The position numbers were made by a program, and so were the translations under genes. Source: Candidatus Limnocylindria bacterium (lineage in GTDB: Bacteria > Patescibacteriota > Saccharimonadia > Saccharimonadales > JAGQNK01). From it: DNA of 59,537 nt. This document shows, piece after piece, positions 1 through 59,537 of this stretch. Location of the stretch: NCBI GenBank assembly GCA_035489815.1, contig DATHJH010000013.1, forward strand, positions 1 through 59,537. Reading direction: 5' to 3'. The notes under the pieces were generated by a model that did not search any database, had not been told where the DNA came from, and saw nothing but the letters and a program-made list of their open reading frames with translations. The stretch's first letter is position 1; each line of letters starts with the position of its first letter.

Positions 1-151
1 CAAATTTAGGCTGATGATCCGGGTGAGACAGAATCATCCAGACCGAGTGAAACATATCCGTAGATACAGTGAGCAAGGGGTGGGTGATTATGGCCGCCCG
101 GACGCAGTCTAAAATGTGGATTTTGTTTTGCGGGGGCTATAGAATAGATGA

Positions 152-652
152 ATGCGAAGATACGACTTACCTCCCGCTGATTGGTCAGAAGTCCCGTTGC
201 GGGCGCGGAGGGCTCTAGCTGGCTGTATAGTGCTGGGTCTTGGGGTGGCAGCAATTGCTTTTTGGCCAGATGGAGATGCATTTACTCCCGATGCCCAAAT
301 CCAGGGTACGCTTGCTGATGGCACCAGGCTGGATGGCCTGGTTGACCTTGAGTGTACTGACCAGAGTTCCAATACGGTCATTGGCACTGTTCGCCTGGTG
401 ACACAGAGACTTGGTGATACTACCCCAGGCGGCCGCGAAGTACAGGTCCCGGCTGCGGCCGGGTTCGAGGACTGTGCTACGGCAATTGACGCCGTATTGG
501 AGGCGGGCATGTCCGGGGTTACGACGCAGGTGGTGTATGACGTCCAGGAACTTGAACCCGATGGCTCAGAGGATGGAAGCCCCTCGACGGCACGCGATTA
601 TCAGGAGTCGCTTGAGGTAAGCAACCTACAAGTATTCGAAATACCGGGTTAG
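152..652 (+). CDS. Hypothetical membrane-anchored protein (orphan)
   Basis: 166-aa ORF with one hydrophobic helix (ALAGCIVLGLGVAAIAFW); TAGAAT 6 nt before ATG. Confidence 0.6.
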   Translation: MRRYDLPPADWSEVPLRARRALAGCIVLGLGVAAIAFWPDGDAFTPDAQIQGTLADGTRLDGLVDLECTDQSSNTVIGTVRLVTQRLGDTTPGGREVQVPAAAGFEDCATAIDAVLEAGMSGVTTQVVYDVQELEPDGSEDGSPSTARDYQESLEVSNLQVFEIPG

Positions 653-678
653 CCCATCTGACCATATACATAGTTTCC

Positions 679-752
679 TGTCATGCCGGACTTGATCCGG
701 CATCCAGAGATGTTATGCCAGGCCTGGGTTCCCAGTCAAGCTGGGAATGACG
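679..752. repeat. CGTC-type REP doublet (inverted pair)
   Basis: TGTCATGCCGGACTTGATCCGGCATCCAG at 679-707; inverted copy CTGGGTTCCCAGTCAAGCTGGGAATGACG at 724-752. Confidence 0.9.
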
Positions 753-808
753 GGGGTGGTGAGGTCAGGTCAGATAGCGCTTAGAGTGAAAGATGATATA
801 GTAAGCGC

Positions 809-1624
809 ATGCTTTTTCTAAGCGGGTCTTGCCTCAAAATGAGTGCAGCCACCGCAACCGTTATGGCCCTCACTTTCAGTCCCGTCTGCCAGCCGCCAAC
901 TCCAAAGCCTGTAACGCATCGTCCCCGTGCAGCCTATCGGGTATCAGCACCCCGTCGCAGGGTTACGTCAATTAAGCTGACGGCTTTGGCAGCCAATCCC
1001 ATCCCATCTATGCCCTTGCAGCAACCCCCGCCTGACTGCGCAAAGCAGGCTTGTCTGGCCCTCACTTTTGACGACGGACCCGATCCGCACCTTACACCAA
1101 AGCTGCTGGATATTCTGGCAGAGCACCAGGTAAAAGCCACGTTCTTTGTCCTAGGTTCCCAGGTGGCCAGGTACCCGGAGCTGGCACGACGGATAGCAGA
1201 AGAAGGTCACGAAATCGGCAACCACAGCTGGGGGCACGGCAACTTCACTAAAATGAAGCCCGCCCAGATGCTACAGGACATTACCCATACCCAGGATATG
1301 CTGCAAGCAGCCGGGGTTACGCCGCCCACGCTCTTTCGCCCGCCGTACGGTGCGTCCAATGAAGCAGTTCGCCGCACCGTGCCACTGGCATTTACCTTTT
1401 GGAATATTGACCCCAGGGATTGGAAGCAGCAAAAACCCACCGAACTAACTGCCAGCATCATGGCCGCAGCCAAACCGGGAGGCATTGTAGTATTGCATGA
1501 TATAAAATCCACCACAGTTGCAGCGGCCCCGGAATTTATAACCAACTTGAAGCAAAGATATCACCTTGTCACCGTGAGCCGGCTGAAGCCCGTTACTCAG
1601 AGTGCCGGACATGCTACTCGTTGA
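809..1624 (+). CDS. Polysaccharide/peptidoglycan deacetylase (NodB/CE4 family)
   Basis: Motifs ALTFDDGP, HEIGNHSWGH, FRPPYG, GIVVLHD; N-terminal hydrophobic and Pro-rich linker; TATAGT 6 nt before ATG. Confidence 0.92.
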   Translation: MLFLSGSCLKMSAATATVMALTFSPVCQPPTPKPVTHRPRAAYRVSAPRRRVTSIKLTALAANPIPSMPLQQPPPDCAKQACLALTFDDGPDPHLTPKLLDILAEHQVKATFFVLGSQVARYPELARRIAEEGHEIGNHSWGHGNFTKMKPAQMLQDITHTQDMLQAAGVTPPTLFRPPYGASNEAVRRTVPLAFTFWNIDPRDWKQQKPTELTASIMAAAKPGGIVVLHDIKSTTVAAAPEFITNLKQRYHLVTVSRLKPVTQSAGHATR

Positions 1625-1649
1625 CCTCTGTTAGCTGTCATGGTATGGT
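1621..1649 (+). promoter_or_regulatory. sigma70-type promoter upstream of alaX-leuS
   Basis: TTGACC-17 nt-TATGGT with TGn extension. Confidence 0.5.
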
Positions 1650-1762
1650 TAAGGTAATGATTTCTCAAAACTACCGTCTGCAATTTTTCCTCGCCCTGTA
1701 GGGCGCTTTTCTCTTTTATTTACATTTTAGAAAATAATTCAGACTAATTGATGAGGTAAAAC

Positions 1763-2509
1763 ATGGCAACTGAACTAGTATATTTACAGGATTTTGAGGT
1801 GACAACCTGCGACGCTACCGTCCAGGCAGCAGAGGGGATCGAAGAAGGGGCGGTAGATATTCAACTGGATCAAACCTGCTTTTATCCCAGGGGCGGCGGA
1901 CAAGATTGGGACACAGGGACTATCAAGAGCGCCGATGACTCGGCGGCTTTTGCCGTGCGTGAGGTCCGGCTGGACGAGCATGGCACCGTGCACCACATAG
2001 GAACAGTTACAGCCGGTACTCTAAAAGCAGGTGACAGAGTAAGCTGCAGCGTAGACCCGGCGCGGCGAATGATCAACACTCGCCTGCACTCTGCCGGGCA
2101 TACCGTAGATCTGGCGGTAGATCGCCTAAAGTTACCTTTAACACCCGTTCGTGGCGGCCACTACCCTCACATGAGCTTTGTCGAATACGAAGGAACTGTA
2201 GAGCCAGAACAGGCCGAAGAGATCCGGCAGAAAGTTGAGGCAATTGTGCATGAGGTCATAGACAAAGGCAGTGAAAACGAAATCCGTTTCATGCCCGTGT
2301 CAGAAATGCACACAGTCTGCCGCCATGTGCCGCCCAACATTCCCGCCAACAAACCAGCCCGGGTGGTTATCTACGATGGCACATTCGGTGTCCCTTGCGG
2401 TGGTACGCATGTAAAAAATGTTCATGACATTGGCCAGGTCCATGTGACCAAGCTAAAAACCAAAAAAGGCCTTACCAAAGTTTCCTATACCGTAGAAGGG
2501 ATAAACTGA
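1763..2509 (+). CDS. alaX: AlaX-type alanyl-tRNA editing protein
   Basis: QTCFYPRGGGQ..DTG, HSAGH (HxxxH) and CGGTH (CxxxH) zinc editing motifs. Confidence 0.88.
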   Translation: MATELVYLQDFEVTTCDATVQAAEGIEEGAVDIQLDQTCFYPRGGGQDWDTGTIKSADDSAAFAVREVRLDEHGTVHHIGTVTAGTLKAGDRVSCSVDPARRMINTRLHSAGHTVDLAVDRLKLPLTPVRGGHYPHMSFVEYEGTVEPEQAEEIRQKVEAIVHEVIDKGSENEIRFMPVSEMHTVCRHVPPNIPANKPARVVIYDGTFGVPCGGTHVKNVHDIGQVHVTKLKTKKGLTKVSYTVEGIN

Positions 2510-2522
2510 TAGGATAAGTATC

Positions 2523-5417
2523 ATGAAACGCTACGTACCTAAAGATATTGAACCCAAGTGGCAAAAGACCTGGGAAGAGCAGGGTATTTATGAGGCTTCT
2601 GAGGATCCCGGCAAGCCCAAGCGCTATGTGCTGGAGTATTTTCCGTACCCCAGCGGAGCGGCCATGCATGTCGGCCATGTGCGTAACTATACTATTGGTG
2701 ACGCTGTCAGCCGCTTTAATCGTATGCAAGGCTTCAATGTGCTCCACCCCATGGGCTGGGATGCCTTTGGCCTGCCGGCAGAAAACTACGCTATCAAAAC
2801 CGGCATCAGTCCCCGCCAGGCGGTAGATCAAAACACCGCGCGCTTCAAAAAACAATTGACGCAGATGGGTTTTGGCTATGATTGGTCGCGCGAGATAGAT
2901 AGTACTGATCCTAGCTACTACAGGTGGACGCAGTGGTTCTTTTTGTTGCTGTTCAAACGCGGGTTGGCCTACCAGCAAGAGAGCCTGCAATGGTGGTGCC
3001 CCGTAGACAAAACTGTTTTGGCCAACGAACAGGTAGAAGCCGGCAAGTGCTGGCGCTGCGGGAATGAAGTAGAGAAAAAGGCGCTCAAGCAGTGGTTCTT
3101 CAAGATCACGGACTACGCCGATCGTCTGGCCAAAGATCTGGACGACGTAAACTGGTCTGACGGTATCAAGCAGATGCAGCGTAACTGGATCGGCCGTTCC
3201 AAGGGCGCGGAAGTCGATTTTAAAGTAGATGAACATGATGAAACCCTGCGGATATTCACGACACGCCCGGACACGCTGTTTGGGGCGACGTTCATGGTGC
3301 TGGCACCCGAACATCCGCTGGTGAAGGTTGTCACCACGGACGCGCAAAAGGGCGACGTAGAAAAGTACGTCAAGTCCGCCCAGGCCAAGAGCGATGTTGA
3401 ACGCCAGGAAACCGACCGTGAAAAAACCGGCGTTTTCACAGGTGCCTACGCCATCAATCCGGTCAATGATGAAAAGATTCCAATTTGGATTGCCGACTAC
3501 GTGCTGATGGGCTACGGCACCGGAGCCATCATGGCTGTTCCCGGGCATGACCAGCGCGACTTTGACTTTGCCCGCAAGTTCCAGCTGCCCATCAAATACG
3601 TTGTCGAACCGGTCTTTGGTGAGCCACAGGGTGACGAGGCCTATAAAGATAGTGTCATTGTAGCTGTCCGTAACCCAGAAGATAATACGGTGATCGTGTT
3701 AGACTGGGGCCCGCGCCAGGCCCGGCACGGAGGCAACATGCTTATTGGCGGCGGCATTGACCAGGGTGAAGACCCTATCGAGTGTGCTAAGCGCGAGATC
3801 GCAGAAGAAACCGGCTATACCGACGTGGCCTTTGTGAAGCAGTCAGATTTCATCGGTCACGGCTATTTTCACTCTGACGTCAAAAACAAAAATATCTATA
3901 CCAAATGTATAGGCATGTTGTTTGACCTCAAGAGTGACAAAAAAGTAGCGCAAAAGCTGGATGATGGTGAAAAAGATAAATTCAAGGTCACCTGGCAGCC
4001 CAGAGAGAAAGTTGCCGACCTACTGGACGATGGCATACACGAAGCTTTGTACCGTCACCTTTTGCTAAACGAGACGTACCACGGCGAGGGCCTGATGGTG
4101 GGTTCTGGCAATTATGACGGCCAACCATCCAGCGAAGTCCGAGAAAAGCTTGTCGCTGATTTGGCAGCCAGGAAGCTGGGTCAGGAGCAGGTCAATTACA
4201 AAATGCGCGACTGGCTCATCAGCAGACAACGGTATTGGGGTGCGCCGATTCCGATCATTCACTGCCCCACAGACGGTGCCGTGGCCGTGCCGGAAGATCA
4301 ACTGCCCGTGGTTCTACCGCCGGTAGAAAGCTACGAACCCAGCGGAGATGGGCGAAGCCCGCTGGCAAACGTGCCGGAGTTTGTGAATACTACTTGTCCC
4401 AAGTGCGGCGGCCCTTCCCAGCGTGAAACTGACACCATGGACGGCTTTGCCTGCAGCAGCTGGTATTTCCTGCGCTTTGCCGATCCGCATAATGACAAAG
4501 AACCTTTCAGCAAGGAAAAGGCCAAGTTCTGGCTGCCGGTAGACGACTACATTGGTGGTGCGGAGCACGCCGTCATGCACTTGCTGTACGCCCGTTTTTG
4601 GACCAAGGTGATGTACGACGAGGGGCTGATTGACTTTCAGGAACCATTTAAAACGTTGCGTAACCACGGTATGATACTGGCCCCAGACGGTGCCAAGATG
4701 AGCAAGTCCAAAGGCAATACTATCGAACCGGACGGTCTGATAGAGCAAGGCTACGGCGCGGATTCTATTCGTATTATGGAACTGTTCATCGGTCCCTGGA
4801 ACCAGGTGGCCGCCTGGAGCGTAGAAGGCTTGGGCGGCAGCCACCGGTTCCTGCAGCGCGTCTGGACTTTAGTCCAAGAGGTAGTCGAGGATAAGAAGCT
4901 TGCCCCCGATACCCGCGAAGAGCCGGCTGCCCGTCAGGCGCTCGTGCTGGCGCACCAAACGACCAAGCGAGTGACAGAAGACTTGCAAGACCTCGGCCTT
5001 AACACCGCTATTGCCAGGTTGATGGAGTCTGTGAACGGTCTCTATAGACTAAAAGGCAGTATGAGCCTGCAGCTGAAATCACCCGAATGGCTGGAGGCAA
5101 CTACAACGCTGCTCAAACTGCTGGCACCTTTTGCCCCGCACATTACAGAGGAACTGTGGCAGCAACTGGGTCAAGAGGGCTCGATTCATACAAGCGAGTG
5201 GCCCAAGTGGGACGAAAAATACTTGACGAAAGACACCTTGAATATAGTCGTGCAGGTCAACGGCAAGGTCCGGGCAAACGTAGAGGTCCCGGCAGATGCA
5301 TCCGAAGAGACAGTGCTGGAGGCGGCCAAAGCCAATGAAAAGGTGGCAGGCTATATTAAAGACGGCATCAAAAAATCCATCTATGTACCAAAAAAACTGG
5401 TTAACTTTGTTGTCTGA
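2523..5417 (+). CDS. leuS: Leucine--tRNA ligase with internal Nudix-like insertion
   Basis: FPYPSG..HVGH (HIGH), KMSKS, DWLISRQRYWG, GGAEHAVMHLLY; extra segment containing a Nudix box at about 3750-3820. Confidence 0.99.
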   Translation: MKRYVPKDIEPKWQKTWEEQGIYEASEDPGKPKRYVLEYFPYPSGAAMHVGHVRNYTIGDAVSRFNRMQGFNVLHPMGWDAFGLPAENYAIKTGISPRQAVDQNTARFKKQLTQMGFGYDWSREIDSTDPSYYRWTQWFFLLLFKRGLAYQQESLQWWCPVDKTVLANEQVEAGKCWRCGNEVEKKALKQWFFKITDYADRLAKDLDDVNWSDGIKQMQRNWIGRSKGAEVDFKVDEHDETLRIFTTRPDTLFGATFMVLAPEHPLVKVVTTDAQKGDVEKYVKSAQAKSDVERQETDREKTGVFTGAYAINPVNDEKIPIWIADYVLMGYGTGAIMAVPGHDQRDFDFARKFQLPIKYVVEPVFGEPQGDEAYKDSVIVAVRNPEDNTVIVLDWGPRQARHGGNMLIGGGIDQGEDPIECAKREIAEETGYTDVAFVKQSDFIGHGYFHSDVKNKNIYTKCIGMLFDLKSDKKVAQKLDDGEKDKFKVTWQPREKVADLLDDGIHEALYRHLLLNETYHGEGLMVGSGNYDGQPSSEVREKLVADLAARKLGQEQVNYKMRDWLISRQRYWGAPIPIIHCPTDGAVAVPEDQLPVVLPPVESYEPSGDGRSPLANVPEFVNTTCPKCGGPSQRETDTMDGFACSSWYFLRFADPHNDKEPFSKEKAKFWLPVDDYIGGAEHAVMHLLYARFWTKVMYDEGLIDFQEPFKTLRNHGMILAPDGAKMSKSKGNTIEPDGLIEQGYGADSIRIMELFIGPWNQVAAWSVEGLGGSHRFLQRVWTLVQEVVEDKKLAPDTREEPAARQALVLAHQTTKRVTEDLQDLGLNTAIARLMESVNGLYRLKGSMSLQLKSPEWLEATTTLLKLLAPFAPHITEELWQQLGQEGSIHTSEWPKWDEKYLTKDTLNIVVQVNGKVRANVEVPADASEETVLEAAKANEKVAGYIKDGIKKSIYVPKKLVNFVV

Positions 5418-5443
5418 AACAAACTAAAATAAGGGGGTGTCTT

Positions 5444-5944
5444 TTGCGTTCGCTGCTGATTGTCATAGATTTACAGAAGGGCTGGCGGCACAAAACCGCG
5501 ACCGAATCGGCTATGCTCCGCACGGTGGAGCTTTGCCAGGAATTCCCGGGCGACATCATTCACTGCCGGTTTAAAAATGATCCCAAGAGCCTGTTCCAGA
5601 CCCAGCTGCACTGGACGCGGTTTGTAGAGTCCGACGACACAGACGAGATACCAGAGATTGCCAAACTTAAACTGCCCACCCGCTGGCGGACCACTTACTC
5701 CTGTGTTAATGATGAAATGCGGTCCATTCTTAAACAGTACGACCGTGTCTATATAGCCGGGGTTTTTACCGACATCAGCGTGTTTGTGACGGCGCTGGAT
5801 ATTTTTGACATGAACATACCGGTGGGCGTGGTGACGGACTGCATTGCTACCTTGCATGGCGAGCCGGTTCACCACTACTGCTTGCGTTCGCTCAGCCATG
5901 CCATTGGCAAGAAGTCCATGGTTGAAGCCCAAACGCTTGTATAA
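5444..5944 (+). CDS. Isochorismatase-family (cysteine hydrolase) protein; catalytic Cys replaced by Ser
   Basis: LIVIDLQ, AGVFTDISV, VVTDCIAT motifs; TTG start. Confidence 0.75.
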   Translation: MRSLLIVIDLQKGWRHKTATESAMLRTVELCQEFPGDIIHCRFKNDPKSLFQTQLHWTRFVESDDTDEIPEIAKLKLPTRWRTTYSCVNDEMRSILKQYDRVYIAGVFTDISVFVTALDIFDMNIPVGVVTDCIATLHGEPVHHYCLRSLSHAIGKKSMVEAQTLV

Positions 5945-5975
5945 CAATCTCAGTAGGCCGGGTGGCTCTGCTAGG

Positions 5976-6182
5976 ACCTGACCCTCAAACCCCCAACCCA
6001 CACTTCATCCCCTCCACTGTCATTCCCAACTAGACCCCGGAATCCAGTAGATACAAGTAATTAACTTTTCTTTATTGACTGAATACCGGGTCTCTAAGCT
6101 CGTTCCCCAATCAAGTTGAGGACAGGCTCTCAGCTTGACTGGGGGCCCGGTATGACGGGATTGGAGGTTTTGAGACTCAGGT
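5976..6182. mobile_element. REP-doublet MITE-like element, family R2
   Basis: Ends ACCTGACCCTCAAAC / GTTTTGAGACTCAGGT; internal REP pair; flanked by TGCTAGG at 5969-5975 and 6183-6189; homologous to 40111-40275 and 45330-45493. Confidence 0.8.
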
Positions 6183-6184
6183 TG

Positions 6185-6382
6185 CTAGGGGGTTGTAGGA
6201 GGCAAGGTGGCAGTTGGCTCGGAGGGTTCAATACTTTCAGCAGATGGATCGTCCGAAAACCAATCACCTACCTCCGATGCTGCTTTGACTGCTAAAACAC
6301 CGGCCGCCAGCGCCACGCTGCAAGCTACGCCCAGCACTATCTCAATAAGACCGTTAGCTTCCTTGTTGTCTAGGTCGCTCAT
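6185..6382 (-). CDS. Small hypothetical membrane protein
   Basis: MSDLDNK start 7 nt after TATAAT; one hydrophobic segment. Confidence 0.5.
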   Translation of the reverse strand: MSDLDNKEANGLIEIVLGVACSVALAAGVLAVKAASEVGDWFSDDPSAESIEPSEPTATLPPTTP

Positions 6383-6426
6383 ACTACATATTATACAAAT
6401 ATATAGCGCATATGTCAATTTTACTC

Positions 6427-6455
6427 TTGAGTTTGCGGTGTAAAAGCGCTACACT
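6427..6455 (+). promoter_or_regulatory. Promoter for rpmF-nusB region
   Basis: TTGAGT-17 nt-TACACT. Confidence 0.5.
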
Positions 6456-6513
6456 ATCAGGTAATATTCAGTAGGTAATCAGGCAATAGTCAGATAAAAG
6501 GAGTAGTTTTCAA

Positions 6514-6675
6514 ATGGGTAAACCCAAAAAACGAACAAGCCCCCGCCGTACCGGCACACGCCGCAGCCACTTGGTGCTTAAGCTGGCGCGGGCCGTTAAT
6601 GCCAAGTCGCCGGTCAAAGCGCGCACCACACGCCGCGAAACCGGCAAAGCACAAAGTAAGACCAAAACTGCCTAA
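6514..6675 (+). CDS. rpmF: 50S ribosomal protein L32 (no zinc-ribbon cysteines); not in the ORF track
   Basis: Translated by hand: MGKPKKRTSPRRTGTRRSHLVLKLARAVNAKSPV...; AAGGAG RBS; directly upstream of nusB. Confidence 0.85.
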   Translation: MGKPKKRTSPRRTGTRRSHLVLKLARAVNAKSPVKARTTRRETGKAQSKTKTA

Positions 6676-6793
6676 AAAGAGCCTGCCCATGATTTCCAGT
6701 TTTGGAATCAAAAGCGAAACCATGGACAAGCTCTAAGCGGGCCAGTAGCGTATACTGGTACCAGCACCTTCACCACGGAAAGGTTCCAAGAAA

Positions 6794-7264
6794 ATGAGCG
6801 CTAACCGTCACCTAGGCCGAATCATTGCCCTGCAGACTCTCTATGAACAAGAGTTTCGTTTAGAGTGTGAGGACAAGAACTTTAAACTGTCAGAAGTACT
6901 GGCCAGAAACGTCAGCCGATACAAGGACATGGTGGAGGATCACGCCTTCATCAAAGACCTGGTGACGGGGGTAGACAAGCGGGCAAAAGAGTTAGACGCC
7001 ATCCTGCAACCCGTTGCCCCGGAGTGGCCAATCGACCAGATTGCCCGGATGGATCGGATTGTGCTCAGAATCGGAGTCTATGAACTGCTGTTTGGCAAAA
7101 ATGTACCGCCAAAAGTCGTTATCAACGAGGCGGTGGAACTGGCCAAGGCCTTCGGCGGTGAAAACTCCAGCAAATTCGTAAATGGTGTGCTGGGAACAGT
7201 CTTGCGGGAGCAAAATCACGAGGACGAACCCCCCAGGAAAAATGAAAGCCCGGAGAAGAAATAA
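6794..7264 (+). CDS. nusB: Transcription antitermination factor NusB
   Basis: [41 protein letters not shown]. Confidence 0.97.
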
Positions 7265-7376
7265 TGAAGTACATCATAAATCGTATACGTATAGCGTATA
7301 AAGTATTACGCATGCTGCAGCCCGTACGGCATGCCAAATACGGCATGCCAAATACCGCAACCCCTGGGGTTTTGCT

Positions 7377-7922
7377 GTGAGGCGGCCCAAACCACCAAAG
7401 TCGTTCCAGAAGCCTTTCCAGAAGCCGTTCCCAAAGCCGATCCAGGGATTCAGGAAGTTCGTAAGCAACCGTCGTCCTGCCATTAGCGAGGTGGTTCGGG
7501 AGCCTACCGCCGGTGGCATTATCTTTCGCCGCAGCGCCAGGAATCAGGATGTGGAAATCCTCCTTATCCAGGATGCCAAAGACCGCTGGACAATCCCCAA
7601 AGGTCACATAGAAGAAGGGGAAACGGCCAAAATTACTGCCGAACGCGAGGTCAAGGAAGAAACTGGGCTTGAAAAGGTAAAAGTCATGAACTGGCTGGGC
7701 AAGATTAATTTTCGGTACCGTCGGGGCTCCAGCCTGGTACTTATGACCACGGAAATTTTCCTGATTCAGGCACTGGGTGACACTGACCGCATCAAGCCGG
7801 AGGATTGGATGAATGGCATCAAATGGTTCCCGGCTACAGAGGCGCTGGACAAAATAGAGTATGAAGACATTGGCAAAATTATGCTCCTGGGGCTGAAGAA
7901 AATTCGTCAGGCCAGGCTGTAA
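7377..7922 (+). CDS. Nudix hydrolase (start uncertain)
   Basis: Nudix box GHIEEGETAKITAEREVKEETGL; N-terminal 12-bp tandem repeats (FQKP). Confidence 0.9.
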   Translation: MRRPKPPKSFQKPFQKPFPKPIQGFRKFVSNRRPAISEVVREPTAGGIIFRRSARNQDVEILLIQDAKDRWTIPKGHIEEGETAKITAEREVKEETGLEKVKVMNWLGKINFRYRRGSSLVLMTTEIFLIQALGDTDRIKPEDWMNGIKWFPATEALDKIEYEDIGKIMLLGLKKIRQARL

Positions 7923-7936
7923 AGTAGTAGAAAAGT

Positions 7937-8638
7937 ATGGATTTTAGTACATATAAAAGGTTTGCAGAAGAAAGTCTGGGCGTTGCCTTTGACCGGTTAG
8001 AATTGTTAGTAACGGCCTTTACCCACCGGTCTTACGTCAACGAGCACAAAAAATCGGTAAAAGAGCACAACGAACGTCTGGAATTCCTGGGTGATGCTGT
8101 TCTGGAACTGGTGGTAACAGAATATCTGTATGCCAATTTTAGTGAACCGGAAGGCGTACTGACTAACTGGCGCAGCGCCCTGGTGCGGACCGAAAGCATT
8201 GGTGCGGCTGCGGCACGGCTGGAATTTGAACCGCTGCTGCGCCTCAGCCGGGGCGAAAAGCGCGGCACAGCCCGTGCTCGTGCCCAAATCCTGGCCAATA
8301 CCTTTGAGGCGGTGATTGGTGCCCTGTACCTCGATCAAGGCTATGAGGCGTCCAAGGTTTTTATAGAAAAGAATTTGCTGATCACTTTTGCTGAAATTTT
8401 AAAAACTGGCTCCTGGATGGATCCAAAGTCCCACCTGCAGGAAGTGGTCCAGAGTCAGGAAGGCCACACGCCGCAGTACAAAGTACTTTCCGAAGAAGGG
8501 CCGGATCATGAAAAGACTTTTGCCGTTGGTGTATTTGCCGGCGGTACCTTACGCGGCAAGGGCACCGGTCCCAGCAAACAAACCGCTCAGGTAGCGGCCG
8601 CCGAAAACGCGCTAAAGGGCCAGAAGACCCGTACCTAA
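7937..8638 (+). CDS. rnc: Ribonuclease III
   Basis: AFTHRS, NERLEFLGDAVL signature, C-terminal dsRBD. Confidence 0.98.
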   Translation: MDFSTYKRFAEESLGVAFDRLELLVTAFTHRSYVNEHKKSVKEHNERLEFLGDAVLELVVTEYLYANFSEPEGVLTNWRSALVRTESIGAAAARLEFEPLLRLSRGEKRGTARARAQILANTFEAVIGALYLDQGYEASKVFIEKNLLITFAEILKTGSWMDPKSHLQEVVQSQEGHTPQYKVLSEEGPDHEKTFAVGVFAGGTLRGKGTGPSKQTAQVAAAENALKGQKTRT

Positions 8639-8763
8639 TCTATGTCGATAAGCCACCCAGTCTCTGCTGAATTTTCCACCTATTCCCCTTGCGCCCGGGC
8701 GGATGCCTATAGGCATGATTTTTTAAAAAGTAGTAAAAGGATAAAAGATCCAGGAGTAAAGCC

Positions 8764-9390
8764 ATGAGCCACCCAGGTAGAGTAGAACATGAACCACTTC
8801 CAGCCATACCACTTGCGGCCGGAGCAGTGCAGCGGCGACTGAAAAACTTATTTTTAGACACTACCCAGGTGTATTCGCTGCTGGTTGAGGCCTCGGACTC
8901 TAGCATGGCGTTCGCTGATGCTACTGACCCTCACCAATCTAAAATAATTGAACGACCGCGCGGTATAACAAGACAGGACGGCGCTTCTATCTCCATCTCG
9001 AATGAAGTTGAGCCTCATGCGGGCACGCAAGCGGCAGCGGTATTGGCTCCCTGGTTGTTGCAAGAAGTACGCATGGACATGACACTTGCGATTACTGTAG
9101 AGGCAGAGGGCGCCCCACCACAGACAGTAAGTGCACTCAAGGCTGGCTGTGATATTACTGGTATACCTACTCAGGTTGCTGCGGAATCAGGACCCCTGGT
9201 GGATGCGATTGGCGACCGGGGTGGAGCGCCCAGTATTGGTGATTTTTTTGATGCCGAGCAAGAGCACAGGAAGCATTTACTGATGATGCGCTATAGCCCA
9301 GAGCTACTCGGTACGCCTATGGCTTCCTATGTGCGTTTGACAACAGAGGTAGAATCAAGTAGAATGAGTCCTTATCCACAACAAATTTAA
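8764..9390 (+). CDS. Hypothetical protein (orphan)
   Basis: 208-aa ORF with AGGAG RBS; no recognised motif. Confidence 0.55.
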   Translation: MSHPGRVEHEPLPAIPLAAGAVQRRLKNLFLDTTQVYSLLVEASDSSMAFADATDPHQSKIIERPRGITRQDGASISISNEVEPHAGTQAAAVLAPWLLQEVRMDMTLAITVEAEGAPPQTVSALKAGCDITGIPTQVAAESGPLVDAIGDRGGAPSIGDFFDAEQEHRKHLLMMRYSPELLGTPMASYVRLTTEVESSRMSPYPQQI

Positions 9391-9407
9391 GGGAAGAGAG
9401 TAACAGA

Positions 9408-9986
9408 ATGTTAGTCATTCGTATGCAGCGCACCGGCCGTAAGGGTCACGCTCAATTCCGCGTAGTCGTTCAGGACTCACGCCGGACCCCTACCAGCGGA
9501 CGCGTGGTAGCCGCACTGGGGCATTACAATCCACACACTAAAGAATCCAGTCTGGATAAAGAAAAAGCCTTGCTCTACCTGGAGCACGGCGCACAGCCCT
9601 CTGACCGGGCGGCTCGTCTGCTGCAGGCTGAGGGCGTAAAGCTCCCCAAGTGGGTAAAGCTTGAGGCCAACAAGCAGCGTGCTATCCGCAACCTGGAAAA
9701 GCTTCGTAAAAACCGCCCCTCCACCGACGAAGCTATAGAGGACAAGCCAGCAGAGGAAGCTGCAGTTCCTGTAGAAGCCGTAGAAAAAGCTCCAGTTGAT
9801 GAAGCAGCTGCAGCGCCAGACCCTAAAGCCGCAGAGACTTCTGCCGAACAGCCTTCAGAAGCAAAGGCAGAGGATACGCCTGACGCTGTAGAGGAAGAGT
9901 CTGATAAGTCTGATAAGTCTGATACTTCTGATAAGAAGTCCGACAAAAAGTCTGAAGAGAAGCCCGAAGACAAAAAAGAAGCCTAA
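9408..9986 (+). CDS. rpsP: 30S ribosomal protein S16 with long acidic C-terminal extension
   Basis: MLVIRMQRTGRK...FRVVVQDSR...LGHYNP; low-complexity SDK-repeat tail. Confidence 0.97.
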   Translation: MLVIRMQRTGRKGHAQFRVVVQDSRRTPTSGRVVAALGHYNPHTKESSLDKEKALLYLEHGAQPSDRAARLLQAEGVKLPKWVKLEANKQRAIRNLEKLRKNRPSTDEAIEDKPAEEAAVPVEAVEKAPVDEAAAAPDPKAAETSAEQPSEAKAEDTPDAVEEESDKSDKSDTSDKKSDKKSEEKPEDKKEA

Positions 9987-10020
9987 GGCTTCTACAATCT
10001 AAGTTTTCGGTCAGTTCCTC

Positions 10021-10146
10021 CTGACCCACCCTCACTTTTCTCCCACCCCCTGTCATTCCGGCCTTGAGCCGGAATCCAGGATAATGGGCTATCCTCTGGA
10101 CGGCCGGATCAGGTCCGGCATGACGGAAATAGTGAGTGTGGGTCAG
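10021..10146. mobile_element. REP-doublet MITE-like element, family R3
   Basis: Ends CTGACCCACCCTCAC / GTGAGTGTGGGTCAG; internal REP pair; GGTCAGTTCC repeated on both flanks. Confidence 0.8.
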
Positions 10147-10219
10147 GGTCAGTTCCCAGCACCAGTACATGTGGTGTATACTGAAGTGGTCTGCTATCAG
10201 TAATGGAGGAGTGACCCTC

Positions 10220-10621
10220 GTGAGTACTACTATTGACCAACAGTTTGTCGAATATATCGTAAAATCGCTTGTCAGCAATCCTGACGCAGTTAAAATTGAA
10301 CGCCGCATAGACGAAAAGGGCGTGCTGCTGGAACTCACCGTAGATGGTGAAGACCTGGGCCGGGTTATTGGCAAACGCGGCGCTACTGCCCAAAGCCTCC
10401 GTACGCTGTTGCGTGCGCTGGGTACAAAGAACGATGCCCGCTATAATCTAAAGATTATTGATCCAGAAGGCGGCGTAAGGCCTGTAGCAAGTAGCGCTCA
10501 AGGCTCTGCCGTACAGGATGACAAACAGGAAGATGGTGAAGGTGCCACCAGCAAGAAAGAAAGTGATGTTGTTACTAATACCCGGAAGGAACTAGAAGAC
10601 CTGGATGATCTGGACATATAA
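10220..10621 (+). CDS. khpA: KH-domain RNA-binding protein KhpA
   Basis: VEYIVKSLV.NPD.V, DLGRVIGKRG KH motif; GTG start after GGAGG; follows rpsP. Confidence 0.9.
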   Translation: MSTTIDQQFVEYIVKSLVSNPDAVKIERRIDEKGVLLELTVDGEDLGRVIGKRGATAQSLRTLLRALGTKNDARYNLKIIDPEGGVRPVASSAQGSAVQDDKQEDGEGATSKKESDVVTNTRKELEDLDDLDI

Positions 10622-10733
10622 GAGGGGATGATTTCCCCTCTTATCGCGCGGTGTCCCGAATAAATCGGGACTCCGGCTGTTCTCCCCTCGGAAGCTAAAA
10701 AGAATCTTTTGGAGTAAATCCAAAAGATTCTTT
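10621..10733 (+). repeat. Three-hairpin structured repeat R4, copy 1
   Basis: AGAGGGGA-TGATT-TCCCCTCT; GTCCCGA-ATAAA-TCGGGAC; 15-bp stem with GTAAA loop; homologous layout at 18634-18745. Confidence 0.7.
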
Positions 10734-10766
10734 GATTTAATTTCACATCGACTTCAGGGGACAAGG

Positions 10767-10893
10767 CTGAGCCACCCTCACTTTTTTCACTGCCCCTGTC
10801 ATTCCCAGCTTGACTGGGAATCCAGGTTCTGATCAATAACACTTCTGGATACCGGATCAAGTCCGGTATGACAGGAAGGTGAGAGTGGAGCAG
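10767..10893. mobile_element. Family R3 element with REP doublet (degenerate ends)
   Basis: CTGAGCCACCCTCAC ... GTGAGAGTGGAGCAG with an internal REP pair. Confidence 0.7.
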
Positions 10894-10903
10894 GAGGCAG
10901 GGG

Positions 10904-10932
10904 TTGCAATGGGAGGGGGTTGTCGGTATAGT
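10904..10932 (+). promoter_or_regulatory. Strong sigma70-type promoter with no convincing downstream gene
   Basis: TTGCAA-17 nt-TATAGT. Confidence 0.65.
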
Positions 10933-10939
10933 TGCTTTT

Positions 10940-11055
10940 AGTCTACAAAGACTCGGAATCTTAAAAACAAAAACGATTGGAGCTCATGCGAGCCATCAAT
11001 TTGATGGGAGCTTTATGTGAAGAAAAGACCCGGTAATAATCCGGGTTTTTTCTTT
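10940..11055 (+). ncRNA. Candidate small RNA (about 115 nt)
   Basis: Bounded by the promoter at 10904-10932 and the terminator at 11025-11055; internal hairpins. Confidence 0.45.
11025..11055 (+). terminator. Intrinsic terminator
   Basis: AAGACCCGG-TAATAAT-CCGGGTTTT followed by a T-run. Confidence 0.8.
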
Positions 11056-11056
11056 G

Positions 11057-11244
11057 GAACCTATCCAAAATCTTTTCACCACGGCCGAGAGCAGTTTTCG
11101 GGTGTGAGCCGCTTGTTTTTTGGTTTGAAAGGTACCTAGTAAGTACCTTTCGGAGCACTAGTCTGATTAGAAGGCGAGCGGATTGCATGCGAACTTCTAT
11201 GTGGAGAAGGGTCGGAGTCAGAGGAAGAGATCCTGGATGGGTTC
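11057..11244. mobile_element. GAACC-MITE copy A (subtype 1)
   Basis: Ends GAACCTATCCAAAATCTT / AAGAGATCCTGGATGGGTTC; central AAAGGTAC..GTACCTTT hairpin; homologous to copies B, D, F. Confidence 0.9.
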
Positions 11245-11321
11245 TCAGATGCGTAAGCTCCATACCCACAACCGGAAAACCATTTGCCATACTCTGGAAT
11301 GTGTTGGCGCTAGCAGGAGGA

Positions 11322-11960
11322 TTATATTGTGGTTGTATTGGCAACCTGAGATTGTATACTTTCAACGAATGTTGCCAGAAGACTCGCATTGTCCTCCAGA
11401 GAAGAGTAGGCCCGTAGTGCCATAAATCCACGGGTGCCCTCTACCTGCCACTGGCCCATGGGCGGGGCCGCGTGCCATTCATCATAATTGAATAAAAGTA
11501 CCGAATCATTCAGTGTCTGTGTCACGGTTCTGGCGATTATTGGATTTAGTGCGGGGATGGTAGTTGCCGGCTCTGCCTCCATAGTAGGATCGCTGCTGTG
11601 TAAGGTGCCGCACGGTTTATCCGGAGTGGCAACGGCCCGGGCAAAGGCTATCTCTGCCTGAGGGCCGTCGCTACGGTGTATGGCAATGGTATCAACATCC
11701 GTATGATAGACATCAGGCTCCATAGTGAAGGACTTCGTCTGATATTCTACTGCAACGGGTACAGCGGCCAGAGTAGGAGTGGTATTGAGGCGGACAAGGT
11801 CTATGACATGTGCCGAAAATTGTTTGACTTGCTGCGGCAGATCGTCAGGCAAAATGAGGCGGCCGTCTGAACCGCGTGTCAGTTTTTGCATAGTATCGCA
11901 GCTGCTGCTAGGAAAACTGCAACCTCGATCAAGGTCTGGTGTCGGAATAATGAGAGCCAT
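11322..11960 (-). CDS. Hypothetical protein (possibly cupin-like)
   Basis: 212-aa ORF; LFNYDEWHAAP segment only loosely recalls ureidoglycolate-lyase cupins. Confidence 0.5.
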   Translation of the reverse strand: MALIIPTPDLDRGCSFPSSSCDTMQKLTRGSDGRLILPDDLPQQVKQFSAHVIDLVRLNTTPTLAAVPVAVEYQTKSFTMEPDVYHTDVDTIAIHRSDGPQAEIAFARAVATPDKPCGTLHSSDPTMEAEPATTIPALNPIIARTVTQTLNDSVLLFNYDEWHAAPPMGQWQVEGTRGFMALRAYSSLEDNASLLATFVESIQSQVANTTTI

Positions 11961-12078
11961 AACCCAAGCTAGTATACTACCCGTGATTCCGGGATCATTT
12001 TATTTTGGCAGAAGGTACGCAGGTACTGGTAATCTCTGTGGATAAATGTCTGGCTGGAGAGCTGCTGGCCAGGTGTTG

Positions 12079-12528
12079 CTACTCGGCGGATGCCATGCTG
12101 AGCGATGCAATATGAGCGCCGTTGGTGAAGAGAATATATGACTCTAGCACTTCACACGGTTGGGGTCCGTCAACAACGACGGTCAGGGGTACGGTTACGT
12201 TCTCGTATCCAGGGCTCGATGCTTCCCCAGCCTGTCCAATAATGGGGTCCCGATCTGTCTCAGCACACCTGACGGCAACAAAGGTCTTGTCAGCACCATC
12301 ACCGTCTAGCAGTGCTCCTATGCCAGAGGAGGGATTGTGATAGCTTGCCCTGACTTGCCCTTCCAGGCAGGTCACCGGGAATGTCAGCGCCGCGTCCGAT
12401 TCGGCCGAAGCATCCGGCGTAGAGTCATGCCGGACTATGCCAAACCCCACAGCCACAATGCACCCCAGGCTAACCATCAGCAGTCTTCGGGGAAGGGCTT
12501 CCGGGTTGGTTTGGAGGAAATTGCCCAC
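12079..12528 (-). CDS. Hypothetical membrane-anchored protein (start uncertain)
   Basis: ORF 12079..12585; GTG at 12528 chosen; hydrophobic helix LLMVSLGCIVAVGFGIV. Confidence 0.55.
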   Translation of the reverse strand: MGNFLQTNPEALPRRLLMVSLGCIVAVGFGIVRHDSTPDASAESDAALTFPVTCLEGQVRASYHNPSSGIGALLDGDGADKTFVAVRCAETDRDPIIGQAGEASSPGYENVTVPLTVVVDGPQPCEVLESYILFTNGAHIASLSMASAE

Positions 12529-12573
12529 GGGTGTCCCTTTGCAATTAGTATTTTGTACTATATCATGATAGAT

Positions 12574-13227
12574 ATGAAAGTTCAAATAATTAGTCTCTTT
12601 CCAGAGATGTTTCCGCCTGTGCTGGAGACTTCCATGTTGTTCAAGGCCAAGGACAAGGGCATTGTAGAGTATTCCTACATCAACCTGCGGGACTTTGGTT
12701 TGGGGCCGCGCAAAACGGTAGATGATACTCCGTACGGCGGTGGCGACGGCATGCTACTCAAGCCCGAGCCGCTATTTGCCGCAGTAGAACATGCTATAGG
12801 GTACGACCCTGTAGCAAAGGTGTATCTGATGACGCCTCGCGGCGAGCGGTTTGTTCAGAAACGGGCACAGGAGATTGCGGACGAGAAAAAGGGGATGATT
12901 ATCATCTGCGCCAGGTATGAAGGCTACGATGAACGGATTACTGCACTTGTAGACAGGCAAATCAGTATCGGCGATTTTGTACTGACAGGCGGCGAACTCC
13001 CGGCCATGATGCTGGTAGATGCGGTTGTGCGGCTCCTTCCGGGCGTGCTCGGGGGCGAAAAGAGCGCAGAGATAGAAAGCTTCAGCCATGGCAATAACCT
13101 GGAGTTCCCTCAGTACACCAGGCCAGAAGATTTTCGAGGCATGAAGGTTCCAGAAGTACTCCTTAGCGGAAATCATGCACAGATAGAAGCTTGGCGTAAG
13201 CAGCAATCCGACGCACAGAAGAAGTAA
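12574..13227 (+). CDS. trmD: tRNA (guanine-N1)-methyltransferase TrmD
   Basis: MKVQIISLFPEMF, VDDTPYGGGDGM, CARYEGYDER, SIGDFVLTGGE, VPEVLLSGNH. Confidence 0.98.
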   Translation: MKVQIISLFPEMFPPVLETSMLFKAKDKGIVEYSYINLRDFGLGPRKTVDDTPYGGGDGMLLKPEPLFAAVEHAIGYDPVAKVYLMTPRGERFVQKRAQEIADEKKGMIIICARYEGYDERITALVDRQISIGDFVLTGGELPAMMLVDAVVRLLPGVLGGEKSAEIESFSHGNNLEFPQYTRPEDFRGMKVPEVLLSGNHAQIEAWRKQQSDAQKK

Positions 13228-13237
13228 GGGAAAAGAG

Positions 13238-13272
13238 CAGCCCGGGCTCGAATTTATTTCGAGCCCGGGCTG
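13238..13272. terminator. Perfect 15-bp hairpin after trmD
   Basis: CAGCCCGGGCTCGAA-TTTAT-TTCGAGCCCGGGCTG. Confidence 0.6.
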
Positions 13273-13317
13273 ATTAGAAAAACCGCAAGGTTTGTCTCAT
13301 CAGGCGAAGCCGCCGAA

Positions 13318-13362
13318 AACCATGCTGAGATCGAGAAGTGGCGCAAGGCACAGAGCGGATAA
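13318..13362 (+). pseudogene. trmD: Second, diverged copy of the trmD 3' end
   Basis: Encodes NHAEIEKWRKAQSG* versus NHAQIEAWRKQQSDAQKK* in the intact gene. Confidence 0.8.
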
Positions 13363-13391
13363 TTGCCCTAGATAAAGTAGAGAGCTATAGT
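13363..13391 (+). promoter_or_regulatory. Promoter for the 13418 orphan gene
   Basis: TTGCCC-17 nt-TATAGT. Confidence 0.5.
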
Positions 13392-13417
13392 TCAGGAAAC
13401 TAATAAGGATACAAAGC

Positions 13418-13849
13418 ATGGCTCATGAACATGAATCACTAATTGCACACATCACTGCCACTCCCCAAACAGAGCTAACGTTTCAAGCCATAACCGTTGG
13501 TGATACAAGCACTATGATCGTTGCTGATCGTACTTGTTTTAGCGTGGGGTTTGTAGTTGCCGGTGAGGATCAATGCAATATGACGTATCGGCTGACGGAC
13601 AGAGAAGGTGAAAAGCCGTGGGACCTGGATGTTCTGAATCAAAGATCTAGTATGATAGCTACACGGGCGACACTTAGAGGAGAAGGGGTGATAGGGCTGG
13701 ATCCTGGGGTCGTGGGCGAAACCCGTGAGACTCTGGGCCCTGACGGGGAGCCCATTGCAGTGGCTGCTCTTTCGCACTCTGAGGTGGTATTGGGCATTGC
13801 GGCGATTGGTCACTTTGAAGTGGTGAATCTGCCCGAGCCTACTCTCTGA
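13418..13849 (+). CDS. Hypothetical protein (orphan)
   Basis: 143-aa ORF with AAGGA RBS and upstream promoter. Confidence 0.55.
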   Translation: MAHEHESLIAHITATPQTELTFQAITVGDTSTMIVADRTCFSVGFVVAGEDQCNMTYRLTDREGEKPWDLDVLNQRSSMIATRATLRGEGVIGLDPGVVGETRETLGPDGEPIAVAALSHSEVVLGIAAIGHFEVVNLPEPTL

Positions 13850-13869
13850 TCACGTCACTACACGACCTG

Positions 13870-14043
13870 TTAGTAGTTAAATCCTCCGCCGTTGCCCCCG
13901 CCGCTATCGCGCATAAAGAAATAGTAGACTAAGCCATAAACTACCACGGCGATTACCAGGTAGATGACTACCCATTGCCAGGTCGGCCGTTTGCCGTATC
14001 CGTGTGATTGTTTTTGGGGTGGCTGTGCATTTAAGTCTGCCAT
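13870..14043 (-). CDS. Small single-pass membrane protein (57 aa); not in the ORF track
   Basis: MADLNAQPPQKQSHGYGKRPTWQWVVIYLVIAVVVYGLVYYFFMRDSGGGNGGGFNY; AAGGAG RBS. Confidence 0.75.
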   Translation of the reverse strand: MADLNAQPPQKQSHGYGKRPTWQWVVIYLVIAVVVYGLVYYFFMRDSGGGNGGGFNY

Positions 14044-14426
14044 AGGTAACTCCTTTCTTTACTCACTATACATAAGCAGTATACTCGCCCTAAGGCTTCC
14101 GGGACAGGAATTGCAGCCTCTATAGTGGCTCTACTGCCGTTACTTGCAAACCTTAGGCGGTGCTGGCTGCACTACAGTATTTAAAGCAAATTGGAGTACA
14201 CGTGGCGGCAGAGAACCCAACTACGATCCTGGGTATAGAGACGGGCGGTGAAGGATACTTCCACTGGATAGACTGGTAAAGGTAGTATTGCCAACGGGGC
14301 TTGGGAAGTTGGAAGTAGGCTTCACGACCGAAAGTCGATAACACCCTGAGCATCAATCTTCTGTTACAAAACAAGGACACGTCCCAGACTTGCTATACTA
14401 GGTAAGTACTCAATAAGGAGGGTGTC

Positions 14427-14810
14427 ATGAGATTATTTGCCATCAAGCCGGTTTACGCCCACTGCGATTTGCCTTGCGGCGTGTATGACCCGGCGCAGGC
14501 TCGCATAGAGGCAGAGTCTGTTCACAAGATTTTAGAAAAATATCCGGACTTGGACCATGAAGAGGATCGCTGGCGGGCGGTGTTCATCAAGGAACAGCGT
14601 CTGGAACTGGTCAAGCACCACCTGTGGGTGCTGTGGACAGATTATTTTAAACCCGAGCATTTAGAGAAATACCCTAACCTGCATGATCTATTCTGGCAAG
14701 CAACTAAACAAGCTGGCGCGGTCAAAAAATCTGTGGACAAAGCCGACAGCCAGAAATTGCTGGACATGATTGATGAAATCGCCAAGCTCTTCAAAGCAAC
14801 TAAATCCTAA
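14427..14810 (+). CDS. sodN: Nickel superoxide dismutase precursor
   Basis: Nickel hook HCDLPCGVYDPA after an 11-aa leader; AAGGAGG RBS. Confidence 0.97.
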   Translation: MRLFAIKPVYAHCDLPCGVYDPAQARIEAESVHKILEKYPDLDHEEDRWRAVFIKEQRLELVKHHLWVLWTDYFKPEHLEKYPNLHDLFWQATKQAGAVKKSVDKADSQKLLDMIDEIAKLFKATKS

Positions 14811-15123
14811 ATTTCCACTGGTACTTCGCCAAATATACGGACACAGCATGATGCCGGTCCTGCCGCCCGGTACGGTGGTGTATGGTTGGCGCTGGTTCCG
14901 ACGGCTAAAACCCGGCGACATCGTAATCTTCTTTCATAACGACAAAGAAAAGATCAAACGTATAGAAAAGATTACTGACGGGAAAGTCTATGTAGTCGGT
15001 GACCACCAGGACGTCAGCACCGACAGCCGCCACTTTGGCTGGCTGGACAAGGAAGCAGTAGTAGCCAAACTCATCTGGCCCCGAGCCCCCAAAAACAGGG
15101 CCGAAGGGTTTGACTCTCCCTAA
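14773..15123 (+). CDS. sodX: NiSOD maturation peptidase (S26-like)
   Basis: GHSM.PVL..G, KEKIKRI, VVGDH..VSTDSRHFGW; overlaps the sodN end. Confidence 0.9.
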   Translation: MKSPSSSKQLNPKFPLVLRQIYGHSMMPVLPPGTVVYGWRWFRRLKPGDIVIFFHNDKEKIKRIEKITDGKVYVVGDHQDVSTDSRHFGWLDKEAVVAKLIWPRAPKNRAEGFDSP

Positions 15124-15358
15124 TTTCCAACTGCCACTAAATCCCCCCTTGTTAGAGGAACGTCCTTTTTGTTCTTTTTGTTCCTTTTTTTTGTTATCGG
15201 TTTTTCAAGGCTTGGATACCAACTATATTGGCCCTTGGCCAATTATTGTAACAATCCCTTCAGGGATTGTTAACTTCCTGCAGCCCTCCCGGGCTCCTGC
15301 GAAAAACTGATTGGGCGGGCAAGTACCGGCGCTACCGTACTCCTGAGGATTGTTTGAG

Positions 15359-15395
15359 CCAAAAAAGCCCTTTTTTGTATCCTGGGCTTTTTTGG
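15359..15395. terminator. Probable bidirectional terminator between convergent sodX and ndh
   Basis: CCAAAAAAGCCC ... GGGCTTTTTTGG 12-bp inverted repeat. Confidence 0.55.
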
Positions 15396-15565
15396 TGAGT
15401 TTCCGAAAGGATGCGGCTAGCCGGTACTTGATCCGAACAGTCATGTTTTCGTAACCGTCCGGGGAGGTTTTTGCATACACTCCACCCCGCGGCGAATCCT
15501 CTCGCCGTGGGGACCCCGGTTTTGACCGCAAAAGTATCATCACATGCTTCTTGGAGAGAAGAAAA

Positions 15566-16780
15566 TCAAACCTCGCCGGATTCGTACATGACCTTGGCCA
15601 GCTTGGCGTCGCAGGTGGGGCAGTTGTCTTCCTCGTCGTCCTCTGCCAGCCACCGTTTGACTGCCATTTGCCAGGGTTCGTAGTCGCGGTAGGCTATGAA
15701 GTCGGCGGCTCGCCGCAGCCACCAGCCCAACCGCCCATAGATGCGGAACCTGCCCCACAATACGGCTGCCCAGCGCGGTCCGGCAGGCATGACATAAATG
15801 GGCTTTTTGGCTTTGTAGGGGCTAGGATCCTGTTTGTTCGAGATGCGCTTGAGATTATGGGTCACGAACTTGGCGTCAGTGATGGCTACCTGGGCCATGC
15901 CGCTGTAAGGCGTGTCGGCATTGTCGCCAATGACGTAGACGCCTGGTTCTGCCTGCAGGAACTGATCCACCCGGACCTTGTGGTTGGTGGCCAGTTGAAA
16001 CCCTTGGGCTGTAAAAAAAGGATTGTTTGTGACGCCGGCAGTCCAGATGACGGTGTGGCTGCGGATGGGTTTGCTGTCTACCATCAGGGCGTCGGCAGTT
16101 TGGGCTTGCACGGCTTTGTTGACCATGACTTTGACGCCGGATTTCCTGAGCTGGCGTTTGACGCGGAAGGATATATCTTTGGGCATGCGGGGCAGCACTC
16201 TAGGTGCGGCCTCTACCAGGTCTACATGGATTTTGTGTTTGGGGGCGTTGTGCTGTTTGGCAATTTTTTTGATGTAGGACGGAAGGGCACCCGCCAATTC
16301 CACTCCGGTCGGCCCGCCGCCGACTACAACATAGTTGAGGTCGGTCCGCCCTTCTTCTACCATTTGCTTATGGAGGTGATCTTTCAGGGCCAGGGCGTCG
16401 GCAGGGGATTTAATGCCAAAGGCGAACTCCTCTAAGCCTTTAATGCCAAAGTAGTTAGTAGTGACGCCCAGGGCGCAAATGAGGGCATTATACTGAAAGG
16501 TCTGGCCATCTTCAGCGGTGACGGTTCGACTCTGTCGGTCCAGGCTGGTGGCTTTGCTAATGACTGTGTGGACGTTTTTGCCGACAAAGATGCCGCTCAA
16601 GGGGACGCTGGCAACCTTCATGCTGCCGCCGGTTGCGACGCGGTAGAGGGTACCGTAGATGCGAAAGTCTGCATGTTCGGCAATCAGGGTTATATGAAAG
16701 TCCGGGTCATTGGCCAGTTCCAGTGCGGCCTTCACCCCGCCGAACCCGCCACCGATGATTACTACTTTGCTTTTGCTCAA
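15566..16780 (-). CDS. ndh: Type II NADH dehydrogenase-like flavoprotein
   Basis: VVIIGGGFGG and VVVGGGPTGVELAG dinucleotide motifs, VIWTAGV, YVIGDNA; TTG start after AGGAG. Confidence 0.9.
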   Translation of the reverse strand: MSKSKVVIIGGGFGGVKAALELANDPDFHITLIAEHADFRIYGTLYRVATGGSMKVASVPLSGIFVGKNVHTVISKATSLDRQSRTVTAEDGQTFQYNALICALGVTTNYFGIKGLEEFAFGIKSPADALALKDHLHKQMVEEGRTDLNYVVVGGGPTGVELAGALPSYIKKIAKQHNAPKHKIHVDLVEAAPRVLPRMPKDISFRVKRQLRKSGVKVMVNKAVQAQTADALMVDSKPIRSHTVIWTAGVTNNPFFTAQGFQLATNHKVRVDQFLQAEPGVYVIGDNADTPYSGMAQVAITDAKFVTHNLKRISNKQDPSPYKAKKPIYVMPAGPRWAAVLWGRFRIYGRLGWWLRRAADFIAYRDYEPWQMAVKRWLAEDDEEDNCPTCDAKLAKVMYESGEV

Positions 16781-16814
16781 GCTTTTCTCCTGCTCTTGTT
16801 GGAATGTGTCTTGC

Positions 16815-16887
16815 TGTCATGCCGGGCTTGACCCGGCATCCAGTCAGTAGCGATCCTGCTAGATTCCGGCTCAAGGCCGGAATGACA
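16815..16887. repeat. CGTC-type REP doublet
   Basis: TGTCATGCCGGGCTTGACCCGGCATCCAG plus inverted CTAGATTCCGGCTCAAGGCCGGAATGACA. Confidence 0.9.
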
Positions 16888-16966
16888 CAGGGGTAACGTG
16901 AATCTATATATAGTCCACGGCTCGTTATGTCTCATTCCTAAACATGGTACCATAGTGCTAAAGGTT

Positions 16967-18625
16967 ATGGACCTATTTATAGACACACTCAAAAAGGCTG
17001 GGTTTGAAGGCGCCATAGACGATTCTGTGGAAAAGCGGGACGCCTACAGTCACGACGCTTCACTATTTGAAATGATGCCCCAGTTAGTAGTGGCTCCTAA
17101 AACAACCCGGGATGTGCAGCGGATCGTCACTGCCGCTGCAGCCACCAAAACCAAGGTGAAGGGGTTGTCGCTGACGGCCCGCAGTGCCGGCACGGACATG
17201 TCCGGCGGGGCGGTGAATGATTCGGTCATTATAGACTTCAACAAATACCTGCAGAAGTTTGAGGACATTGACGGGGCGTCTGCTCGTGCCCAACCTGGTA
17301 TGTTTTACCGTGATTTTGAGAAAAAGACGCTCAAGCACCGGCTGTGGATGCCTAGTTTCCCGGCCTCGCGCGAACTCTGTACCATTGGCGGCATGGTTGC
17401 AAACAATTCAGGTGGTGAATTATCTTTGCGCTATGGCAAAACGGAAAAGTTTGTAAATGAGCTAAAAGTGGTGTTTGCCGATGGCAAGGAATACGCTGTC
17501 AAGCCGCTGGACCGGGCGGGGCTGAAGAAAAAGCTGGCCCAGAAGGATTACGAAGGGGCAATTTATAGAAAAGTCTTCAAGCTGGTGGATGGCCACTATA
17601 ACGAAATCAAAGCAGCCAAGCCCAAAGTCAGCAAAAACTCTACCGGTTACAATCTGTGGAATGTCTGGGACCGCGACACCGGCATTTTTGACATGACACA
17701 GTTGATCGTCGGGTCCCAGGGGACGCTGGGGCTGGTAACAGACATTACTTTTCGCCTGGTGCCGCAAGAGCCGTTTTCTGGTGTGCTGGTGGCCTTTATG
17801 AACAAAAAGAACATGAAAAAACTGGCTTTGACCATCAACGAGGTGGTAGCCCAGCATCCCACCAGTTTCGAGGCTTTTGACAACTACACCCTGATGTTTT
17901 CTATAAAATTCTTTCCGTTTTTCCGTAAGACATTGGGGTGGATGGGACTTATCAAACTGGCTATTCAGTTGATTCCGGATGCGCTTATTTTGCTGCGGGG
18001 TATTCCTGCCATGGTGTTGTTGATTGAATTCACCGGTCAATCCCAGGAAGAAGTCGATCAAAAGATTTCGCGTATGCATGGTGTGCTAAAAGATAACCGC
18101 CTCCAGGCTATTGAAGAAGACAATACCGTTGCAAAGGCCTGGAAATTCCGTGTCATGCGCCGTGAAAGCTTCAACCTGCTGCGCAAAAAGGTCAAAGACA
18201 AGCATACAGCACCGTTTATAGATGACTTTGTGGTTCCGCCAGAGCATCTGCCTGCCTTTCTGCCCAAACTCCGCAAAATCATAAACAAGTACAAGCTGGT
18301 GGCCACCGTTGCCGGGCATATGGGTGACGGCAATTTCCATGTGATTCCCCTCATGAAGATAGAGGAACCCAAGGAGCGAGCCAAATTGCAGCCGGCCATG
18401 AAGGAGGTGAATGAACTTGTTCTAAAATACGGCGGGTCCCTGTCTGGTGAACATAATGATGGTATGATCCGCGGCCCGTGGCTGACCCAAATGTATGGAC
18501 ACAAGGTCGTTGGCTATTTCAAAGAGGCCAAAGAAATATTCGATCCTGACGGCATCTTTAATCCGCATAAAAAGACTGATGCTTCTTGGGATTTCTCCAT
18601 GAAGCACATTCGGGAACACTTTTAG
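16967..18625 (+). CDS. FAD-linked oxidase (GlcD/D-lactate dehydrogenase-like)
   Basis: RSAGTDMSGGA, CTIGGMVANNSGG, GSQGTLGLVT, GHMGDGNFH, LSGEHNDG, DPDGIFNP. Confidence 0.9.
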   Translation: MDLFIDTLKKAGFEGAIDDSVEKRDAYSHDASLFEMMPQLVVAPKTTRDVQRIVTAAAATKTKVKGLSLTARSAGTDMSGGAVNDSVIIDFNKYLQKFEDIDGASARAQPGMFYRDFEKKTLKHRLWMPSFPASRELCTIGGMVANNSGGELSLRYGKTEKFVNELKVVFADGKEYAVKPLDRAGLKKKLAQKDYEGAIYRKVFKLVDGHYNEIKAAKPKVSKNSTGYNLWNVWDRDTGIFDMTQLIVGSQGTLGLVTDITFRLVPQEPFSGVLVAFMNKKNMKKLALTINEVVAQHPTSFEAFDNYTLMFSIKFFPFFRKTLGWMGLIKLAIQLIPDALILLRGIPAMVLLIEFTGQSQEEVDQKISRMHGVLKDNRLQAIEEDNTVAKAWKFRVMRRESFNLLRKKVKDKHTAPFIDDFVVPPEHLPAFLPKLRKIINKYKLVATVAGHMGDGNFHVIPLMKIEEPKERAKLQPAMKEVNELVLKYGGSLSGEHNDGMIRGPWLTQMYGHKVVGYFKEAKEIFDPDGIFNPHKKTDASWDFSMKHIREHF

Positions 18626-18633
18626 GGGTATTG

Positions 18634-18745
18634 AGAGGAGATGACTTCTCCTCTTTGGCGCGCGGGCAAAATGAAATACATTTTGTCCGGCTGCTCTCCT
18701 CTCAAAACTGACAGACATATTCTGAAGTAAATTCAGAATATGTCT
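18634..18745 (+). repeat. Three-hairpin structured repeat R4, copy 2
   Basis: AGAGGAGA-TGACT-TCTCCTCT; GCAAAATG-AAATA-CATTTTGT; 14-bp stem with GTAAA loop. Confidence 0.7.
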
Positions 18746-27633: not shown

Positions 27634-27777
27634 TTATCCCCGGCTGGCATTCGGTGAGCGCCCGATGCCGAATCCTGTGCTGGAGGCGGGCTCTGTGGTA
27701 CCCATATTAAATTCTTTAAACTTCCGGTTCAGGAAGTCGCTGATCCTGCTGTCGCGCTCGGCTTTTGACAGTATCAT
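27634..27777 (-). CDS. Small protein (47 aa); not in the ORF track
   Basis: MILSKAERDSRISDFLNRKFKEF...; GGAGG RBS. Confidence 0.6.
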   Translation of the reverse strand: MILSKAERDSRISDFLNRKFKEFNMGTTEPASSTGFGIGRSPNASRG

Positions 27778-27840
27778 GGTCGTCCTCCCCCTCAGATTTA
27801 AATTACTATTTACATCTTAAGCATATCTGTAACATCTGGC

Positions 27841-27856
27841 TGTAAAAAACATTACA
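27841..27856. promoter_or_regulatory. Putative Crp/Fnr-family binding site
   Basis: TGTAA-N6-TTACA in the divergent region upstream of the Crp/Fnr gene. Confidence 0.5.
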
Positions 27857-27870
27857 TTTTAAAGTTTTTA

Positions 27871-27906
27871 TAGTAGGTAAACTATGTGTAGTAGGTAAAC
27901 TATGTG
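27871..27906 (+). repeat. Exact 18-bp tandem duplication
   Basis: TAGTAGGTAAACTATGTG x2. Confidence 0.9.
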
Positions 27907-27996
27907 AAGTTAATTAATTGGCCGTGATAGGAGCGCCTTTAATATATTTATGCTTACAGCTACAATAGGGACACCAGCACTAAACAGGGAGCTATT

Positions 27997-28662
27997 TTGC
28001 TAGAGGAAGTTTTTCAGCCATTTTTAAAGACTTTGATGACTAAATCGTTTCGACAGGGAGGCATCTTGATCTACCAAGGTGAGGTTTCCAGGAGTGCCTA
28101 CATCGTAAAATCGGGTATTGTAAAGTTATACAACATCACCGCCCAAGGGGATGAACGCATTGCGGCCTTCAAATTGCCAGGCGACATGTTTCCGACAATC
28201 TGGTCTTTTGAAAAGACGGCAAGCGCCTTTTACTACTACGAGGCCCAGACGGACGGTGAAATGTACGTGACGTCCGCCGAGGCATTTTACAAGTTCTTAC
28301 AGGATAACCCTGCTGCCATGGGTGCTGTAGCGCGCCACTACCTAAGCAACTATGCTGGTTCTTTGATGCGAATCACTGCCCTGGAGCAGCCCAAGGCGTC
28401 TGACAAAGTCCTGTACACGCTCTATTATCTGGCCCAGTGTTACGGCAGAGAGACACGGCCGGATACGGTCCGCATTAACCTGCAGCTCACCCAGCAAATG
28501 GTAGCGGACCTGATTGGCCTCACGCGCGAAACCACGGCGGCTGAACTGGTAAAACTCAAAAAGCGCGGCGTGCTGAAGTACAAAGGCCGCGAATACACCA
28601 TAGATCGTATCAAGCTTATCCAAAACATCGGCGAAGACAACTTCAAAGACCTCCAGACGTGA
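27997..28662 (+). CDS. Crp/Fnr-family transcriptional regulator
   Basis: cNMP-binding domain (IYQGE...YIVKSGIVK, PGDMF) and HTH LTQQMVADLIGLTRETT. Confidence 0.93.
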   Translation: MLEEVFQPFLKTLMTKSFRQGGILIYQGEVSRSAYIVKSGIVKLYNITAQGDERIAAFKLPGDMFPTIWSFEKTASAFYYYEAQTDGEMYVTSAEAFYKFLQDNPAAMGAVARHYLSNYAGSLMRITALEQPKASDKVLYTLYYLAQCYGRETRPDTVRINLQLTQQMVADLIGLTRETTAAELVKLKKRGVLKYKGREYTIDRIKLIQNIGEDNFKDLQT

Positions 28663-28665
28663 TTT

Positions 28666-29034
28666 TTATTTCTTGAGGAGGCTGGTGACAAGCTGGATCA
28701 GTTCCTTAGGGGAAGCCCAAGCCTTGAGCATGTACTTCTCGGCCCCCAGGCGGTAGGCCTCGTCTATTTCATGCTGGGTATCCAGATTGCTGAAGATAAC
28801 GACCTTGACTTTAGGGTGGTCTTTTTTGAGGTTGTATTCTTTCAGGAACTCGACGCCGCCCATGTGGGGCATGCGCAGGTCCAGAAGGATAAGATCCGGT
28901 TCGGTGTCTTCAGTGATCTTGAGTGCTTCTTTGCCATCATAGGCTGCCAGTATCTTGTGACCCTGGTGCTGGAGGATCATTTGGTACGCTTCGTTCAGGT
29001 TTTTTTCGTCTTCGACGATGAGTATTGTAGCCAT
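28666..29034 (-). CDS. Stand-alone response regulator receiver
   Basis: ILIVEDE, PDLILLDLRMPHMGG, YMLKA. Confidence 0.93.
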   Translation of the reverse strand: MATILIVEDEKNLNEAYQMILQHQGHKILAAYDGKEALKITEDTEPDLILLDLRMPHMGGVEFLKEYNLKKDHPKVKVVIFSNLDTQHEIDEAYRLGAEKYMLKAWASPKELIQLVTSLLKK

Positions 29035-29171
29035 TGGAATATATTATACCCTACTTTAAATAGGACCTTCTCACTTTCCCGCACATCCCAGGGTACATCT
29101 GGCCGGGACAAAGACTGCTCAAGGTTGCCGAGGGCAATCAGCCAGATGGGGCATGGGGGAGACGGGAGGTC

Positions 29172-30929
29172 CTAGTACATGGTTTCTGGCCTGTGCAGTT
29201 TAGGTATATGCACCACAAAAGTTGTACCAACGCCCTTGACTGAGCTGACTTCTATAGTTCCACTATGTAGTTTGATGAGCTGCTGGCTTAGGTACAGGCC
29301 AATACCGCTGCCGCTGGTCTGTCTGGAGAGCTCATTGGGGATACGTGAGAAGCGTTGAAAGAGCAACGGGACATCTTCGGCATCTATGCCCACCCCCCTG
29401 TCTTTGATGGTGATGCGGACTTCCTCTTTACCAGCACTGAGTTTAATGTTGGCGGTCGACCCTTCATGCGAGTACTTTAAGGCGTTGCTGATAAGGTTTT
29501 CCAGGGCCATGCGCAAGCAGTGTTCATCGGCCTCGACATAGATTTGCCGCATAGGCATTTGGAGCCGGATTTTTTGGCGGCTTTTTTTGGCGGTAGCCGA
29601 CATTTCCTGGGTGAGCTCCCGCAAGAGTTTGTTCAGGTTTATGCGGCGGGGGGTGAGGACGATGCCCTTGGCGTCTATCTTGGCGACGTAGAGGATTTCG
29701 TTGATGATGTGCAGCTGGCGTTCGTTGCTTTCATAGGCTTTATCCAGAAGGCGCCTCTGCTGCGTAGAGAGCTTGCCGGCAAAACCTTCCAAAACCATAC
29801 CAAGGTATTGCTTGACTGAGGTAGCCGGGGTGCGGAGCTGGTGTGAGGCCAGGGACAGCAGCTCGTCTTTGGCGCTTTGGACTTCCATTTGTTTGGTGTG
29901 ACCGAGCACCCGCGTTCTGGCTACGAGCAGCGTCAGCACAAAGCCAGACAGCAAGAGGCTGAGCATGGTTCCCACCAGCAGTGAACCTATGGGCCGGCTT
30001 TGGGCTGTCTCAGCCACTATGCCGGGTGAAAAGCGAAAGTCCAGTATCCAGCGCCGGCCAAAGAGCTCAATCGGCACCCGATGCTTCAGCGAGGTGCCCG
30101 TGTCCAGAGAGGCAAAGGTGTCTGTTTCATAGAGCAGATTGGCAGTTTCCGGCGAGGTGTCATATACCCGAAAAGCATATTTATCAGTTGTATGGTGCTG
30201 AAGAGCTTGGGCAAAGAAGGCGTCCGCGGCTATTGGCGCATAGACGTATCCCTGGATCCCGCGATCAGCAGATGTCTGCGGTGTAGCGTTGCCGTAGACC
30301 GGCAGGAACATAGAAAATCCACTGCCACTGAGTTTCTTGCCGCTGGAACTCAGGTCCAGCTTGCCGGTAATGGCACTCCTGCCCGTACTTTTAGCCGTCA
30401 TAATAGCGCTTCGCCGCTTTGGCTCCGATAACATATCAAAGCCCAGCCCGCCTACATCAGCTGGTTCAAAATACAAATTGATTACGTACTCCTTGCGTGA
30501 GCCCGGAGGAGTCACGGTGAAATCGGTGAGGCCCTGGCTAAGGGCTGTGTTCACAAGGCCAGGCATGGTGCCCTGATCTGCATGGGCAGCATAGCCCAGG
30601 CCTTGTATGCCCGGGTAGTCGTGCGTGGTGTCAAAGCCAGTGGCAAATTTTTGCCACTCGGCACGTGTAACCTCGTTAGAAGATACAAATAACCCGGAGG
30701 CACCAACGAGTATGAGCTTATAGGTATCAAGCTTGTCCTGGATGCCGCTCTGCGTACTGGTGACCAGTTGGTTGACGGATTTTTGGCGCTCTGCCGTATA
30801 GGCCTCACGGGCGTTGCGCCAGCCCAGCAAGGTTAGACCGAGCATGGTAATAAGCACGGTGCCTGCAGGCAACAGGTGTAGAAAAAAGGTATTAGAAGTA
30901 AGTTTTTTGCGCGTATTTATAAAATACAT
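29172..30929 (-). CDS. CHASE-domain sensor histidine kinase
   Basis: TM-CHASE (PGIQGLGY, GFDMLSEP.RR.A, TGKLDL)-TM, ASHQLRTP H-box, ENLISNALKYS, GSGIGLY. Confidence 0.93.
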   Translation of the reverse strand: MYFINTRKKLTSNTFFLHLLPAGTVLITMLGLTLLGWRNAREAYTAERQKSVNQLVTSTQSGIQDKLDTYKLILVGASGLFVSSNEVTRAEWQKFATGFDTTHDYPGIQGLGYAAHADQGTMPGLVNTALSQGLTDFTVTPPGSRKEYVINLYFEPADVGGLGFDMLSEPKRRSAIMTAKSTGRSAITGKLDLSSSGKKLSGSGFSMFLPVYGNATPQTSADRGIQGYVYAPIAADAFFAQALQHHTTDKYAFRVYDTSPETANLLYETDTFASLDTGTSLKHRVPIELFGRRWILDFRFSPGIVAETAQSRPIGSLLVGTMLSLLLSGFVLTLLVARTRVLGHTKQMEVQSAKDELLSLASHQLRTPATSVKQYLGMVLEGFAGKLSTQQRRLLDKAYESNERQLHIINEILYVAKIDAKGIVLTPRRINLNKLLRELTQEMSATAKKSRQKIRLQMPMRQIYVEADEHCLRMALENLISNALKYSHEGSTANIKLSAGKEEVRITIKDRGVGIDAEDVPLLFQRFSRIPNELSRQTSGSGIGLYLSQQLIKLHSGTIEVSSVKGVGTTFVVHIPKLHRPETMY

Positions 30930-30952
30930 ACACATATCGTAGTACGTATTTG

Positions 30953-31015
30953 GTATTTCGTATAACGTATTAGCTCACAAAAGTGAGCGAAACGACCATA
31001 CGTTATACGAAATAC
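30953..31015. repeat. Perfect 18-bp inverted repeat with an internal hairpin
   Basis: GTATTTCGTATAACGTAT / ATACGTTATACGAAATAC enclosing GCTCAC-AAAA-GTGAGC. Confidence 0.8.
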
Positions 31016-31154
31016 ATGCTACGCTATACGTTTTTATGAAACTTACAAAACACTCTGGTATGACCTCGCACCCCACCTACCCCTGCAGGTCTGCCGAAAG
31101 CTTAGGTGTGGTGGGGTACTGGGTGTTTTGTAGTTGCAATGATTGATTGCTATT

Positions 31155-31724
31155 TTAGTTGTCTTTATCGCGGCCTTTGATGGCTGATTCTATGACATCA
31201 TGCGGCAGAGCGGCTGCAGAAAGCAGCGCATCCCGAACCTTTGACACAGCATCACCGCCGACGTCGGTTGCGGCATCCAGTGCGCCGCCAACGGCTGCCT
31301 TGGCCGCCTCCGCAGTATCGGCGCCAGTGTCACCGGCTGCCTTGATAGCGCCCTGAACGGCCGCTACGGCTGCGCCGCCAACGTCACCCCCGGTGTCTGA
31401 AACACCCTGGACAATGCCATGAGCACCGCCGCGGATGCCAGTTATGACATCGCCGCCCACTTGCGTTACACCGCCAACGATACCGCTCATAGTATTGGCG
31501 GCAGTATCAGTAACCGACATTCCAACCTTACCTGCACTCTGAATAGCGCCGCTGGCTACAGAAGCAATTGACTCAACCGTAGCGCTGCCGACGTCGCCAG
31601 CGCCTTGCAGGACATTCACGACCTGGCTTTTCACGGTACCTGTTACAGCATCCAGTATGTCGTCGACACCCTGAACAGCTGCTACTACGGCATCTGTGGT
31701 TTCGGTAATAATCTGTTTTAACAT
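31155..31724 (-). CDS. Ala/Gly/Val-rich repeat protein of unknown function
   Basis: AAGGAG RBS before MLKQIITE; repeated GGD(V/A)..A(A/V)..A..G units. Confidence 0.75.
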   Translation of the reverse strand: MLKQIITETTDAVVAAVQGVDDILDAVTGTVKSQVVNVLQGAGDVGSATVESIASVASGAIQSAGKVGMSVTDTAANTMSGIVGGVTQVGGDVITGIRGGAHGIVQGVSDTGGDVGGAAVAAVQGAIKAAGDTGADTAEAAKAAVGGALDAATDVGGDAVSKVRDALLSAAALPHDVIESAIKGRDKDN

Positions 31725-31875
31725 ACTGGTCTCCTTTTTTAACTTACTCATCCAAGATACCACACTTCGTGTTTGTTGCCGTGAGGAAGGGGGTTAAAAA
31801 AACTGCATGACATCATAAACATATAAATTATTTGCCAGTCCAGGCAATGTGTTAGGCATCGTGCTCGCGGCTTTC

Positions 31876-32361
31876 TTATTGCCCGAGGTCGTCCAGCATG
31901 CGGGCAAGTTCAGGGGTGGGTAGGGCAGAGCAGTCAATTTTCTTCTGTATGGCAATGATATAGCCCTGTAGAATGCGCTTAATCCGCAAGGCGTCCTGCC
32001 GGCGCAGAAAGCTGACCTGGTAGGGCTTGTCGGTGCTGAAAAACCGGGTAAATATCTTGAGCGAGCCTAAGAATGGCCCCACGTCTGCCATAACATTCAG
32101 AATGTCCTCTATGCGGATGCTTACCACTTCGCCGACGGCGAAGAACTCGCGGTGGGCTATGGTGAGCTTGGCCCGGTCCAGGGTAACGGCATCCGGAAAA
32201 AGGGTGAAAGGAAAGACAGTAGTAGCTGACACCAGTACCTCGCGCGACTTAGTGATGGTCTCGGCCAGCTCCGGCACGATACTGTCAATCATGCGATGTT
32301 TATTAACCCGCGTCGGAGTAGGAAGGATGCTCCCGGTACCTGAGCTAGGGTAACTTTTCAT
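31876..32361 (-). CDS. Conserved-looking hypothetical protein (possibly PH-like)
   Basis: 161-aa ORF, TVFPFTLFPD..TLDR..LTI; function not assignable. Confidence 0.65.
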   Translation of the reverse strand: MKSYPSSGTGSILPTPTRVNKHRMIDSIVPELAETITKSREVLVSATTVFPFTLFPDAVTLDRAKLTIAHREFFAVGEVVSIRIEDILNVMADVGPFLGSLKIFTRFFSTDKPYQVSFLRRQDALRIKRILQGYIIAIQKKIDCSALPTPELARMLDDLGQ

Positions 32362-32483
32362 AGCTTTAACACCTCCTTGTATTATCTACATTAGTCGAAA
32401 AGGGAAAATATGTCTGTAAGTTTTACCCCTCTCCTCCTGCCCCGAAATCCATCATGATCCAGAATCCGGGGATTGAGAGCTTA

Positions 32484-32530
32484 GAACCCATTCCAAGTCT
32501 TTTCACCACGGCCGAGTCCGCCTTTCGGGC
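32484..32530. mobile_element. Truncated GAACC-MITE (subtype 1, one end only)
   Basis: TTA|GAACCCATTCCAAGTCTTTTCACCACGGCCGAG matches the start of copy A. Confidence 0.75.
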
Positions 32531-32601
32531 CTCAAAGAGTTTATGTATTTTTGGCATAAAGAGGTAAACTATAGACTAAGTAACAAATAAGGAGCCGCAC
32601 C

Positions 32602-32946
32602 ATGGACCCAACAGATCAACCTACCAATCAATCTAACGATCCAGCTCAGGAAGACCAGAGTGCAGTTCCAGCCGTACCAGCTGCCCCCCAGGCTGACGGC
32701 GGCCTACCGTCACAGACAGATGACATTGCTCTGCCGGCAGCTGACGTATCGGCCCCGGTTGATGGTTCTCTGAACGTTGATCACCCCGCTGCTGACAGTA
32801 GCGTTAATCCGGTTGGTGCAGTTGACGACCCGGTTAACCCAATTGACCCAATTAACCTGGGGGGCCAGCAAGCCGGGGATTCGGCTGACACTGCTCCGGG
32901 CACTCCCCCTGCTGCCAGCGAAGATGGCGAGTCGGATTCGGTATAG
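32602..32946 (+). CDS. Low-complexity acidic protein
   Basis: AAGGAG RBS; D/P/A-rich 114 aa. Confidence 0.65.
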   Translation: MDPTDQPTNQSNDPAQEDQSAVPAVPAAPQADGGLPSQTDDIALPAADVSAPVDGSLNVDHPAADSSVNPVGAVDDPVNPIDPINLGGQQAGDSADTAPGTPPAASEDGESDSV

Positions 32947-32971
32947 ACAACGGTTGACTTCTAACGAAGGC

Positions 32972-33005
32972 CAGAAACCCCGCAGAGAAATCCGCGGGGT
33001 TTCTG
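32972..33005. terminator. Hairpin between convergent genes
   Basis: CAGAAACCCCGC ... GCGGGGTTTCTG. Confidence 0.7.
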
Positions 33006-33023
33006 ATTAGATATGGGGATGCG

Positions 33024-33677
33024 CTAATTTAAGATGCTGACAGAGCGGGCCAGGATGAGTGCTAAAGTAAAAACCGACACCAGCGCCTGGATGCCCATCA
33101 GGCACTTGGCCTGAGTAGTGATGGGCTTTGCGTCAGCAGGTGCAAAATTGATAGCATTCGTTACCGAAAGGTAGAGGTAGTCAATGAATCCAGGCTGCCA
33201 ATCTGGAAAATCTTTGGGCAAATCCTGTTGGGTAAACTGAAAATCCTTGTCATGCCTGGACCACTTCCGGCCTGTCAGCCCTGGGCTGTCTATCTCCCAG
33301 TACCACAGAGCAAAGACAATGATATTGGTCAGAAAGATTGCCACAGCAGCCATAATCAAGTCCCGCCCGGACAAGGTCAGCCGTTCAGAGATAAGCAGCC
33401 GGGACACCAGGAAAAAGGATATAATATTAGCTACAGAAATAAGTCCAAGCAGCAGTAGTGACAATGTCCGGTAGACAGGGTTTGGGCGAATATGGCGTTT
33501 GCCTGCGCTCATGCCAATGATGATGGACAGGGCAACTTCCGTGCCAACGATGAGGTTATGCGGCCCTAAAGTGAGTTCTGGGTTAATCGCCCATGCCGCA
33601 ACCTGGAGTAGGATAGCCACAAAAAGTGCTCCCTGGGCCAGCCAAAGTTCTGTGCGTGAAATCGGGTGTACTTTCAT
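33024..33677 (-). CDS. DUF1345-like membrane protein
   Basis: ALWYWEID, DFQFTQ, W.PGFIDYLYLSVTN..NFAPAD. Confidence 0.8.
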   Translation of the reverse strand: MKVHPISRTELWLAQGALFVAILLQVAAWAINPELTLGPHNLIVGTEVALSIIIGMSAGKRHIRPNPVYRTLSLLLLGLISVANIISFFLVSRLLISERLTLSGRDLIMAAVAIFLTNIIVFALWYWEIDSPGLTGRKWSRHDKDFQFTQQDLPKDFPDWQPGFIDYLYLSVTNAINFAPADAKPITTQAKCLMGIQALVSVFTLALILARSVSILN

Positions 33678-33795
33678 AGACTTAAACTCATTTTATATCT
33701 CTATGCCGTTTAGAGCTAATTGAACCCAATGGGTTCAGTCAATTCTCCTGCCGGCCAAAACTCTCAGATTTTGCTTATAACAGAGAAGTAGCTGG

Positions 33796-35124
33796 CTACC
33801 TTCCAAGTTTTTTAATGGCTGCCTGAATCTGTGAAAAGTTCTGTATGCCAGCAGCAGGAATGAGGGCTGACTGGCCAGTCGGAGTGGTGTAGCTGGCCAG
33901 CAGATTTTTGCCGTTGATGTCCCGCAAGGTCACGGGCTGTAGCTTGTCCTCGGGTACGCTGGTGAAGAGCCGGTACAGGGGCAGGACTTCGCCGATCTGT
34001 ATGTCAGTTTTAACGTTGTTGCCCGCGGCGTCAAAGATCTTGCCGTTTGTACGCGGGTCAAGGATTAACTTCCAGTCCAGTTCGTTTTTAATGGCCCCAA
34101 AGACCTGTTGCTGGTTTTGGGTGCGGTTAAAGTCTGACAGGGGAAAACCGTAGGAACCATAGGTGGAGCCGCGGGCGCGGGTCAGGCGCAGAGCCGTCTG
34201 GCCGTCTATGGTATGGGTGCCGTTGCTCAGCTTTAGCTTGCCGCCTTGTTCACGGGGGAAGTTTGGGTCGTAGATGCCGCGGGGGTCGGGACTTTTTATG
34301 GTCACACTGACGCCGTCCAGGGCATCCACAACCTCTTTGACTGCAGTGTAGTTGATGAGCGCGTAGTAATGCAGTTCTATGTCCAGGTTGTCGCTGATCA
34401 CTTTTTCCAGCAAGCCCATACCGCCGCGGGGGTAGTCGGTGCCACGGAACTTCATGGTTTCGCCAGCCTGGTAGGCTTCATTGACTTTGGCGGCACCATA
34501 GTCAGGAATGGTCACGTACAGATCACGCGGTACGCTCAGCATGTATCCGGTGTGGCTGTCTTTGTCCAGACTGAGGATAAGGACCGAGTCTGTAAGCAAG
34601 GCTCCGGCATGTCCCGGGTCATCGACAGAGTAGCCCACCAGCAAGATGTTTACTCTGCCGTCCGCAGTCGCTTGCAGTTCGTCCGTGAGTAGTACTTTCC
34701 AGGCATTGTTGGTGCCAAACAGCTTTTTGCTGGCCCCGGAGAAGTTACGAAAATCCCAGGCGGCAACGACTGCAAGAAAAATAAAAGGAACCAGGAAAAG
34801 CAGTATGAGCAGTCTTTTCCAGATTTTACGCTTTTTCCCGGGTGGGGCCTCATCCACGTCCGGCGTCGTAAATTTGGCCGGCTGGTAAGAGGTGGTTGTT
34901 ATAGCGTGGTAGTTCTTAGAACCCATCCAGGATCCTTTCTCCTTGCCGAGACCACTTTTCGGGTGTGAGCCGCTTGTTTTTTGCTCAGAAAGGTACCTAT
35001 CGGTACCTTTCTGAGCAAAAGGCGGGCGGATTGCATGCGAAAACTGGTCGGAGTCAGTGGAAAAGATCCTGGATGGGTTCTTAGGCTGGGGGAGAGGGGT
35101 CTTCTTGGTTTTTTTAGAACCCAT
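33796..35124 (-). CDS. LytR-CpsA-Psr (LCP) family protein with MITE-modified N-terminus
   Basis: RVNILLVG, LTDSVLILS, LSVPRDLYV, ALRLTRAR, DFNRTQNQQ; the ATG at 35124 lies inside a MITE TIR. Confidence 0.92.
   Translation of the reverse strand: MGSKKTKKTPLPQPKNPSRIFSTDSDQFSHAIRPPFAQKGTDRYLSEQKTSGSHPKSGLGKEKGSWMGSKNYHAITTTSYQPAKFTTPDVDEAPPGKKRKIWKRLLILLFLVPFIFLAVVAAWDFRNFSGASKKLFGTNNAWKVLLTDELQATADGRVNILLVGYSVDDPGHAGALLTDSVLILSLDKDSHTGYMLSVPRDLYVTIPDYGAAKVNEAYQAGETMKFRGTDYPRGGMGLLEKVISDNLDIELHYYALINYTAVKEVVDALDGVSVTIKSPDPRGIYDPNFPREQGGKLKLSNGTHTIDGQTALRLTRARGSTYGSYGFPLSDFNRTQNQQQVFGAIKNELDWKLILDPRTNGKIFDAAGNNVKTDIQIGEVLPLYRLFTSVPEDKLQPVTLRDINGKNLLASYTTPTGQSALIPAAGIQNFSQIQAAIKKLGR
34919..35080. 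mobile_element. GAACC-MITE copy B (subtype 1), in frame within the LCP gene
   Basis: 162 bp, TIR GAACCCATCCAGGATC, TTA/TAA duplication on both sides. Confidence 0.95.
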
Positions 35125-35277
35125 TTCAAAACCCCCTCTCTGCTGCAAACCATGTCTGGCGGACCAAATTGCCGTTTTGTTTCGCAGCGTATCTACGGAT
35201 ACGCTTTGTCACAAGAACAACAATTTCGCCCTGCCAGAACATGCTTTTCGCCCTGAAAGGGGATTTGAAATGGGTTC
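35117..35277. mobile_element. GAACC-MITE copy C (subtype 2) at the LCP start
   Basis: 161 bp, TIR GAACCCATTTCAAA, TA on both sides; homologous to 49081-49304. Confidence 0.92.
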
Positions 35278-35334
35278 TACGCATATATTTAGATATTTTT
35301 CCTTTCTTAGCATAGCAAATTTTAGCGAAAAGAC

Positions 35335-35381
35335 TTGACGAACGAGCCAATGCAGATTATCATTCAACTATATGGTTGAAT
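35335..35381 (+). promoter_or_regulatory. Promoter and autoregulatory operator of the ArsR operon
   Basis: TTGACG-17 nt-TATCAT; palindrome ATTCAAC-TATATG-GTTGAAT (35362-35381) over the ATG. Confidence 0.75.
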
Positions 35382-35695
35382 ATACTGCAAACCTGGATTT
35401 AATCTTTCAGTCACTGGCCGACCCCACCCGGCGGGATATTTTAGCCCATGTTTCCAAACAATCGATGTCCGTTGGCGAGATTGCCAAATTTTACGACCTG
35501 ACATTTGCAGCCGTTTCCAAACACCTGAAGGTAATGGAAAAGGCAAAGCTGGTTAGCAAACAGCGGCGCGGAAAGGAGCGAATCGTGACGGCAGCACCCA
35601 GCACGCTTCATGACGCCTCAGACTATCTAAAGCGCTACGAAGCCATGTGGAATGAGCGTTTCGACGCATTGGATGAGTATTTAAAAGGTAACTAA
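35372..35695 (+). CDS. ArsR/SmtB-family regulator
   Basis: IFQSLADPTRRDIL, VSKHLKVMEKAKLV..RRGKER. Confidence 0.93.
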   Translation: MVEYTANLDLIFQSLADPTRRDILAHVSKQSMSVGEIAKFYDLTFAAVSKHLKVMEKAKLVSKQRRGKERIVTAAPSTLHDASDYLKRYEAMWNERFDALDEYLKGN

Positions 35696-35705
35696 AGGAG
35701 GAAGT

Positions 35706-36188
35706 ATGGCAGAAACAAGAACTTTGACATTGGAACGGGTATTTGATGCGCCCGTAGAAAAAGTTTGGGCAGCTTGGACTGAAGCAGAGCGAATTGGCAA
35801 ATGGTGGGGGCCGAAAGGTTTTACGTCGAGCGATAACAAGATTGATCTGCGTGTCGACGGACGGAATAACCTGCATATGCATGCGCCAGCGGAATTTGGC
35901 GGACAGGACACGTACAGTGGCGGCAAATATAAAGAGATCGTATCACTGAAGAAAATTGTCGTGACCGATGAGTTCACCGACAAAGACGGCAAAAAAGTAT
36001 CACCCGGTATCTATGGGATGCCAGATGATTTTCCACAGTCGCTCGTAACCGTGGAATTCGATGCGTTGCCGGACGGGAAGACAAAGCTCACCGTGACACA
36101 TGCCGGCCTGCCAGCGGGGGAAATGTCCGATCAGACATCTGCTGGCTGGAACGAGTCGCTCGATAAATTGGCGGAAAGTTTAAGGTAA
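35706..36188 (+). CDS. SRPBCC/Aha1-domain protein
   Basis: LTLERVFDAPVEKVWAAWT, WWGP, GWNESLDKL. Confidence 0.9.
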   Translation: MAETRTLTLERVFDAPVEKVWAAWTEAERIGKWWGPKGFTSSDNKIDLRVDGRNNLHMHAPAEFGGQDTYSGGKYKEIVSLKKIVVTDEFTDKDGKKVSPGIYGMPDDFPQSLVTVEFDALPDGKTKLTVTHAGLPAGEMSDQTSAGWNESLDKLAESLR

Positions 36189-36197
36189 GCCAAAGTC

Positions 36198-36428
36198 ATG
36201 TCATTCCAGGCATATCTGGATAACATAGAGGCCAAGACCGGCAAGACGCCGAGCGAGTTCATTGCAGAGGCGAAGGCAAAGAACCTGATCGAGCACAAGG
36301 ACATACTTGAATGGCTCAAAAGTGATTACGATCTCGGTACAGGCCATGCCCGGGCTATCGCCGAGCTCATTCGCCATGGTGACACATCTGGTACATTAAA
36401 GCTTAACGGTAACAAGAAGGAGAAATAA
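36198..36428 (+). CDS. DUF4287-like protein
   Basis: MSFQAYLDNIEAKTGK, WLKSDYDLGTGHA. Confidence 0.85.
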   Translation: MSFQAYLDNIEAKTGKTPSEFIAEAKAKNLIEHKDILEWLKSDYDLGTGHARAIAELIRHGDTSGTLKLNGNKKEK

Positions 36429-36429
36429 T

Positions 36430-36939
36430 ATGCAAAAGATAACACCATCGCTGTGGTTCGACAAAGAGTGCGAAGAAGCAATAAACTTCTACATTGACAC
36501 TTTCAACGGCGCGCCCAGCAAGAAACAGGAGTCAAAGATCGTCAGCATCATGCGCTACGAAAAGGGCATGGAAGCCCCCGGGGCCGATCAAATGGAGGGC
36601 AAGATCATTACCGCGATCTTTGAACTGGCCGGACAGCAGTTCATGGCACTCGACGGCGGCCCGATCTTCAAATTCAATGAGTCCATTTCGTTTCAAATCG
36701 AATGCCAAGACCAGGCTGAGGTAGATTACTTCTGGGGGAAGATGTCAGCAGTGCCGGAGTCTGAACAATGCGGTTGGATCAAAGACAAGTACGGTCTTTC
36801 CTGGCAAATCATCCCGAAGCGTATGGGCGAACTACTGGGCGATTCTGACAAGAAAAAAGCCCTTGCTGCAACCAATGCCATGTTGAAAATGCACAAAATC
36901 GACGTCGCAGAACTCGAAAAAGCATTTAACGAAGCTTAG
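36430..36939 (+). CDS. VOC-family (PhnB-like) protein
   Basis: MQKITPSLWFD, ALDGGP.FKFNESIS, QCGWIKDKYGLSWQI. Confidence 0.92.
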   Translation: MQKITPSLWFDKECEEAINFYIDTFNGAPSKKQESKIVSIMRYEKGMEAPGADQMEGKIITAIFELAGQQFMALDGGPIFKFNESISFQIECQDQAEVDYFWGKMSAVPESEQCGWIKDKYGLSWQIIPKRMGELLGDSDKKKALAATNAMLKMHKIDVAELEKAFNEA

Positions 36940-36950
36940 GAGGAGAAGAA

Positions 36951-37415
36951 ATGGGTAAGCTACGAGTAACCGCAGAACCGAACAGTCCGTTCATCACTAT
37001 GACGCGCGAATTCAACGCGCCAGCCGACAAGGTCTTCAAAGCCTACACCGACCCGGAGGTCGTCAAGATGTGGTTTGGCGGTCACAAGGCCGAGACAAAG
37101 GTTGAGACTTATGATGCCCGTCGCGGCGGCAGCTGGCGCATGGTCCAAAAAGGTGACGACGGTGAATACGCCTTCCGTGGCGTCTTCCACGAAGTCAAGC
37201 CAAACGATCACATCACCTGGACATTCGAATACGAGGGCGTTCCTGATCACGTCTGCCTGGAGACCATTTCCTTCACGGAAAAAGACGGCAAGACCCAGCT
37301 AAAGACCCAGTCCGTGTTTCAATCGGTTGAGGACCGTGACGGCATGGTGCAGTCCGGCATGGAAGAAGGTGCCAACGAAGGTATGGATATACTGGCGGAG
37401 CTGGTAGAAAACTAA
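36951..37415 (+). CDS. SRPBCC/Aha1-domain protein
   Basis: TREFNAP..VFKAYTDP, FQSVEDRDGMVQSGMEEG. Confidence 0.9.
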   Translation: MGKLRVTAEPNSPFITMTREFNAPADKVFKAYTDPEVVKMWFGGHKAETKVETYDARRGGSWRMVQKGDDGEYAFRGVFHEVKPNDHITWTFEYEGVPDHVCLETISFTEKDGKTQLKTQSVFQSVEDRDGMVQSGMEEGANEGMDILAELVEN

Positions 37416-37467
37416 TGTAAAAATGGCCGGGGGTGACCACCGCCTCCGGCCATCAGAAAAAACGACC

Positions 37468-38805
37468 ATGAAGACATTTTATAAAATCCTGACCAATACG
37501 CTTGTCGCGAGCGCGACTAACAACTTTTTGTGGTTTGCGGTCACATTCTGGGCGTACCTGGAAACACGATCCGTGTTAGCGACATCAATCATCGGCGGTT
37601 CGTTTATGCTGCTGTCGTCGCTGCTGGGGATGGCGTTTGGCACCTACGTGGACCATCACAAGAAAAAGTCAGCTATGATGCTGTCCAGCCTGGTGTCTTT
37701 GGCGGCCTTCTCGGCTGCCGGACTACTCTATTTGCTTGTGCCGCGCGCGGAGCTTTTGACGCTCAGCAGCCTGGAGTTTTGGGTGTTCGTGTTCCTTACG
37801 CTTATTGGTGGTGTCGTGGGGAGTATGCGGAGCATCGCTCTGTCAACTACGGTGACATTGCTGGTGCCGGAAGACCGGCACGACAAAGCAAATGGGCTGG
37901 TCGGCACGGTGAACGGTGTGTCGTTCGCGATTACTTCAGTCTTCAGCGGTCTGGCGGTTGGGTTGCTTGGCATGGGCTGGTCGCTGGCAATTTCTGTCGC
38001 CTTGACGCTTTTAGCCACGCTGCATCTCATGACAATCAAAATTCCTGAAAAACAGCCGGAGCACAGTGAAGAGGAGCCTAAGAAGCTTGATCTGAGAGGT
38101 ACGATTGCGGCTATTCGCGTTGTGCCAGGGTTGCTTGCGCTTATCTTCTTTGCGATGTTCAACAATTTTCTGGGCGGGGCGTTTATGTCAATCATGGATC
38201 CCTACGGCTTGAACCTTGTGTCAGTGGAAGCATGGGGTTTTCTGTGGGGCTTCGTCAGCCTTGGGTTTATCATTGGCGGGCTGGTCGTTGCCAAAAAAGG
38301 CCTCGGCAAAAATCCGCTCAAGACGTTGTTCCTGGCAAACATCGGTATGTGGAGTGTCTGTATTCTGTTCCCGGTACGATCGGTCATCGCGCCAGTCGCC
38401 ATCGGCATGTTCATATATATGTGTTTGATTCCTGTAGTTGAAGCTTCAGAGCAGACCATTATCCAGAAAGTTGTGCCGTATAAAAGGCAAGGACGGGTTT
38501 TCGGATTTGCACAGGCGGTAGAGATGGCTGCGACACCGATCACTGCTTTTCTCATCGGACCCATCGCACAGTTTTGGGTGATACCGTCTATGACGGACGG
38601 GTCGGCAGCTCGCGCAATTGGCAGCTGGTTCGGTACGGGTCCGGTCAGGGCAATGGCGTTGATTTTCATCATCGCCGGTCTGCTTGGACTTGTTATGACG
38701 CTCGTTGCTATGACCACGCGTGCGTACCACGTACTTTCCAAACAGTACACTGACGGCAACGTGCCCGCAGAACCATTGCCTGCAACCGTGACGCCAAAAG
38801 GGTAA
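37468..38805 (+). CDS. MFS transporter
   Basis: About 12 hydrophobic helices; G..VDHHKKK loop motif, QGRVFG. Confidence 0.9.
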   Translation: MKTFYKILTNTLVASATNNFLWFAVTFWAYLETRSVLATSIIGGSFMLLSSLLGMAFGTYVDHHKKKSAMMLSSLVSLAAFSAAGLLYLLVPRAELLTLSSLEFWVFVFLTLIGGVVGSMRSIALSTTVTLLVPEDRHDKANGLVGTVNGVSFAITSVFSGLAVGLLGMGWSLAISVALTLLATLHLMTIKIPEKQPEHSEEEPKKLDLRGTIAAIRVVPGLLALIFFAMFNNFLGGAFMSIMDPYGLNLVSVEAWGFLWGFVSLGFIIGGLVVAKKGLGKNPLKTLFLANIGMWSVCILFPVRSVIAPVAIGMFIYMCLIPVVEASEQTIIQKVVPYKRQGRVFGFAQAVEMAATPITAFLIGPIAQFWVIPSMTDGSAARAIGSWFGTGPVRAMALIFIIAGLLGLVMTLVAMTTRAYHVLSKQYTDGNVPAEPLPATVTPKG

Positions 38806-38991
38806 AGTCATTGAATAAAGATGTCAACGCTTTTGTAAAAACCAGAGTCTTGCTGGAATACCAGCTCTGGGTGCGAAAAGTGAGGGTGGAGTAGAAAAAA
38901 GTATTGCAGAGTATAAAATAAGTGTTATAATATATTCAGGTTATGAAGGCTTAGTAAAGGCCTATTTTTGTGTCTAGCTTTTAAGGTAACT

Positions 38992-40107
38992 ATGGAAACA
39001 GCCAGGAATGTGACTATCATAGGCGGTGGCGGCGGGGTGTCGGTCATAACTCCGGCGTTTGCTGCATTGAGCTCGCCAGGCAAAACTACTGCTGTGGCGG
39101 CCGAGAGCGACAGCGGTGGCTCCAGCGGTGAGTGGGTCGAGCTTATGAAAAAGGAACGACCGGATGCGGCAGCCCTTCCGCCTGGCGACTGCCGGCGAAT
39201 TATAGCTAGCGTGGCGGCTTCTCAACGGATTGGCGAAGCCCTTAATTATCGTTTTGGGCCCAAAAGTCTGAACGAGGCTGTAACAGACCTTACCGAAGCC
39301 ATTGGCGACGTAGGGCTTGCTCTGAATACCTCTGTCATTGATGCTGTATACGAAGCAAACGATATGCTTGAGGGTGCGCTGCAACGGCATCCTCTTGGAA
39401 ACTTAGTCCTGGGTAGGCTGGCCATGGAGGAGGGTTTTAGTTCTGCGGTGCAGACCGTCAGCGAACTGGTGGGCGCGAGGGCGCGAGTCTTGCCGGTTAC
39501 CGTTACGCCTCATGCGCTTGTTGCTGACACCGGGACTCACCGGCTTGTAGGCGAGCATATTATAGATAAGGCTGCGGTAGATTGGCTTGCTGCAGACATA
39601 CACTTCTCTTCGGCCGTGGACCTTGGGCCGGGGGTTAGGTCAGCGGTAGCGTCTGCTGACCTCGTAGTTGTTCCGCCAGGCAGCATGGATACCTCCATTG
39701 CAGCAGCCTTGCGGGTGCGCGGCATGGCCGAAGAACTACAGCATCAAAAAGAGGCTGGCGGGAAGTTTATAGCAGTTACCAATCTTGTCACGCCAGTTAA
39801 GGACAACTATGCACGGGATGTAGCGGATCACGTGATGGCCATACAAAGATGGTCGGGCAGAGAACTGGACGGTGTCATCTATAACAATGCTTTTGACAAG
39901 TTACCGGACCCTGCGCGTGCTGTGCCTGTTGACGTAGCCCGCCTGTTGGAACTGGGCGTATTGGCGGTAGGTGCTGACCTTGTGGGCAGGATAGTTCCTA
40001 AAAAGCCGGATGATTCCCTGGCGCGTGCCGAGGTGGAGCACAATGCATCTGTAGTCGCAGAGTTGGCGTACCAGCACTTTTTGTCCCGCCAGCTTGTCCC
40101 CGCGTAG
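38992..40107 (+). CDS. Divergent YvcK/UPF0052-family protein
   Basis: IIGGGGG, DSGGSSG, LPPGD, NYRF, HPLGNL, PGS..TSI match the YvcK pattern with substitutions. Confidence 0.8.
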   Translation: METARNVTIIGGGGGVSVITPAFAALSSPGKTTAVAAESDSGGSSGEWVELMKKERPDAAALPPGDCRRIIASVAASQRIGEALNYRFGPKSLNEAVTDLTEAIGDVGLALNTSVIDAVYEANDMLEGALQRHPLGNLVLGRLAMEEGFSSAVQTVSELVGARARVLPVTVTPHALVADTGTHRLVGEHIIDKAAVDWLAADIHFSSAVDLGPGVRSAVASADLVVVPPGSMDTSIAAALRVRGMAEELQHQKEAGGKFIAVTNLVTPVKDNYARDVADHVMAIQRWSGRELDGVIYNNAFDKLPDPARAVPVDVARLLELGVLAVGADLVGRIVPKKPDDSLARAEVEHNASVVAELAYQHFLSRQLVPA

Positions 40108-40110
40108 GAA

Positions 40111-40275
40111 ACCTGAATCTCAAAACCTCCAATCCTGTCATACCGGGCTAGACCCGGGTATCCAGTCAATAAAGAAAGTTAATTTATATCTACTGGATCC
40201 CCAGTCAAGCCTGCCCTCGACTCCGATCGGGGGCTGGGGATGACAGGGGAGGGGTTGGGGTTTTGAGGGTCAGGT
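40111..40275. mobile_element. Family R2 element (reverse orientation)
   Basis: ACCTGAATCTCAAAACC ... GGTTTTGAGGGTCAGGT; REP pair with a nested insert; starts 3 nt after the stop codon. Confidence 0.85.
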
Positions 40276-40356
40276 ACGCAAAACCTTGACTTTGCAGGTG
40301 GATGCTATTAAATAGGATTAAACTGACAAATGACAAACAAAAAAGGTAGTTTTCTT

Positions 40357-41637
40357 ATGAATCCACGGCAAAACACACGCGCAAACAACAACGGTCAAGG
40401 GGCCGAGCCTCAGGAGCCGCAGGTCATAGGCCCGCAACAGTCCCCGCCGCCTTCACTTGCTTCCGGGCCATTTGTGAGCCCCTCTGGTGACGTTTCGCTG
40501 CCAACAACTCCAACAACTCCGGGAACTCCTGTTCAGTACCCTTCGCCTGCGCCGCCCGTTACGGGAAGGAAAAAGCGGCCTGGAAAGAAGGTGCTGGCAT
40601 TGGTAGCGGCACTGCTGGTTGTGGGCCTGGGTGGCGGTGTCTTTGCCTACGTGACCATTATGAACAATTCGCCTGAGAAGATCCTGGCTGATGCACTCAC
40701 CCACACCATGACAGACCTGCTGGACAGAAAACCTTCCCGCCTGGCGGGGAAACTCACGTTTACCTCAAAGGAGGCCGATGCTGGCTATTCAGTGGTCGTA
40801 GATTTTGACTCTAAGCAGGTTGGCGGCAACGGCCAATTTGGCGCCACTGTGCAGGTGAAGGTTGGGCAGGTGCTGGACGTGTCCGTGACCGGAAAGGCTA
40901 TCAGCCAGGGGTCGGAGGCTGCTTATATAAAGCTTGATAACGTACAGAAAACACTTGACCAAGTCGTTGCCGGGAATCCGCAAGCGGCCGCATCGGCAAC
41001 CATGGTCAAGCCGCTTATCCAAAAAATAGACGGCCAGTGGATAAAGATCGAAGAAAAAGATTTAGCCGAATACGGCCTGGGCGAATCAAAAGAGACTGTA
41101 GATGCGTGTGGAGGGGCACTGGAAAAGCTGCGCATTTCCGAAACCGATCAAAAGCAGGTGAAGGAAATCTTTCTTGCTAATCAATTTGCCATTGCCAAAG
41201 AGGAACTGCCAGGAGAGGCCGTGGATGGCGACAAAAGCTACCACTACAAACTGGACCTGAATGAGGAAGCCGGCCTGCATTTTGCCAAAGACTTCATGGA
41301 ATTGGAATCGTTTTCCGCGGTAAAAGAAGCCTGCAAGCTCAAGCAAGAGGATATAGACCAGAGTCTGGAGGACTTAAAAAAGCAGAAGGACGAAGAGGTA
41401 GAGGCAGAACCGGTCTTTGAACTGTGGGTTAGCCAAAAATCCCGCCGCCCAACAAAGTTAAAAGTAACCCTGGATGATAAAGAATTTTCGATGGAAAACG
41501 TTGCCACCATCAAGCTTGATGCTCCGGATCTTACCATTGAAATACCGGGTAAGTTTACAACTTTGCAGGAACTTACGACTGAAATTGAGAAGCTGCCAAA
41601 AAGCGGCCAGGCATTAGGCTGGAGCGCCTGGCGCTAA
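40357..41637 (+). CDS. Membrane-anchored exported protein with Pro-rich cytoplasmic N-terminus
   Basis: Pro-rich N-terminus, TM VLALVAALLVVGLGGGVFAYV; its stop TAA is the left TSD of MITE G. Confidence 0.75.
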   Translation: MNPRQNTRANNNGQGAEPQEPQVIGPQQSPPPSLASGPFVSPSGDVSLPTTPTTPGTPVQYPSPAPPVTGRKKRPGKKVLALVAALLVVGLGGGVFAYVTIMNNSPEKILADALTHTMTDLLDRKPSRLAGKLTFTSKEADAGYSVVVDFDSKQVGGNGQFGATVQVKVGQVLDVSVTGKAISQGSEAAYIKLDNVQKTLDQVVAGNPQAAASATMVKPLIQKIDGQWIKIEEKDLAEYGLGESKETVDACGGALEKLRISETDQKQVKEIFLANQFAIAKEELPGEAVDGDKSYHYKLDLNEEAGLHFAKDFMELESFSAVKEACKLKQEDIDQSLEDLKKQKDEEVEAEPVFELWVSQKSRRPTKLKVTLDDKEFSMENVATIKLDAPDLTIEIPGKFTTLQELTTEIEKLPKSGQALGWSAWR

Positions 41638-41811
41638 GAACCCATCCAGGATCTCGCTCCCGATGCCAAAATTGCTCCCTTCTTGTATGAAAAGCGAGTC
41701 CCAATTCGTTCTGGTTTGTCTGGCGTACCCGTGGGTACGGCAGACGGATCAGGGCGGATTGGGGCCGGAATGGGCGGTTTTGGGCCGGGATTGGAGATTT
41801 TGGATGGGTTC
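41638..41811. mobile_element. GAACC-MITE copy G (subtype 3)
   Basis: 174 bp, TAA on both sides; followed by a further GAACCTATCC end remnant at 41815. Confidence 0.93.
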
Positions 41812-41845
41812 TAAGAACCTATCCCAAGGAGAGAGTGTTCAGGGG

Positions 41846-42364
41846 CTAGGCGTTGGGTATGCCAAGCCTCAAGACACTTCCGTTTGCCCCGGCGTAGGTC
41901 TCTGCTATAGCCCGGGCGGAACCAAGGGCGAGTCTTCTTTGTGAATTATAGACACCATAGGGAACACCAGGCTGAGCTTCAAATTCTGAAGGTAAAATAG
42001 GCGGTGGCTCAACACTAAATTTGCTGGTCCCGACACCAGGCTCAACGGTCTGACTGAGCCCCATCCAATAGGTAAGGGCTGCGTGACAGTCAAATCGATT
42101 AACCTCCGTAGTTGGCTGGCCAGTGTATTTTTCTGAACAGAACTCAAGCAGCCGCCTTGCTACTGGTGCGGTCAGGGTTGTGGTAAGCTGCTGAGGCTGT
42201 CCAGCTTCTTCTGTAGGTACAAACTCAACCGTGCCCCCATCGTCAGTAGTTATAGCTGTGACGATATCCAGGTGCAGCGAAGTGGGCTTGGCTGCACCTT
42301 TTGGGAGGAGTTCCCCTGGTACTCTTTTAGTAGTGAAGGTGACTTCACTGAAACTATCAGACAT
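41846..42364 (-). CDS. Hypothetical protein (orphan)
   Basis: 172-aa ORF; no recognised motif. Confidence 0.5.
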   Translation of the reverse strand: MSDSFSEVTFTTKRVPGELLPKGAAKPTSLHLDIVTAITTDDGGTVEFVPTEEAGQPQQLTTTLTAPVARRLLEFCSEKYTGQPTTEVNRFDCHAALTYWMGLSQTVEPGVGTSKFSVEPPPILPSEFEAQPGVPYGVYNSQRRLALGSARAIAETYAGANGSVLRLGIPNA

Positions 42365-42461
42365 AAGACTTATATTCTATACTAACGAGTCAGAATTTTA
42401 GAATACAAAATCTCATTTTTAAGTATAATAATCAAAAAAGTAAGGAAGGGAGTGCCAAGCC

Positions 42462-42728
42462 ATGTGTCGAAATATTAAAACGTTATTCAATTTTGACCCG
42501 CCTGCTACAGATGAAGAGATCCAGGATGCGGCACTGCAATTTGTGCGCAAGCTTTCCGGCTTTCACCATCCATCCGTGGCTAATGATGCGGCATTTCAAA
42601 AGGCGGTCGATGAAACCGCCATTGTTGCCCGCAAGCTGCTGGACTCGCTGGTAACCAACGCCGAACCGCATAATCGTGAAGAAGAAGCCGCAAAAGCTCA
42701 CGCCCGTGCCCTAAAAAGGTTTGGGTAG
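42462..42728 (+). CDS. DUF2277-family protein
   Basis: MCRNIKTLFNFDPPATDEEIQDAALQFVRKLSG. Confidence 0.9.
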   Translation: MCRNIKTLFNFDPPATDEEIQDAALQFVRKLSGFHHPSVANDAAFQKAVDETAIVARKLLDSLVTNAEPHNREEEAAKAHARALKRFG

Positions 42729-42810
42729 GGTAACTCCCCCCTCCTTTACTAAATATGCCCCGCTCATGGAGAGCAGGGCATATCAAAATCAGAATGTATA
42801 CCAATGGCCG

Positions 42811-43224
42811 CTAAAGCTCTTGGCAGTACCATACATTCCACTCACGGCAATCTTTTTTGATGGCCTTCCAGGTGTTGCTCCCGACCATGCCGTCTGTGGC
42901 AATCACATTGCCTTTCAAAACCTGGTTAAACTGGTAGGCAACCACCGCTTGCTTGGTCTGGGTGTAGAAATCTCCGTCAACAGCAACAAATGGCCAGCCA
43001 GGGTGTTGCTGCCAGCCAATATAGCGGACATGCGCTATATTCATCATGTCTTGCGCCATTTTTGTACAAGATACTTCGTCCTTGCGGGTTTTCACGCTCA
43101 GTACTTTTGTACTGCACGTATCTATTGGGGTCGATGCTGCTGACGCTTGGCCAGCAAATATGCTGGTGCCCAGCGACACAGTGACCGCTAAGACCAGTAA
43201 GCCTTTAAGTAGATTTTTTATCAT
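42811..43224 (-). CDS. Secreted protein with peptidoglycan-binding domain
   Basis: Signal peptide; VDGDF..QTKQAV.AYQ and TDGMVGSNTWKAI (PG_binding_1 pattern). Confidence 0.8.
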   Translation of the reverse strand: MIKNLLKGLLVLAVTVSLGTSIFAGQASAASTPIDTCSTKVLSVKTRKDEVSCTKMAQDMMNIAHVRYIGWQQHPGWPFVAVDGDFYTQTKQAVVAYQFNQVLKGNVIATDGMVGSNTWKAIKKDCREWNVWYCQEL

Positions 43225-43487
43225 GGGATCCTCCGGTTATTTATTTAACACAGTATTATTAGCACTACCGTTGTAACTGGAATGCTAGAATTCACACAGA
43301 GCCCACCTCATACCTCCATCCCGCCCGGTTTTCCGGTCAGAAGCCGCCCATTCTGGCGTCAATTCGCCCCAACTTCCCCGCCGCACCTATGGGTACGCTC
43401 ACTGGATAAAAGGTGGAACCAGATGTATCCCTACTTGTTGCGTTTGCGGCGAAAACTAGAGCAAATCAGCGCTGGAGTTGAGTAGCC

Positions 43488-43829
43488 CTACAGCGCTAAA
43501 ACTAATCGCATGCCTTCGTCGATTTGTTGCATCGCTGTATGATCGATCCAACCGATCTTTTCTGCCAGAAACTGTTTGTCTATGGTAATAACTTGTGAGA
43601 CATTCGCTACTGACTCCCGACTTAAGCCTGCCTTCTCTCCCGTTAATTTTACATTCCCGGGAGCTGTAGCCAGGCGGAGGTTTGAAGTAACGGCGACCAC
43701 AACTATGGTACTGATGCGGCTCTTATTAAAGGTATCGGCCTGCACAATCACCACTGGTCGTCTGTAGCCCGGCTCAGAGGCTACTGGTTCTGACAGCTCA
43801 GCCCACCAAACTTCCCCTCGCTTCACCAT
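43488..43829 (-). CDS. mazF: MazF/PemK-family endoribonuclease toxin
   Basis: MVKRGEVWW, SEPGYRRPVVIVQ, SRESVANVSQVITIDK. Confidence 0.95.
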   Translation of the reverse strand: MVKRGEVWWAELSEPVASEPGYRRPVVIVQADTFNKSRISTIVVVAVTSNLRLATAPGNVKLTGEKAGLSRESVANVSQVITIDKQFLAEKIGWIDHTAMQQIDEGMRLVLAL

Positions 43830-44059
43830 TTATCCTTGAGCAAGGATTGACGTTGTAGCTTTTGAAGTGTTGGATCAAGAGAAGAGTCTTCCGTGCCGTA
43901 GACTTCATTCAATTTCTTGGTGACATTGTCGCCATTTTGTCTTTCCATATAGCTTTTAAGAGCTTGAGTATATAGCTGGCTACGTGATTTACCAAGCTGG
44001 CTTGCCAGCTTTTCGGCTGACTCAAAAACTTTATCGGGAATGGATATAGCTGTCTTCAT
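43823..44059 (-). CDS. Ribbon-helix-helix antitoxin
   Basis: MKTAISIPD..FESAEKLA..LGKSRSQLY; overlaps the toxin start. Confidence 0.9.
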   Translation of the reverse strand: MKTAISIPDKVFESAEKLASQLGKSRSQLYTQALKSYMERQNGDNVTKKLNEVYGTEDSSLDPTLQKLQRQSLLKDKW

Positions 44060-44066
44060 ATCTAAA

Positions 44067-44096
44067 AGTATAACTTTTGTTATACTGTCGAGTCAA
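44067..44096 (-). promoter_or_regulatory. TA promoter with overlapping operator
   Basis: TTGACT-18 nt-TATACT, 7 nt before ATG; palindrome AGTATAAC-TTTT-GTTATACT at 44067-44086. Confidence 0.75.
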
Positions 44097-44150
44097 TCCC
44101 TGCCGCAAGCCGAATGATACAGCATTGTTGTAGAAGTTAGAGCCAGTTTT

Positions 44151-44546
44151 CTAGTTCAATTTTCGAGGCCACATGTATAAACGCCAATATGTTTTTAGCC
44201 TAGAGCTATCCAGGCTATGAACTAAAATGGCAAAGAAACCAGCCGGATCGTGCAAAACAGTATGCAGATTAGCGCGTATTTCCTTGCCATACCTACCAAG
44301 CCAATGATGACCATCTTCTACATGGTAAGCTTCATGCTGCAGTAAGGCTCTCTCAACTCTTTTTGGAAGATTCTCACGTAAATAAATCCTTCCTTTATAG
44401 ACGTAGCCAAACAAACTAAAGTCAGCTTCTCTAAGTTTTGAATCATTTATATAGTGAACTTGGTATCTTTTGCCATTAATGGTACGAGGTACTGTTCGAA
44501 TTGTTTCTGTACTTTCAATAATTTTGCCTAAATAAGAAGTGGCCAT
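44151..44546 (-). CDS. Hypothetical protein with HExxH motif
   Basis: LLQHEAYHVE; AT-rich; TATAAT 6 nt before ATG. Confidence 0.7.
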   Translation of the reverse strand: MATSYLGKIIESTETIRTVPRTINGKRYQVHYINDSKLREADFSLFGYVYKGRIYLRENLPKRVERALLQHEAYHVEDGHHWLGRYGKEIRANLHTVLHDPAGFFAILVHSLDSSRLKTYWRLYMWPRKLN

Positions 44547-44819
44547 ACGATAATTATAGACCAATGAGTGTGGCACGTTCTGGAAACTGGGGCGGATAAA
44601 AGAAAATGGATCGATTTTGGCACCCGGGGAGCGAGATATGAAATGGGCTCATAGAAAATTTCTTTGGAGGTTGCCGCAACCACAGTAGAAATTCTAAGTT
44701 GTAAGTAATTCAGGCAAGGCAGGCGATAGCAGCCGACATATGCAACCGTTCATACTGCAGTATTTGTATAATGGCTATATACTGGTAACATAATCTGCGT
44801 TTCAAGGAGAGGAGGTACT

Positions 44820-45326
44820 ATGCGTTTGTATCAGGCAAGAGCTCTGCCAGGTGAGGGAGGGAGTTTAGAAGTATCAGGCCATCAGCTTTTGCAGCCCGGG
44901 AGGCTGCGCGACCAACTGACTGAGGTGCGATGGGACGAGCAGGAGCACACGGATTATCACATCAGAAAAGCCCATTTCGAAGGTGGAATAGCAACCCTTC
45001 TGGTTGAGGACCACGGTGCGAAAGCCGGACTCCTCCTGGAGCCCAGCGGCTTACGGGAAGATACTATCCGCAGCATGGGGCCGTTAGTGGTGAGGACCGT
45101 AGGCACCGCTGAAGGGGGTCAGGAGCCGGACATCAGCCTGGCTCCGCTCAGCGGGACACTGGAACTTGTTGAAGGGCTGGAGGTAACCATTGGGAACGAA
45201 TACTTACCCACGGATCAGGTGTCACCTGGCCCGATTAATACTGCGGGCTGGGAACTGGACCCAGAGAGGCTCTTCAGGGTGATTGTAGTTGGACGTGATC
45301 CTAGAATGCCAAACGTCCAGACTTGA
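44820..45326 (+). CDS. Hypothetical protein (orphan)
   Basis: 168-aa ORF with GGAGG RBS. Confidence 0.6.
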   Translation: MRLYQARALPGEGGSLEVSGHQLLQPGRLRDQLTEVRWDEQEHTDYHIRKAHFEGGIATLLVEDHGAKAGLLLEPSGLREDTIRSMGPLVVRTVGTAEGGQEPDISLAPLSGTLELVEGLEVTIGNEYLPTDQVSPGPINTAGWELDPERLFRVIVVGRDPRMPNVQT

Positions 45327-45329
45327 TGT

Positions 45330-45493
45330 ACCTGACCCTCAAAACCCCACTCTCTCCACTGTCATTCCCTGACCCCCGATCGGGGTCGAGGGCAGGCTTG
45401 ATCAGGGAATCCAGTAGATACAATTAATTTCTTTATTGACTGGATACCGGGTCAAGCCCGGTATGACGGGATTGGAGGTTTTGAGACTTGGGT
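45330..45493. mobile_element. Family R2 element
   Basis: ACCTGACCCTCAAAACC ... GGTTTTGAGACTTGGGT; REP pair with a nested insert; starts 3 nt after the stop codon. Confidence 0.85.
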
Positions 45494-45531
45494 AATGTAG
45501 CTATATTTCTGCTGAAAGGTTTATTGCCACC

Positions 45532-45978
45532 CTACTCCATGTGTGCGAGCGTTTCCATAACGGAAAGGTATCCCCGCATGGCAGCATCAGAAGTTTTGCC
45601 CAGCCATGTTTCGTCCTGCTTGAGCAGTTCGGTCTCGACGGCTGTGCAGACGGCTGTGCCTTTCTTAGTGGTGGTGATGATTCGCGCACGGCGGTCAGTT
45701 TTGTCTGTAACCCAACGGACCAGTTCCTTGGCCTCTAATCTACGCAGGATGCCGGTAATATAAGTAGACTGCACATCCAGCATGGTGGCAATGTCGCCCA
45801 CACGCACTCCGCCCTTGCGGGTCTGGCTGCGGACATATCCCAGCACATACCACTCCGATGCCGACAGTCCGTATCCTTTCAGGATACCTTCCCTAAATTC
45901 TAAAATGTTCCGGGCTGCCCGGCTTTGAATAATTCCTATTTTGTACAGGGGCATGTCTTGATATATGTTCCTAGTCAT
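45532..45978 (-). CDS. MarR-family regulator
   Basis: YGLSASEWYVL, ITGILRRLEAKELV...DRRARIITTTKKG. Confidence 0.85.
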   Translation of the reverse strand: MTRNIYQDMPLYKIGIIQSRAARNILEFREGILKGYGLSASEWYVLGYVRSQTRKGGVRVGDIATMLDVQSTYITGILRRLEAKELVRWVTDKTDRRARIITTTKKGTAVCTAVETELLKQDETWLGKTSDAAMRGYLSVMETLAHME

Positions 45979-46174
45979 TTTCGTATCATCCTCTCTGATT
46001 TCGAATTATCACTATACCACTACTTGCCTATATATCCAAATATATAATGACCAAAAGCGGAATTTTTAGCTTTTACTCTGGAATATACATAACAACCAGC
46101 ACAAAAACTATCCCATTCATTTGTATGCAGATATGAGTAAGCGGCACCAAATGACGCCATGGGTCCATATAAGC

Positions 46175-46345
46175 AAAAAAAAGGGGGCGCCTGGAATCTG
46201 ACCCGCATTTTCCGATACCTGCTTGCGGGGTCCGGTCTTATGCAAATCCTCTGGACGCCAGAGTACTCATCGCAGGTAGCTGCTGTGGAAAACAGGCGTC
46301 CGGCATGACAGAAAAATACGTGAGTCAGACCTGGAAGTCTGCCCC
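46175..46345 (-). ncRNA. Candidate structured RNA (about 170 nt)
   Basis: Long closing stem (GGGGC/GCCCC, UCUGACU/GGUCAGA, CGUAUUUUUC/GGAAAAUGCG), inner UACCUGC/GCAGGUA, 3' U8 tract; G-U pairs work only on the minus strand. Confidence 0.5.
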
Positions 46346-46387
46346 AAAAACTCCGAAGCAGCCTTGGTTTGTGCCTTCTTATACGGC

Positions 46388-46771
46388 TTACTTTTCCTGA
46401 AGAACGGACAGTATGTTGCCGGCTGGGTCTTTGAACCAGGCTATGTCAGGGCCCTGGTTAGCGGCAATACCGCGGGCTATGCCGTCCTCGTCCTGATACA
46501 TGCCTTCGTAGTGTTCAAGTTCGACGCCTTTGCTTTTGAGCTGCTCTACTGCCTTGTTGATGTCATCTACTGGGAAGTTGATGATAGTAAAGGACGCAGG
46601 CGTGTGGTCTTCCTTGGGGTAGACAAAAATGTTACTGCCGCCGGAAATTTTGAGAGTGAGCCCCATAGTATCTTCCTCTACCGCCAGTCCAAGTATCCTG
46701 CTATAAAAATCCTTGGCTGTCGCCTGGTTGTTAACTGAAAACCCACTAAATGCCTGGCTTTCCTCGAACAT
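46388..46771 (-). CDS. VOC/glyoxalase-family protein
   Basis: AFSGFSV, YPKEDHTPASFTIINFPVDDI, IAWFKDPAGNILSV. Confidence 0.92.
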   Translation of the reverse strand: MFEESQAFSGFSVNNQATAKDFYSRILGLAVEEDTMGLTLKISGGSNIFVYPKEDHTPASFTIINFPVDDINKAVEQLKSKGVELEHYEGMYQDEDGIARGIAANQGPDIAWFKDPAGNILSVLQEK

Positions 46772-46959
46772 GATTTTCTCCCTCCGATTGTTATTCTATT
46801 TTACTATCATACACTGAACCCATTTTTATAATCCTTAACCGGGAATACTTGTGATGATAAAAAAATTACAAAAACTTCCTGGAAAGTTAAAAATCTGATA
46901 AAATTTATGTCATAGTAAATATTAAATTTTGATTAAATAAGTGGAAGGGAGACACCGGC

Positions 46960-47421
46960 ATGAAAAAGCTGTTTCATCTAACCGAAGGTGGGGTCAACGC
47001 GCTTCGGGTGGAACTGGAGAGCTTGGCTGCCCGGCGTCGCCCTATTGCAGAGCGCATAAAGGCGTCGCGCGAGTTTGGGGACCTGAGCGAAAACGCAGCC
47101 TATACCACGGCGCGACAGGAGCAGGAGTTAGTAGAAAGCCGTATTGTCGAGCTTGAGAGCATTCTGCAGAATGTTAAAATTATCAAAAACCCCGGCCATG
47201 CCGACAAGGTGCAGCTTGGTTCCACGGTGACCCTTCGTGACGCCGCAGGAGCGTCCAAACAGTTTCAAGTAGTCGGTACGGCCGAGGCCGACCCATTGAA
47301 TGGCAAGATTTCCGATGAGTCACCGCTTGGCCAGGCGCTGCTGGGGAGGTGCCAGGGTGATGAAATAGAGTTTAAGGCATCGGTCCGGCCTACTACTTAC
47401 GTCATTGTCGGTATAGTCTAG
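46960..47421 (+). CDS. greA: Transcription elongation factor GreA
   Basis: LTEGG...L, IKASREFGDLSENAAY, ADPLNGKISDESPLGQALLG. Confidence 0.97.
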   Translation: MKKLFHLTEGGVNALRVELESLAARRRPIAERIKASREFGDLSENAAYTTARQEQELVESRIVELESILQNVKIIKNPGHADKVQLGSTVTLRDAAGASKQFQVVGTAEADPLNGKISDESPLGQALLGRCQGDEIEFKASVRPTTYVIVGIV

Positions 47422-47551
47422 CGGGGCACGAGTCTTTGGTCCCTGGCGGTCGTATTTTACTTGTAATGTTCGGGTAAAAATTCGTACCCTGGCCCAAATT
47501 TCATGTAGTTTTAATATTCTGTTGCTACAATACCTGGAAGCAATTGTAGCC

Positions 47552-47680
47552 ATGAATAAAACCTATAAAAAAATCCTTTCCCGACTGCAATCCATCCTGG
47601 CAGTGCCGCCAGCAGGCTTTGCCGGGCCCTTTCCTCTGGTTCCGGCCCGGCTATCGTATTCAGGAAGGCATTCCGGGTGA
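47552..47680 (+). CDS. Possible 42-aa leader peptide coupled to the response regulator
   Basis: MNKTYKKILSRLQSILAVPPAG...; its TGA overlaps the downstream GTG (GTGA). Confidence 0.4.
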   Translation: MNKTYKKILSRLQSILAVPPAGFAGPFPLVPARLSYSGRHSG

Positions 47681-48357
47681 GTTTCATCAAGCTCCTTATT
47701 ATTGAGGATGATGTCAGCCTGGCCCGCAGCATACAACGGTATCTGGAAAAAGACTTTGGCATTACGATTGCCACCAACGGTGCCGGGGGCCTGGAAAAGG
47801 TCAAAAAAGAAACGTACCACCTGGTCATGCTTGACCTGAACCTGCCGGATATGTCCGGGCTGGTGGTGTGCCAGGAGCTGCGGCAATTGGAAAAAGAGGT
47901 CCCCATCCTGATTCTGACTGGTATAGATGATTCTGAGACGCAGGTAAAACTTCTTGACGCCGGTGCCGACGACTATGTGACAAAGCCTTTTGAGGGTCGG
48001 CAGCTGCGCGCCCGAATCGATGCTTTGCTCCGGCGCACAGGATTGACCAGCAAATCCATCCTCCGGACACACGACCTGGTCATAGACAGCCGGCGGCGGG
48101 AGGCGAAGCGTGGAGAAGTCGTGCTTTCTTTGCGCCGCAAAGAATACGATATTCTGGAATACCTTACCCGGAATAAAGGCCAGGCAATGACCAGGGCAAT
48201 GATCTTTGACAGTGTGTGGGGCAAAGAAGGCTGGCCGAACAGCATAGATGTGCATATCAAGCACCTCCGTGACAAAGTTGACCGGCCCTTCGACGTCCCT
48301 TTGGTGGAGACAGCTCACGGCATAGGCTACCGCGTCAAAGATCTACCTTTGCAATAG
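47677..48357 (+). CDS. OmpR/PhoB-family response regulator
   Basis: LLIIEDD, LDLNLPDMSG, GADDYVTKPF, winged HTH (IDVHIKHLRDK, ETAHGIGY). Confidence 0.95.
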   Translation: MSFIKLLIIEDDVSLARSIQRYLEKDFGITIATNGAGGLEKVKKETYHLVMLDLNLPDMSGLVVCQELRQLEKEVPILILTGIDDSETQVKLLDAGADDYVTKPFEGRQLRARIDALLRRTGLTSKSILRTHDLVIDSRRREAKRGEVVLSLRRKEYDILEYLTRNKGQAMTRAMIFDSVWGKEGWPNSIDVHIKHLRDKVDRPFDVPLVETAHGIGYRVKDLPLQ

Positions 48358-48398
48358 GGTGAGCAGAACCCGTCAGGGGTATGGGGATGAGGTACTAA

Positions 48399-48584
48399 GA
48401 ACCCATCCAAAATCTTTTCCACTGACTCCGACCCTTCTCCACATAGAAGTTCGCATGCAATCCGCTCGCCTTCTAATAAGACCAGTGCTCCGAAAGGTAC
48501 TACAAGGTACCTTTCAAACCAAAAAACAAGCGGCTCACACCCAAAAACTGCTCTCGGCAAGGAGAAAAGATCCTGGATAGGTTC
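48399..48584. mobile_element. GAACC-MITE copy D (subtype 1)
   Basis: 186 bp, TAA on both sides; closely similar to copy A in reverse. Confidence 0.93.
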
Positions 48585-49054
48585 TAAGATTTGTCCTCCA
48601 GGGAAAGGGTGAGGGCCGTTATATCAACTGGAAAGATTCTGCGGGTCATAACCTCTTGCCGCTCAGCTCCTGACAGTGCTTGGATTTCCTCCGTATGCCC
48701 CACCAAGAGTACGTGTGCTGCCGGTGTGATAGCAATTATATCCTGTACTCCATGAACCAGGGTATCCAGGGGCGGTGATTCGTCACGGGCGAGCAAGGTA
48801 CTCTCTGTGGCCAGACCTGTGTCTGCACGCAGGGTTTTCTCAAAAACTTGTGCAGTTTGTCTAGCCCAAAGTTCTGGTGCAAAGTGGATGGCCGTGGAGC
48901 TAGCAGTCTCGCCCAACCTTTGAGCAAACTCCACTGCCTTACTTTCAATTAACGATCTGCCTTCTGGGGTAAGGTGTAAGTTTTTCCTGCTGTATGTCCC
49001 ATACATAACTGCGTACAAGTCGGGACGTGGTTCGGTATGTGCCGAGTCGCTCAT
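48584..49054 (-). CDS. Degenerate histidine-phosphatase (SixA-like) protein
   Basis: LYAVMYG (in place of RHG), LTPEGR, RQTAQ, VLLVGH; stop TAG is built from the MITE D boundary. Confidence 0.55.
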   Translation of the reverse strand: MSDSAHTEPRPDLYAVMYGTYSRKNLHLTPEGRSLIESKAVEFAQRLGETASSTAIHFAPELWARQTAQVFEKTLRADTGLATESTLLARDESPPLDTLVHGVQDIIAITPAAHVLLVGHTEEIQALSGAERQEVMTRRIFPVDITALTLSLEDKS

Positions 49055-49080
49055 ACAATATAGTTTAACATGTGAGCTAA

Positions 49081-49304
49081 GAACCCATTTCAAATCCCCT
49101 CCCTACTGCAAACCCTGTCCGGTGCACCAGGAGGCTGTTTTGCTTCGAGATCGTGGCTTTTTGGAAGCTAGGCAGGCTAAGCCTGCCTGCTTGCCAAAAA
49201 GAGACCATGTCACCATATCTAAAGATATGCTTTGTTACAAGAACAGCCACCTGGCACTACCGGGCCAGGCTTTTCGTACTTGGGAGGAGATTTGACATGG
49301 GTTC
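49081..49304. mobile_element. GAACC-MITE copy E (subtype 2) with a nested palindromic insert of about 63 bp
   Basis: 224 bp, TAA on both sides; aligns to copy C except for the central AGGCAGGC-TAA-GCCTGCCT hairpin block. Confidence 0.92.
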
Positions 49305-49388
49305 TAAGTAAGAAGCAGCAAGACGTGAGGTAAAACTGCCATTTGACAAGCAGTCTCTGGCAAAAGTACTCTAAAGAGAGTTATTACT

Positions 49389-50321
49389 ATGACTAAAACA
49401 CAAGCCAGAACTTTTGCGTTGGGTGCTTTTATGGCAGCCTTGTCGGTGTGGGCAGTCCTTAGGTTCAGCATGCCGGCAGTCGCCGCCTGTCCGGTTCTTC
49501 CTGTCCCCAATGGTGCCGTAACCCAGACGGTATCCGTTCCGGCCACGGCCACTTATACAATCTGGAGCCGAATCAACGCGCCGGATGCCACGGCCAATTC
49601 CTATTACCTGGAGATCGATGGCACAATATGCGGCGTCGTAGTGGGTGACGGTGCTTTGGCGGCCAACACCTGGGCGTGGGTGAACTACCAAAGCGGAAAT
49701 ACCAACTCTAAAATAACGGTTAACCTAACGGCCGGGTCCCATACTGTACGGATGGCAGGCAGAGAAACGGGCGTCAAGCTGGACCGGGTTGTCATGACCG
49801 CCGACACAGCCTGCGTACCTTCCGGTTTTGGAGACAACTGTGCTTCACCCCCGACCGATACGACGGTCCCAACCGTTAGTCTGACTGCACCTGTCAGCGG
49901 ACAAATACTTGCCGGTACATTCACTATCCTGGCGGGTGCCTCTGACAACGTAGGGGTAGCGCGGGTTGAGTTCCTGATTGACAACCAGGTAGCCCATACA
50001 GACACTGTAGCGCCCTACGTTATGGACTGGAATACTACGACGGTATCCAACGGAGCGCACAGCATAACGGCGAAGGCCTATGACGCAGAGAATAATACAG
50101 GTACCATAACCCGCAACATCACCGTGTCCAACCAGACCTTACCTCCGGCCTTCAAGGCTGAGGACATTAACCAGGACGGCCGGGTGAATCTGTTGGATTT
50201 CAGCCTGCTTGCCTCAAAGTACGGGCAACAAGGATCGGGCCTTGGGCGTGCAGATATCAACATTGACGGACGGGTCAACCTCCTGGACTTCAGCCTCCTG
50301 GCGGCTCAGTTCGGGACCTGA
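49389..50321 (+). CDS. Secreted protein: CBM-like beta-sandwich, Ig-like domain and type I dockerin
   Basis: Signal anchor; Ig repeat (ASDNVGVARVEF, WNTTTVSNGAH.ITAKAYD); two repeats DIN.DGRVNLLDFSLLA. Confidence 0.88.
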   Translation: MTKTQARTFALGAFMAALSVWAVLRFSMPAVAACPVLPVPNGAVTQTVSVPATATYTIWSRINAPDATANSYYLEIDGTICGVVVGDGALAANTWAWVNYQSGNTNSKITVNLTAGSHTVRMAGRETGVKLDRVVMTADTACVPSGFGDNCASPPTDTTVPTVSLTAPVSGQILAGTFTILAGASDNVGVARVEFLIDNQVAHTDTVAPYVMDWNTTTVSNGAHSITAKAYDAENNTGTITRNITVSNQTLPPAFKAEDINQDGRVNLLDFSLLASKYGQQGSGLGRADINIDGRVNLLDFSLLAAQFGT

Positions 50322-50421
50322 AAGTAAGAGGATCAAACCATCCAGGTGCCAATCCGTGCCGGCGGATTAGGCTTCGCGCATGCCATACATGGGTGTAGCA
50401 GAAAGAGGTTTTGGAGTAGCT

Positions 50422-51819
50422 TCAATGATTCAGGTCAATGCGGTAAACATTGCCGGACAGGATTGCCACGTAGAGTTCCCCGGACTGATCCTGTCCGAGA
50501 GCACTCACGCTGTTGTCGGGAAAGCCGGTTTCGATTGTCTGGGTAAGGGCCCAGGTAGTGTCGGGCTTTTTGGCAAGGTACCACAGCTTGCTGGAGCAGT
50601 AGTCGCTAAATATGTAGGTGCCATCGGCTTCAGGGTGCTGAGTACCCCGGTAGACATACCCTCCGGTGATTGAGCAGCCGCTATTGTGATTATATTCATG
50701 GATAGGACGGGTGAAAAGGCCTGCATTAGAGCAGTTGGCATTGGCAGCAAAAGTATAAACGTGCGTGCCTTCATAACAGCGCCAGCCAAAGTTTTTGCCG
50801 CCGCTGCCTGCTGCGGCAAAGTCTACCTCTTCCCATTCGTTTTGGCCGACATCGCCAATGAACATATCGCCGGTTTGTTTGTCAAAACTGAAGCGCCAGG
50901 GGTTGCGCAGGCCATAATGCCATATTTCCGGTTTAGCGCCAGCAGTCCCGGCGAAAGGATTGCCCGGTGGAATTTTGTAGCGTTGCGAGGTGTTGGCGCC
51001 AGCTACGTCAATACGCATAATCTTGCCCAGATAGGTGGCAAGGCACTGGCTGTTTCCGTAGGCGCAGTAATCATCATGGTCGTCACCGCCGCCACCGCCG
51101 TCGCCAGAAGATATATACAGATATCCGTCGGGTCCAAACTGCAATCCGCCGCCATTGTGGTTTTCTTCCGGCTGGTCGTAGCCCATGATGAGTAACTCGG
51201 AGTCGGGGTCGGCTGCATGAGGATTGCTACTACTGCGCGTAAACCGCGAGATGACGGTATCTCCGCGCCCAATAGCCTGACCATTGTAGGTGCCCCGCGA
51301 GGCACTGGCAATGTAATTCACATAAAAATAGCCGTTCTGGGCATAGTCAGGGTCAAAGACAAGTCCCAGTAGGCCCTGTTCGCCGCCAAACGTGACTTTT
51401 GCACTCAGGTCCAGGAAAACTGCCGGCGAATTACTGCCGTCTTTGTTAGAAATATGAACCTTACCTCCCTGGGTCACTATGAAGAGCCGGTTGTCACCGT
51501 TGACTCCGCTAGGAACCATATCTACAGCGCCTGCGACGCCCCCCGCAACTTTGGTAAGCGCCGCACCCACTGCAGTGGGAGGATTAAAGCCAAAGGATAC
51601 GTAATGACCACAGGAGGTGGCAGGGTGGTCATGTCCGATAAAAGCATTGCCTTCCAAAGGGGTATTATCACAAATATCAATGGAGGCGGTAGGAGTAGCT
51701 GCCCTGGCGATAAATAGCGTTGCTACCCCGACAGTGCTGAAAAGCAGGGCAAAAGCTAAGCGGCTCAGCTTCTGATTACGGGTGACGACGCTTCTGATTC
51801 TCCGGCCGATTTTTTTCAT
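50422..51819 (-). CDS. PQQ-dependent sugar dehydrogenase (GSDH family), membrane-anchored
   Basis: EQGLLGLVFDP, NHNGGGLQFGPDGYLYISSGDGG, GLRNPWRFSFD, DVGQNEWEE. Confidence 0.92.
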   Translation of the reverse strand: MKKIGRRIRSVVTRNQKLSRLAFALLFSTVGVATLFIARAATPTASIDICDNTPLEGNAFIGHDHPATSCGHYVSFGFNPPTAVGAALTKVAGGVAGAVDMVPSGVNGDNRLFIVTQGGKVHISNKDGSNSPAVFLDLSAKVTFGGEQGLLGLVFDPDYAQNGYFYVNYIASASRGTYNGQAIGRGDTVISRFTRSSSNPHAADPDSELLIMGYDQPEENHNGGGLQFGPDGYLYISSGDGGGGGDDHDDYCAYGNSQCLATYLGKIMRIDVAGANTSQRYKIPPGNPFAGTAGAKPEIWHYGLRNPWRFSFDKQTGDMFIGDVGQNEWEEVDFAAAGSGGKNFGWRCYEGTHVYTFAANANCSNAGLFTRPIHEYNHNSGCSITGGYVYRGTQHPEADGTYIFSDYCSSKLWYLAKKPDTTWALTQTIETGFPDNSVSALGQDQSGELYVAILSGNVYRIDLNH

Positions 51820-51938
51820 AAAATAACTGTTCTCACAATAGCATATTTACGATAGGCAGGCACAGCACAGGCGGAAACTTGTCCGCTAGCTCAGAAGCCA
51901 ATCGATGCCGCCGGCATCTTTACAGGAGGTCGCAAAAC

Positions 51939-52394
51939 TCAGGCAAGTTCTTTCTCTATTAGCTTTGTGTACCCTTTCACGTTACTAACAAAACGTGATA
52001 AAAAATCAGCTATAGCCTGAAGTTCCTCGTCTGAATAACTGGCTATCAGCTCATTTTGTACCTTCTGGATACCTGCAAACGTTGGCCCGAGTGTTTCTTT
52101 TAAGTTCTTGTTAACCTCAATCAGTAGTCCGCGTCTGTCCTTGGGGTTTGGTTTTCGCTTGATGAGCTCAGCTTTCTCCAGCCGATCAAGCATTGCTGTA
52201 GTTGAGCCGGTAGTAAGGCCGGTATAGCGGGCTAGTTCTGTAGGGGTCGAGATACCCTTAAGAAATAAAAGGCTCAGGCACTCAATGTCAGCAATGTTGA
52301 GGCCTAGCTTTCTACTTGTTGCATTGCGCAACAAAACAGAGCAACTGCCGTACTCTCCAAGAGATATAACTACTTGTTTTTCCAGGTTATTCAT
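51939..52394 (-). CDS. MarR-family regulator
   Basis: LGLNIADIECL, TPTELARYTGLTTGSTTAMLDRLEKA, DRRGLLI. Confidence 0.93.
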   Translation of the reverse strand: MNNLEKQVVISLGEYGSCSVLLRNATSRKLGLNIADIECLSLLFLKGISTPTELARYTGLTTGSTTAMLDRLEKAELIKRKPNPKDRRGLLIEVNKNLKETLGPTFAGIQKVQNELIASYSDEELQAIADFLSRFVSNVKGYTKLIEKELA

Positions 52395-52431
52395 AGAACT
52401 TACGCAAAGTCACGTTTGACATTAGCTTTAA

Positions 52432-52448
52432 TATCAAGTAATTTGATA
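52432..52448. promoter_or_regulatory. Putative MarR operator
   Basis: TATCAA-GTAAT-TTGATA between the divergent marR and VOC genes. Confidence 0.55.
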
Positions 52449-52490
52449 ATACAACAACAGTAATAAAATTACAATTGAGAGGCGTACAAC

Positions 52491-52886
52491 ATGAAAATCT
52501 CATACACCAAAATATTCGTAAACGATCAAGACAAAGCTTTGAAGTTTTATACTGAAACACTGGGCTTCGTGAAGAAAACCGACATCACCAAAGGGGAGTA
52601 CAGGTGGCTCACCGTTGTCTCGCCGGAGGATCAAAACGGTACCGAACTCATACTTGAAAAGAATGATGATCCAGCAGCAAAAACATACCAAAAAGCAATC
52701 TTTGAGCAAGGTAATGACGCGGCAAACTTTGATGTTTCTGATGTTCAGGCAGAGTATGAACGCTTGACTGGTCTTGGCGTGAAGTTCACCATGGAGCCAA
52801 CGGAAGTAATGGAGGGTGTGACAGTAGCCATGCTCGACGATACCTGCGGCAACTTGATACAAATACAAAAAACCGGGCAAAAGTAA
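52491..52886 (+). CDS. VOC/glyoxalase-family protein
   Basis: IFVNDQDKALKFYTETLGF, RWLTV, DDTCGNLIQI. Confidence 0.92.
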   Translation: MKISYTKIFVNDQDKALKFYTETLGFVKKTDITKGEYRWLTVVSPEDQNGTELILEKNDDPAAKTYQKAIFEQGNDAANFDVSDVQAEYERLTGLGVKFTMEPTEVMEGVTVAMLDDTCGNLIQIQKTGQK

Positions 52887-52899
52887 GCCTTTCAACTGG

Positions 52900-55140
52900 A
52901 TGATGCAAGAATATATTGAAATTCACGGCGCCCGCGAAAACAACCTCAAAGACGTTACCCTAAAAATCCCCAAGCGCAAGATTACAATTTTCACTGGTGT
53001 GTCCGGTTCGGGTAAATCGTCGCTGGTTTTTGACACCATTGCGGCTGAGTCGCAGCGGTTGCTGAACGAAAACTTCAGCATGTTCGTGCGTAACTTTTTG
53101 CCGCGCATCAGCCAGCCGGAAGCCGACGACATCAAAAATCTGAGCATGGCTGTCATAGTCGATCAAAAACCGCTTGGCGGCGGCTCGCATTCAACGGTTG
53201 GCACCGTCACAGATATTGCCACGGCGCTTCGCCTCATGTTCTCGCGCTTTGGCAAGCCATACGTAGGCTACGCCAACATGTTTTCATTCAACGACCCTGC
53301 GGGCATGTGTCCCAACTGTAATGGCGTTGGGCAAAAGCTTAGCATAGACATGGACGCCGCTTTTGATATGAACAAGTCAATTAGCGGCGGTGCCCTGCGT
53401 CTGCCCGACTATACGAGCACTAACAGTTGGTACCTTAAGCTCGTTCAGCAGTCCAAGCTATTCGACAACGACAAAAAGCTCAAAGATTTCAGCCAAAAAG
53501 AGCTTGATGACCTGTATCACGTCAAGCCGTTTAAGGTTGACTTGGGTAATGGCATGAAACTCAACCACGAAGGTATTGTCGACAAATTTGTTCGCAAATA
53601 TATCACTCAGTTCGACTTCAGAACGATGTCAGAGCGTACGCAGAAAAGCGTGGGGCCGTTCATTATCATGGGCCCGTGCGAGCTGTGCCACGGTGCGCGG
53701 ATCAGCCAGAAGGCGCTAGCCAGCAAAATCCAGGGCTACAACATTGCCGACTTAACCGCTATGCAGGTCGACAAGCTGCTTGACGTCATGAAAAAGCTTG
53801 AAACCAAGGAGAACCACGCACTGATCAAAACGGTGCTGGAACGCGTATCTAACCTGGTTGAAATCGGGCTCGGCTACCTTACCCTTGATCGTCCGACCGA
53901 TACGCTTTCAGGTGGTGAGTCGCAGCGCGTCAAGATGGTAAAGCACCTGAATGGCAGCCTGGTTGACGTCATGTATATCTTTGATGAGCCGAGCATTGGC
54001 CTGCACCCCCGCGATGTCCATCGCTTGAACGAATTGCTGCGCAAACTCCGCGACCAAGGCAATACGGTTATTGTAGTAGAGCACGATCCTGACGTTATTA
54101 CAGCAGCTGACCACATCGTAGACGTTGGCCCGCTGGCTGGCACCAAGGGTGGCCAGGTGGTCTTTGAAGGTACCTACCCGGAGTTACTGAAGGCCAAGAC
54201 TCTGACCGGCGAACATCTAAAAGATCAGGCGCCCGCCAAGCAGGCATTTCGGCAAGCCACCGGCAAGTTGACCATCAAAGACGCCCACGCCAATAACCTG
54301 CAGCACGTCACAGTCGATATCCCGACGGGGGTCTTTACCGTGGTTACCGGGGTCTCTGGTTCGGGCAAGAGTTCGCTGATTCACCAGGCATTTTTGAAAC
54401 AACACCCGGGTGCCATTGTGGTTGACCAATCGGCAGTTGGTACTTCCAGCCGGTCTAACCCTGCCACCTACACCGGCCTCATGGACGTTATCCGCAAAGC
54501 CTTTGCCCGGGGCAATAAGGCTGACCCTGGACTGTTCAGCTTCAACTCCAAGGGGGCTTGCGACAACTGTAAAGGTGCCGGTTTCCTGACCACCAACCTA
54601 GGTTTTCTGGATGACGCCAAAACACCTTGCGACGTCTGCGGCGGCAAGCGTTTCAAGGACGAGGTATTAGCCTACAAGTACAACGGCAAATCAATCACCG
54701 AGGTGCTCGACCTCACCATGAGTGAGGCCAATGAGTTCTTTGACTTGCCAGAGATTAGCAAAACATTACAGGCACTCAATGACGTTGGTCTGGAATACCT
54801 CACGCTCGGCCAGCCCCTCAGCACCCTCTCTGGCGGTGAATGCCAGCGCATTAAATTAGCCAGTGAGCTGCACAAAAAAGCCAGTGTCTATGTACTTGAT
54901 GAGCCAACAACCGGGTTGCATATTTCAGATACGGCACGACTGCACAAGCTCATCGACCGGCTGGTGAGTGATGGCAACACCGTGATTACTATAGAACACA
55001 ACGTGGGCGTCATCCGCCAGGCCGATTGGATCATCGACCTTGGCCCGGAAGGCGGCGACAAAGGCGGCCAGGTTATGTTCGAAGGCACCCCGGCCGCCCT
55101 GCTAAAAAGCAAAAAGACACTCATTGCGGAATATCTTTAG
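52900..55140 (+). CDS. UvrA-like ABC ATPase (UvrA2/DrrC class)
   Basis: Two GVSGSGKSS Walker A motifs, two LSGGE signatures, CxxC zinc fingers; shorter than canonical UvrA. Confidence 0.93.
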   Translation: MMQEYIEIHGARENNLKDVTLKIPKRKITIFTGVSGSGKSSLVFDTIAAESQRLLNENFSMFVRNFLPRISQPEADDIKNLSMAVIVDQKPLGGGSHSTVGTVTDIATALRLMFSRFGKPYVGYANMFSFNDPAGMCPNCNGVGQKLSIDMDAAFDMNKSISGGALRLPDYTSTNSWYLKLVQQSKLFDNDKKLKDFSQKELDDLYHVKPFKVDLGNGMKLNHEGIVDKFVRKYITQFDFRTMSERTQKSVGPFIIMGPCELCHGARISQKALASKIQGYNIADLTAMQVDKLLDVMKKLETKENHALIKTVLERVSNLVEIGLGYLTLDRPTDTLSGGESQRVKMVKHLNGSLVDVMYIFDEPSIGLHPRDVHRLNELLRKLRDQGNTVIVVEHDPDVITAADHIVDVGPLAGTKGGQVVFEGTYPELLKAKTLTGEHLKDQAPAKQAFRQATGKLTIKDAHANNLQHVTVDIPTGVFTVVTGVSGSGKSSLIHQAFLKQHPGAIVVDQSAVGTSSRSNPATYTGLMDVIRKAFARGNKADPGLFSFNSKGACDNCKGAGFLTTNLGFLDDAKTPCDVCGGKRFKDEVLAYKYNGKSITEVLDLTMSEANEFFDLPEISKTLQALNDVGLEYLTLGQPLSTLSGGECQRIKLASELHKKASVYVLDEPTTGLHISDTARLHKLIDRLVSDGNTVITIEHNVGVIRQADWIIDLGPEGGDKGGQVMFEGTPAALLKSKKTLIAEYL

Positions 55141-55214
55141 AGCATTGTTAGAACATTGGTAGTCTGACCTTGGACTATACCCGAAATTCAATTTTTTGCC
55201 CGAAACTTTATAAC

Positions 55215-55676
55215 CTACCCTACTTGTTGATACTTTTCCTCAAGTAATTTAGCTCTTTTGTGTGCACTGGCGCCAAGGGGCCGAAGGTTATGTATGGGTG
55301 TGTATGTTATGTATTGAGTTCCCTTCTGAGCTAATGCTTTAGCAGAGCTGATTACAACTTCGGGCAAAACGTGCGATTGATCTGCGGCTACATCTATAAT
55401 TATAGAATCGCTGGGATTTTGAAGATCTTGATCAACAACCCAGACGTGATACGGAACTACTTTCTGTCCTTTGTGCCAAACTTCACCGACCATCATGGTA
55501 AATGATCGTTTATTATACATGCGATGCAGGTAGCGGCTTAATACATAGCTGGTAGCAGTACACTGCCCGGCCGATATAGTCTGGCTCGGTTTACGCGGCA
55601 AAAATTTGGGAGATATGGTTTCATCGTCCCAGCACATACTAATCTGCTGCCTGAATTTGTGAATGGTATCTTCCAT
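55215..55676 (-). CDS. Hypothetical protein with possible Cys-His-Asp triad (YunG-like; start uncertain)
   Basis: SAGQCTATS, YHVW, IDVAADQ. Confidence 0.55.
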   Translation of the reverse strand: MEDTIHKFRQQISMCWDDETISPKFLPRKPSQTISAGQCTATSYVLSRYLHRMYNKRSFTMMVGEVWHKGQKVVPYHVWVVDQDLQNPSDSIIIDVAADQSHVLPEVVISSAKALAQKGTQYITYTPIHNLRPLGASAHKRAKLLEEKYQQVG

Positions 55677-55884
55677 AACTACTTCGTACCTTCTGTTAAT
55701 ACTACCATGACATAAAAAACTCTTGGAGGAGTCTTTTGTTCGAGCCGTAGTTGAAGCCACTTCTGACTGGGTATGAGGTTAGCACTTGGGTAGAGCGACC
55801 AGAGTCTGACAGCGCCGGCAAACCTACAAAGTAGCTATCTGTGCTTTATCCCGGGAGCTACTCACCATAGTGCGAGCAGTGTGG

Positions 55885-56469
55885 CTAAGTGGTGGGAGGT
55901 AGCCCAAAATCTTTTTCTATCTCTGAAATGAAGTCTTGATAATATTTTAACCCTAACTCGGCGACTTTTATCGGATCTGGCCAAATCAATCGAGTGGTTT
56001 TGTGGGTTAAAGGAGGGTTGTACCACTTACCCCTATCTTTTACTTGCATAAGCTCTACTCTTTCAGGTAGGACAGTTACCTCAAGTGGTTTGGAGCCTCT
56101 GTATTCAACGACCTGACCTTTACTAACCACTAACTTATCAATGTAAACAGACCCTTGAATTTTTGCTTCGTACTTACCTGGCTTGGTTTCTACTAGTGCC
56201 TGTATCGTATGCTGATCACTATTTCTGGCATGTTTCAGATAGCGTAGTAACTGATCTTTTCTTCTTTCTCTGGAATATTGTCCTTGCCAGGGCTGGAATC
56301 TATTTCTTATTGCAGAGCATTCCTGCTCTGCTTTCAGCCAAGCTTTTTCTATAGCAGCTAGATAATTTTTCCACTCAACTTCAAGCTCATCGAGTGTTTT
56401 AGCTTTACGCATCCTAATAAGTGATGTTTCGGCACTCTTTAACTCATTTTTGCAATGCTTAAGCTGCAT
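55885..56469 (-). CDS. AT-rich hypothetical protein with RxxxxH (HEPN-like) motif
   Basis: LRYLKHARNSDQH at the end of a helical N-terminal half. Confidence 0.65.
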   Translation of the reverse strand: MQLKHCKNELKSAETSLIRMRKAKTLDELEVEWKNYLAAIEKAWLKAEQECSAIRNRFQPWQGQYSRERRKDQLLRYLKHARNSDQHTIQALVETKPGKYEAKIQGSVYIDKLVVSKGQVVEYRGSKPLEVTVLPERVELMQVKDRGKWYNPPLTHKTTRLIWPDPIKVAELGLKYYQDFISEIEKDFGLPPTT

Positions 56470-56532
56470 AAAACCTTTCGGCCATGTTTGGTGCAAATCG
56501 TGGCTGGGGATGAGGGATTACTATACTTATCT

Positions 56533-56606
56533 TGGCTAGGGTGGAGGGATTCGAACCCCCGATCGTGGAACCAGAATCCACTGCCTTACCACTTGGCCAC
56601 ACCCTA
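56533..56606 (-). tRNA. tRNA-Gln (anticodon CTG) with encoded CCA
   Basis: TAGGGTG/CACCCTA acceptor stem, GTGGA-TTCTGGT-TCCAC anticodon arm, GGTTCGAAT T-loop, 3' GCCA. Confidence 0.97.
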
Positions 56607-56878
56607 TGAGTGCCAGGAAAAGTATACTAATTTTTAAAAGGGATTCGGGTCACCTTCGGTGCCCACATCCTGCGAACCCGACCTTCGGCTGCTCGCAACT
56701 CAAGCTGCTGCCTTGCCACGTGCCCTACTAGTCCCACAGTAACGTAAAGGATTGTACTAAAAAAGACAATAAATCGCCACTCTACTTCAGCTAGTGAGTG
56801 AAATACCTGATTGTGTATGTTAGTAAGTTTATGCTACCTTGGCAGCACTAATAACAGTATGTATAAGGGGAATATGTC

Positions 56879-57487
56879 ATGTCTTTTAGAAGTGTTGCTG
56901 CATTTGGTGCCGGAACAGCGTTAGCCGTTGGAATAGGTTGCTCGTCTGAAGAAGGATCGAGCGTTCCTGATTCTGCTAAAGAAATATGCTCCACGGCATT
57001 TGGCGCTATACGGCAGCTTGAGGGGTATGAAGTTTTTACAGAAGAAAGTGATCCTGTAGTTTCGCATGAGACAATCAACCCGCTAGATCCAGGTGTTGTT
57101 TATTTGAGAGGATGCGTTGCTGTTAACCCAGCGGATGGGGCAAGGCTGGGTATTGATCCTTTATTTACTGAGGTAGAGCGGTCAGATGGTCAGCGCGGGG
57201 TGGATTTTGCACTGGAGGAAGGCGCACGACCAGGAAGAGAGGCAGTATCTGTCCTGAGTGCTACAGGCGAGGGAGCCGGACTTTCCTCCGAGTATATTGG
57301 ACTACCTTCACTACCGGCCGGGGTATTACTGGCAACGTGTGAGGATGGTGATATTCCTACGCTAAGCCTGGAAGGGGTCACAGAAACCCGTAACCCGGAT
57401 GGGGATGTGGCTTACGACGCTTATACTGTGCAAGACGCTCAGTTTGGGTGTGCAGACCCAGGAGGCCTGATCTACATCCACGAGTAA
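56879..57487 (+). CDS. Hypothetical lipoprotein-like protein (orphan)
   Basis: Signal ending AVGIGC (lipobox-like); 202 aa. Confidence 0.6.
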   Translation: MSFRSVAAFGAGTALAVGIGCSSEEGSSVPDSAKEICSTAFGAIRQLEGYEVFTEESDPVVSHETINPLDPGVVYLRGCVAVNPADGARLGIDPLFTEVERSDGQRGVDFALEEGARPGREAVSVLSATGEGAGLSSEYIGLPSLPAGVLLATCEDGDIPTLSLEGVTETRNPDGDVAYDAYTVQDAQFGCADPGGLIYIHE

Positions 57488-57556
57488 GCACAGCTGCTTG
57501 AGTCGGGTTCGGGAAGACGTGTCTGGCCGGAGCGGCGCATACCGTATAATACGGAT

Positions 57557-59362
57557 ATGAGCGAGGGGCGTTCTAAGAACCCATTCCAAATCTTTTTCTC
57601 TGACTCCAACCGCTTTTCGCATGCAATCCAACTGCCTTTTGCTTCAAAAGGTAGCTATGGCTACCTTTCAAAACAAAAAACAGCCGGCTCACACCCGAAA
57701 AGCGGTTTCGGCAAGGAGAAAAGATCTGGAATGGGCTCTAAATACCTGCTGAAGCTAACGCTTCTTTTTGTGATTTACTTTGCGACGGGGAGGTTGGGAC
57801 TCAGCCTGGATGCAGTCAGTGGGTTTGCCGCACTGGTCTGGGCTCCTACTGGCATTGCTTTGGCGGCGATGCTTATTCTGGGCTTTCGCTACTGGCCAGG
57901 CATTGCGCTTGGCGCGGTGCTGGTCAATATGGCGGCCGGGGCTCCGCTGCTGGTCGCCCTCGGCATTGGATGTGGCAATACGCTGGAGGCGCTCGCCGGT
58001 GCGTATGTGCTAAAACGTTTTACCAGGTTTCAGATTTCTTTGGAGCGGGTTGCCGATGTGCTGAGGCTTATCTTTTTTGCGGCAATTGCCAGCACGTTAG
58101 TCAGTGCCACCATTGGCGTGACGAGCCTGCTATTGGGTGGTCTTGTTGCAGGAGAGGGGTACGGGGAAACATGGATTGCCTGGTGGATTGGGGATATGTT
58201 GGGGGCACTTATAGTTACGCCGTTGCTCCTGGTCTGGCACGAACGCCTGCGCAGGCCGCTGGATCCACGCCGATTTGCCTCCGCCGCAGTGCCTATCCTG
58301 CTGTTGGCTGCAGTAAGCATCGTGATCTTTCGCGGTCTGCCCGGGCGGGACATCAGGCCGCTTACCTTTGCCTACATTATTTTCCCGATTTTAATATGGA
58401 TTGCGCTGAGGTTTGGCCAGCGCGGCAGCGTCACGGCCATGTTCATAGTGTCATGCATTGCTATTTGGGAAACAGTCACTACCCACAACTATTCCAGTGC
58501 GCTTACGCTAAGCCAGAATCTTTTGTTGCTACAAAGTTTTATAGGCATCACCGCTGCGACTTTTATGACCATGGCGGCGGTGGTTTCCGAGCGCGAGCAA
58601 ACCCAGAAACGTCAACAGTACCTGGAACAAAAAGCAGCGCTGCTCACCAAACAGCGCTCCAGACTGGAGATGCTGAACCGGGCTAAGGACGAATTCATAT
58701 CAATTGCCTCTCATCAGCTCCGCACGCCTGCCACCGGCGTTAAGCAATACCTGGGTATGTTGTTGCAGGACTACGCCGGCCGCCTGAGCAAGCAACAGCA
58801 TGCTCACGTCACTACGGCATATGAAAACAACGAGCGGCAGCTAAAGATTATTGAAGATTTACTACACGTGGCGCGGATAGACGCCGGGAAACTGCCGCTG
58901 AACAAAACAACTTGCGACCTGAATAAGCTGATGGGCGAGGTAGCAGCCCAGCAAGCCGAGGCTTTCAAGGAGCGAGGCCAGAAATTGTTGTTTAGCCCAG
59001 CCAAAGGTTCTATAAAGGCCAGGGCCGATAAGGAGCTGCTGCGTATGGTCCTGGAGAACCTCATAGACAACGCCGGCAAGTATTCGCCAGCTGGCGAAAA
59101 GGTTCGTCTGAGCGTAAGCAAAATGGATAGGATGGTTCGGCTGGAGATACACGACAAGGGCTTTGGCATCACCAAAAAAGATCAGAAAAAGTTGTTTCAA
59201 AAGTTTTCCCGGGTGGACGCCCACTCTAACCTCATAGGTGGTTCCGGCCTCGGGTTATACTGGGCAAAAAAGGTTATTGACTTGCATGGGGGCAGTATTG
59301 ATCTTACGTCCGAGGCGGGCGAGGGCTCTACTTTTACGGTTAAGTTACCAGATAGTAGGTAG
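57557..59362 (+). CDS. MASE1-domain sensor histidine kinase with in-frame MITE near the N-terminus
   Basis: MASE1 (VWAPTGIALA, WWIGDMLG, WIALRFG), ASHQLRTP H-box, ENLIDNAGKYS, GSGLGLY; TATAAT 6 nt before ATG. Confidence 0.95.
   Translation: MSEGRSKNPFQIFFSDSNRFSHAIQLPFASKGSYGYLSKQKTAGSHPKSGFGKEKRSGMGSKYLLKLTLLFVIYFATGRLGLSLDAVSGFAALVWAPTGIALAAMLILGFRYWPGIALGAVLVNMAAGAPLLVALGIGCGNTLEALAGAYVLKRFTRFQISLERVADVLRLIFFAAIASTLVSATIGVTSLLLGGLVAGEGYGETWIAWWIGDMLGALIVTPLLLVWHERLRRPLDPRRFASAAVPILLLAAVSIVIFRGLPGRDIRPLTFAYIIFPILIWIALRFGQRGSVTAMFIVSCIAIWETVTTHNYSSALTLSQNLLLLQSFIGITAATFMTMAAVVSEREQTQKRQQYLEQKAALLTKQRSRLEMLNRAKDEFISIASHQLRTPATGVKQYLGMLLQDYAGRLSKQQHAHVTTAYENNERQLKIIEDLLHVARIDAGKLPLNKTTCDLNKLMGEVAAQQAEAFKERGQKLLFSPAKGSIKARADKELLRMVLENLIDNAGKYSPAGEKVRLSVSKMDRMVRLEIHDKGFGITKKDQKKLFQKFSRVDAHSNLIGGSGLGLYWAKKVIDLHGGSIDLTSEAGEGSTFTVKLPDSR
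57577..57738. mobile_element. GAACC-MITE copy F (subtype 1), in frame within the kinase gene
   Basis: 162 bp, TAA on both sides; homologous to copy B. Confidence 0.95.
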
Positions 59363-59386
59363 TCGTTCTACCCTGATGGGTTCTAA

Positions 59387-59537
59387 GAACCCATCTAGGA
59401 TCTCGCTCCCGATGCCAAAATTGCTCCATTTCGAGTACCAATTTGTTCTGGTTTGTCTGCCGTACCCGTGGGTACGGCAGACGGATCAGGGCGGATTGGG
59501 GCCGGAATGGGCGGTTTTGGCGCGGGATTGGAGATTT
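59387..59537. mobile_element. GAACC-MITE copy H (subtype 3), cut by the window end
   Basis: TAA|GAACCCATCTAGGATCTCGCTCCCGATGCC, nearly identical to copy G; preceded by a right-end remnant GATGGGTTC (59375-59383). Confidence 0.92.

Follow-up and report, generated by a model that had tools for sequence, protein, structure and literature searches.

The short repeats that crowd the window (the whole 59,537-nt stretch of DNA analysed here) are very probably gene-less MITEs that carry the TIRs of an IS5-family IS of the IS427/IS1031 clade. They are mobile DNA of an ordinary kind, unusually abundant in a tiny Saccharibacteria genome. A sequence-only reading had described about ten copies or remnants of a non-autonomous IS5-type family; every coordinate that it listed checks out, and the family assignment is borne out by an IS elsewhere in the genome, which shares these ends and encodes a transposase of the IS5 family.

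The repeat family and its cognate IS

Seven copies in the window are complete; a further three are split, truncated or cut at the contig end, one of each, and two remnants consist of a solo end. The termini of all of them are GAACCCAT...ATGGGTTC; the element ends read GGATGGGTTC-TTAG. A 16-nt end pattern, GARCCYATYYSRRRWY with at most one mismatch, matched 17 times in the window. Shuffled sequences gave a mean of 0.87 matches, and none of 100 shuffles reached 17. Five of the complete copies (34919, 41638, 48399, 49081 and 57577) have the TAA/TAA or TTA/TTA flanks first read from the sequence, and the back-to-back junctions described at 41808-41818 and 59380-59390 exist, both adjoining solo-end remnants. 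The features are as follows.

11057..11244, forward strand: complete T1 MITE, 188 bp; nhmmer 174 bits over the full model; flanks TTG/TCA, not TWA
32484..32532, forward strand: truncated T1 copy, left ~49 nt, cTTA before it; repeat family D11, 80% to 11054-11102
34919..35080, forward strand: complete T1 MITE, 162 bp, TTA/TTA; in minus-strand LCP gene 33796-35148
35117..35277, forward strand: complete T2 MITE, 161 bp, flanks TTA/TAC
41638..41811, forward strand: complete T3 MITE, 174 bp, TAA/TAA
41815..41830, forward strand: solo left-end remnant GAACCTATCCCAAGG; shares its TAA with the T3 copy at a back-to-back junction
43300..43427, reverse strand: 3' part of a split T3 MITE, model positions 62-172
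43428..44586, reverse strand: 1.16-kb insert within the split T3 copy
44587..44650, reverse strand: 5' part of the split T3 MITE, model positions 1-76; end GAGCCCATTTCATATC, flank ATA
48399..48584, reverse strand: complete T1 MITE, 186 bp, TAA/TAA
49081..49304, forward strand: long-form T2 MITE, 224 bp, with an extra 63-nt central hairpin, TAA/TAA
57577..57738, reverse strand: complete T1 MITE, 162 bp, TAA/TAA; in a MASE1 histidine-kinase gene
59370..59383, forward strand: solo right-end remnant CCTGATGGGTTC; abuts the TAA of the next copy
59387..59537, forward strand: T3 MITE cut by the contig end; 99-100% identical to the end copies of C18 and C20

The 1.16-kb insert carries a PemK/MazF-like toxin gene (43491-43829; Pfam PF02452, 94.6 bits), a small ORF upstream of it (43829-44062) and a 141-aa ORF (44154-44576).

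Genome-wide, we counted 84 loci in 1.40 Mb, or 0.8% of the DNA: 39 complete, 18 cut by contig ends and 27 partial. Copies are 138-268 bp long, within the usual MITE size of less than about 300 bp, and have no transposase gene inside. Clustering and alignment support the three interior subtypes proposed earlier (T1, T2 and T3), which are mutually unrelated; each has a central hairpin, and compensatory changes in the alignments preserve its pairing. Contig-end copies of all three subtypes are 99-100% identical on differing flanks, which points to recent activity.

The window itself has no IS5-type transposase by tblastn and PF01609, as had been noted. A search of the genome for one bounded by the same ends found a 940-bp IS5-family IS on contig C5 (C5:27370-28309), with perfect 16-nt TIRs and TAA/TTA flanks. 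Its ends match the T3 right end over 19 nt, and the MITE TIRs are identical to both of its ends over 16-19 nt. Its orfA matches DUF4096 and its orfB matches DDE_Tnp_1 (PF01609, 104.7 bits); against the NCBIfam model NF033580 transpos_IS5_3 the IS scores 147 bits (cut-off 110). The two ORFs overlap at CTTAAAAAAAAATTAG, an A9 slippery run, and orfB lies in frame -1 with respect to orfA. An additional G within orfA leads to an early stop, and the sequence of this IS recurs identically in an independent Logan assembly. A related copy in G100, 73% identical, has the TIR GAGCCTGTTCAAAATCTCC, a cTAA flank and the same architecture.

The C5 IS has the only IS5-type cognate transposase gene in the assembly. 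Searches of the whole assembly for other transposases (tblastn and PF01609) gave matches on C5 and C17 only, and the sole other DDE_Tnp_1 gene of the genome belongs to an IS of the IS982 family, whose ends are quite different. Because the sole cognate gene has the extra G, present mobility would need an intact copy that is unassembled or recently lost. Beyond ~19 nt, no part of the MITE interiors corresponds to the C5 IS, so the MITEs are not simple deletion derivatives.

Target sites and insertions in genes

The repeats have two classes of ends, with the left end of a copy co-varying with its right end. Class-I ends, of the CCA/TCC type, show an exact 3-bp TWA duplication in 16 of 19 complete copies genome-wide, and 62 of 67 such ends have TWA flanks. 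Their target is CTWAG, of which TWA is duplicated; 58 of 72 TWA-flanked ends have C at position -4, and the motif carries a weaker TTC..GAA extension. Of the complete copies in the window, the two at 11057 (TTG/TCA) and 35117 (TTA/TAC) depart from matching TWA flanks.

Two genes in the window end at copy edges, as the sequence-only reading had described. For the gene at 40330-41637 (its 40357 gene), the stop TAA (41635-41637) is the left duplication of the T3 copy at 41638; the protein ends ..GWSAWR*, and the G006 orthologue stops one codon further on, ..GWSSWRR*. The stop of the minus-strand gene 48584-49093 is a TAG made of the element's last C and the TA of the duplication, and the reconstructed empty site CTAAG restores the same TAG. 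Stop codons are used by 13 of 51 insertions, 25% against the 16% expected given the CTWAG target (p = 0.057). The claimed preference for TAA stops is therefore weak once the target is considered, and the CTWAG motif together with selection accounts for most of the use of stop codons.

Two T1 copies lie in frame within genes. That at 34919..35080 sits near the 5' end of a minus-strand LytR_cpsA_psr (LCP) gene (162+3 = 55 codons). That at 57577..57738 follows codon 6 of a MASE1 histidine-kinase gene, to which the element's end supplies an alternative ATG (MGSKYLL...). The window kinase reads MSEGRS-[55 codons of T1]-KYLLKL, and a 73%-identical orthologue with the same upstream GTATAATAC reads MIEGRLGYIAKL, without the 55 codons (a 165-bp insert); the element did, therefore, insert. 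Evidence for an empty site takes the form of this orthologous kinase. At the DNA level no empty allele turned up, and the metagenome contigs holding the element came from the same population.

We infer that the MITEs are mobilised in trans by a transposase of the C5-IS type, which would be made from orfA and orfB, probably via -1 slippage on the A9 run. Recognising the common GAACCCAT(CC/TCC)A..ATC ends, this enzyme would place each element in a palindrome, C-TWA-G, and duplicate its TWA. Since CTWAG has a stop on both strands, and since the motif is formed anew by the terminal C/G of an element, copies that land at gene ends or beside older copies would be silent and survive. Most other insertions would be purged in so gene-dense a genome, and some 3n-long T1 copies may persist as in-frame inserts within the first codons of genes. 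Several observations count against this explanation: the sole transposase gene is frameshifted, the interiors do not derive from the IS by simple deletion, class-II ends have no regular duplication, no empty DNA allele turned up, and neither the co-variation of ends nor the strand asymmetry of the folds follows from plain cut-and-paste.

End classes, subgroup placement and folded rods

Class-II ends are GAACCCAT-TTCA, -TGCA or -CACA and occur on most T2 and some T3 copies. TWA flanks are absent in 35 of 41 such ends, against 62/67 class-I ends that have them, and moving the element boundaries does not yield a consistent duplication either (best 7/17). The 3-bp duplication proposed for the family thus holds for class I and fails for class II. 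A tentative reading, which we consider the less likely one, is that T2 and class-II copies are moved by a different, unseen enzyme or mechanism and resemble class I only at the outermost 8 nt. The flanks ATT[el]ATA recur, as do inverted flanks like AGT[el]ACT, also in other genomes, and the elements found in other Saccharibacteria are T2-like, all of which would suit a separate enzyme. However, class II equals class I in length, rod architecture and outer 8 nt, both end classes occur with T3 interiors, clean TAA/TAA flanks are seen around some T2 copies (49081-49304), and C is still enriched at -4 (25/51). The genome also has no second IS5-type transposase, its other DDE_Tnp_1 gene being that of the IS982-family IS. 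We found no IS with exact class-II ends (TIRs GAACCCATTTCA).

The IS5 family assignment stands on transposase and ends, but the IS1031 subgroup first proposed within it is doubtful. In the IS427 group, two ORFs are linked by frameshifting and the duplication is 2-4 bp long, and the C5 IS and the MITEs show traits of this type, with two ORFs at a slippery run and a duplication of 3 bp. The closest annotated relative of the C5 IS is an IS of a Lactiplantibacillus plantarum plasmid (66% identity, OrfB full length). It is ~859 bp long and has two ORFs, the TIR GAACCTGTTTAAAATCT, GAACC...AAAATC ends and a TTA/TTA duplication. From its species and length (853-859 bp) we consider it probably to be ISLpl3, which ISfinder assigns to the IS427 group, as tabulated (PMC9670130); the nearest named IS is thus probably of the IS427 group rather than IS1031. 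ISLpl3-like ISs of L. plantarum/pentosus resemble ours in having two ORFs at an A-run, a length of ~860-940 bp, similar ends (GAACCTGTTTAAAATCT versus GAACCCATCCAAAATCT here) and a 3-bp TTA duplication after C. They differ in host phylum, and literature searches found no MITE derivatives of ISLpl3. In favour of IS1031 are the TNA-type duplication of 3 bp, a 3-nt insertion site being said to be typical of that group (PMC2516522), the GA(A/G) ends and the 940-bp length of the IS, which falls within the group's 850-950 bp. However, IS1031-group elements usually have a single ORF (PMC3196728, PMC2516522), and here there are two with a slippery A9.

T1 and T3 fold ~26 kcal/mol better on one strand in 27/27 copies, with 9-16 G·U pairs on the favoured strand versus 0-5 on the other. 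Arm-against-arm alignment, which assumes no structure, gave sense:antisense wobble mismatches of 165:32 for T1 and 136:25 for T3, and compensatory double changes occur in 16 of 66 T3 pairs. This fold asymmetry recurs in other Saccharibacteria, in elements that combine the same ends with other interiors. We note that plain cut-and-paste predicts neither this asymmetry nor the co-variation of ends. These measurements would fit rods selected as strand-specific structured nucleic acids, whether RNAs produced by the individual copies or a ssDNA transposition intermediate, with the IS5 ends serving only to spread them. We consider this unlikely: the bias of T2 is weak and opposite in direction, orientation bias relative to flanking co-directional genes is absent (sense/antisense T1 2/4, T3 6/3, T2 4/3), no Rfam family matches the elements, and few of the events are independent, since members of a family share most of their G·U positions by descent.

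That the repeats are no transposons at all, and are instead REP-like palindromes or genes for small RNAs that recombination or duplication has dispersed, is highly improbable: their long rod-like structure, mostly intergenic position and lack of an intact transposase would agree with it, but it is contradicted by exact 3-bp duplications at a defined target, 16-19-nt ends common to a bona fide IS, a copy inserted in a coding sequence uninterrupted in the orthologue, and identical copies on unrelated flanks.

Related systems and significance

Taken as IS5-family MITEs, the repeats resemble elements in both eukaryotes and bacteria. PIF/Harbinger, the eukaryotic relative of IS5, requires a second, Myb-like protein, and maize PIF has the target CWCTTAGWG with a 3-bp TWA (TAA/TTA) duplication. 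Tourist MITEs and PIF/Harbinger (mPing/Ping, maize PIF) are alike in duplicating TWA within an extended palindromic target (here CTWAG) and in comprising many short families with unrelated interiors and one common set of ends; they are eukaryotic and have the Myb-like partner, and the resemblance is of mechanism only. Bacterial MITEs that fuse in frame or form RNA hairpins include Rickettsia palindromic elements, ERIC, Correia/NEMIS and Coxiella QMITEs (PMC10969869). These are likewise ~150-bp palindromes with long hairpins, some in frame in ORFs, that supply starts and stops, but they have other ends and other or no known parent elements. The literature searched does not mention a strong one-strand G·U bias for such bacterial MITEs. 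It also gave no mention of MITEs in Saccharibacteria, and a looser search on Patescibacteria had none among the matches listed.

Saccharibacteria (CPR) genomes are small and gene-dense, and in this one, of 1.4 Mb, three MITE families account for 0.8% of the DNA. Many of the 45 contig breaks are due to these elements, which in practice hamper both the assembly and the annotation of MAGs. The only features that a routine account of MITEs would not cover are the strand-asymmetric rod and the co-varying ends; if the rods are indeed selected as a folded strand, MITE amplification in Saccharibacteria would depend on it, beyond double-stranded TIR recognition. Lying on stop codons and in the first codons of sensor kinase and cell-wall LCP genes, the MITEs provide starts, stops and 55-residue inserts. 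In these epibiotic bacteria they generate variation in proteins and in regulation, and a native transposon tool might be built on them.

Three MITE families in the window and the genome

We searched the window with a 16-nt degenerate pattern of the repeat ends and obtained 17 matches, compared with a shuffle mean of 0.87; 0 of 100 shuffles reached 17. The sequence-only reading had listed about ten copies or remnants of a MITE family with shared ends and three interiors, and a repeat search together with direct reading bore out all of its coordinates. Clustering and alignment of complete copies recovered the same three subtypes (T1, T2, and T3), which have the outermost bases GAACCCAT...ATGGGTTC in common, with end variants CCAGGATC, TCCAAATC, and TTTCAAATC, and unrelated interiors. 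Their central hairpins, also described in that reading, are real and are maintained via compensatory changes, e.g., GGTAGC/GCTACC in the copy at 57577.

MITE families, with length and central hairpin
T1: 162-188 bp; AAAGGTACC...GGTACCTTT
T2: ~161 bp, and a long form with an additional 63-nt hairpin; CGTATCT...GATACG
T3: 162-175 bp; CGTACCCGT-GGGTACG

Seven copies in the window are complete. The others are one copy cut at the contig end (59387-59537), a T3 copy that a 1.16-kb insert divides in two, a T1 fragment of 49 nt, and two solo-end remnants. The split T3 copy (43300-44650) is interrupted near model positions 62-76. Within the insert lie a gene for a PemK/MazF-like toxin, a small ORF upstream of it, and another ORF of 141 aa. 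Either a cassette has inserted into a MITE here, or MITE ends enclose a passenger cassette (MIC-like). A sub-family of T2 has an extra ~63-nt GC-rich central hairpin with the core GGCAGGCTAAGCCTGCC, possibly a nested mini-element, at window 49130-49200 and on other contigs of the same genome, G000 (C18:13841-14108, C1:6386-6507, C8:14071-14194, and C35:13553-13762).

The assembly that holds the window (as contig C13) comprises 1.40 Mb in 45 contigs and is 99.8% complete. Profile searches with the three family alignments identified 84 MITE loci, amounting to 11.3 kb or 0.8% of the genome: 39 complete, 18 cut by contig ends, and 27 partial. Internal assembled copies are old, with a median pairwise identity of 77-80%. 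The 18 contig-end copies, including the one at window 59387-59537, are 99-100% identical to one another on differing flanks; hence, young copies of all three families exist, and these break the assembly and account for many contig breaks. One JGI metagenome contig, Ga0193742_1000156, joins C29 and C7. The pattern GAACCCAT-N140-170-ATGGGTTC occurs 19 times in G000; of 400 other genomes in the class, just 6 have it (1-3 occurrences each), and none of the 40 nearest species contains T1 DNA. The MITE burst in G000 is lineage-specific.

The probable autonomous partner and its target site

One IS5-family element has the same ends as the MITEs, and its transposase is the sole one of its type in the assembly.

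Probable autonomous element
G000 C5:27370-28309: IS5-family IS, 940 bp, perfect 16-nt inverted repeats GAACCCATCCAAAATC

The T3 right end agrees with the inverted repeats for 19 nt, and the two flanks of the element differ, one being TAA and the other TTA. The element has two genes, orfA (DUF4096) and orfB (DDE_Tnp_1). They overlap at CTTAAAAAAAAATTAG, the second gene being in the -1 frame; frameshifting on the A-run would join them. Another Saccharibacteria genome (G100) has a copy of 73% identity; relative to it, orfA in G000 contains one extra G and, as a result, an early stop, and an independent Logan assembly of SRR7026477 reproduces the sequence with the extra G. The visible copy thus looks disabled. 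MITE copies that are nearly identical still point to recent activity, and an intact IS copy may have escaped assembly or been lost recently. The cognate transposase is scarce in the order, in 4 of 301 genomes. We note that the IS is placed exactly on the TAA stop of a response-regulator gene, and that a 52-bp collapsed end-pair, TTA-GAACTATCC...GGGATGGGCTC-TAA, comes after it (C5:27370-28365 for the two together).

The sequence-only reading had assigned the ends to the IS1031 subgroup of IS5. The family is correct, as the transposase scores 147 bits against NCBIfam transpos_IS5_3 (cut-off 110), but the subgroup is more likely IS427. The best annotated relative, an IS5-family element of L. plantarum/L. 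pentosus plasmids, is 66% identical in OrfB over its full length; it is ~859 bp long, with ends GAACCTGTTTAAAATCT, an A-run between two frames, and TTA on both sides. From species and length, rather than an ISfinder comparison, this relative is probably ISLpl3, an IS5-family element of L. plantarum/L. pentosus that is placed in the ISfinder group IS427 (table in PMC9670130) and whose matches span 853 bp (PMC13518405). Because IS1031-group transposases are usually single-ORF (PMC3196728, PMC2516522) and the nearest annotated relative is ISLpl3-like, the sequence places our element in the IS427/IS1031 clade, with IS427 favored.

The proposed 3-bp TWA (TAA or TTA) duplication holds for one of two classes of ends. 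Class I ends (GAACCCAT-CCA or -TCC; all T1 and about half of T3) have a TAA/TTA flank in 62 of 67 cases, and in 16 of 19 complete class I copies the 3 bp directly at the boundary are duplicated without mismatch. Flanks are mixed, one TAA and one TTA, in three copies and in the IS itself. A C occupies position -4 in 58 of 72 ends, with T enriched at -5 and -6, so that the target is the palindrome CTWAG. PIF/Harbinger and Tourist elements, which duplicate TWA within an extended palindrome, are a parallel. An IS630/Tc1-type TA duplication was rejected: the duplication always extends to the third flank base, and the family of the cognate IS is IS5.

The claim fails for class II ends (GAACCCAT-TTCA, -TGCA, or -CACA; most T2 and some T3; e.g., window 35117-35277 and 44635-44650), which lack TWA in 35 of 41 cases and for which none of the boundary shifts tried yields a regular duplication. 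ATT[el]ATA and TAT[el]AAT, where [el] is the element, recur among their flanks; inverted ones, e.g., AGT[el]ACT, also occur in other Saccharibacteria. We found no IS with class II ends. A second IS5-type transposase serving this class was rejected, since the only other DDE_Tnp_1 gene belongs to an IS982-family IS of a different repeat family.

A preference for TAA stop codons had also been proposed, and both genes named as examples (40330-41637 and 48584-49093) are correct. The orthologue of the former in another genome, G006, is one codon longer at its end, so the native C-terminus is kept. Using crude ORF-based gene calls, we counted 51 TWA-flanked insertions, the IS among them; 13 of these share 2 nt or more with the stop codon of a neighboring gene that points toward the element. 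Such overlap is expected at 9.4% of non-disrupting TWA sites (binomial p = 7e-4) and at 16.1% of non-disrupting CTWAG sites (p = 0.057), which leaves the preference weak once the full motif is considered. CTWAG provides TAA or TAG on both strands and is rebuilt by the element's terminal C/G; most of the apparent preference is thus explained by the target motif, together with purifying selection in an 86%-coding genome.

Back-to-back GTTC-TAA junctions, which had been read as re-insertion at old sites, are explained in just that way, by insertion into a CTWAG rebuilt at an old junction. GTTC precedes 12 of 72 TWA-flanked ends, and at least 7 of these 12 run into a recognizable end (ATGGGTTC or ATAGGTTC) of a neighboring copy or remnant, examples being T3-TAA-T1 on contig C36 and the collapsed end-pair beside the IS.

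In-frame insertions and the search for empty sites

The T1 copy at 57577-57738 (162 bp) follows codon 6 of a MASE1 histidine-kinase gene, which it lengthens, together with its TAA, by exactly 55 codons; the long ORF reads MSEGRS-[insert]-KYLLKLTLLF. The closest homologue (Logan SRR31258466, 73% identity) starts with MIEGRLGYIAKLTLLL after the same upstream GTATAATAC and has no insert. At the level of orthologues, the site is thus empty, which proves insertion. The T1 end ...ATGGGTTC-TAA also supplies a replacement ATG (ATG GGC TCT AAA, MGSK), which the gene caller in another assembly (protein P0001) took as the kinase start. Another 162-bp T1 copy, among the first codons of an LCP gene (34916-35083; kinase, 57557-57740), lies in the same T1 strand and frame and encodes a homologous 55-residue insert, and the T1 coding frame is open in 8 of 8 T1 copies genome-wide whose length is a multiple of three. 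MITEs in frame in genes have been described in Rickettsia and others (PMC10969869). In the Logan locus (1850-2045), the kinase orthologue is followed by a SAM-synthetase gene, ahead of which lies a conserved-looking leader, possibly a riboswitch.

At the DNA level, we found no empty allele in genomes or metagenome contigs. There was no other member of the genus, and T1 DNA occurred in 0 of the 40 nearest species; members of the family do not share the gene order around the 41638 copy. Every contig returned by exact-protein look-ups came from the same population as G000 (SRR7026477), and one stops inside the MITE. A reconstructed empty site had 0 matches in metagenome contigs, and the T1 core matched 5 stretches, all 100% identical to G000.

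Strand asymmetry and relation to known systems

The fold of T3 is a rod with 66 consensus pairs; double compensatory changes occur at 16 of them. In 27 of 27 complete T1 and T3 copies, one strand folds better than its complement, by a mean of 26 kcal/mol, with 9-16 G·U pairs on the better strand versus 0-5 on the complement. A structure-free alignment of the left arm to the reverse complement of the right arm gave ratios of G·T-making transitions on the better strand of 165:32 (T1) and 136:25 (T3), and a weak bias in the opposite direction for T2 (35:56). Foreign elements with the same ends and different interiors have the same asymmetry. The asymmetry is real; it is mostly inherited within families, so the number of independent events is small. 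A role as a terminator or mRNA element was rejected, as the MITEs show no preferred orientation with respect to the genes beside them. Rfam had no match to the MITEs; its only hit in the window was a tRNA.

Left and right ends within a copy are more alike than ends across copies (0-7 of 10,000 permutations reached the observed value), and variants such as GAGCCTATTCCAAATC are present at both ends of a single copy. Because related ISs have ends that are symmetric but different, part of this co-variation may reflect descent from different IS variants.

The window also contains a second, unrelated MITE-like family. Its members are palindromes of ~165-190 bp whose ends read ACCTGA(N)TCTCAAAACC(Y)CC, and CTGTCAT-hairpin-ATCCAG units lie inside them. 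Its core motif has 44 matches genome-wide, and its ends are those of an IS982-family IS (G000 C17:29378-30306; NF033520, 144 bits).

Second MITE-like family in the window
Elements: 5985-6190, 40110-40275, ~45340-45495
Solo units: 675-707, 10047-10079, 10793-10825, 16811-16843, 18915-18960, 19700-19751

The core of the sequence-only interpretation stands, with corrections on the subgroup, the reach of TWA, the stop preference (weak), and the empty allele (none at the DNA level): T1, T2, and T3 are an ordinary MITE family from an IS5-family element. A full-text search found no literature on MITEs together with Saccharibacteria, and the text of a MITE survey of 183,232 prokaryotic genomes mentions neither Saccharibacteria nor the candidate phyla radiation (CPR) (PMC11602168). 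The chief points are the abundance of MITEs in a CPR genome and their strand-specific rod.

Follow-up and report, generated by a model that had tools for sequence, protein, structure and literature searches.

The single-copy trmD gene of this Saccharibacteria genome is followed, 90 bases downstream, by what reads as a second trmD 3′ end, which raises the question of how one gene came to have two ends and which of them is its own. The gene lies in the 59,537-nucleotide stretch of contig DATHJH010000013.1 that was analysed here (the window; Table 1). The TrmD protein ends in ...NHAQIEAWRKQQSDAQKK before the stop codon (in longer form, ...LLSGNHAQIEAWRKQQSDAQKK), and the second tail reads NHAEIEKWRKAQSG followed by a stop at 13318-13362. 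A preliminary description of the locus had reported that the second tail (tail 2) matches the first (tail 1) at 10 of 13 residues and that most shared codons differ synonymously. Both statements hold: the tails agree at 24 of 39 nucleotides (62%), and 7 of the 10 shared residues are encoded by different codons, including TCC versus AGC for Ser. The perfect 15-bp hairpin that it had placed in the roughly 90 bp between the copies is present as well, within an interval of 90 bases.

Table 1. Features of the trmD locus, flank repeats at other copies of the spacer element (element E) and further gene-tail relics in the same genome.
Feature	Position	Strand	Evidence or remark
trmD, tRNA (m1G37) methyltransferase, intact, 217 aa	12574..13227	+	Pfam PF01746, 190 bits
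Tail 1, left flank copy, functioning trmD 3′ end, GNHAQIEAWRKQQSDAQKK + TA of stop codon	13167..13226	+	Contiguous with trmD; aligns with 13314 onwards, shuffle p<0.005
Element E, one copy	13226..13313	+	nhmmer 65.9 bits, E=2.8e-18
E 5′ box AAGGGAAAAGAGCAGCC	13226-13242	+	Exact match to the family's conserved box
E hairpin 1	13238-13272	+	Perfect 15 bp in window copy
E hairpin 2	13273-13301	+	One mismatch in window copy
E mini-hairpin GGCGAAGCC	13303-13311	+	
Tail 2, right flank copy, untranslated trmD 3′-end relic, (E)NHAEIEKWRKAQSG and stop	13314..13362	+	Top non-self TrmD-profile match; begins right after the element's end
Promoter-like site TTGCCC-17-TATAGT, abuts tail 2 stop codon	13363..13391	+	Consensus scan only
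Orphan ORF, 143 aa, within inserted block	13418..13849	+	No Pfam family
57-aa membrane protein gene, native to position, outside insert	13870..14043	-	P0006 synteny
sodN, nickel superoxide dismutase, conserved right-hand trmD neighbour in relatives	14427..14810	+	Pfam PF09055; synteny trmD-sodN-sodX-ndh
E flank repeat, end of yjbR-like gene	G006:C6		50 bp, 48/50 identical
E flank repeats, last alaS codons	G001; G011		63 bp (G001), 56 bp (G011)
E flank repeat, rpmC/rpsQ junction	Own genome		22 bp
E flank repeats, other copies			15-27 bp
alaS relics: functioning tail, 3.9 kb of orphan ORFs and MITE-like repeats, relic A, E variant, relic B	Contig C36, ~10950-15050; L189 1400-5550	-	Third-position differences 9/11
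atpG relic: one orphan ORF, then 43-nt relic	Contig C42, plus-strand coordinate 32122	-	Third-position differences 4/5
DEAD-box helicase 3′-end relic, 38 nt, RAGRIGYALTFVAG and stop, 2.05 kb downstream, behind two inserted ORFs (253, 354 aa)	Contig C21, plus-strand coordinate 4667	-	Third-position differences 6/8

There are two trivial explanations for tail 2, chance resemblance and an assembly artefact, and the preliminary description had named both as what would overturn it. The match is short, and when a TrmD profile built from 30 relatives was run on all 65,506 six-frame pieces of the 1.4-Mb genome, tail 2 scored 11.2 bits with a genome-wide E-value of 0.56. It was nevertheless the best match after trmD itself, and given its same-strand position at a distance of 90 bp, the expectation scaled to the 1-kb trmD neighbourhood is ~4e-4. 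It also starts exactly at the boundary of the element that fills the spacer. Over 12900-13450, a separate Logan assembly (SRR7026477) shows 100% identity, and since the longest identical run between the tails is ~5 nt, a k-mer misjoin is unlikely. Chance or artefact is thus almost certainly not the explanation.

Tail 2 might instead still be used, either through readthrough of the trmD stop codon or through removal of the element at the RNA level. It is undecayed and continues the reading frame of trmD, and no stop interrupts the 44 codons from the TAA to the tail 2 stop. However, the chance of being both in frame and open is ~4%, too high to be persuasive. TAA serves as an ordinary stop in this group, and Rfam gave no match to a self-cleaving or intron family. 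The sole visible damage in tail 2, a Glu in place of the invariant Gly before NH, also counts against use. Tail 2 has no start codon or ribosome site for its frame, and the predicted RNA fold of 13220-13425 contains the element hairpins and no pairing that involves tail 2. These observations suggest a relic for which nothing points to a present function, and we consider continued use extremely improbable. A hammerhead-like CUGAUGAG on the minus strand was dropped as a candidate, the remaining core being absent. Base composition, at ~50% G+C throughout, is uninformative.

The spacer between the tails is fully accounted for by a repeat that we call element E, a non-coding, two-hairpin element of ~75-88 nt, 88 nt in the window copy. 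A DNA search found E in 32 of 41 related genomes at 1-18 copies each; the genome studied here has about three full copies and several partial ones. In an alignment of 21 copies, AAGGGAAAAGAGCAGCC and hairpin 1 are followed by CGCGATGAGAAAAACCGYAGGTTTGTCTCAT and, in some copies, by the mini-hairpin GGCGAAGCC. The consensus fold of these copies has 22 pairs, 13 of which have changed on both sides, with compensatory changes in both stems. Copies of E often lie directly upstream of tRNA genes or of the ribosome sites of protein genes, and the copy most like that of the window is found in G006 (85% over all 92 nt). Rfam 15 covariance models gave no match at E<=1 over 12400-14500, and the literature searched held no description of E or of a matching Saccharibacteria repeat or RNA motif. 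The base of the hairpin 1 stem is imperfect in other E copies and perfect in the window copy, which may be a sign of hairpin-templated correction. In G023, E is located directly upstream of the trmD start codon, i.e., at the opposite end of the gene (L049, G023:C55 237-324; end of G023:C3).

Two other identities for the spacer were rejected. As an intrinsic trmD terminator the hairpin lacks a U-run on the coding strand (a T-run is present on the minus strand only), and because no U-run follows, it is assigned to E and not to a plus-strand terminator; a full E copy inside the rpmC-rpsQ operon junction likewise counts against a terminator role of its trmD sister. Nor does E qualify as a MITE: its ends, AAGGGAAAAG... 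and ...GTCTCAT, are not inverted repeats, and its flank duplications vary from 15 to 63 bp. Small structured interspersed repeats are known within operons and genes, among them mycobacterial MIRUs, Rickettsia palindromic elements, REP/BIME and Correia elements. Like E, these are tens of bases long, non-coding, hairpin-forming and multi-copy, and are tolerated at gene junctions and gene ends. Unlike them, E has no terminal inverted repeats, is conserved order-wide with compensatory stem changes, and is accompanied by long, variable direct duplications instead of a short fixed target duplication.

These duplications were measured by comparing 70-80 nt to the left with 110-125 nt to the right of each E copy against shuffled controls. 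From 40 matches, one was excluded as too near a contig end, and 14 of the remaining 39 tests gave p<=0.02, 12 of them being true direct flank repeats. Away from the window the duplications span 15-63 bp at 80-100% identity. The right-hand repeat starts just after the ...GGCGAAGCCGC end of E, and the same is true of the window copy. The trmD locus fits the family pattern of left copy, E and right copy, its duplication being present but diverged. In contig C14 of the same genome (25351-25438; L043 1851-1939), a full E copy splits the rpmC-rpsQ junction of a ribosomal protein operon, and the stop/ribosome-site/start junction, 22 nt long, is duplicated on both sides of E. Just after the alaS stop, E occurs with a duplicated alaS tail in G001, G002, G011 and G012 (L159, L181, L183, L168), which represent three families; this points to recurrent insertion at one preferred site. 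Each of these alaS relics matches the tail of its own genome. Therefore, in-place origin is the default of the E family, and the trmD locus would be an exception.

Comparison with three closer relatives (P0004, P0005 and P0006) delimits the inserted DNA. The gap from trmD to sodN is 73 nt in P0004 and 41 nt in P0005, and in P0006 it holds only a small minus-strand membrane gene. Since the site is empty in these relatives, the insert runs from 13226 to ~13850 and comprises E, tail 2, the promoter-like site and the orphan gene. The latter two correspond to the orphan gene with its own promoter that had been described earlier, the promoter assignment being based on a consensus scan. The orphan ORF is absent between trmD and sodN in all three relatives, and searches of 400 genomes of the order and of 5.8 billion proteins gave no homologue of its protein. 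The 57-aa membrane protein gene was dropped as a co-arrival with tail 2 because it is native here: P0006 has a 56-aa gene at the corresponding place and strand, the DNA of which can be aligned with 13870-13930. Homologues of this gene occur in ~60 of the 400 genomes of the order, none of them adjoining trmD.

A trace of E at the same site was found in one other lineage. Exactly at its trmD stop, G003 retains the initial 13 nt of E, a 13-mer that is unique in the 4.2 Mb scanned; E thus sat at the same nucleotide in another lineage. G003 also carries a convergent gene for a 378-aa GT4-like glycosyltransferase between trmD and sodN (L032 6835-7971), with its stop 23 nt from the trmD stop, beside the 13-nt stump. 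In the region upstream of sodN, the alignment between the window and G003 is confined to the promoter and the ribosome site. What follows trmD, which the preliminary description had proposed to compare across Saccharibacteria, is thus a different insert in G003 and, in P0004 and P0005, sodN directly. The view of trmD as an integration or recombination site stands in so far as an insertion and a recombination point fall at its stop codon; it does not extend to a general hotspot, as none of the ~110 other Saccharibacteria trmD loci examined has a second tail and only G003 has a stump.

Gene 3′ ends are common targets of integrative elements, and some such elements supply a replacement end, as do tRNA/tmRNA-targeting islands and SCCmec at rlmH. 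The preliminary description had invoked an element that supplies a replacement end. In a classical island, a recombinase would have driven integration at the trmD 3′ end, and the tails would be attL/attR remnants of an island that was mostly deleted later. As in these systems, two copies of a gene 3′ end bracket inserted DNA at trmD, and copies in islands may likewise differ in a codon-preserving manner, each having served another host. The trmD locus differs from them in having no recombinase, no identical core, 88 nt between the copies and a functioning end that is apparently native. Specifically, no recombinase or integrase Pfam domain was detected in the eight ORFs scanned at 10136-15120 (khpA to sodX), the tails have no identical att-like core longer than ~5 nt, and E, a non-coding repeat, makes up the whole interval between them. 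The gene-integrating element is accordingly not supported, and a classical island appears very unlikely.

Comparing both tails with the trmD genes of relatives, as had been proposed, addresses which end is native. A tree of the TrmD protein body places the window genome beside P0004. The ending QQSDAQKK before the stop is identical in tail 1 and in this sister lineage, and most of the surrounding clade has long ends of the ...QS[DE]xQKK type. Judged from these sequences, tail 1 is apparently the native, clade-typical trmD end. Tail 2 is of a short, G006-like type that ends in ...KAQSG and a stop, and its best protein match is G006/P0022 (NHAEIEKWRQAQSGSQKE, 13 of 14 residues), in another genus. 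A G006-like source is weakly assigned, because the lineage signal comprises only 13-15 codons and tail positions 4 and 7 change repeatedly across the tree. At the nucleotide level, the mean identity of tail 2 to 106 working tails equals their median, and its best match (32 of 39 nt) equals their mode. An argument from the derived states Q4 and A7, common to tail 1 and G003, was dropped because the tree shows both states recurring many times. A replacement end supplied by an element predicts a foreign working end and a native distal one. We found the reverse, a clade-typical tail 1 and a foreign-looking, displaced tail 2, with a signal that is weak over so short a stretch.

The state of preservation of tail 2 bears on its age. 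In simulation, the probability that a neutral copy retains 12 or more of 13 residues is p=0.017 at 0.2 substitutions per site and falls to p=1.5e-4 at 0.41, the latter being how far the nearest relatives lie per lineage at third positions. Being undecayed, tail 2 is therefore young, constrained or recently working elsewhere. It looks as if tail 2 were not a drifted in-place copy of this genome's tail and came from the trmD of a different lineage. Both the pattern of differences and the tails of relatives agree with the earlier view that the two tails have different lineage histories and do not reflect recent slippage. A tandem duplication by slippage was rejected, the copies being 62% identical with an unrelated 88-nt element between them.

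There are at least two ways in which tail 2 could nonetheless have originated within this lineage. In the first, E inserted at the trmD stop in an ancestor and copied the then-current tail; the working copy subsequently changed, and the relic stayed intact by chance or under nucleotide-level constraint, for example as the region upstream of the orphan promoter. In-place duplication is the rule at other E copies, and the G003 stump suggests that E has long been at this site. Tail positions 4 and 7 often change, and the differences between the tails (8 at third positions versus 7 at first or second positions) are compatible with one selected and one neutral copy. However, a neutral relic this old should have become scrambled (p<0.02 to 1e-4), and in tail 2 the first 13 codons are perfect but the SDAQKK ending found throughout the clade is absent. 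Moreover, E is missing from the site in P0004, P0005 and P0006, all of them closer relatives than G003, and the fold shows no evident ground for nucleotide-level constraint. An old in-place duplication is, on this evidence, quite improbable.

In the second, tail 2 is the lineage's own former end, displaced by a 147-bp unit (a foreign tail 1 plus E) that arrived from a G003-like lineage by homeologous recombination. A single event would suffice, and tail 2 would be native and contiguous with its downstream DNA, consistent with its being undecayed and abutting the promoter of the next gene. G003 combines a QIEAWR-type tail with the E stump at its trmD stop, and elsewhere in the window genome the atpG relic overlaps the next start codon, so that the relic is the native copy there. 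Against this, the clade signature is in tail 1 and not in tail 2 (QQSDAQKK is shared with P0004, and long tails are clade-wide), and the model requires a native orphan gene, which the three closer relatives lack. Nor is there a mosaic boundary within trmD: a sliding-window test against ten relatives and the three closer ones gave no breakpoint. The relatives available are all distant, with 88-92% identity at the protein level for the nearest (search of 5.8 billion proteins) and ~77% nucleotide identity, third positions being 44-50% identical and thus near saturation. We regard this displacement of a native end as unlikely.

The reading that we favour, to which we give slightly less than an even chance, is that recombination brought in E, tail 2 and the orphan gene from another Saccharibacterium that had E at its trmD stop. 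In that other lineage, E would have been located at the trmD stop with the usual flank duplication. From there, E, the right-hand tail copy and the orphan gene would have entered the present genome by recombination at the equivalent position, in the gap that separates trmD from the small membrane gene, with the crossover point possibly in E itself or in the trmD end. We infer both the direction of transfer and the mechanism, as well as the roles of the two tails: tail 2 would record the origin of the inserted DNA, and tail 1 would be the gene's own functioning end. Import is consistent with the existence of the E family and its flank repeats, with the empty sites, with an undecayed tail 2 beside a clade-typical tail 1, with G006-like affinities of both tail 2 and the E copy, with the E stump of G003, and with the tail relics beside inserts elsewhere in this genome. 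Against it, the arrangement of E and then a trmD relic occurs in none of the sampled genomes, homologues of the orphan gene are lacking, and all relatives are distant (~77% nt). Import also presupposes that two or more lineages had E at their trmD stop or, failing that, that an illegitimate join fell precisely on the stop codon, and in-place duplication is the default at the alaS stop.

Two known processes offer analogies for import. Flank transduction by one-ended or read-through mobilisation is known for ISEcp1, IS91/ISCR and LINE-1 (3′ transduction), in which the mobile unit carries DNA from beside its previous insertion; here, by analogy, the cargo would be the old flank copy and the orphan gene, although E, unlike these elements, encodes no enzyme. 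Homology-facilitated illegitimate recombination is known in naturally transformable bacteria, where foreign DNA enters beside a short shared stretch, and E, being conserved across lineages, is a candidate for such an anchor. At trmD, the crossover points are not identifiable.

Relics of gene tails also lie behind other genes of this genome (Table 1). The last 15-27 codons of its alaS are present in three copies, which are more alike than any is to a relative's tail and differ mostly at third positions; in the E variant at this locus, hairpin 2 is fully compensated. The atpG relic forms a mini-ORF, MMPEVAEITGGAEAIK and a stop, which has a ribosome site of its own and whose stop codon shares bases with the following start codon (ATGA). 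It follows the first of three orphan ORFs (162, 113 and 110 aa) in the atpG-atpD gap, and a further small ORF is located between atpD and atpC. At these loci and at the DEAD-box helicase gene, relics were detected by protein similarity, which favours copies with few amino-acid changes and thereby biases the third-position counts in Table 1. With that bias in mind, the counts are a hint that displaced tails often worked in another lineage.

If the import reading holds, trmD carries a 45-base fossil of DNA from a foreign lineage, spliced exactly at the stop of an essential gene with a conserved, folded repeat at the join; if it is wrong, nothing more than a common insertion scar is present. Import at trmD, viewed alongside the alaS, atpG and helicase loci, suggests a general, recombinase-less pickup of orphan genes that leaves operons unbroken, and gene-tail relics could then be used to trace donors. 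One could go further and propose that E is mobile as well as structured, that it travels from one Saccharibacteria genome to another together with its right-hand flanking DNA, and that it thereby seeds orphan genes behind conserved genes, the dead tails at trmD, alaS, atpG and the helicase gene being stamps of the donor lineages. This broader proposal is speculative and probably not correct as it stands. Were it true, it would amount to an undescribed way for reduced CPR genomes to gain genes, the inserts having no recombinase gene next to them, and the genome studied here (1.4 Mb versus the usual 0.7-0.9 Mb) would have been enlarged by E-linked gain. E itself merits study as an RNA or DNA signal, given that it is found order-wide, before tRNA genes and in ribosomal-protein operons, and is absent from Rfam and the literature searched.

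Several further observations concern the surroundings of trmD. Upstream, ~1.95 kb (10621-12573) is inserted between khpA and trmD, which adjoin each other in relatives; this stretch holds two orphan minus-strand ORFs and MITE-type repeats (10790-11250) that occur in dozens of copies genome-wide. Inside trmD, positions 12792-12816 consist of a 25-nt palindromic repeat unit, TGCTATAGGGTACGACCCTGTAGCA, which is in frame and encodes AIGYDPVA. At least 10 near-identical copies of this unit occur elsewhere in the genome, and the sister protein P0004 reads AIGSDPIA at the corresponding position. Downstream, the ndh-like gene beside sodX (15566-16780; compared with loci L032-L034) is 77-78% identical at the amino-acid level to its counterparts in G006 and G004 and 70% identical to that in G003. 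For trmD, sodN and a 575-aa gene the order of relationship is reversed, these being nearer to G003 than to G006 or G004; thus, adjacent genes give conflicting relationships.

Follow-up and report, generated by a model that had tools for sequence, protein, structure and literature searches.

An LCP (LytR-CpsA-Psr) cell-envelope gene of a Saccharimonadales soil bacterium, on the minus strand of the window, the whole stretch of 59,537 nucleotides that was analysed, carries two MITEs within its first 15 codons. Copy B is probably read through as part of the protein, and the AUG in the terminal repeat of copy C is probably reached by termination-reinitiation. The LCP frame is unbroken because copy B reads through in frame and copy C ends in a putative ribosome site, a stop and a start of its own. 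The features of the locus are given below in window positions; the LCP gene and both elements are read on the minus strand.

33796..35124, minus strand: LCP frame, 442 codons and the TAG stop (33798-33796) when counted from MITE C's terminal-repeat ATG
34919..35080, minus strand: MITE B, 162 bp, with the TAA duplication at 35081-83 and 34916-18
34924..34926, minus strand: terminal-repeat ATG of MITE B, also in the LCP frame, an alternative start giving MGSKNYHAITT...
35117..35277, minus strand: MITE C, 161 bp, GAACCC...GGGTTC, ends GAACCCATTTCAAA / TTTGAAATGGGTTC, with the TA duplication at 35278-79 and 35115-16
35122..35124, minus strand: terminal-repeat ATG of MITE C, the proposed present start, in the LCP frame
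35126..35284, minus strand: upstream ORF made by the insertion, from the native ATG through 52 stop-free codons across MITE C to TGA 35128-35126
35134..35143, minus strand: SD-like GAGAGGGGGU, which precedes the terminal-repeat ATG by 10-19 nt
35282..35284, minus strand: native (ancestral) LCP start codon, now out of the LCP frame
35285..35371, minus strand: 87-bp spacer separating the native LCP ATG from the divergent ArsR-type gene; orthologous loci have a homologous ArsR-DUF1345 spacer
35372..35695, plus strand: divergent ArsR/HTH_20 regulator gene, the neighbour of LCP

When the sequence and its ORFs were checked, the coordinates and reading-frame statements made for both MITEs by the first-pass annotation all proved correct. 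A comparison of LCP N-termini in relatives, which that annotation had proposed, bore out its predicted ancestral sequence, MRKKTKKTPLPQPKNYH. Five orthologous LCP genes contain neither element, and their N-termini (MRKK…(L/Q)PK-NYHAITT) match the predicted empty sites:

G004: MRKKSPPPQEPLPKNYHAITT
G006: MRKDTQKAAVPQPKNFHALTT
G005: MHKKIPHTKHQLPKNYHAITT
Metagenome L061: MMKRKTSHKKDTPSLPKNYHAITT
G033: short, basic N-terminus

Joining the flanks after removal gives ATG CGT AAA AAA ACC ..., i.e., MRKKTKKTPLPQPKNYHAITT. Excision of copy C was claimed to place this start in the LCP frame and does so, and the start of G004 reads ATG CGT AAA AAA TCC. Copy B was said to be in frame, its excision restoring PLPQPK-NYHAIT; together with TAA it comprises 165 bp, or 55 codons, that continue the LCP frame without a stop and correspond to a gap of ~54-55 residues in every orthologue aligned (five). 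Copy C is absent from all five as well. An exact 30-nt anchor from between both MITEs gave zero matches when searched in metagenome contigs, and a protein-seeded scan of genome contigs turned up no relative.

The codons contributed by copy B (NPSRIFSTDSDQF...KGSWMGSK) fall in the cytoplasmic N-terminal tail, before the membrane helix, and would simply be translated as part of that tail. In this respect copy B is like the Rickettsia palindromic elements (RPEs; Ogata et al. 2000, via PMC10969869, PMC3184786), which those accounts describe as ~150-bp palindromes lying in frame in unrelated genes and translated. The likeness is one of working only (a length that is a multiple of three, no stop), copy B being from a different phylum and having a putative IS5-type parent. 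As far as the same accounts go, neither a recognised transposase partner nor a duplication is known for RPEs, nor any replacement of start codons by them. In this genome a putative parent IS exists, and copy C is unlike RPEs in that it would work by a stop-start module in place of read-through. LCP might alternatively be translated from the copy B ATG (34926), with copy C and the 5' part of B reduced to a leader. This ATG is in frame, AAGGAGAAAGGA lies 6-18 nt upstream of it, and its product would come close to the ancestral protein in length. However, it too is buried, in a predicted rod of -101.6 kcal/mol; there is no stop just ahead of it, so that ribosomes coming from upstream would read through and not restart; and the frame open from 35124 through B would not be needed. 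A start within copy B is thus quite unlikely, and read-through of copy B is preferred.

In copy C, the 161 bp and the 2-bp duplication shift the frame by one base and uncouple the native start from LCP. As the first-pass annotation had noted, the native ATG now reads 52 codons (a peptide of 52 residues, MRRTHFKSPF...AAERGF) to a TGA one base before the in-frame terminal-repeat ATG (TGA 35128-35126, A 35125, ATG 35124-35122, read as AUG-GGU-UC). The TTG at 35148, which the gene finder takes as the LCP start, shares its frame with this ATG. The SD-like GAGAGGGGGU could pair with the 16S 3' end (...ACCUCCUUUCU), which bears a canonical anti-SD, by a hand-derived pairing with two G-U pairs. Its distance of at least 10 nt from the AUG is at the long end of the usual spacing, which counts against the rescue model; in favour of the model, SD motifs genome-wide have a positional peak at -9 to -16. 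The MITE C RNA is predicted to fold into a single rod (-94.1 kcal/mol, z = -9.65), in which the SD-like motif and the terminal-repeat AUG are both fully paired.

Since motif and AUG are predicted to be buried in the rod, coupling seems to be favoured over free initiation. The promoter presumably sits in the 87-bp spacer 35285..35371. In the proposed mechanism, ribosomes would load at the native AUG, out of the polymerase before the rod can form. Translation of the 52-codon MITE frame would then melt the -94 kcal/mol rod that hides the SD-like motif and the AUG, and ribosomes would terminate at the UGA and restart one base downstream, at AUG-GGU-UC. The product would be an LCP protein starting MGSKKTKK... 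in place of MRKKTKK..., with the N-terminal peptide (M)GSKKTKKTPLPQPK. The native ATG is without a well-spaced SD and stands only 5 nt ahead of the rod base, a closeness that could impede ribosome loading. We infer that the terminal-repeat AUG is used and that termination-reinitiation is its likeliest route. The arrangement is like that of termination-reinitiation in operons and RNA phages (PMC5972666; PMC9955659), where the stop lies within a base of the AUG, the SD lies within the upstream ORF, and the downstream site is masked by a structure that translation opens. The first two features are present here, the second as an SD-like motif, and the masking is predicted. Unlike in those systems, a transposon insertion that separates a start codon from its gene has made the upstream ORF, and the mobile element carries the module.

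The copy C AUG might also be used by direct initiation, independently of the upstream ORF, either while the mRNA is nascent and the rod has yet to form or once RNase III has cut the double-stranded rod and freed a short leader, as described for Correia elements. A GGAG or GAGG is present at -20 to -5 of 79 of 103 element ends, compared with about one fifth of long-ORF starts, which is consistent with such initiation as well as with termination-reinitiation; an RNase III gene lies in the window (8072-8341), and cleavage of Correia terminal repeats by RNase III is documented (PMC10969869). Yet the SD-like motif and AUG would be fully paired in the folded RNA, and direct initiation accounts neither for a native frame that is stop-free across the whole element in most cases nor for a UGA exactly at -4 to -2. 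Direct initiation is therefore unlikely, and termination-reinitiation remains the preferred reading.

The arrangement seen at copy C recurs elsewhere in this genome, where elements adjoin or follow the native starts of further genes:

ABC exporter: element follows native ATGACTCA
UbiA: element follows native GTGCTATT
200-aa membrane ORF: element follows native ATGAATACTA
NUDIX: element adjoins the native ATG
Second LCP paralogue: element adjoins the native ATG; the TGA-N-ATG end is kept, in a frame without an opening start codon

At the ABC, UbiA, 200-aa ORF and NUDIX loci, the native or junction start leads through 50-90 stop-free codons to a TGA, one base and an in-frame ATG or GTG. Among 12 relatives, no close orthologues of the ABC and UbiA genes were found (17-42% identity only), and the native starts of these two are based on the excised sequence and Pfam coverage alone. 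The ORFs at C16:134, C35:12941 and C34:7638 were dropped as examples because they have no family match and look non-coding, as was that at C32:11963, whose coding status is uncertain.

In an independent genome, Ca. Saccharimonadales SMAG_U15698, 7 of ~10 elements are placed at the very start of an intact gene or no more than 4 codons from it:

SMAG_U15698 genes with the same layout: ExoD, ArsP permease, Mur ligase, sortase, TypA-like GTPase and two hypotheticals

The empty site of TypA is confirmed by the MITE-free TypA orthologue in the LCP-bearing genome, MSQTIQDPTKIRNIAIIAHVDHGKT. Across the two genomes, the layout of native ATG, open frame through the MITE, UGA-N-AUG and gene is found at at least 12 genes besides LCP. 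No gene fusions of subfamily copies were found in G287, G247 and G276, where the copies are intergenic, indicating that the association with start codons is not universal.

A genome-wide count against the expectation of one third, which the first-pass annotation had put forward as a check, revealed a bias of frame. Where a MITE end leads directly into an open frame of 100 codons or more, its terminal-repeat start shares that frame at 12 of 16 ends in this genome (12:4:0, p = 8e-4; a crude tally that still includes C16:134, C35:12941, C34:7638 and C32:11963) and at 7 of 9 in SMAG_U15698 (7:1:1), which gives 19/25 when the two are pooled (p = 1.6e-5). In this genome, the start is in frame in all seven insertions in 5' coding regions and in neither of two in 5'-UTRs. 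Of 76 copies, 42, 35 and 23 have stop-free frames where shuffled sequences lead one to expect 14.6, 14.7 and 11.7, a ~2-3x excess, though these open frames are not independent events because the element copies share a common ancestry. The stop-start spacing of copy C is seen at 32 of 103 element ends. The ATG of the conserved end word ATGGGTTC could itself be incidental, as this word would be required anyway as the transposase site.

The LCP gene looks alive, judging from the retention of 154 of 160 (96%) orthologue-invariant columns; intact orthologues retain 92-98%. The protein has 62-75% identity to the five orthologues and contains the LCP domain (Pfam PF03816, E = 3.9e-28). The empty sites, the frame bias and this conservation together give good support to the claim of the first-pass annotation that the terminal-repeat ATG would rescue disrupted genes, and rescue of LCP by such a start is likewise well supported. 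LCP could instead be a young pseudogene, inactivated by C, in which the ATG and copy B are in frame by chance, its function being supplied by the paralogue on contig C12. A single ATG would fall in frame one time in three by chance, the age of the insertion cannot be measured from the copies because their hairpin-compensated differences probably predate it, and a second LCP gene does exist, so that loss of this one might be tolerated for a time. Against this stand the body of 372 codons, free of stops and frameshifts, with its retained invariant columns, the repetition of the layout at the other genes of the two genomes (a Mur ligase and a TypA-like GTPase among them), and the pooled frame bias (p ~2e-5). 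A pseudogene is very unlikely.

MITEs are known to bring promoters, IHF sites, RNase III sites, small RNAs and in-frame peptides. Copy C might act chiefly as an outward promoter of Correia-like or REP2-like kind, with LCP transcribed from inside the element, and Correia, MITEAba12 and other MITEs offer precedents. However, a crude scan of the gene strand from 34800 to 35450 revealed no sigma-70-like site, in a phylum whose promoters are poorly known, and a promoter would leave the frame relations unexplained, making this reading very unlikely. Neisseria REP2 and the Borrelia IR repeats (Morelle et al. 2003, Dunn et al. 1994, via PMC3184786) are among the closest known systems; REP2 has a promoter, lacks terminal inverted repeats and is not a transposon, whereas the elements here have such repeats, no promoter detected on the gene strand, and a site within the first codons.

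For a terminal repeat that gives a neighbouring gene its first residues, we found only one precedent, MITEAba12 of Acinetobacter (Adams & Brown 2019, PMC6382973), and it is descriptive. MITEAba12 likewise has outward-facing start codons at its ends, and in three annotated cases the neighbouring gene takes its first four residues (MQQS) from the terminal repeat (PMC6382973). Unlike copy C, it has stops in all six frames and neither a read-through upstream ORF nor overlapping stop and start codons; it is derived from ISAba12, makes a 9-bp duplication and adds an outward promoter, and frame statistics or clustering at start codons are not given in the report (PMC6382973). Neither start codons nor ribosome sites come up in a 2024 review of prokaryotic MITEs.

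Copies B and C are MITEs that appear to be related to an IS5-family insertion sequence of the same genome. They have terminal inverted repeats (GAACCCAT...ATGGGTTC), target-site duplications with precise empty sites, small size, many copies and no transposase gene. The arms of both were recovered by a repeat search, as I4 (83 nt, copy B) and I15 (41 nt, copy C). The genome contains ~86 related intervals and 38 full-length copies, and the end word TAAGAACCCAT occurs 20 times against 0.3 expected. The insertion sequence, of 940 bp at C5:27370-28309, encodes DDE_Tnp_1 and DUF4096 (Pfam E = 2.4e-29 and 1.2e-15, from conceptually joined ORFs, this copy containing frameshifts). Its end matches the B-type end at 16 of the first 19 nt and the C-type end at 15 of 19, the latter being identical only across the outer 9 nt (GAACCCATT). 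Tourist-like MITEs and the IS5 family make a 3-bp TWA duplication in CTWAG, and the 940-bp IS has similar ends; here direct TAA/TAA or TTA/TTA repeats within CTWAG are found in 14 of 16 TAA- or TTA-flanked copies. Subfamily C, the copy-C type, is unlike these in having only the outer ~8 nt in common with the IS and in making TA or AT duplications, that of copy C being TA and not the TWA of IS5-type copies. A second insertion class sits precisely on AT|G start codons; the duplication in this start-codon class may be AT, WAT or none with a T...A repeat extension. The divergence of the copies (closest identity 91% for B and only 77% for C) was rejected as a clock for dating the insertions, since all copies fold near-perfectly and their differences are compensated and probably older than insertion.

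As every member of the family would bring the stop-restart module with it, an insertion at a start codon or shortly behind it would do almost no harm, which would explain the presence of the subfamily at starts. More tentatively, subfamily C may have become adapted, as a transposon, to start codons as its habitat, with translational coupling cancelling the damage that it does to the gene. The element begins with G, and an insertion behind AT therefore re-creates an ATG at its left junction. Element length may be tuned modulo 3 (161+2, 163, 268+3), such that a junction ATG or a native ATG 1-4 codons upstream reads stop-free to a UGA, which may be set one base ahead of the SD-primed AUG-GGU-UC. 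The subfamily might target initiation regions, and the start codon may be its safe harbour in genomes of ~1.0-1.4 Mb. The ~160-nt rods before envelope genes (two LCP, Mur ligase, sortase, ExoD) could have been co-opted as translation-dependent regulators. A mobile element that ends in a stop-restart module would offer selfish DNA a new means of coexisting with dense genomes, and the tolerance of dozens of copies by a streamlined, gene-packed genome would be explained. In annotation, host genes would be called with wrong starts or as pseudogenes and short MITE-encoded peptides would be missed; the module is also a potential compact natural part for translational coupling.

A further trace of the family lies in the spacer from the LCP stop to the DUF1345 gene:

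33721..33737, no strand assigned: 17-bp relic TGAACCCAATGGGTTCA, two terminal repeats fused end to end

The 5' end of the minus-strand LCP gene of the window carries two MITEs, copy C and copy B, in its first codons, and the elements and reading frames are arranged as follows.

35284, minus strand: native LCP ATG.
35277-35117, minus strand: copy C (GAACCC...GGGTTC), 161 bp, TA at either side.
35143-35134, minus strand: SD-like run GAGAGGGGGU, just upstream of the terminal-repeat ATG (the outward ATG in the MITE end) of copy C.
35128-35126, minus strand: TGA ending a 52-codon frame from the ATG at 35284.
35124, minus strand: terminal-repeat ATG of copy C, one base past the TGA, opening a 442-codon frame.
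35080-34919, minus strand: copy B, 162 bp, TAA at either side.

Re-reading the minus strand confirmed all coordinates of the first-pass annotation, and a repeat search recovered both elements and their relatives. A LytR_cpsA_psr domain was found by Pfam search in the frame from 35124 (PF03816, E = 3.9e-28). Copy B adds exactly 55 stop-free codons, whose hydrophilic residues lie in the cytoplasmic tail before the single membrane helix, and in-silico excision joins the flanks into MRKKTKKTPLPQPKNYHAITT.

With the protein body as query, four close LCP orthologues (62-71% identity) were found among 40 related genomes, and a metagenome scan added a fifth (75% identity). Their N-termini read as follows.

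MRKKSPPPQEPLPK-NYHAITT
MRKDTQKAAVPQPK-NFHALTT
MHKKIPHTKHQLPK-NYHAITT
MMKRKTSHKKDTPSLPK-NYHAITT
MSKLNKKQPTESPK-DFRKLT

In the alignment, all five show a gap of ~54-55 residues exactly at the copy B position, and copy C is absent from all five. Since the five orthologues have neither element, copies B and C are, on sequence comparison, both specific to the present lineage. The ancestral LCP start predicted earlier proved correct, as the orthologue N-termini match it and the related genome G004 reads ATG CGT AAA AAA at the LCP start. It is very unlikely that the LCP gene is a young pseudogene; its body spans 372 codons without stop or frameshift and retains 154 of the 160 columns (96%) invariant among the other five orthologues, the corresponding leave-one-out values for the four close orthologues being 92-98%.

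Hand pairing of the SD-like run with the 16S 3' end (...ACCUCCUUUCU, contig C39) gives ten possible pairs, including two G-U pairs. Only ~30% of the genome's long ORFs have an SD motif, with a positional peak at -9 to -16. The copy C RNA is predicted to fold into a single long hairpin, or rod (-94.1 kcal/mol, z = -9.65), in which the SD-like run and AUG are wholly paired with the other terminal repeat, and the copy B RNA likewise folds with its terminal-repeat start paired (-101.6 kcal/mol). The predicted rods bury both terminal-repeat starts, which would therefore be closed to a free 30S subunit. The stop-start layout of copy C matches that of classical translational coupling. LCP is thus probably produced by restart: the native AUG at 35284 would still be in use, the ribosome translating the MITE frame from it would melt the rod and terminate at the UGA, one base from the terminal-repeat AUG, and LCP would be made through restart at that AUG. 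Direct initiation at the terminal-repeat AUG of copy C, co-transcriptionally or after RNase III cleavage, appears unlikely; in its favour, an rnc gene is present in the genome and RNase III processing is known for Correia elements (PMC10969869). It is very unlikely that LCP starts at the ATG of copy B, and highly improbable that copy C acts as an outward promoter, none having been detected by a crude sigma-70 scan of the gene strand between 34800 and 35450.

The 38 full-length elements of the genome were excised in silico and the junctions located in the restored sequence, revealing further insertions at gene starts (slash, junction).

ABC exporter: element 7-10 nt after the start, ATGACTCA/.
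UbiA prenyltransferase: element 7-10 nt after the start, GTGCTATT/.
200-aa membrane ORF: element 7-10 nt after the start, ATGAATACTA/.
NUDIX gene: element adjoins the native ATG.
C12:22446-22606: MITE adjoining the start of the second LCP paralogue (569 aa, native start MDNFRR), MSS/MDNFRR.
57577-57738: in-frame insert in a sensor kinase.
Window 49081-49304 and C18:17469-17630: leader insertions, 23 and 29 nt upstream of native starts.

In the LCP, ABC, UbiA, membrane ORF and NUDIX genes, the native or junction start opens a stop-free frame of 50-90 codons, which spans the entire element and ends with a TGA at -4 to -2; a terminal-repeat ATG or GTG in the gene's frame comes next. The second LCP paralogue keeps the TGA-N-ATG end, but the frame leading to that TGA is opened by no start codon; both LCP genes of the genome thus carry a MITE at the start. 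The terminal-repeat start is in frame in 7/7 insertions within 5' coding regions and out of frame in 2/2 insertions in 5' leaders (+23, +29). The genes behind the latter, histidine-phosphatase-like and NUDIX, are intact and form a contrast class to the coding-region insertions. The suggested frame bias of the terminal-repeat ATG was borne out in this genome: of the 103 MITE ends, 16 lead directly into an open frame of 100 or more codons, which is the ATG frame for 12, the +1 frame for 4 and the +2 frame for 0 (p = 8e-4), in a crude tally that includes several short ORFs, probably not genes. The layout follows from arithmetic: where the element and its duplication together measure 1 modulo 3 (161+2, 163, 268+3), having the terminal-repeat ATG in frame with the gene puts the native ATG into the UGA-ending frame. 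At C42:88452-88612, a 161-bp copy (net 163 bp) splits a TylF-type O-methyltransferase gene mid-gene, with its terminal-repeat ATG in frame with the 3' fragment; this gene is probably dead because the SAM-binding motif lies upstream of the split.

Across the elements, stop-free frames number 42, 35 and 23 of 76 versus 14.6, 14.7 and 11.7 expected from dinucleotide shuffles (a ~2-3-fold excess), 16/26 ends with TGA-N-ATG are open to the TGA versus 4.7 expected, GGAG or GAGG lies at -20 to -5 in 79/103 ends, and TGA lies at -4 to -2 in 32/103, all counts from copies that share ancestry and are not independent trials. Folds are strongly strand-asymmetric across the 38 full-length MITEs (e.g. window 34919-35080, 41638-41811 and 57577-57738): in the two subfamilies other than C, the fold energy is ~-100 to -110 kcal/mol on one strand (9-16 G-U pairs) and -60 to -80 kcal/mol on the other (0-2 G-U pairs), a pattern pointing to selection on just one strand, as RNA or as single-stranded DNA.

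The 1.40-Mb genome (45 contigs) contains ~86 related intervals. At many of its contig ends the assembly breaks off within a MITE copy (e.g. window 59387-59537), and the true copy number is therefore higher than counted; some gene-element junctions, among them that of the DUF1003 gene (C35:13553-13760), are visible from one side only. The end word GAACCCAT...ATGGGTTC is common to three subfamilies, and most B-type copies are flanked by direct TAA/TAA or TTA/TTA in a CTWAG target. The same ends occur on a 940-bp element at C5:27370-28309, where both read GGAG-N7-ATGGGTTC outward; it encodes a DDE_Tnp_1 + DUF4096 transposase and is thus an IS5-family insertion sequence, its coding sequence being interrupted by an A9 slippery run that separates two ORFs and by one further frameshift. 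This IS is the likely parent element. The IS5 family is the prokaryotic kin of the transposons moving Tourist MITEs. Subfamily C, the copy-C-type elements, shares only the outer ~8 nt with the IS and has 2-bp TA or AT duplications.

When 185,579 species genomes were scanned for exact words, subfamily C turned up in two other Saccharimonadales MAGs. One, SMAG_U15698 (~1.0 Mb), has 18 ends from ~10 elements, and seven of these ends continue in the ATG frame into intact genes (ExoD, ArsP permease, Mur ligase, sortase, TypA-like GTPase and two hypotheticals). Four of the seven elements lie exactly on the start codon (...AT/GAACCC...GGGTTCW/ATG...), where the element's first base, G, rebuilds the left-junction ATG, and three lie 7-11 nt inside the gene; in 7/7, the frame opened by the left ATG has no stop before TGA-A-ATG. 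The TypA empty site (ATG AGT ACA TT/.../A CAG GAT CCT) is confirmed by the MITE-free orthologue in the present genome, which begins MSQTIQDPTKIRNIAIIAHVDHGKT (83% identity). The frame count is 7:1:1, and the bias holds over both genomes pooled (19/25 in the ATG frame, p = 1.6e-5). The presence of an element at the start of so central a gene as a Mur ligase speaks for translation getting past the element. The location of the elements may reflect target preference or survival of harmless insertions, both compatible with the data.

Palindromic inserts that keep the reading frame are characteristic of Rickettsia RPEs (PMC10969869, PMC3184786), repeats are reported to lengthen 5' ends of genes in pneumococcus and Bordetella, and Neisseria REP2 provides a promoter, ribosome site and ATG without terminal repeats (PMC3184786). 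The nearest precedent for the terminal-repeat start of copy C is MITEAba12, for which the terminal repeat is reported to supply the opening four residues in three adjacent genes (PMC6382973). In full-text searches on terminal-repeat starts, ribosome sites or coupling, we found no MITE that joins an SD-stop-start end to a read-through frame and a start-codon location; a 2024 MITE review leaves start codons and ribosome sites unmentioned.

The gene order around LCP also differs. Three orthologous loci (L002, L003 and, from the metagenome, L061) read ArsR <-> DUF1345 -> LCP -> ORF161, whereas window 33024-35371 reads ArsR <-> LCP -> DUF1345 -> ORF161. The window's spacer between ArsR and LCP is homologous to the one between ArsR and DUF1345 in L002, and LCP would therefore now lie behind the former DUF1345 promoter; a similar motif is also found ahead of DUF1345. 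A duplication and subsequent deletions are the suggested origin of the swap. The LCP-DUF1345 spacer, which is new, contains a 17-bp palindrome (TGAACCCAATGGGTTCA, 33721-33737) that consists of two terminal repeats directly joined and could be either a MITE that collapsed or a footprint where a rearrangement took place. There is another remnant at 32481-32529.

Follow-up and report, generated by a model that had tools for sequence, protein, structure and literature searches.

A palindromic IS5-type MITE lying in frame within the first codons of a sensor kinase gene in a Saccharibacteria genome

In the window, that is, the whole 59,537-nucleotide stretch of DNA analysed here from a 1.4-Mb Saccharibacteria (CPR) genome, a sensor histidine kinase gene carries a palindromic MITE between its codons 6 and 7. 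The reading offered here, which is probably the right one, is that the MITE was inserted in the native kinase ORF, that the frame was kept and that the insert is read through as a passenger of the protein. On balance, the 601-residue kinase bearing the insert would be the main product, and it is favoured over a kinase that starts at the element's own ATG.

The kinase ORF (57557-59362; this and all other features of the locus are on the forward strand) has 601 codons from its native ATG and 543 from the ATG inside the element. It encodes MASE1, HisKA and HATPase_c domains, with MASE1 beginning at residue 68. The native start and the first 6 2/3 codons (MSEGRS-K, 57557-57576) are separated from the rest of the gene by the 162-bp element at 57577-57738, a member of the core subfamily of the repeat, which reads GAACCCAT...ATGGGCTC. 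Its halves form 80-nt inverted arms that are 73% complementary, and its terminal inverted repeats (TIRs) are roughly 23 bp each, GAACCCATTCCAAATCT... pairing with ...AGATCTGGAATGGGCTC. The left TIR (57577-57599, GAACCCATTCCAAATCTTTTTCT) is common to the ends of an IS5-type element on contig C5. The right TIR (57716-57738) holds an outward, in-frame ATG at 57731-57733, with AAGGAG at 57713-57718, 12 nt upstream. A TAA target-site duplication is present on the left (57574-57576) and on the right (57739-57741), and the arrangement described in the earlier note, a 162-bp element with TIRs and TAA on both sides, 20 nt into the kinase ORF, is all there in the sequence. Together, the element and the 3-bp duplication make up 165 bp, or 55 codons without a stop; in the kinase frame the element itself translates, stop-free, as NPFQIFFSDSNRFSHAIQLPFASKGSYGYLSKQKTAGSHPKSGFGKEKRSGMGS.

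The orthologous kinases show what the gene looks like when it is not interrupted. Seventeen of them lack the insert, all 16 aligned ones being 540-556 aa long, and they open with M-x-E/G-G-R..Y directly 3' of a conserved TATAAT; the N-termini of the nearest are MIEGRLGY, MTGEQLRY and MRSERGAY. In the window this -10-like box (57545-57550) stands 6 nt before the native ATG, in a leaderless-type arrangement, and TATAAT-N7/N8-ATG also precedes the kinase orthologues in the relatives L124 and L002. The nearest orthologue (L124) reads TATAAT-N7-ATG ATA GAG GGG CGT, and the gene in the window TATAAT-N6-ATG AGC GAG GGG CGT. Excision of the element and one TAA gives MSEGRSKYLLKLTLLFVIYFATGRLGL, which aligns with MIEGRLGYIAKLTLLLVVYFATGRLGL of the nearest orthologue; the normal-looking MASE1 start that the earlier note had obtained in this way is thus borne out by the joined flanks. 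Since the insert is missing from the orthologues and the TATAAT-ATG start is shared with them, the element, judged from sequence, is located within the ancestral kinase coding sequence. Two orthologues from relatives align only from kinase residue 58-62 onward. A metagenome scan brought up no near-identical kinase, the best match being 41% identical over a 73-residue piece.

A sigma-70 scan of 57350-57850 found no two-hexamer promoter. The TATAAT has no recognisable -35 partner and is called a promoter because it is conserved and fits the genome-wide pattern. Throughout the genome, 38-56% of the ATGs that follow a TANAAT after 6-9 nt start an ORF of 100 codons or more, against 17% of all ATGs, and the leaderless pattern, which had been called common in the window, is indeed common.

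The kinase copy is one member of a large superfamily. About 60-64 loci of it were found in the 1.4 Mb of the genome with nhmmer, 12 of them being the close relatives of the kinase copy that constitute the core subfamily, and the window has 6 matches to the TIR motif where 0.37 would be expected. These numbers place the repeat far beyond chance. Copies of the core subfamily have TAA/TAA or TTA/TTA on their two sides, and duplications of ATT, AAA, GCC or TA are seen in other subfamilies. A true empty site for a sister element, the one in an ABC exporter gene, is present in a 90% relative. On contig C5 (27370-28361), an element of roughly 990 bp has the same ends as the MITE and a TAA duplication; its transposase, spread over two adjacent frames, matches DDE_Tnp_1 (PF01609, E = 7e-30) and DUF4096 (PF13340, E = 1.5e-14). 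By its ends and coding content, this is the autonomous IS5-type partner of the MITE. The 162-bp element has no transposase gene, and its only open frames are the read-through ones, which match no family.

MITEs are known to be under about 500 bp, with TIRs, a target duplication, many dispersed copies and an autonomous partner. The length, the TIRs, the target duplication and empty site, the copy number and the partner all agree with this. Likewise, elements of the IS5 family or PIF-Harbinger kind are about 0.9-1 kb and encode a DDE_Tnp_1 transposase, often in two frames, with a duplication of 2-4 bp, typically TNA/TWA; the two-frame DDE_Tnp_1 transposase, the element size and the TAA/TTA duplication found here place the repeat among them. 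Both the MITE identity and the CPR host given in the earlier note are confirmed. A known RNA family was also considered as the identity of the element and rejected, as Rfam at E up to 1 returned only sub-threshold microRNA-hairpin matches.

Two more core-subfamily copies lie in frame within genes. One of them (34919-35080, reverse strand) sits between native codons 14 and 15 of an LCP gene, with its TAA duplication at 35081-35083 and 34916-34918. The peptide that it adds is identical to the kinase insert at 39/56 positions, in the same frame and orientation, much as had been counted before (38/55). The LCP orthologues start MRKKPKHTPEPLPKNYHSITT, and the LCP gene of the window, with both of its elements excised, gives MRKKTKKTPLPQPKNYHAITT; as these N-termini show, the core-subfamily site, too, is inside the native coding sequence. 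The second element of this gene, MITE-C (35117-35277, reverse strand), is a 161-bp member of another subfamily and lies between native codons 2 and 3. Its TIR ATG (35124-35122) replaces the native LCP ATG (35284-35282), and the native frame reads through MITE-C to stop at TGA 35128-35126. The remaining in-frame copy is found on contig C25, in the gene of a 551-aa protein, with 7 codons left before the stop. The kinase, LCP and C25 copies, which share frame and orientation, are the only intragenic core-subfamily copies found, and all three are within 15 codons of a protein end.

No evidence that selection keeps the frame or the peptide was seen in the codon-position counts, the ratio of nonsynonymous to synonymous changes or the neutral simulation. 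All five of the 162-bp copies have open frames, for which the simulation gives a joint P = 0.07 under neutrality; substitutions are even over the codon positions (16:15:17), and the nonsynonymous:synonymous ratio is about 3:1. Selection for an open frame is therefore unsupported, and since openness is not demonstrably selected, the read-through may be luck passed down from a master copy. The proposal that a coding-compatible repeat is remodelling protein N-termini holds as far as the kept frame and the insertion inside the native kinase and LCP ORFs are concerned, and does not extend to upkeep of the frame or peptide by selection.

When the 56-aa peptide was searched with phmmer against 1.84 billion representatives, only the C25 protein of the same genome, in the same frame, and a weak, unrelated repeat-protein match (E = 5e-4) were returned, and the idea of a conserved protein module was rejected on this ground. 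The insert is basic and hydrophilic (pI 10.3, GRAVY -0.83). The AF2 model assigns residues 1-58 pLDDT values under 50 (28-43) and begins the first membrane helix at residue 59; the inserted 55-residue segment is probably unstructured. From its sequence relations, the insert would be a passenger rather than a functional domain.

A non-autonomous IS5-family derivative thus inserted at the TAA spanning kinase codons 6/7 (TCT AAA). The gene stayed open because the 162 bp and the 3-bp duplication add whole codons, and because the NNT|AAN entry frame is the frame of the right-TIR ATG, which is stop-free in this subfamily. Transcription would still begin at the conserved -10 box, and ribosomes from the 5'-terminal AUG would have to read through the element, as it offers no stop. 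The resulting kinase, of 601 residues, would carry the basic 55-residue segment in the cytoplasmic tail that leads up to the first membrane helix, a position in which little damage is to be expected from it. If the insertion is very recent, the intact gene says little about tolerance.

By another route, the element's own AGGAG-N12-ATG would start the protein at MGSKYLL... (543 aa). If this were the only start, the protein would gain no peptide, and the 174 nt with the native ATG and the element would serve as a structured leader or be a dead upstream frame. This explanation is rather unlikely, and yet it has several points on its side. The public gene calls use the TIR ATG both for the kinase (P0003, 543 aa, from ATG 57731) and for LCP (P0123), AAGGAG is present upstream of ATG 57731, and MGSKYLLKL resembles the orthologues just as closely as the native N-terminus does. 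Elsewhere in the genome, TIR ATGs have taken over from native starts in the ABC exporter and LCP genes, and 14 TIR starts are joined to long ORFs. However, SD-like motifs peak genome-wide at 5-10 nt from the ATG, and the 12 nt of the kinase copy is a marginal spacing, which weakens an internal start. The RNA of 57557-57790 folds at -85.6 kcal/mol (z = -6.4), about -70 of which comes from the element hairpin beginning 20 nt past the native AUG, and the stem of the hairpin takes in both the TIR ATG and the SD-like motif before it. There is, moreover, no stop between the two ATGs, so the long form would result whenever ribosomes begin at the leaderless AUG; TATAAT, native ATG and codons 1-6 are intact and homologous to their counterparts in the orthologues; and the core subfamily, with the kinase copy, lacks TGA-N-ATG, the restart signal found in the 3n+1 elements. 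The insert-bearing kinase is retained as the preferred product.

This signal belongs to a feature of the superfamily that is more distinctive than the in-frame insertion, namely the outward SD-like motif and ATG, on which the earlier note had barely touched, and the TGA-N-ATG relay. Each repeat carries an SD-like motif and an ATG at its outward end. A TIR ATG/GTG opens ORFs of at least 100 codons in 14 cases, where the other two frames give 3 and 5. The orthologues of the ABC exporter begin with MKNIVKTL and the protein of this genome with MGSNIVKTL; in LCP, the N-terminus MRKKTKK has become MGSKKTKK. By comparison with these N-termini, the TIR ATG has replaced the native start two codons upstream in both genes. 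Four relay frames of 52-88 codons were found, each ending in TGA-N-ATG, and in LCP and the ABC exporter the relay from the old start stops 1 nt before the new ATG. Reconstruction points to two further cases of start replacement with a relay, at C22:11442 and at the UbiA-like C18:13848. Other Saccharibacteria also have these repeat termini, as do Omnitrophota, Planctomycetota and Bacteroidota; the elements of the other phyla have no internal sequence in common with the kinase copy. At the element ends, per-frame openness is 22-26% in other phyla against 37-61% in this genome, and TIR-ATG fusion is weakly enriched in the other-phylum elements (25:16:8).

The survival of the superfamily in the first codons of genes elsewhere may be put down to this outward SD-like motif and ATG: elements of 3n length would be read through, and in those of 3n+1 length the old start would read an open relay ending in TGA, 1 nt before the new ATG. 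We tentatively suggest, as a possibility somewhat short of an even chance, that the termini are evolved translation-restart cassettes, made of an outward SD-like motif, a TGA and an ATG 1 nt on, with a stop-free body between them. On an insertion into the first codons, especially of a leaderless gene, ribosomes from the old AUG would then run into the element, terminate and start again in the frame of the gene; variants of 3n length would be translated without a break, as a harmless loop. If so, these 'translation-transparent' transposons would be adapted to genomes in which intergenic DNA is almost absent, and their ends would be natural, portable translation-initiation modules. A literature search found no description of IS ends that supply an SD and a start codon.

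It is very unlikely that the insertion silenced or crippled the kinase, with the hairpin blocking translation or triggering RNA cleavage and the gene being a young, undecayed pseudogene. The very stable hairpin, as predicted, could slow translation or attract RNase III, and the genome has many histidine-kinase paralogues (32 matches within the genome itself). The ORF, nevertheless, is full length, with its three domains and every residue that is invariant across 17 sequences; the element differs from the family consensus at 21/162 positions and does not look brand-new; and the LCP and ABC exporter genes with such inserts are likewise intact. An assembly artefact, in which a repeat copy was misjoined into the kinase during construction of the metagenome-assembled genome, is barely credible: the family does break the assembly often (at least 10 contig ends fall within superfamily copies, several of them near-identical), but the unique flanks jointly rebuild the orthologous N-terminus to the base, the TAA duplication is exact, the kinase copy is at least 12% different from every other copy, and an independent, longer assembly (294 kb contig) has a 100% identical protein P0003, starting at the TIR ATG.

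Among known systems, the relay resembles the MIRUs (mycobacterial interspersed repetitive units). In these small repeats, reportedly, a short ORF overlaps the neighbouring genes with its start and stop codons and so hands translation on across the repeat (Supply et al. 1997). MIRUs lie between operon genes as tandem minisatellites without TIRs. The 3n+1 relatives here also pass translation on through a relay frame ending in TGA-N-ATG, whereas they are transposon-derived and lie within the first codons. A stop abutting the next start was found in four sister elements and not in the kinase copy, which is read straight through.

The earlier note had compared the insert with the Rickettsia palindromic elements. 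As outlined in a review (PMC10969869), RPE-1 to RPE-10 lie in frame in unrelated genes and are apparently tolerated (Ogata et al. 2000, 2002). Set against that outline, the functional analogy is a fair one: the repeat here is palindromic and roughly 150 bp long, occurs in a small genome, encodes a related peptide in each copy and stands in frame in several unrelated ORFs (kinase, LCP and C25). It does not reach to the sequence, since phmmer against the 1.84 billion proteins gave nothing in Rickettsia. Clear TIRs, a TWA duplication and SD+ATG ends set the element apart from RPEs as outlined there, as does the IS5-type partner that the genome also contains, and the core-subfamily copies lie near protein ends, outside enzyme bodies. 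The remark that no description of such a repeat was known needs qualifying, as in-frame MITE fusions are already on record in other bacteria (review PMC10969869). For MITEs of Saccharibacteria, a literature search returned only papers on arthropod mites and no description.

Closer in kind are the Tourist-like PIF/Harbinger-IS5 MITEs, such as mPing, and the bacterial IS5-derived MITEs, which are similarly short and non-autonomous, with TIRs, a 3-bp TWA (TAA/TTA) duplication and a DDE transposase of the IS5/Harbinger kind. Target duplications are 3 bp in canonical Harbinger elements and 0-3 bp in their relatives (PMC12730594). The repeat differs from them in its CPR host, in forming a palindrome from end to end with no stop in the frame of its terminal ATG, and in the clustering of its copies on start and stop codons instead of intergenic DNA. 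MITEs that reach over the ends of genes, where they add terminal residues or replace them, are also known: QMITE1/QMITE2 of Coxiella burnetii, which hit every affected functional gene at its 3' end (PMC5896051), and intragenic ERIC and BOX elements (PMC10969869). The C25 copy, an in-frame C-terminal extension, is of this type. In contrast to the Coxiella QMITEs, 5' ends dominate here and the element supplies the start codon.

CPR genomes are gene-dense, of about 1 Mb, and leave scant room for selfish DNA. The present case shows one route by which a transposon family persists in such a genome, on start and stop codons, with the genes left translatable. It provides examples, backed by orthologues, in which the end of a transposon has taken the place of a start codon (MKN... 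to MGSN...), and one example of a 55-residue insert that a membrane sensor kinase may carry. For annotation, it is a warning that mobile elements can give rise to 'MGS...' N-termini and to short 5' ORFs in genomes of this kind. The repeat is also met with at the other end of the kinase gene: a TIR remnant, ATGGGTTC (59376-59383), starts 14 nt after the kinase stop and is followed by TAA and then by another element up to the contig end (59376-59537 in all, forward strand).

The sensor kinase gene of this CPR bacterium contains a 162-bp MITE that derives from an IS5-type transposon and is compatible with translation; the ends of its family appear to act, or at least to be used, as replacement start sites. 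On the plus strand, a -10-like box (TATAAT, 57545-57550) is followed by the native kinase ATG at 57557 and six and two-thirds codons (MSEGRS-K). The left copy of a TAA duplication (57574-57576), the element itself (57577-57738; it starts GAACCCAT and ends ATGGGCTC) and the right TAA (57739-57741) come next, and the gene resumes with ATACCTGCTGAAG. This anatomy had been described in an earlier note and is confirmed by the sequence. The element is a near-complete palindrome with two 80-nt arms, 73% complementary, and the RNA of 57557-57790 has a folding energy of -85.6 kcal/mol (z = -6.4 relative to shuffled sequences). The ORF spans 601 codons, from ATG 57557 to 59362, with MASE1-HisKA-HATPase_c domains, the MASE1 match beginning at residue 68. 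As the target TAA is phased NNT/AAN, the frame enters the element at its second base, and the element with its 3-bp duplication amounts to 55 codons. The entered frame is that of the right-repeat ATG (GGA ATG GGC TCT AAA). It is without stops in all five full 162-bp copies, and the opposite orientation is open in four of them.

Comparison with orthologues places the element inside the gene, between codons 6 and 7. The orthologues of two related genomes align to the kinase only from residue 58-62 on, and in a collection of 5.8 billion proteins, the close homologues are all 540-556 aa long and lack the insert. When the element and one TAA are removed, the window gives MSEGRSKYLLKLTLLF, which the orthologue N-termini match (MIEGRLGYIAKLTLLL in a 73% identical protein, MTGEQLRYSRKLAVIF and MRSERGAYFLKLSLLF); the alignment proposed earlier as a check thus supports an insertion. 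The DNA reads TATAAT-ACAGGAC-ATG ATA GAG GGG CGT in the nearest relative, TATAAT-ACATCGAT-ATG in the next and TATAAT-ACGGAT-ATG AGC GAG GGG CGT TC/TAA/element in the window. Therefore, the gene had its -10-like box, start codon and first codons before the element arrived between codons 6 and 7. A near-identical kinase was not found in the metagenome scan. Leaderless-type starts, already suspected in the note, are a reasonable reading and seem common in this Saccharibacteria genome. Genome-wide, TANAAT-to-ATG spacings of 6-9 nt are over-represented, and 38-56% of the ATGs so placed open an ORF of at least 100 codons, against 17% of all ATGs. The same arrangement is seen in about a tenth of the long genes of the genome. 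At 59376-59537, a lone repeat end (ATGGGTTC) lies 14 nt past the kinase stop and is followed by a TAA and a further element that the contig end cuts off, so that elements bracket the kinase gene.

Through blastn and iterated nhmmer, about 64 loci with common termini were found in the whole genome (1.40 Mb, 45 contigs, 51% G+C), and 12 loci of the same genome are close relatives of the kinase copy. Several near-identical copies are found at contig ends, so the family was active until recently and breaks up the assembly. Copies of the core subfamily, to which the kinase copy belongs, are flanked by TAA/TAA or TTA/TTA, a 3-bp TWA duplication; in other subfamilies, the duplication is ATT, AAA, GCC or TA. 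An element of about 990 bp on another contig (C5:27370-28361), with the same termini and a TAA duplication, encodes a DUF4096 N-terminal part and DDE_Tnp_1 (E = 7e-30); the two lie in adjacent frames, which a frameshift presumably joins. It is probably the autonomous partner, of IS5-family type. The family copies, the TWA duplication and this partner thus make the kinase element a MITE in the full sense. The same duplication and the DDE_Tnp_1 partner group the parent with the IS5/PIF-Harbinger kind, whose duplication lengths and subgroups have been described (PMC12730594). In 596 Gb, the paired-terminus pattern matched more than 100 stretches, with around 0.3 expected at random, in Saccharibacteria, Berkelbacteria, Omnitrophota, Planctomycetota, Lewinellaceae/Saprospiraceae and others; these have only the termini in common with the kinase copy. 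Elsewhere in the window, a 1.35-kb stretch (43299-44650) lies between the same terminal repeats (GAGCCCACCTCATACCTC ... GAGATATGAAATGGGCTC). Its genes are one for a PemK/MazF-type toxin (43488-43829, Pfam E = 5e-27) and an ORF of 141 aa that has no family; there is no transposase. The stretch would seem to be a mobile insertion cassette, derived from the same transposon and carrying cargo.

Should the conserved -10 box still be active, the kinase message would begin at or near AUG 57557. Ribosomes starting there would have to read through the element, as it holds no stop, and would make a 601-aa form. Public gene callers instead chose the TIR ATG, the outward-reading ATG in the repeat end, for a 543-aa protein beginning MGSKY (P0003). 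That ATG and its SD-like motif lie within the hairpin stem, and the core subfamily has no restart signal, which makes this start the less likely of the two and favours the insert-bearing kinase as the probable main product. Silencing of the gene by the insertion is given small weight. The same holds for an assembly artefact, as the duplication is exact, the flanks are unique and an identical protein occurs on a 294-kb contig of another assembly.

The inserted peptide had been matched earlier to an insert of the LCP gene in the same frame, and this held, with 39 of 56 positions identical in the core copy at 34919-35080 (minus strand). With both elements upstream of the LCP domain excised, the LCP protein becomes MRKKTKKTPLPQPKNYHAITTTSYQP and matches its orthologues (MRKKPKHTPEPLPKNYHSITTSSYQP and MRKDTQKAAVPQPKNFHALTT); the core copy therefore sits between native codons 14 and 15. 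In the gene of an acidic 551-aa protein, a 138-bp deletion variant (C25:12314-12452) sits in frame with seven codons left before the stop and adds 47 residues (KNPLQIFSSDSDHFSHAIGLPHLSNQKTAGSHPKDGLGKEKRFGVGSK). A search of 1.84 billion representatives with the peptide recovered this protein of the same genome, and beyond it only one weak repeat-protein match (E = 5e-4). Neutral simulation, codon-position counts and protein search gave no sign of selection on the peptide. From the consensus, the frame stays open with P of about 0.55-0.68 per copy and in all five with P = 0.07; variable columns fall 16:15:17 by codon position, and codons with a single difference are nonsynonymous about three times as often as synonymous. 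The peptide is basic and hydrophilic (pI 10.3, GRAVY -0.83). In an AlphaFold model of the 601-aa kinase, residues 1-58 have pLDDT 28-43 and no secondary structure, and the first membrane helix starts at residue 59. This weakly suggests a disordered segment, low pLDDT being expected where the alignment lacks depth. The insert looks like a passenger; the cytoplasmic tail should tolerate a stretch that is positively charged and probably has no structure.

Outward termini read (G)GGAGGGGATTTGAA-ATGGGTTC in most subfamilies and AAGGAGAAAAGATCTGGA-ATGGGCTC in the kinase copy, each an SD-like motif followed by ATG. Such motifs peak 5-10 nt before starts genome-wide; the distance is 9-10 nt in the common subfamilies and 12 nt in the kinase copy. 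An ATG or GTG leads straight into an ORF of 100 codons or more at 14 of 87 outward ends (3 and 5 in the other two frames). In an ABC exporter gene and the LCP gene, the TIR ATG has replaced the native start, and orthologues settle both cases. For the exporter, on contig C18, the protein starts with MGSNIVKTLGLMRS, and a relative with 90% identity has MKNIVKTLRLMGS and, in its DNA, the empty site TACAAT-N9-ATG AAA AAT ATT, against ATG ACT CA/element/TAA TATT here. In the LCP gene, native codons 2 and 3 are separated by a 161-bp element (35117-35284 region, minus strand) that belongs to a different subfamily, and the TIR ATG turns MRKKTKK into MGSKKTKK. The native ATG cannot read into either gene, because element and duplication make 3n+1. 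Instead, it reads an open frame across the whole element and stops at the right-repeat TGA, 1 nt before the TIR ATG (TGA-N-ATG). For LCP, on the minus strand, the native ATG (35284-35282) opens a 52-codon relay frame, which enters the element after codon 2 and ends with TGA 35128-35126, ahead of the TIR ATG at 35124-35122, which is in frame with the gene. By hand reconstruction, the relay was also found at C22:11442 and in a UbiA-like gene (C18:13848), the four frames having 52, 53, 53 and 88 codons. Such a layout would be expected for termination-reinitiation, and MIRUs are a known example of repeats that relay translation. TGA-ending relay frames are open at 10 of 15 ends in this genome and at 33 of 145 in other phyla. 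The core subfamily (3n) lacks the TGA and has CTGG or TGGA before ATG.

In-frame MITE fusions have been described for the Rickettsia palindromic elements, ERIC, BOX, QMITE1 and Anabaena MITEs (reviewed in PMC10969869), which the kinase element resembles in this respect; in Coxiella, every affected functional gene is hit at the 3' end (PMC5896051). The earlier interpretation is partly supported: it stands as to a MITE within the kinase ORF with the frame kept, and the 55 added residues are probably translated. The literature search found no description of MITEs in Saccharibacteria, or of a transposon end giving SD and ATG as a replacement start codon.

Taken together, the copies of the family are found at gene boundaries, and at least seven full-length ones adjoin the stop of a long ORF upstream of them. 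At 41638-41830, two adjoining elements have one TAA in common (GGGTTC TAA GAACCTATC, 41806-41823), and a 436-codon ORF ends in the very TAA on which the first one starts; insertion seems to occur both beside other elements and on stop codons. Insertions exactly on a start codon were seen as well, here (C5:11531, C18:84441, C42:10056) and in other Saccharibacteria (L038, L044, L084, L089, L109, L110). At these loci, the gene's own start codon comes as (A/T)ATG immediately past the repeat end, and the in-frame TIR ATG lies 9 nt ahead of it (MGSM...). In Planctomycetota (L061, L067, L073, L080), the frame that lies one base past the TIR ATG continues through same-terminus elements into ORFs of 370-530 codons (W-V-L...).
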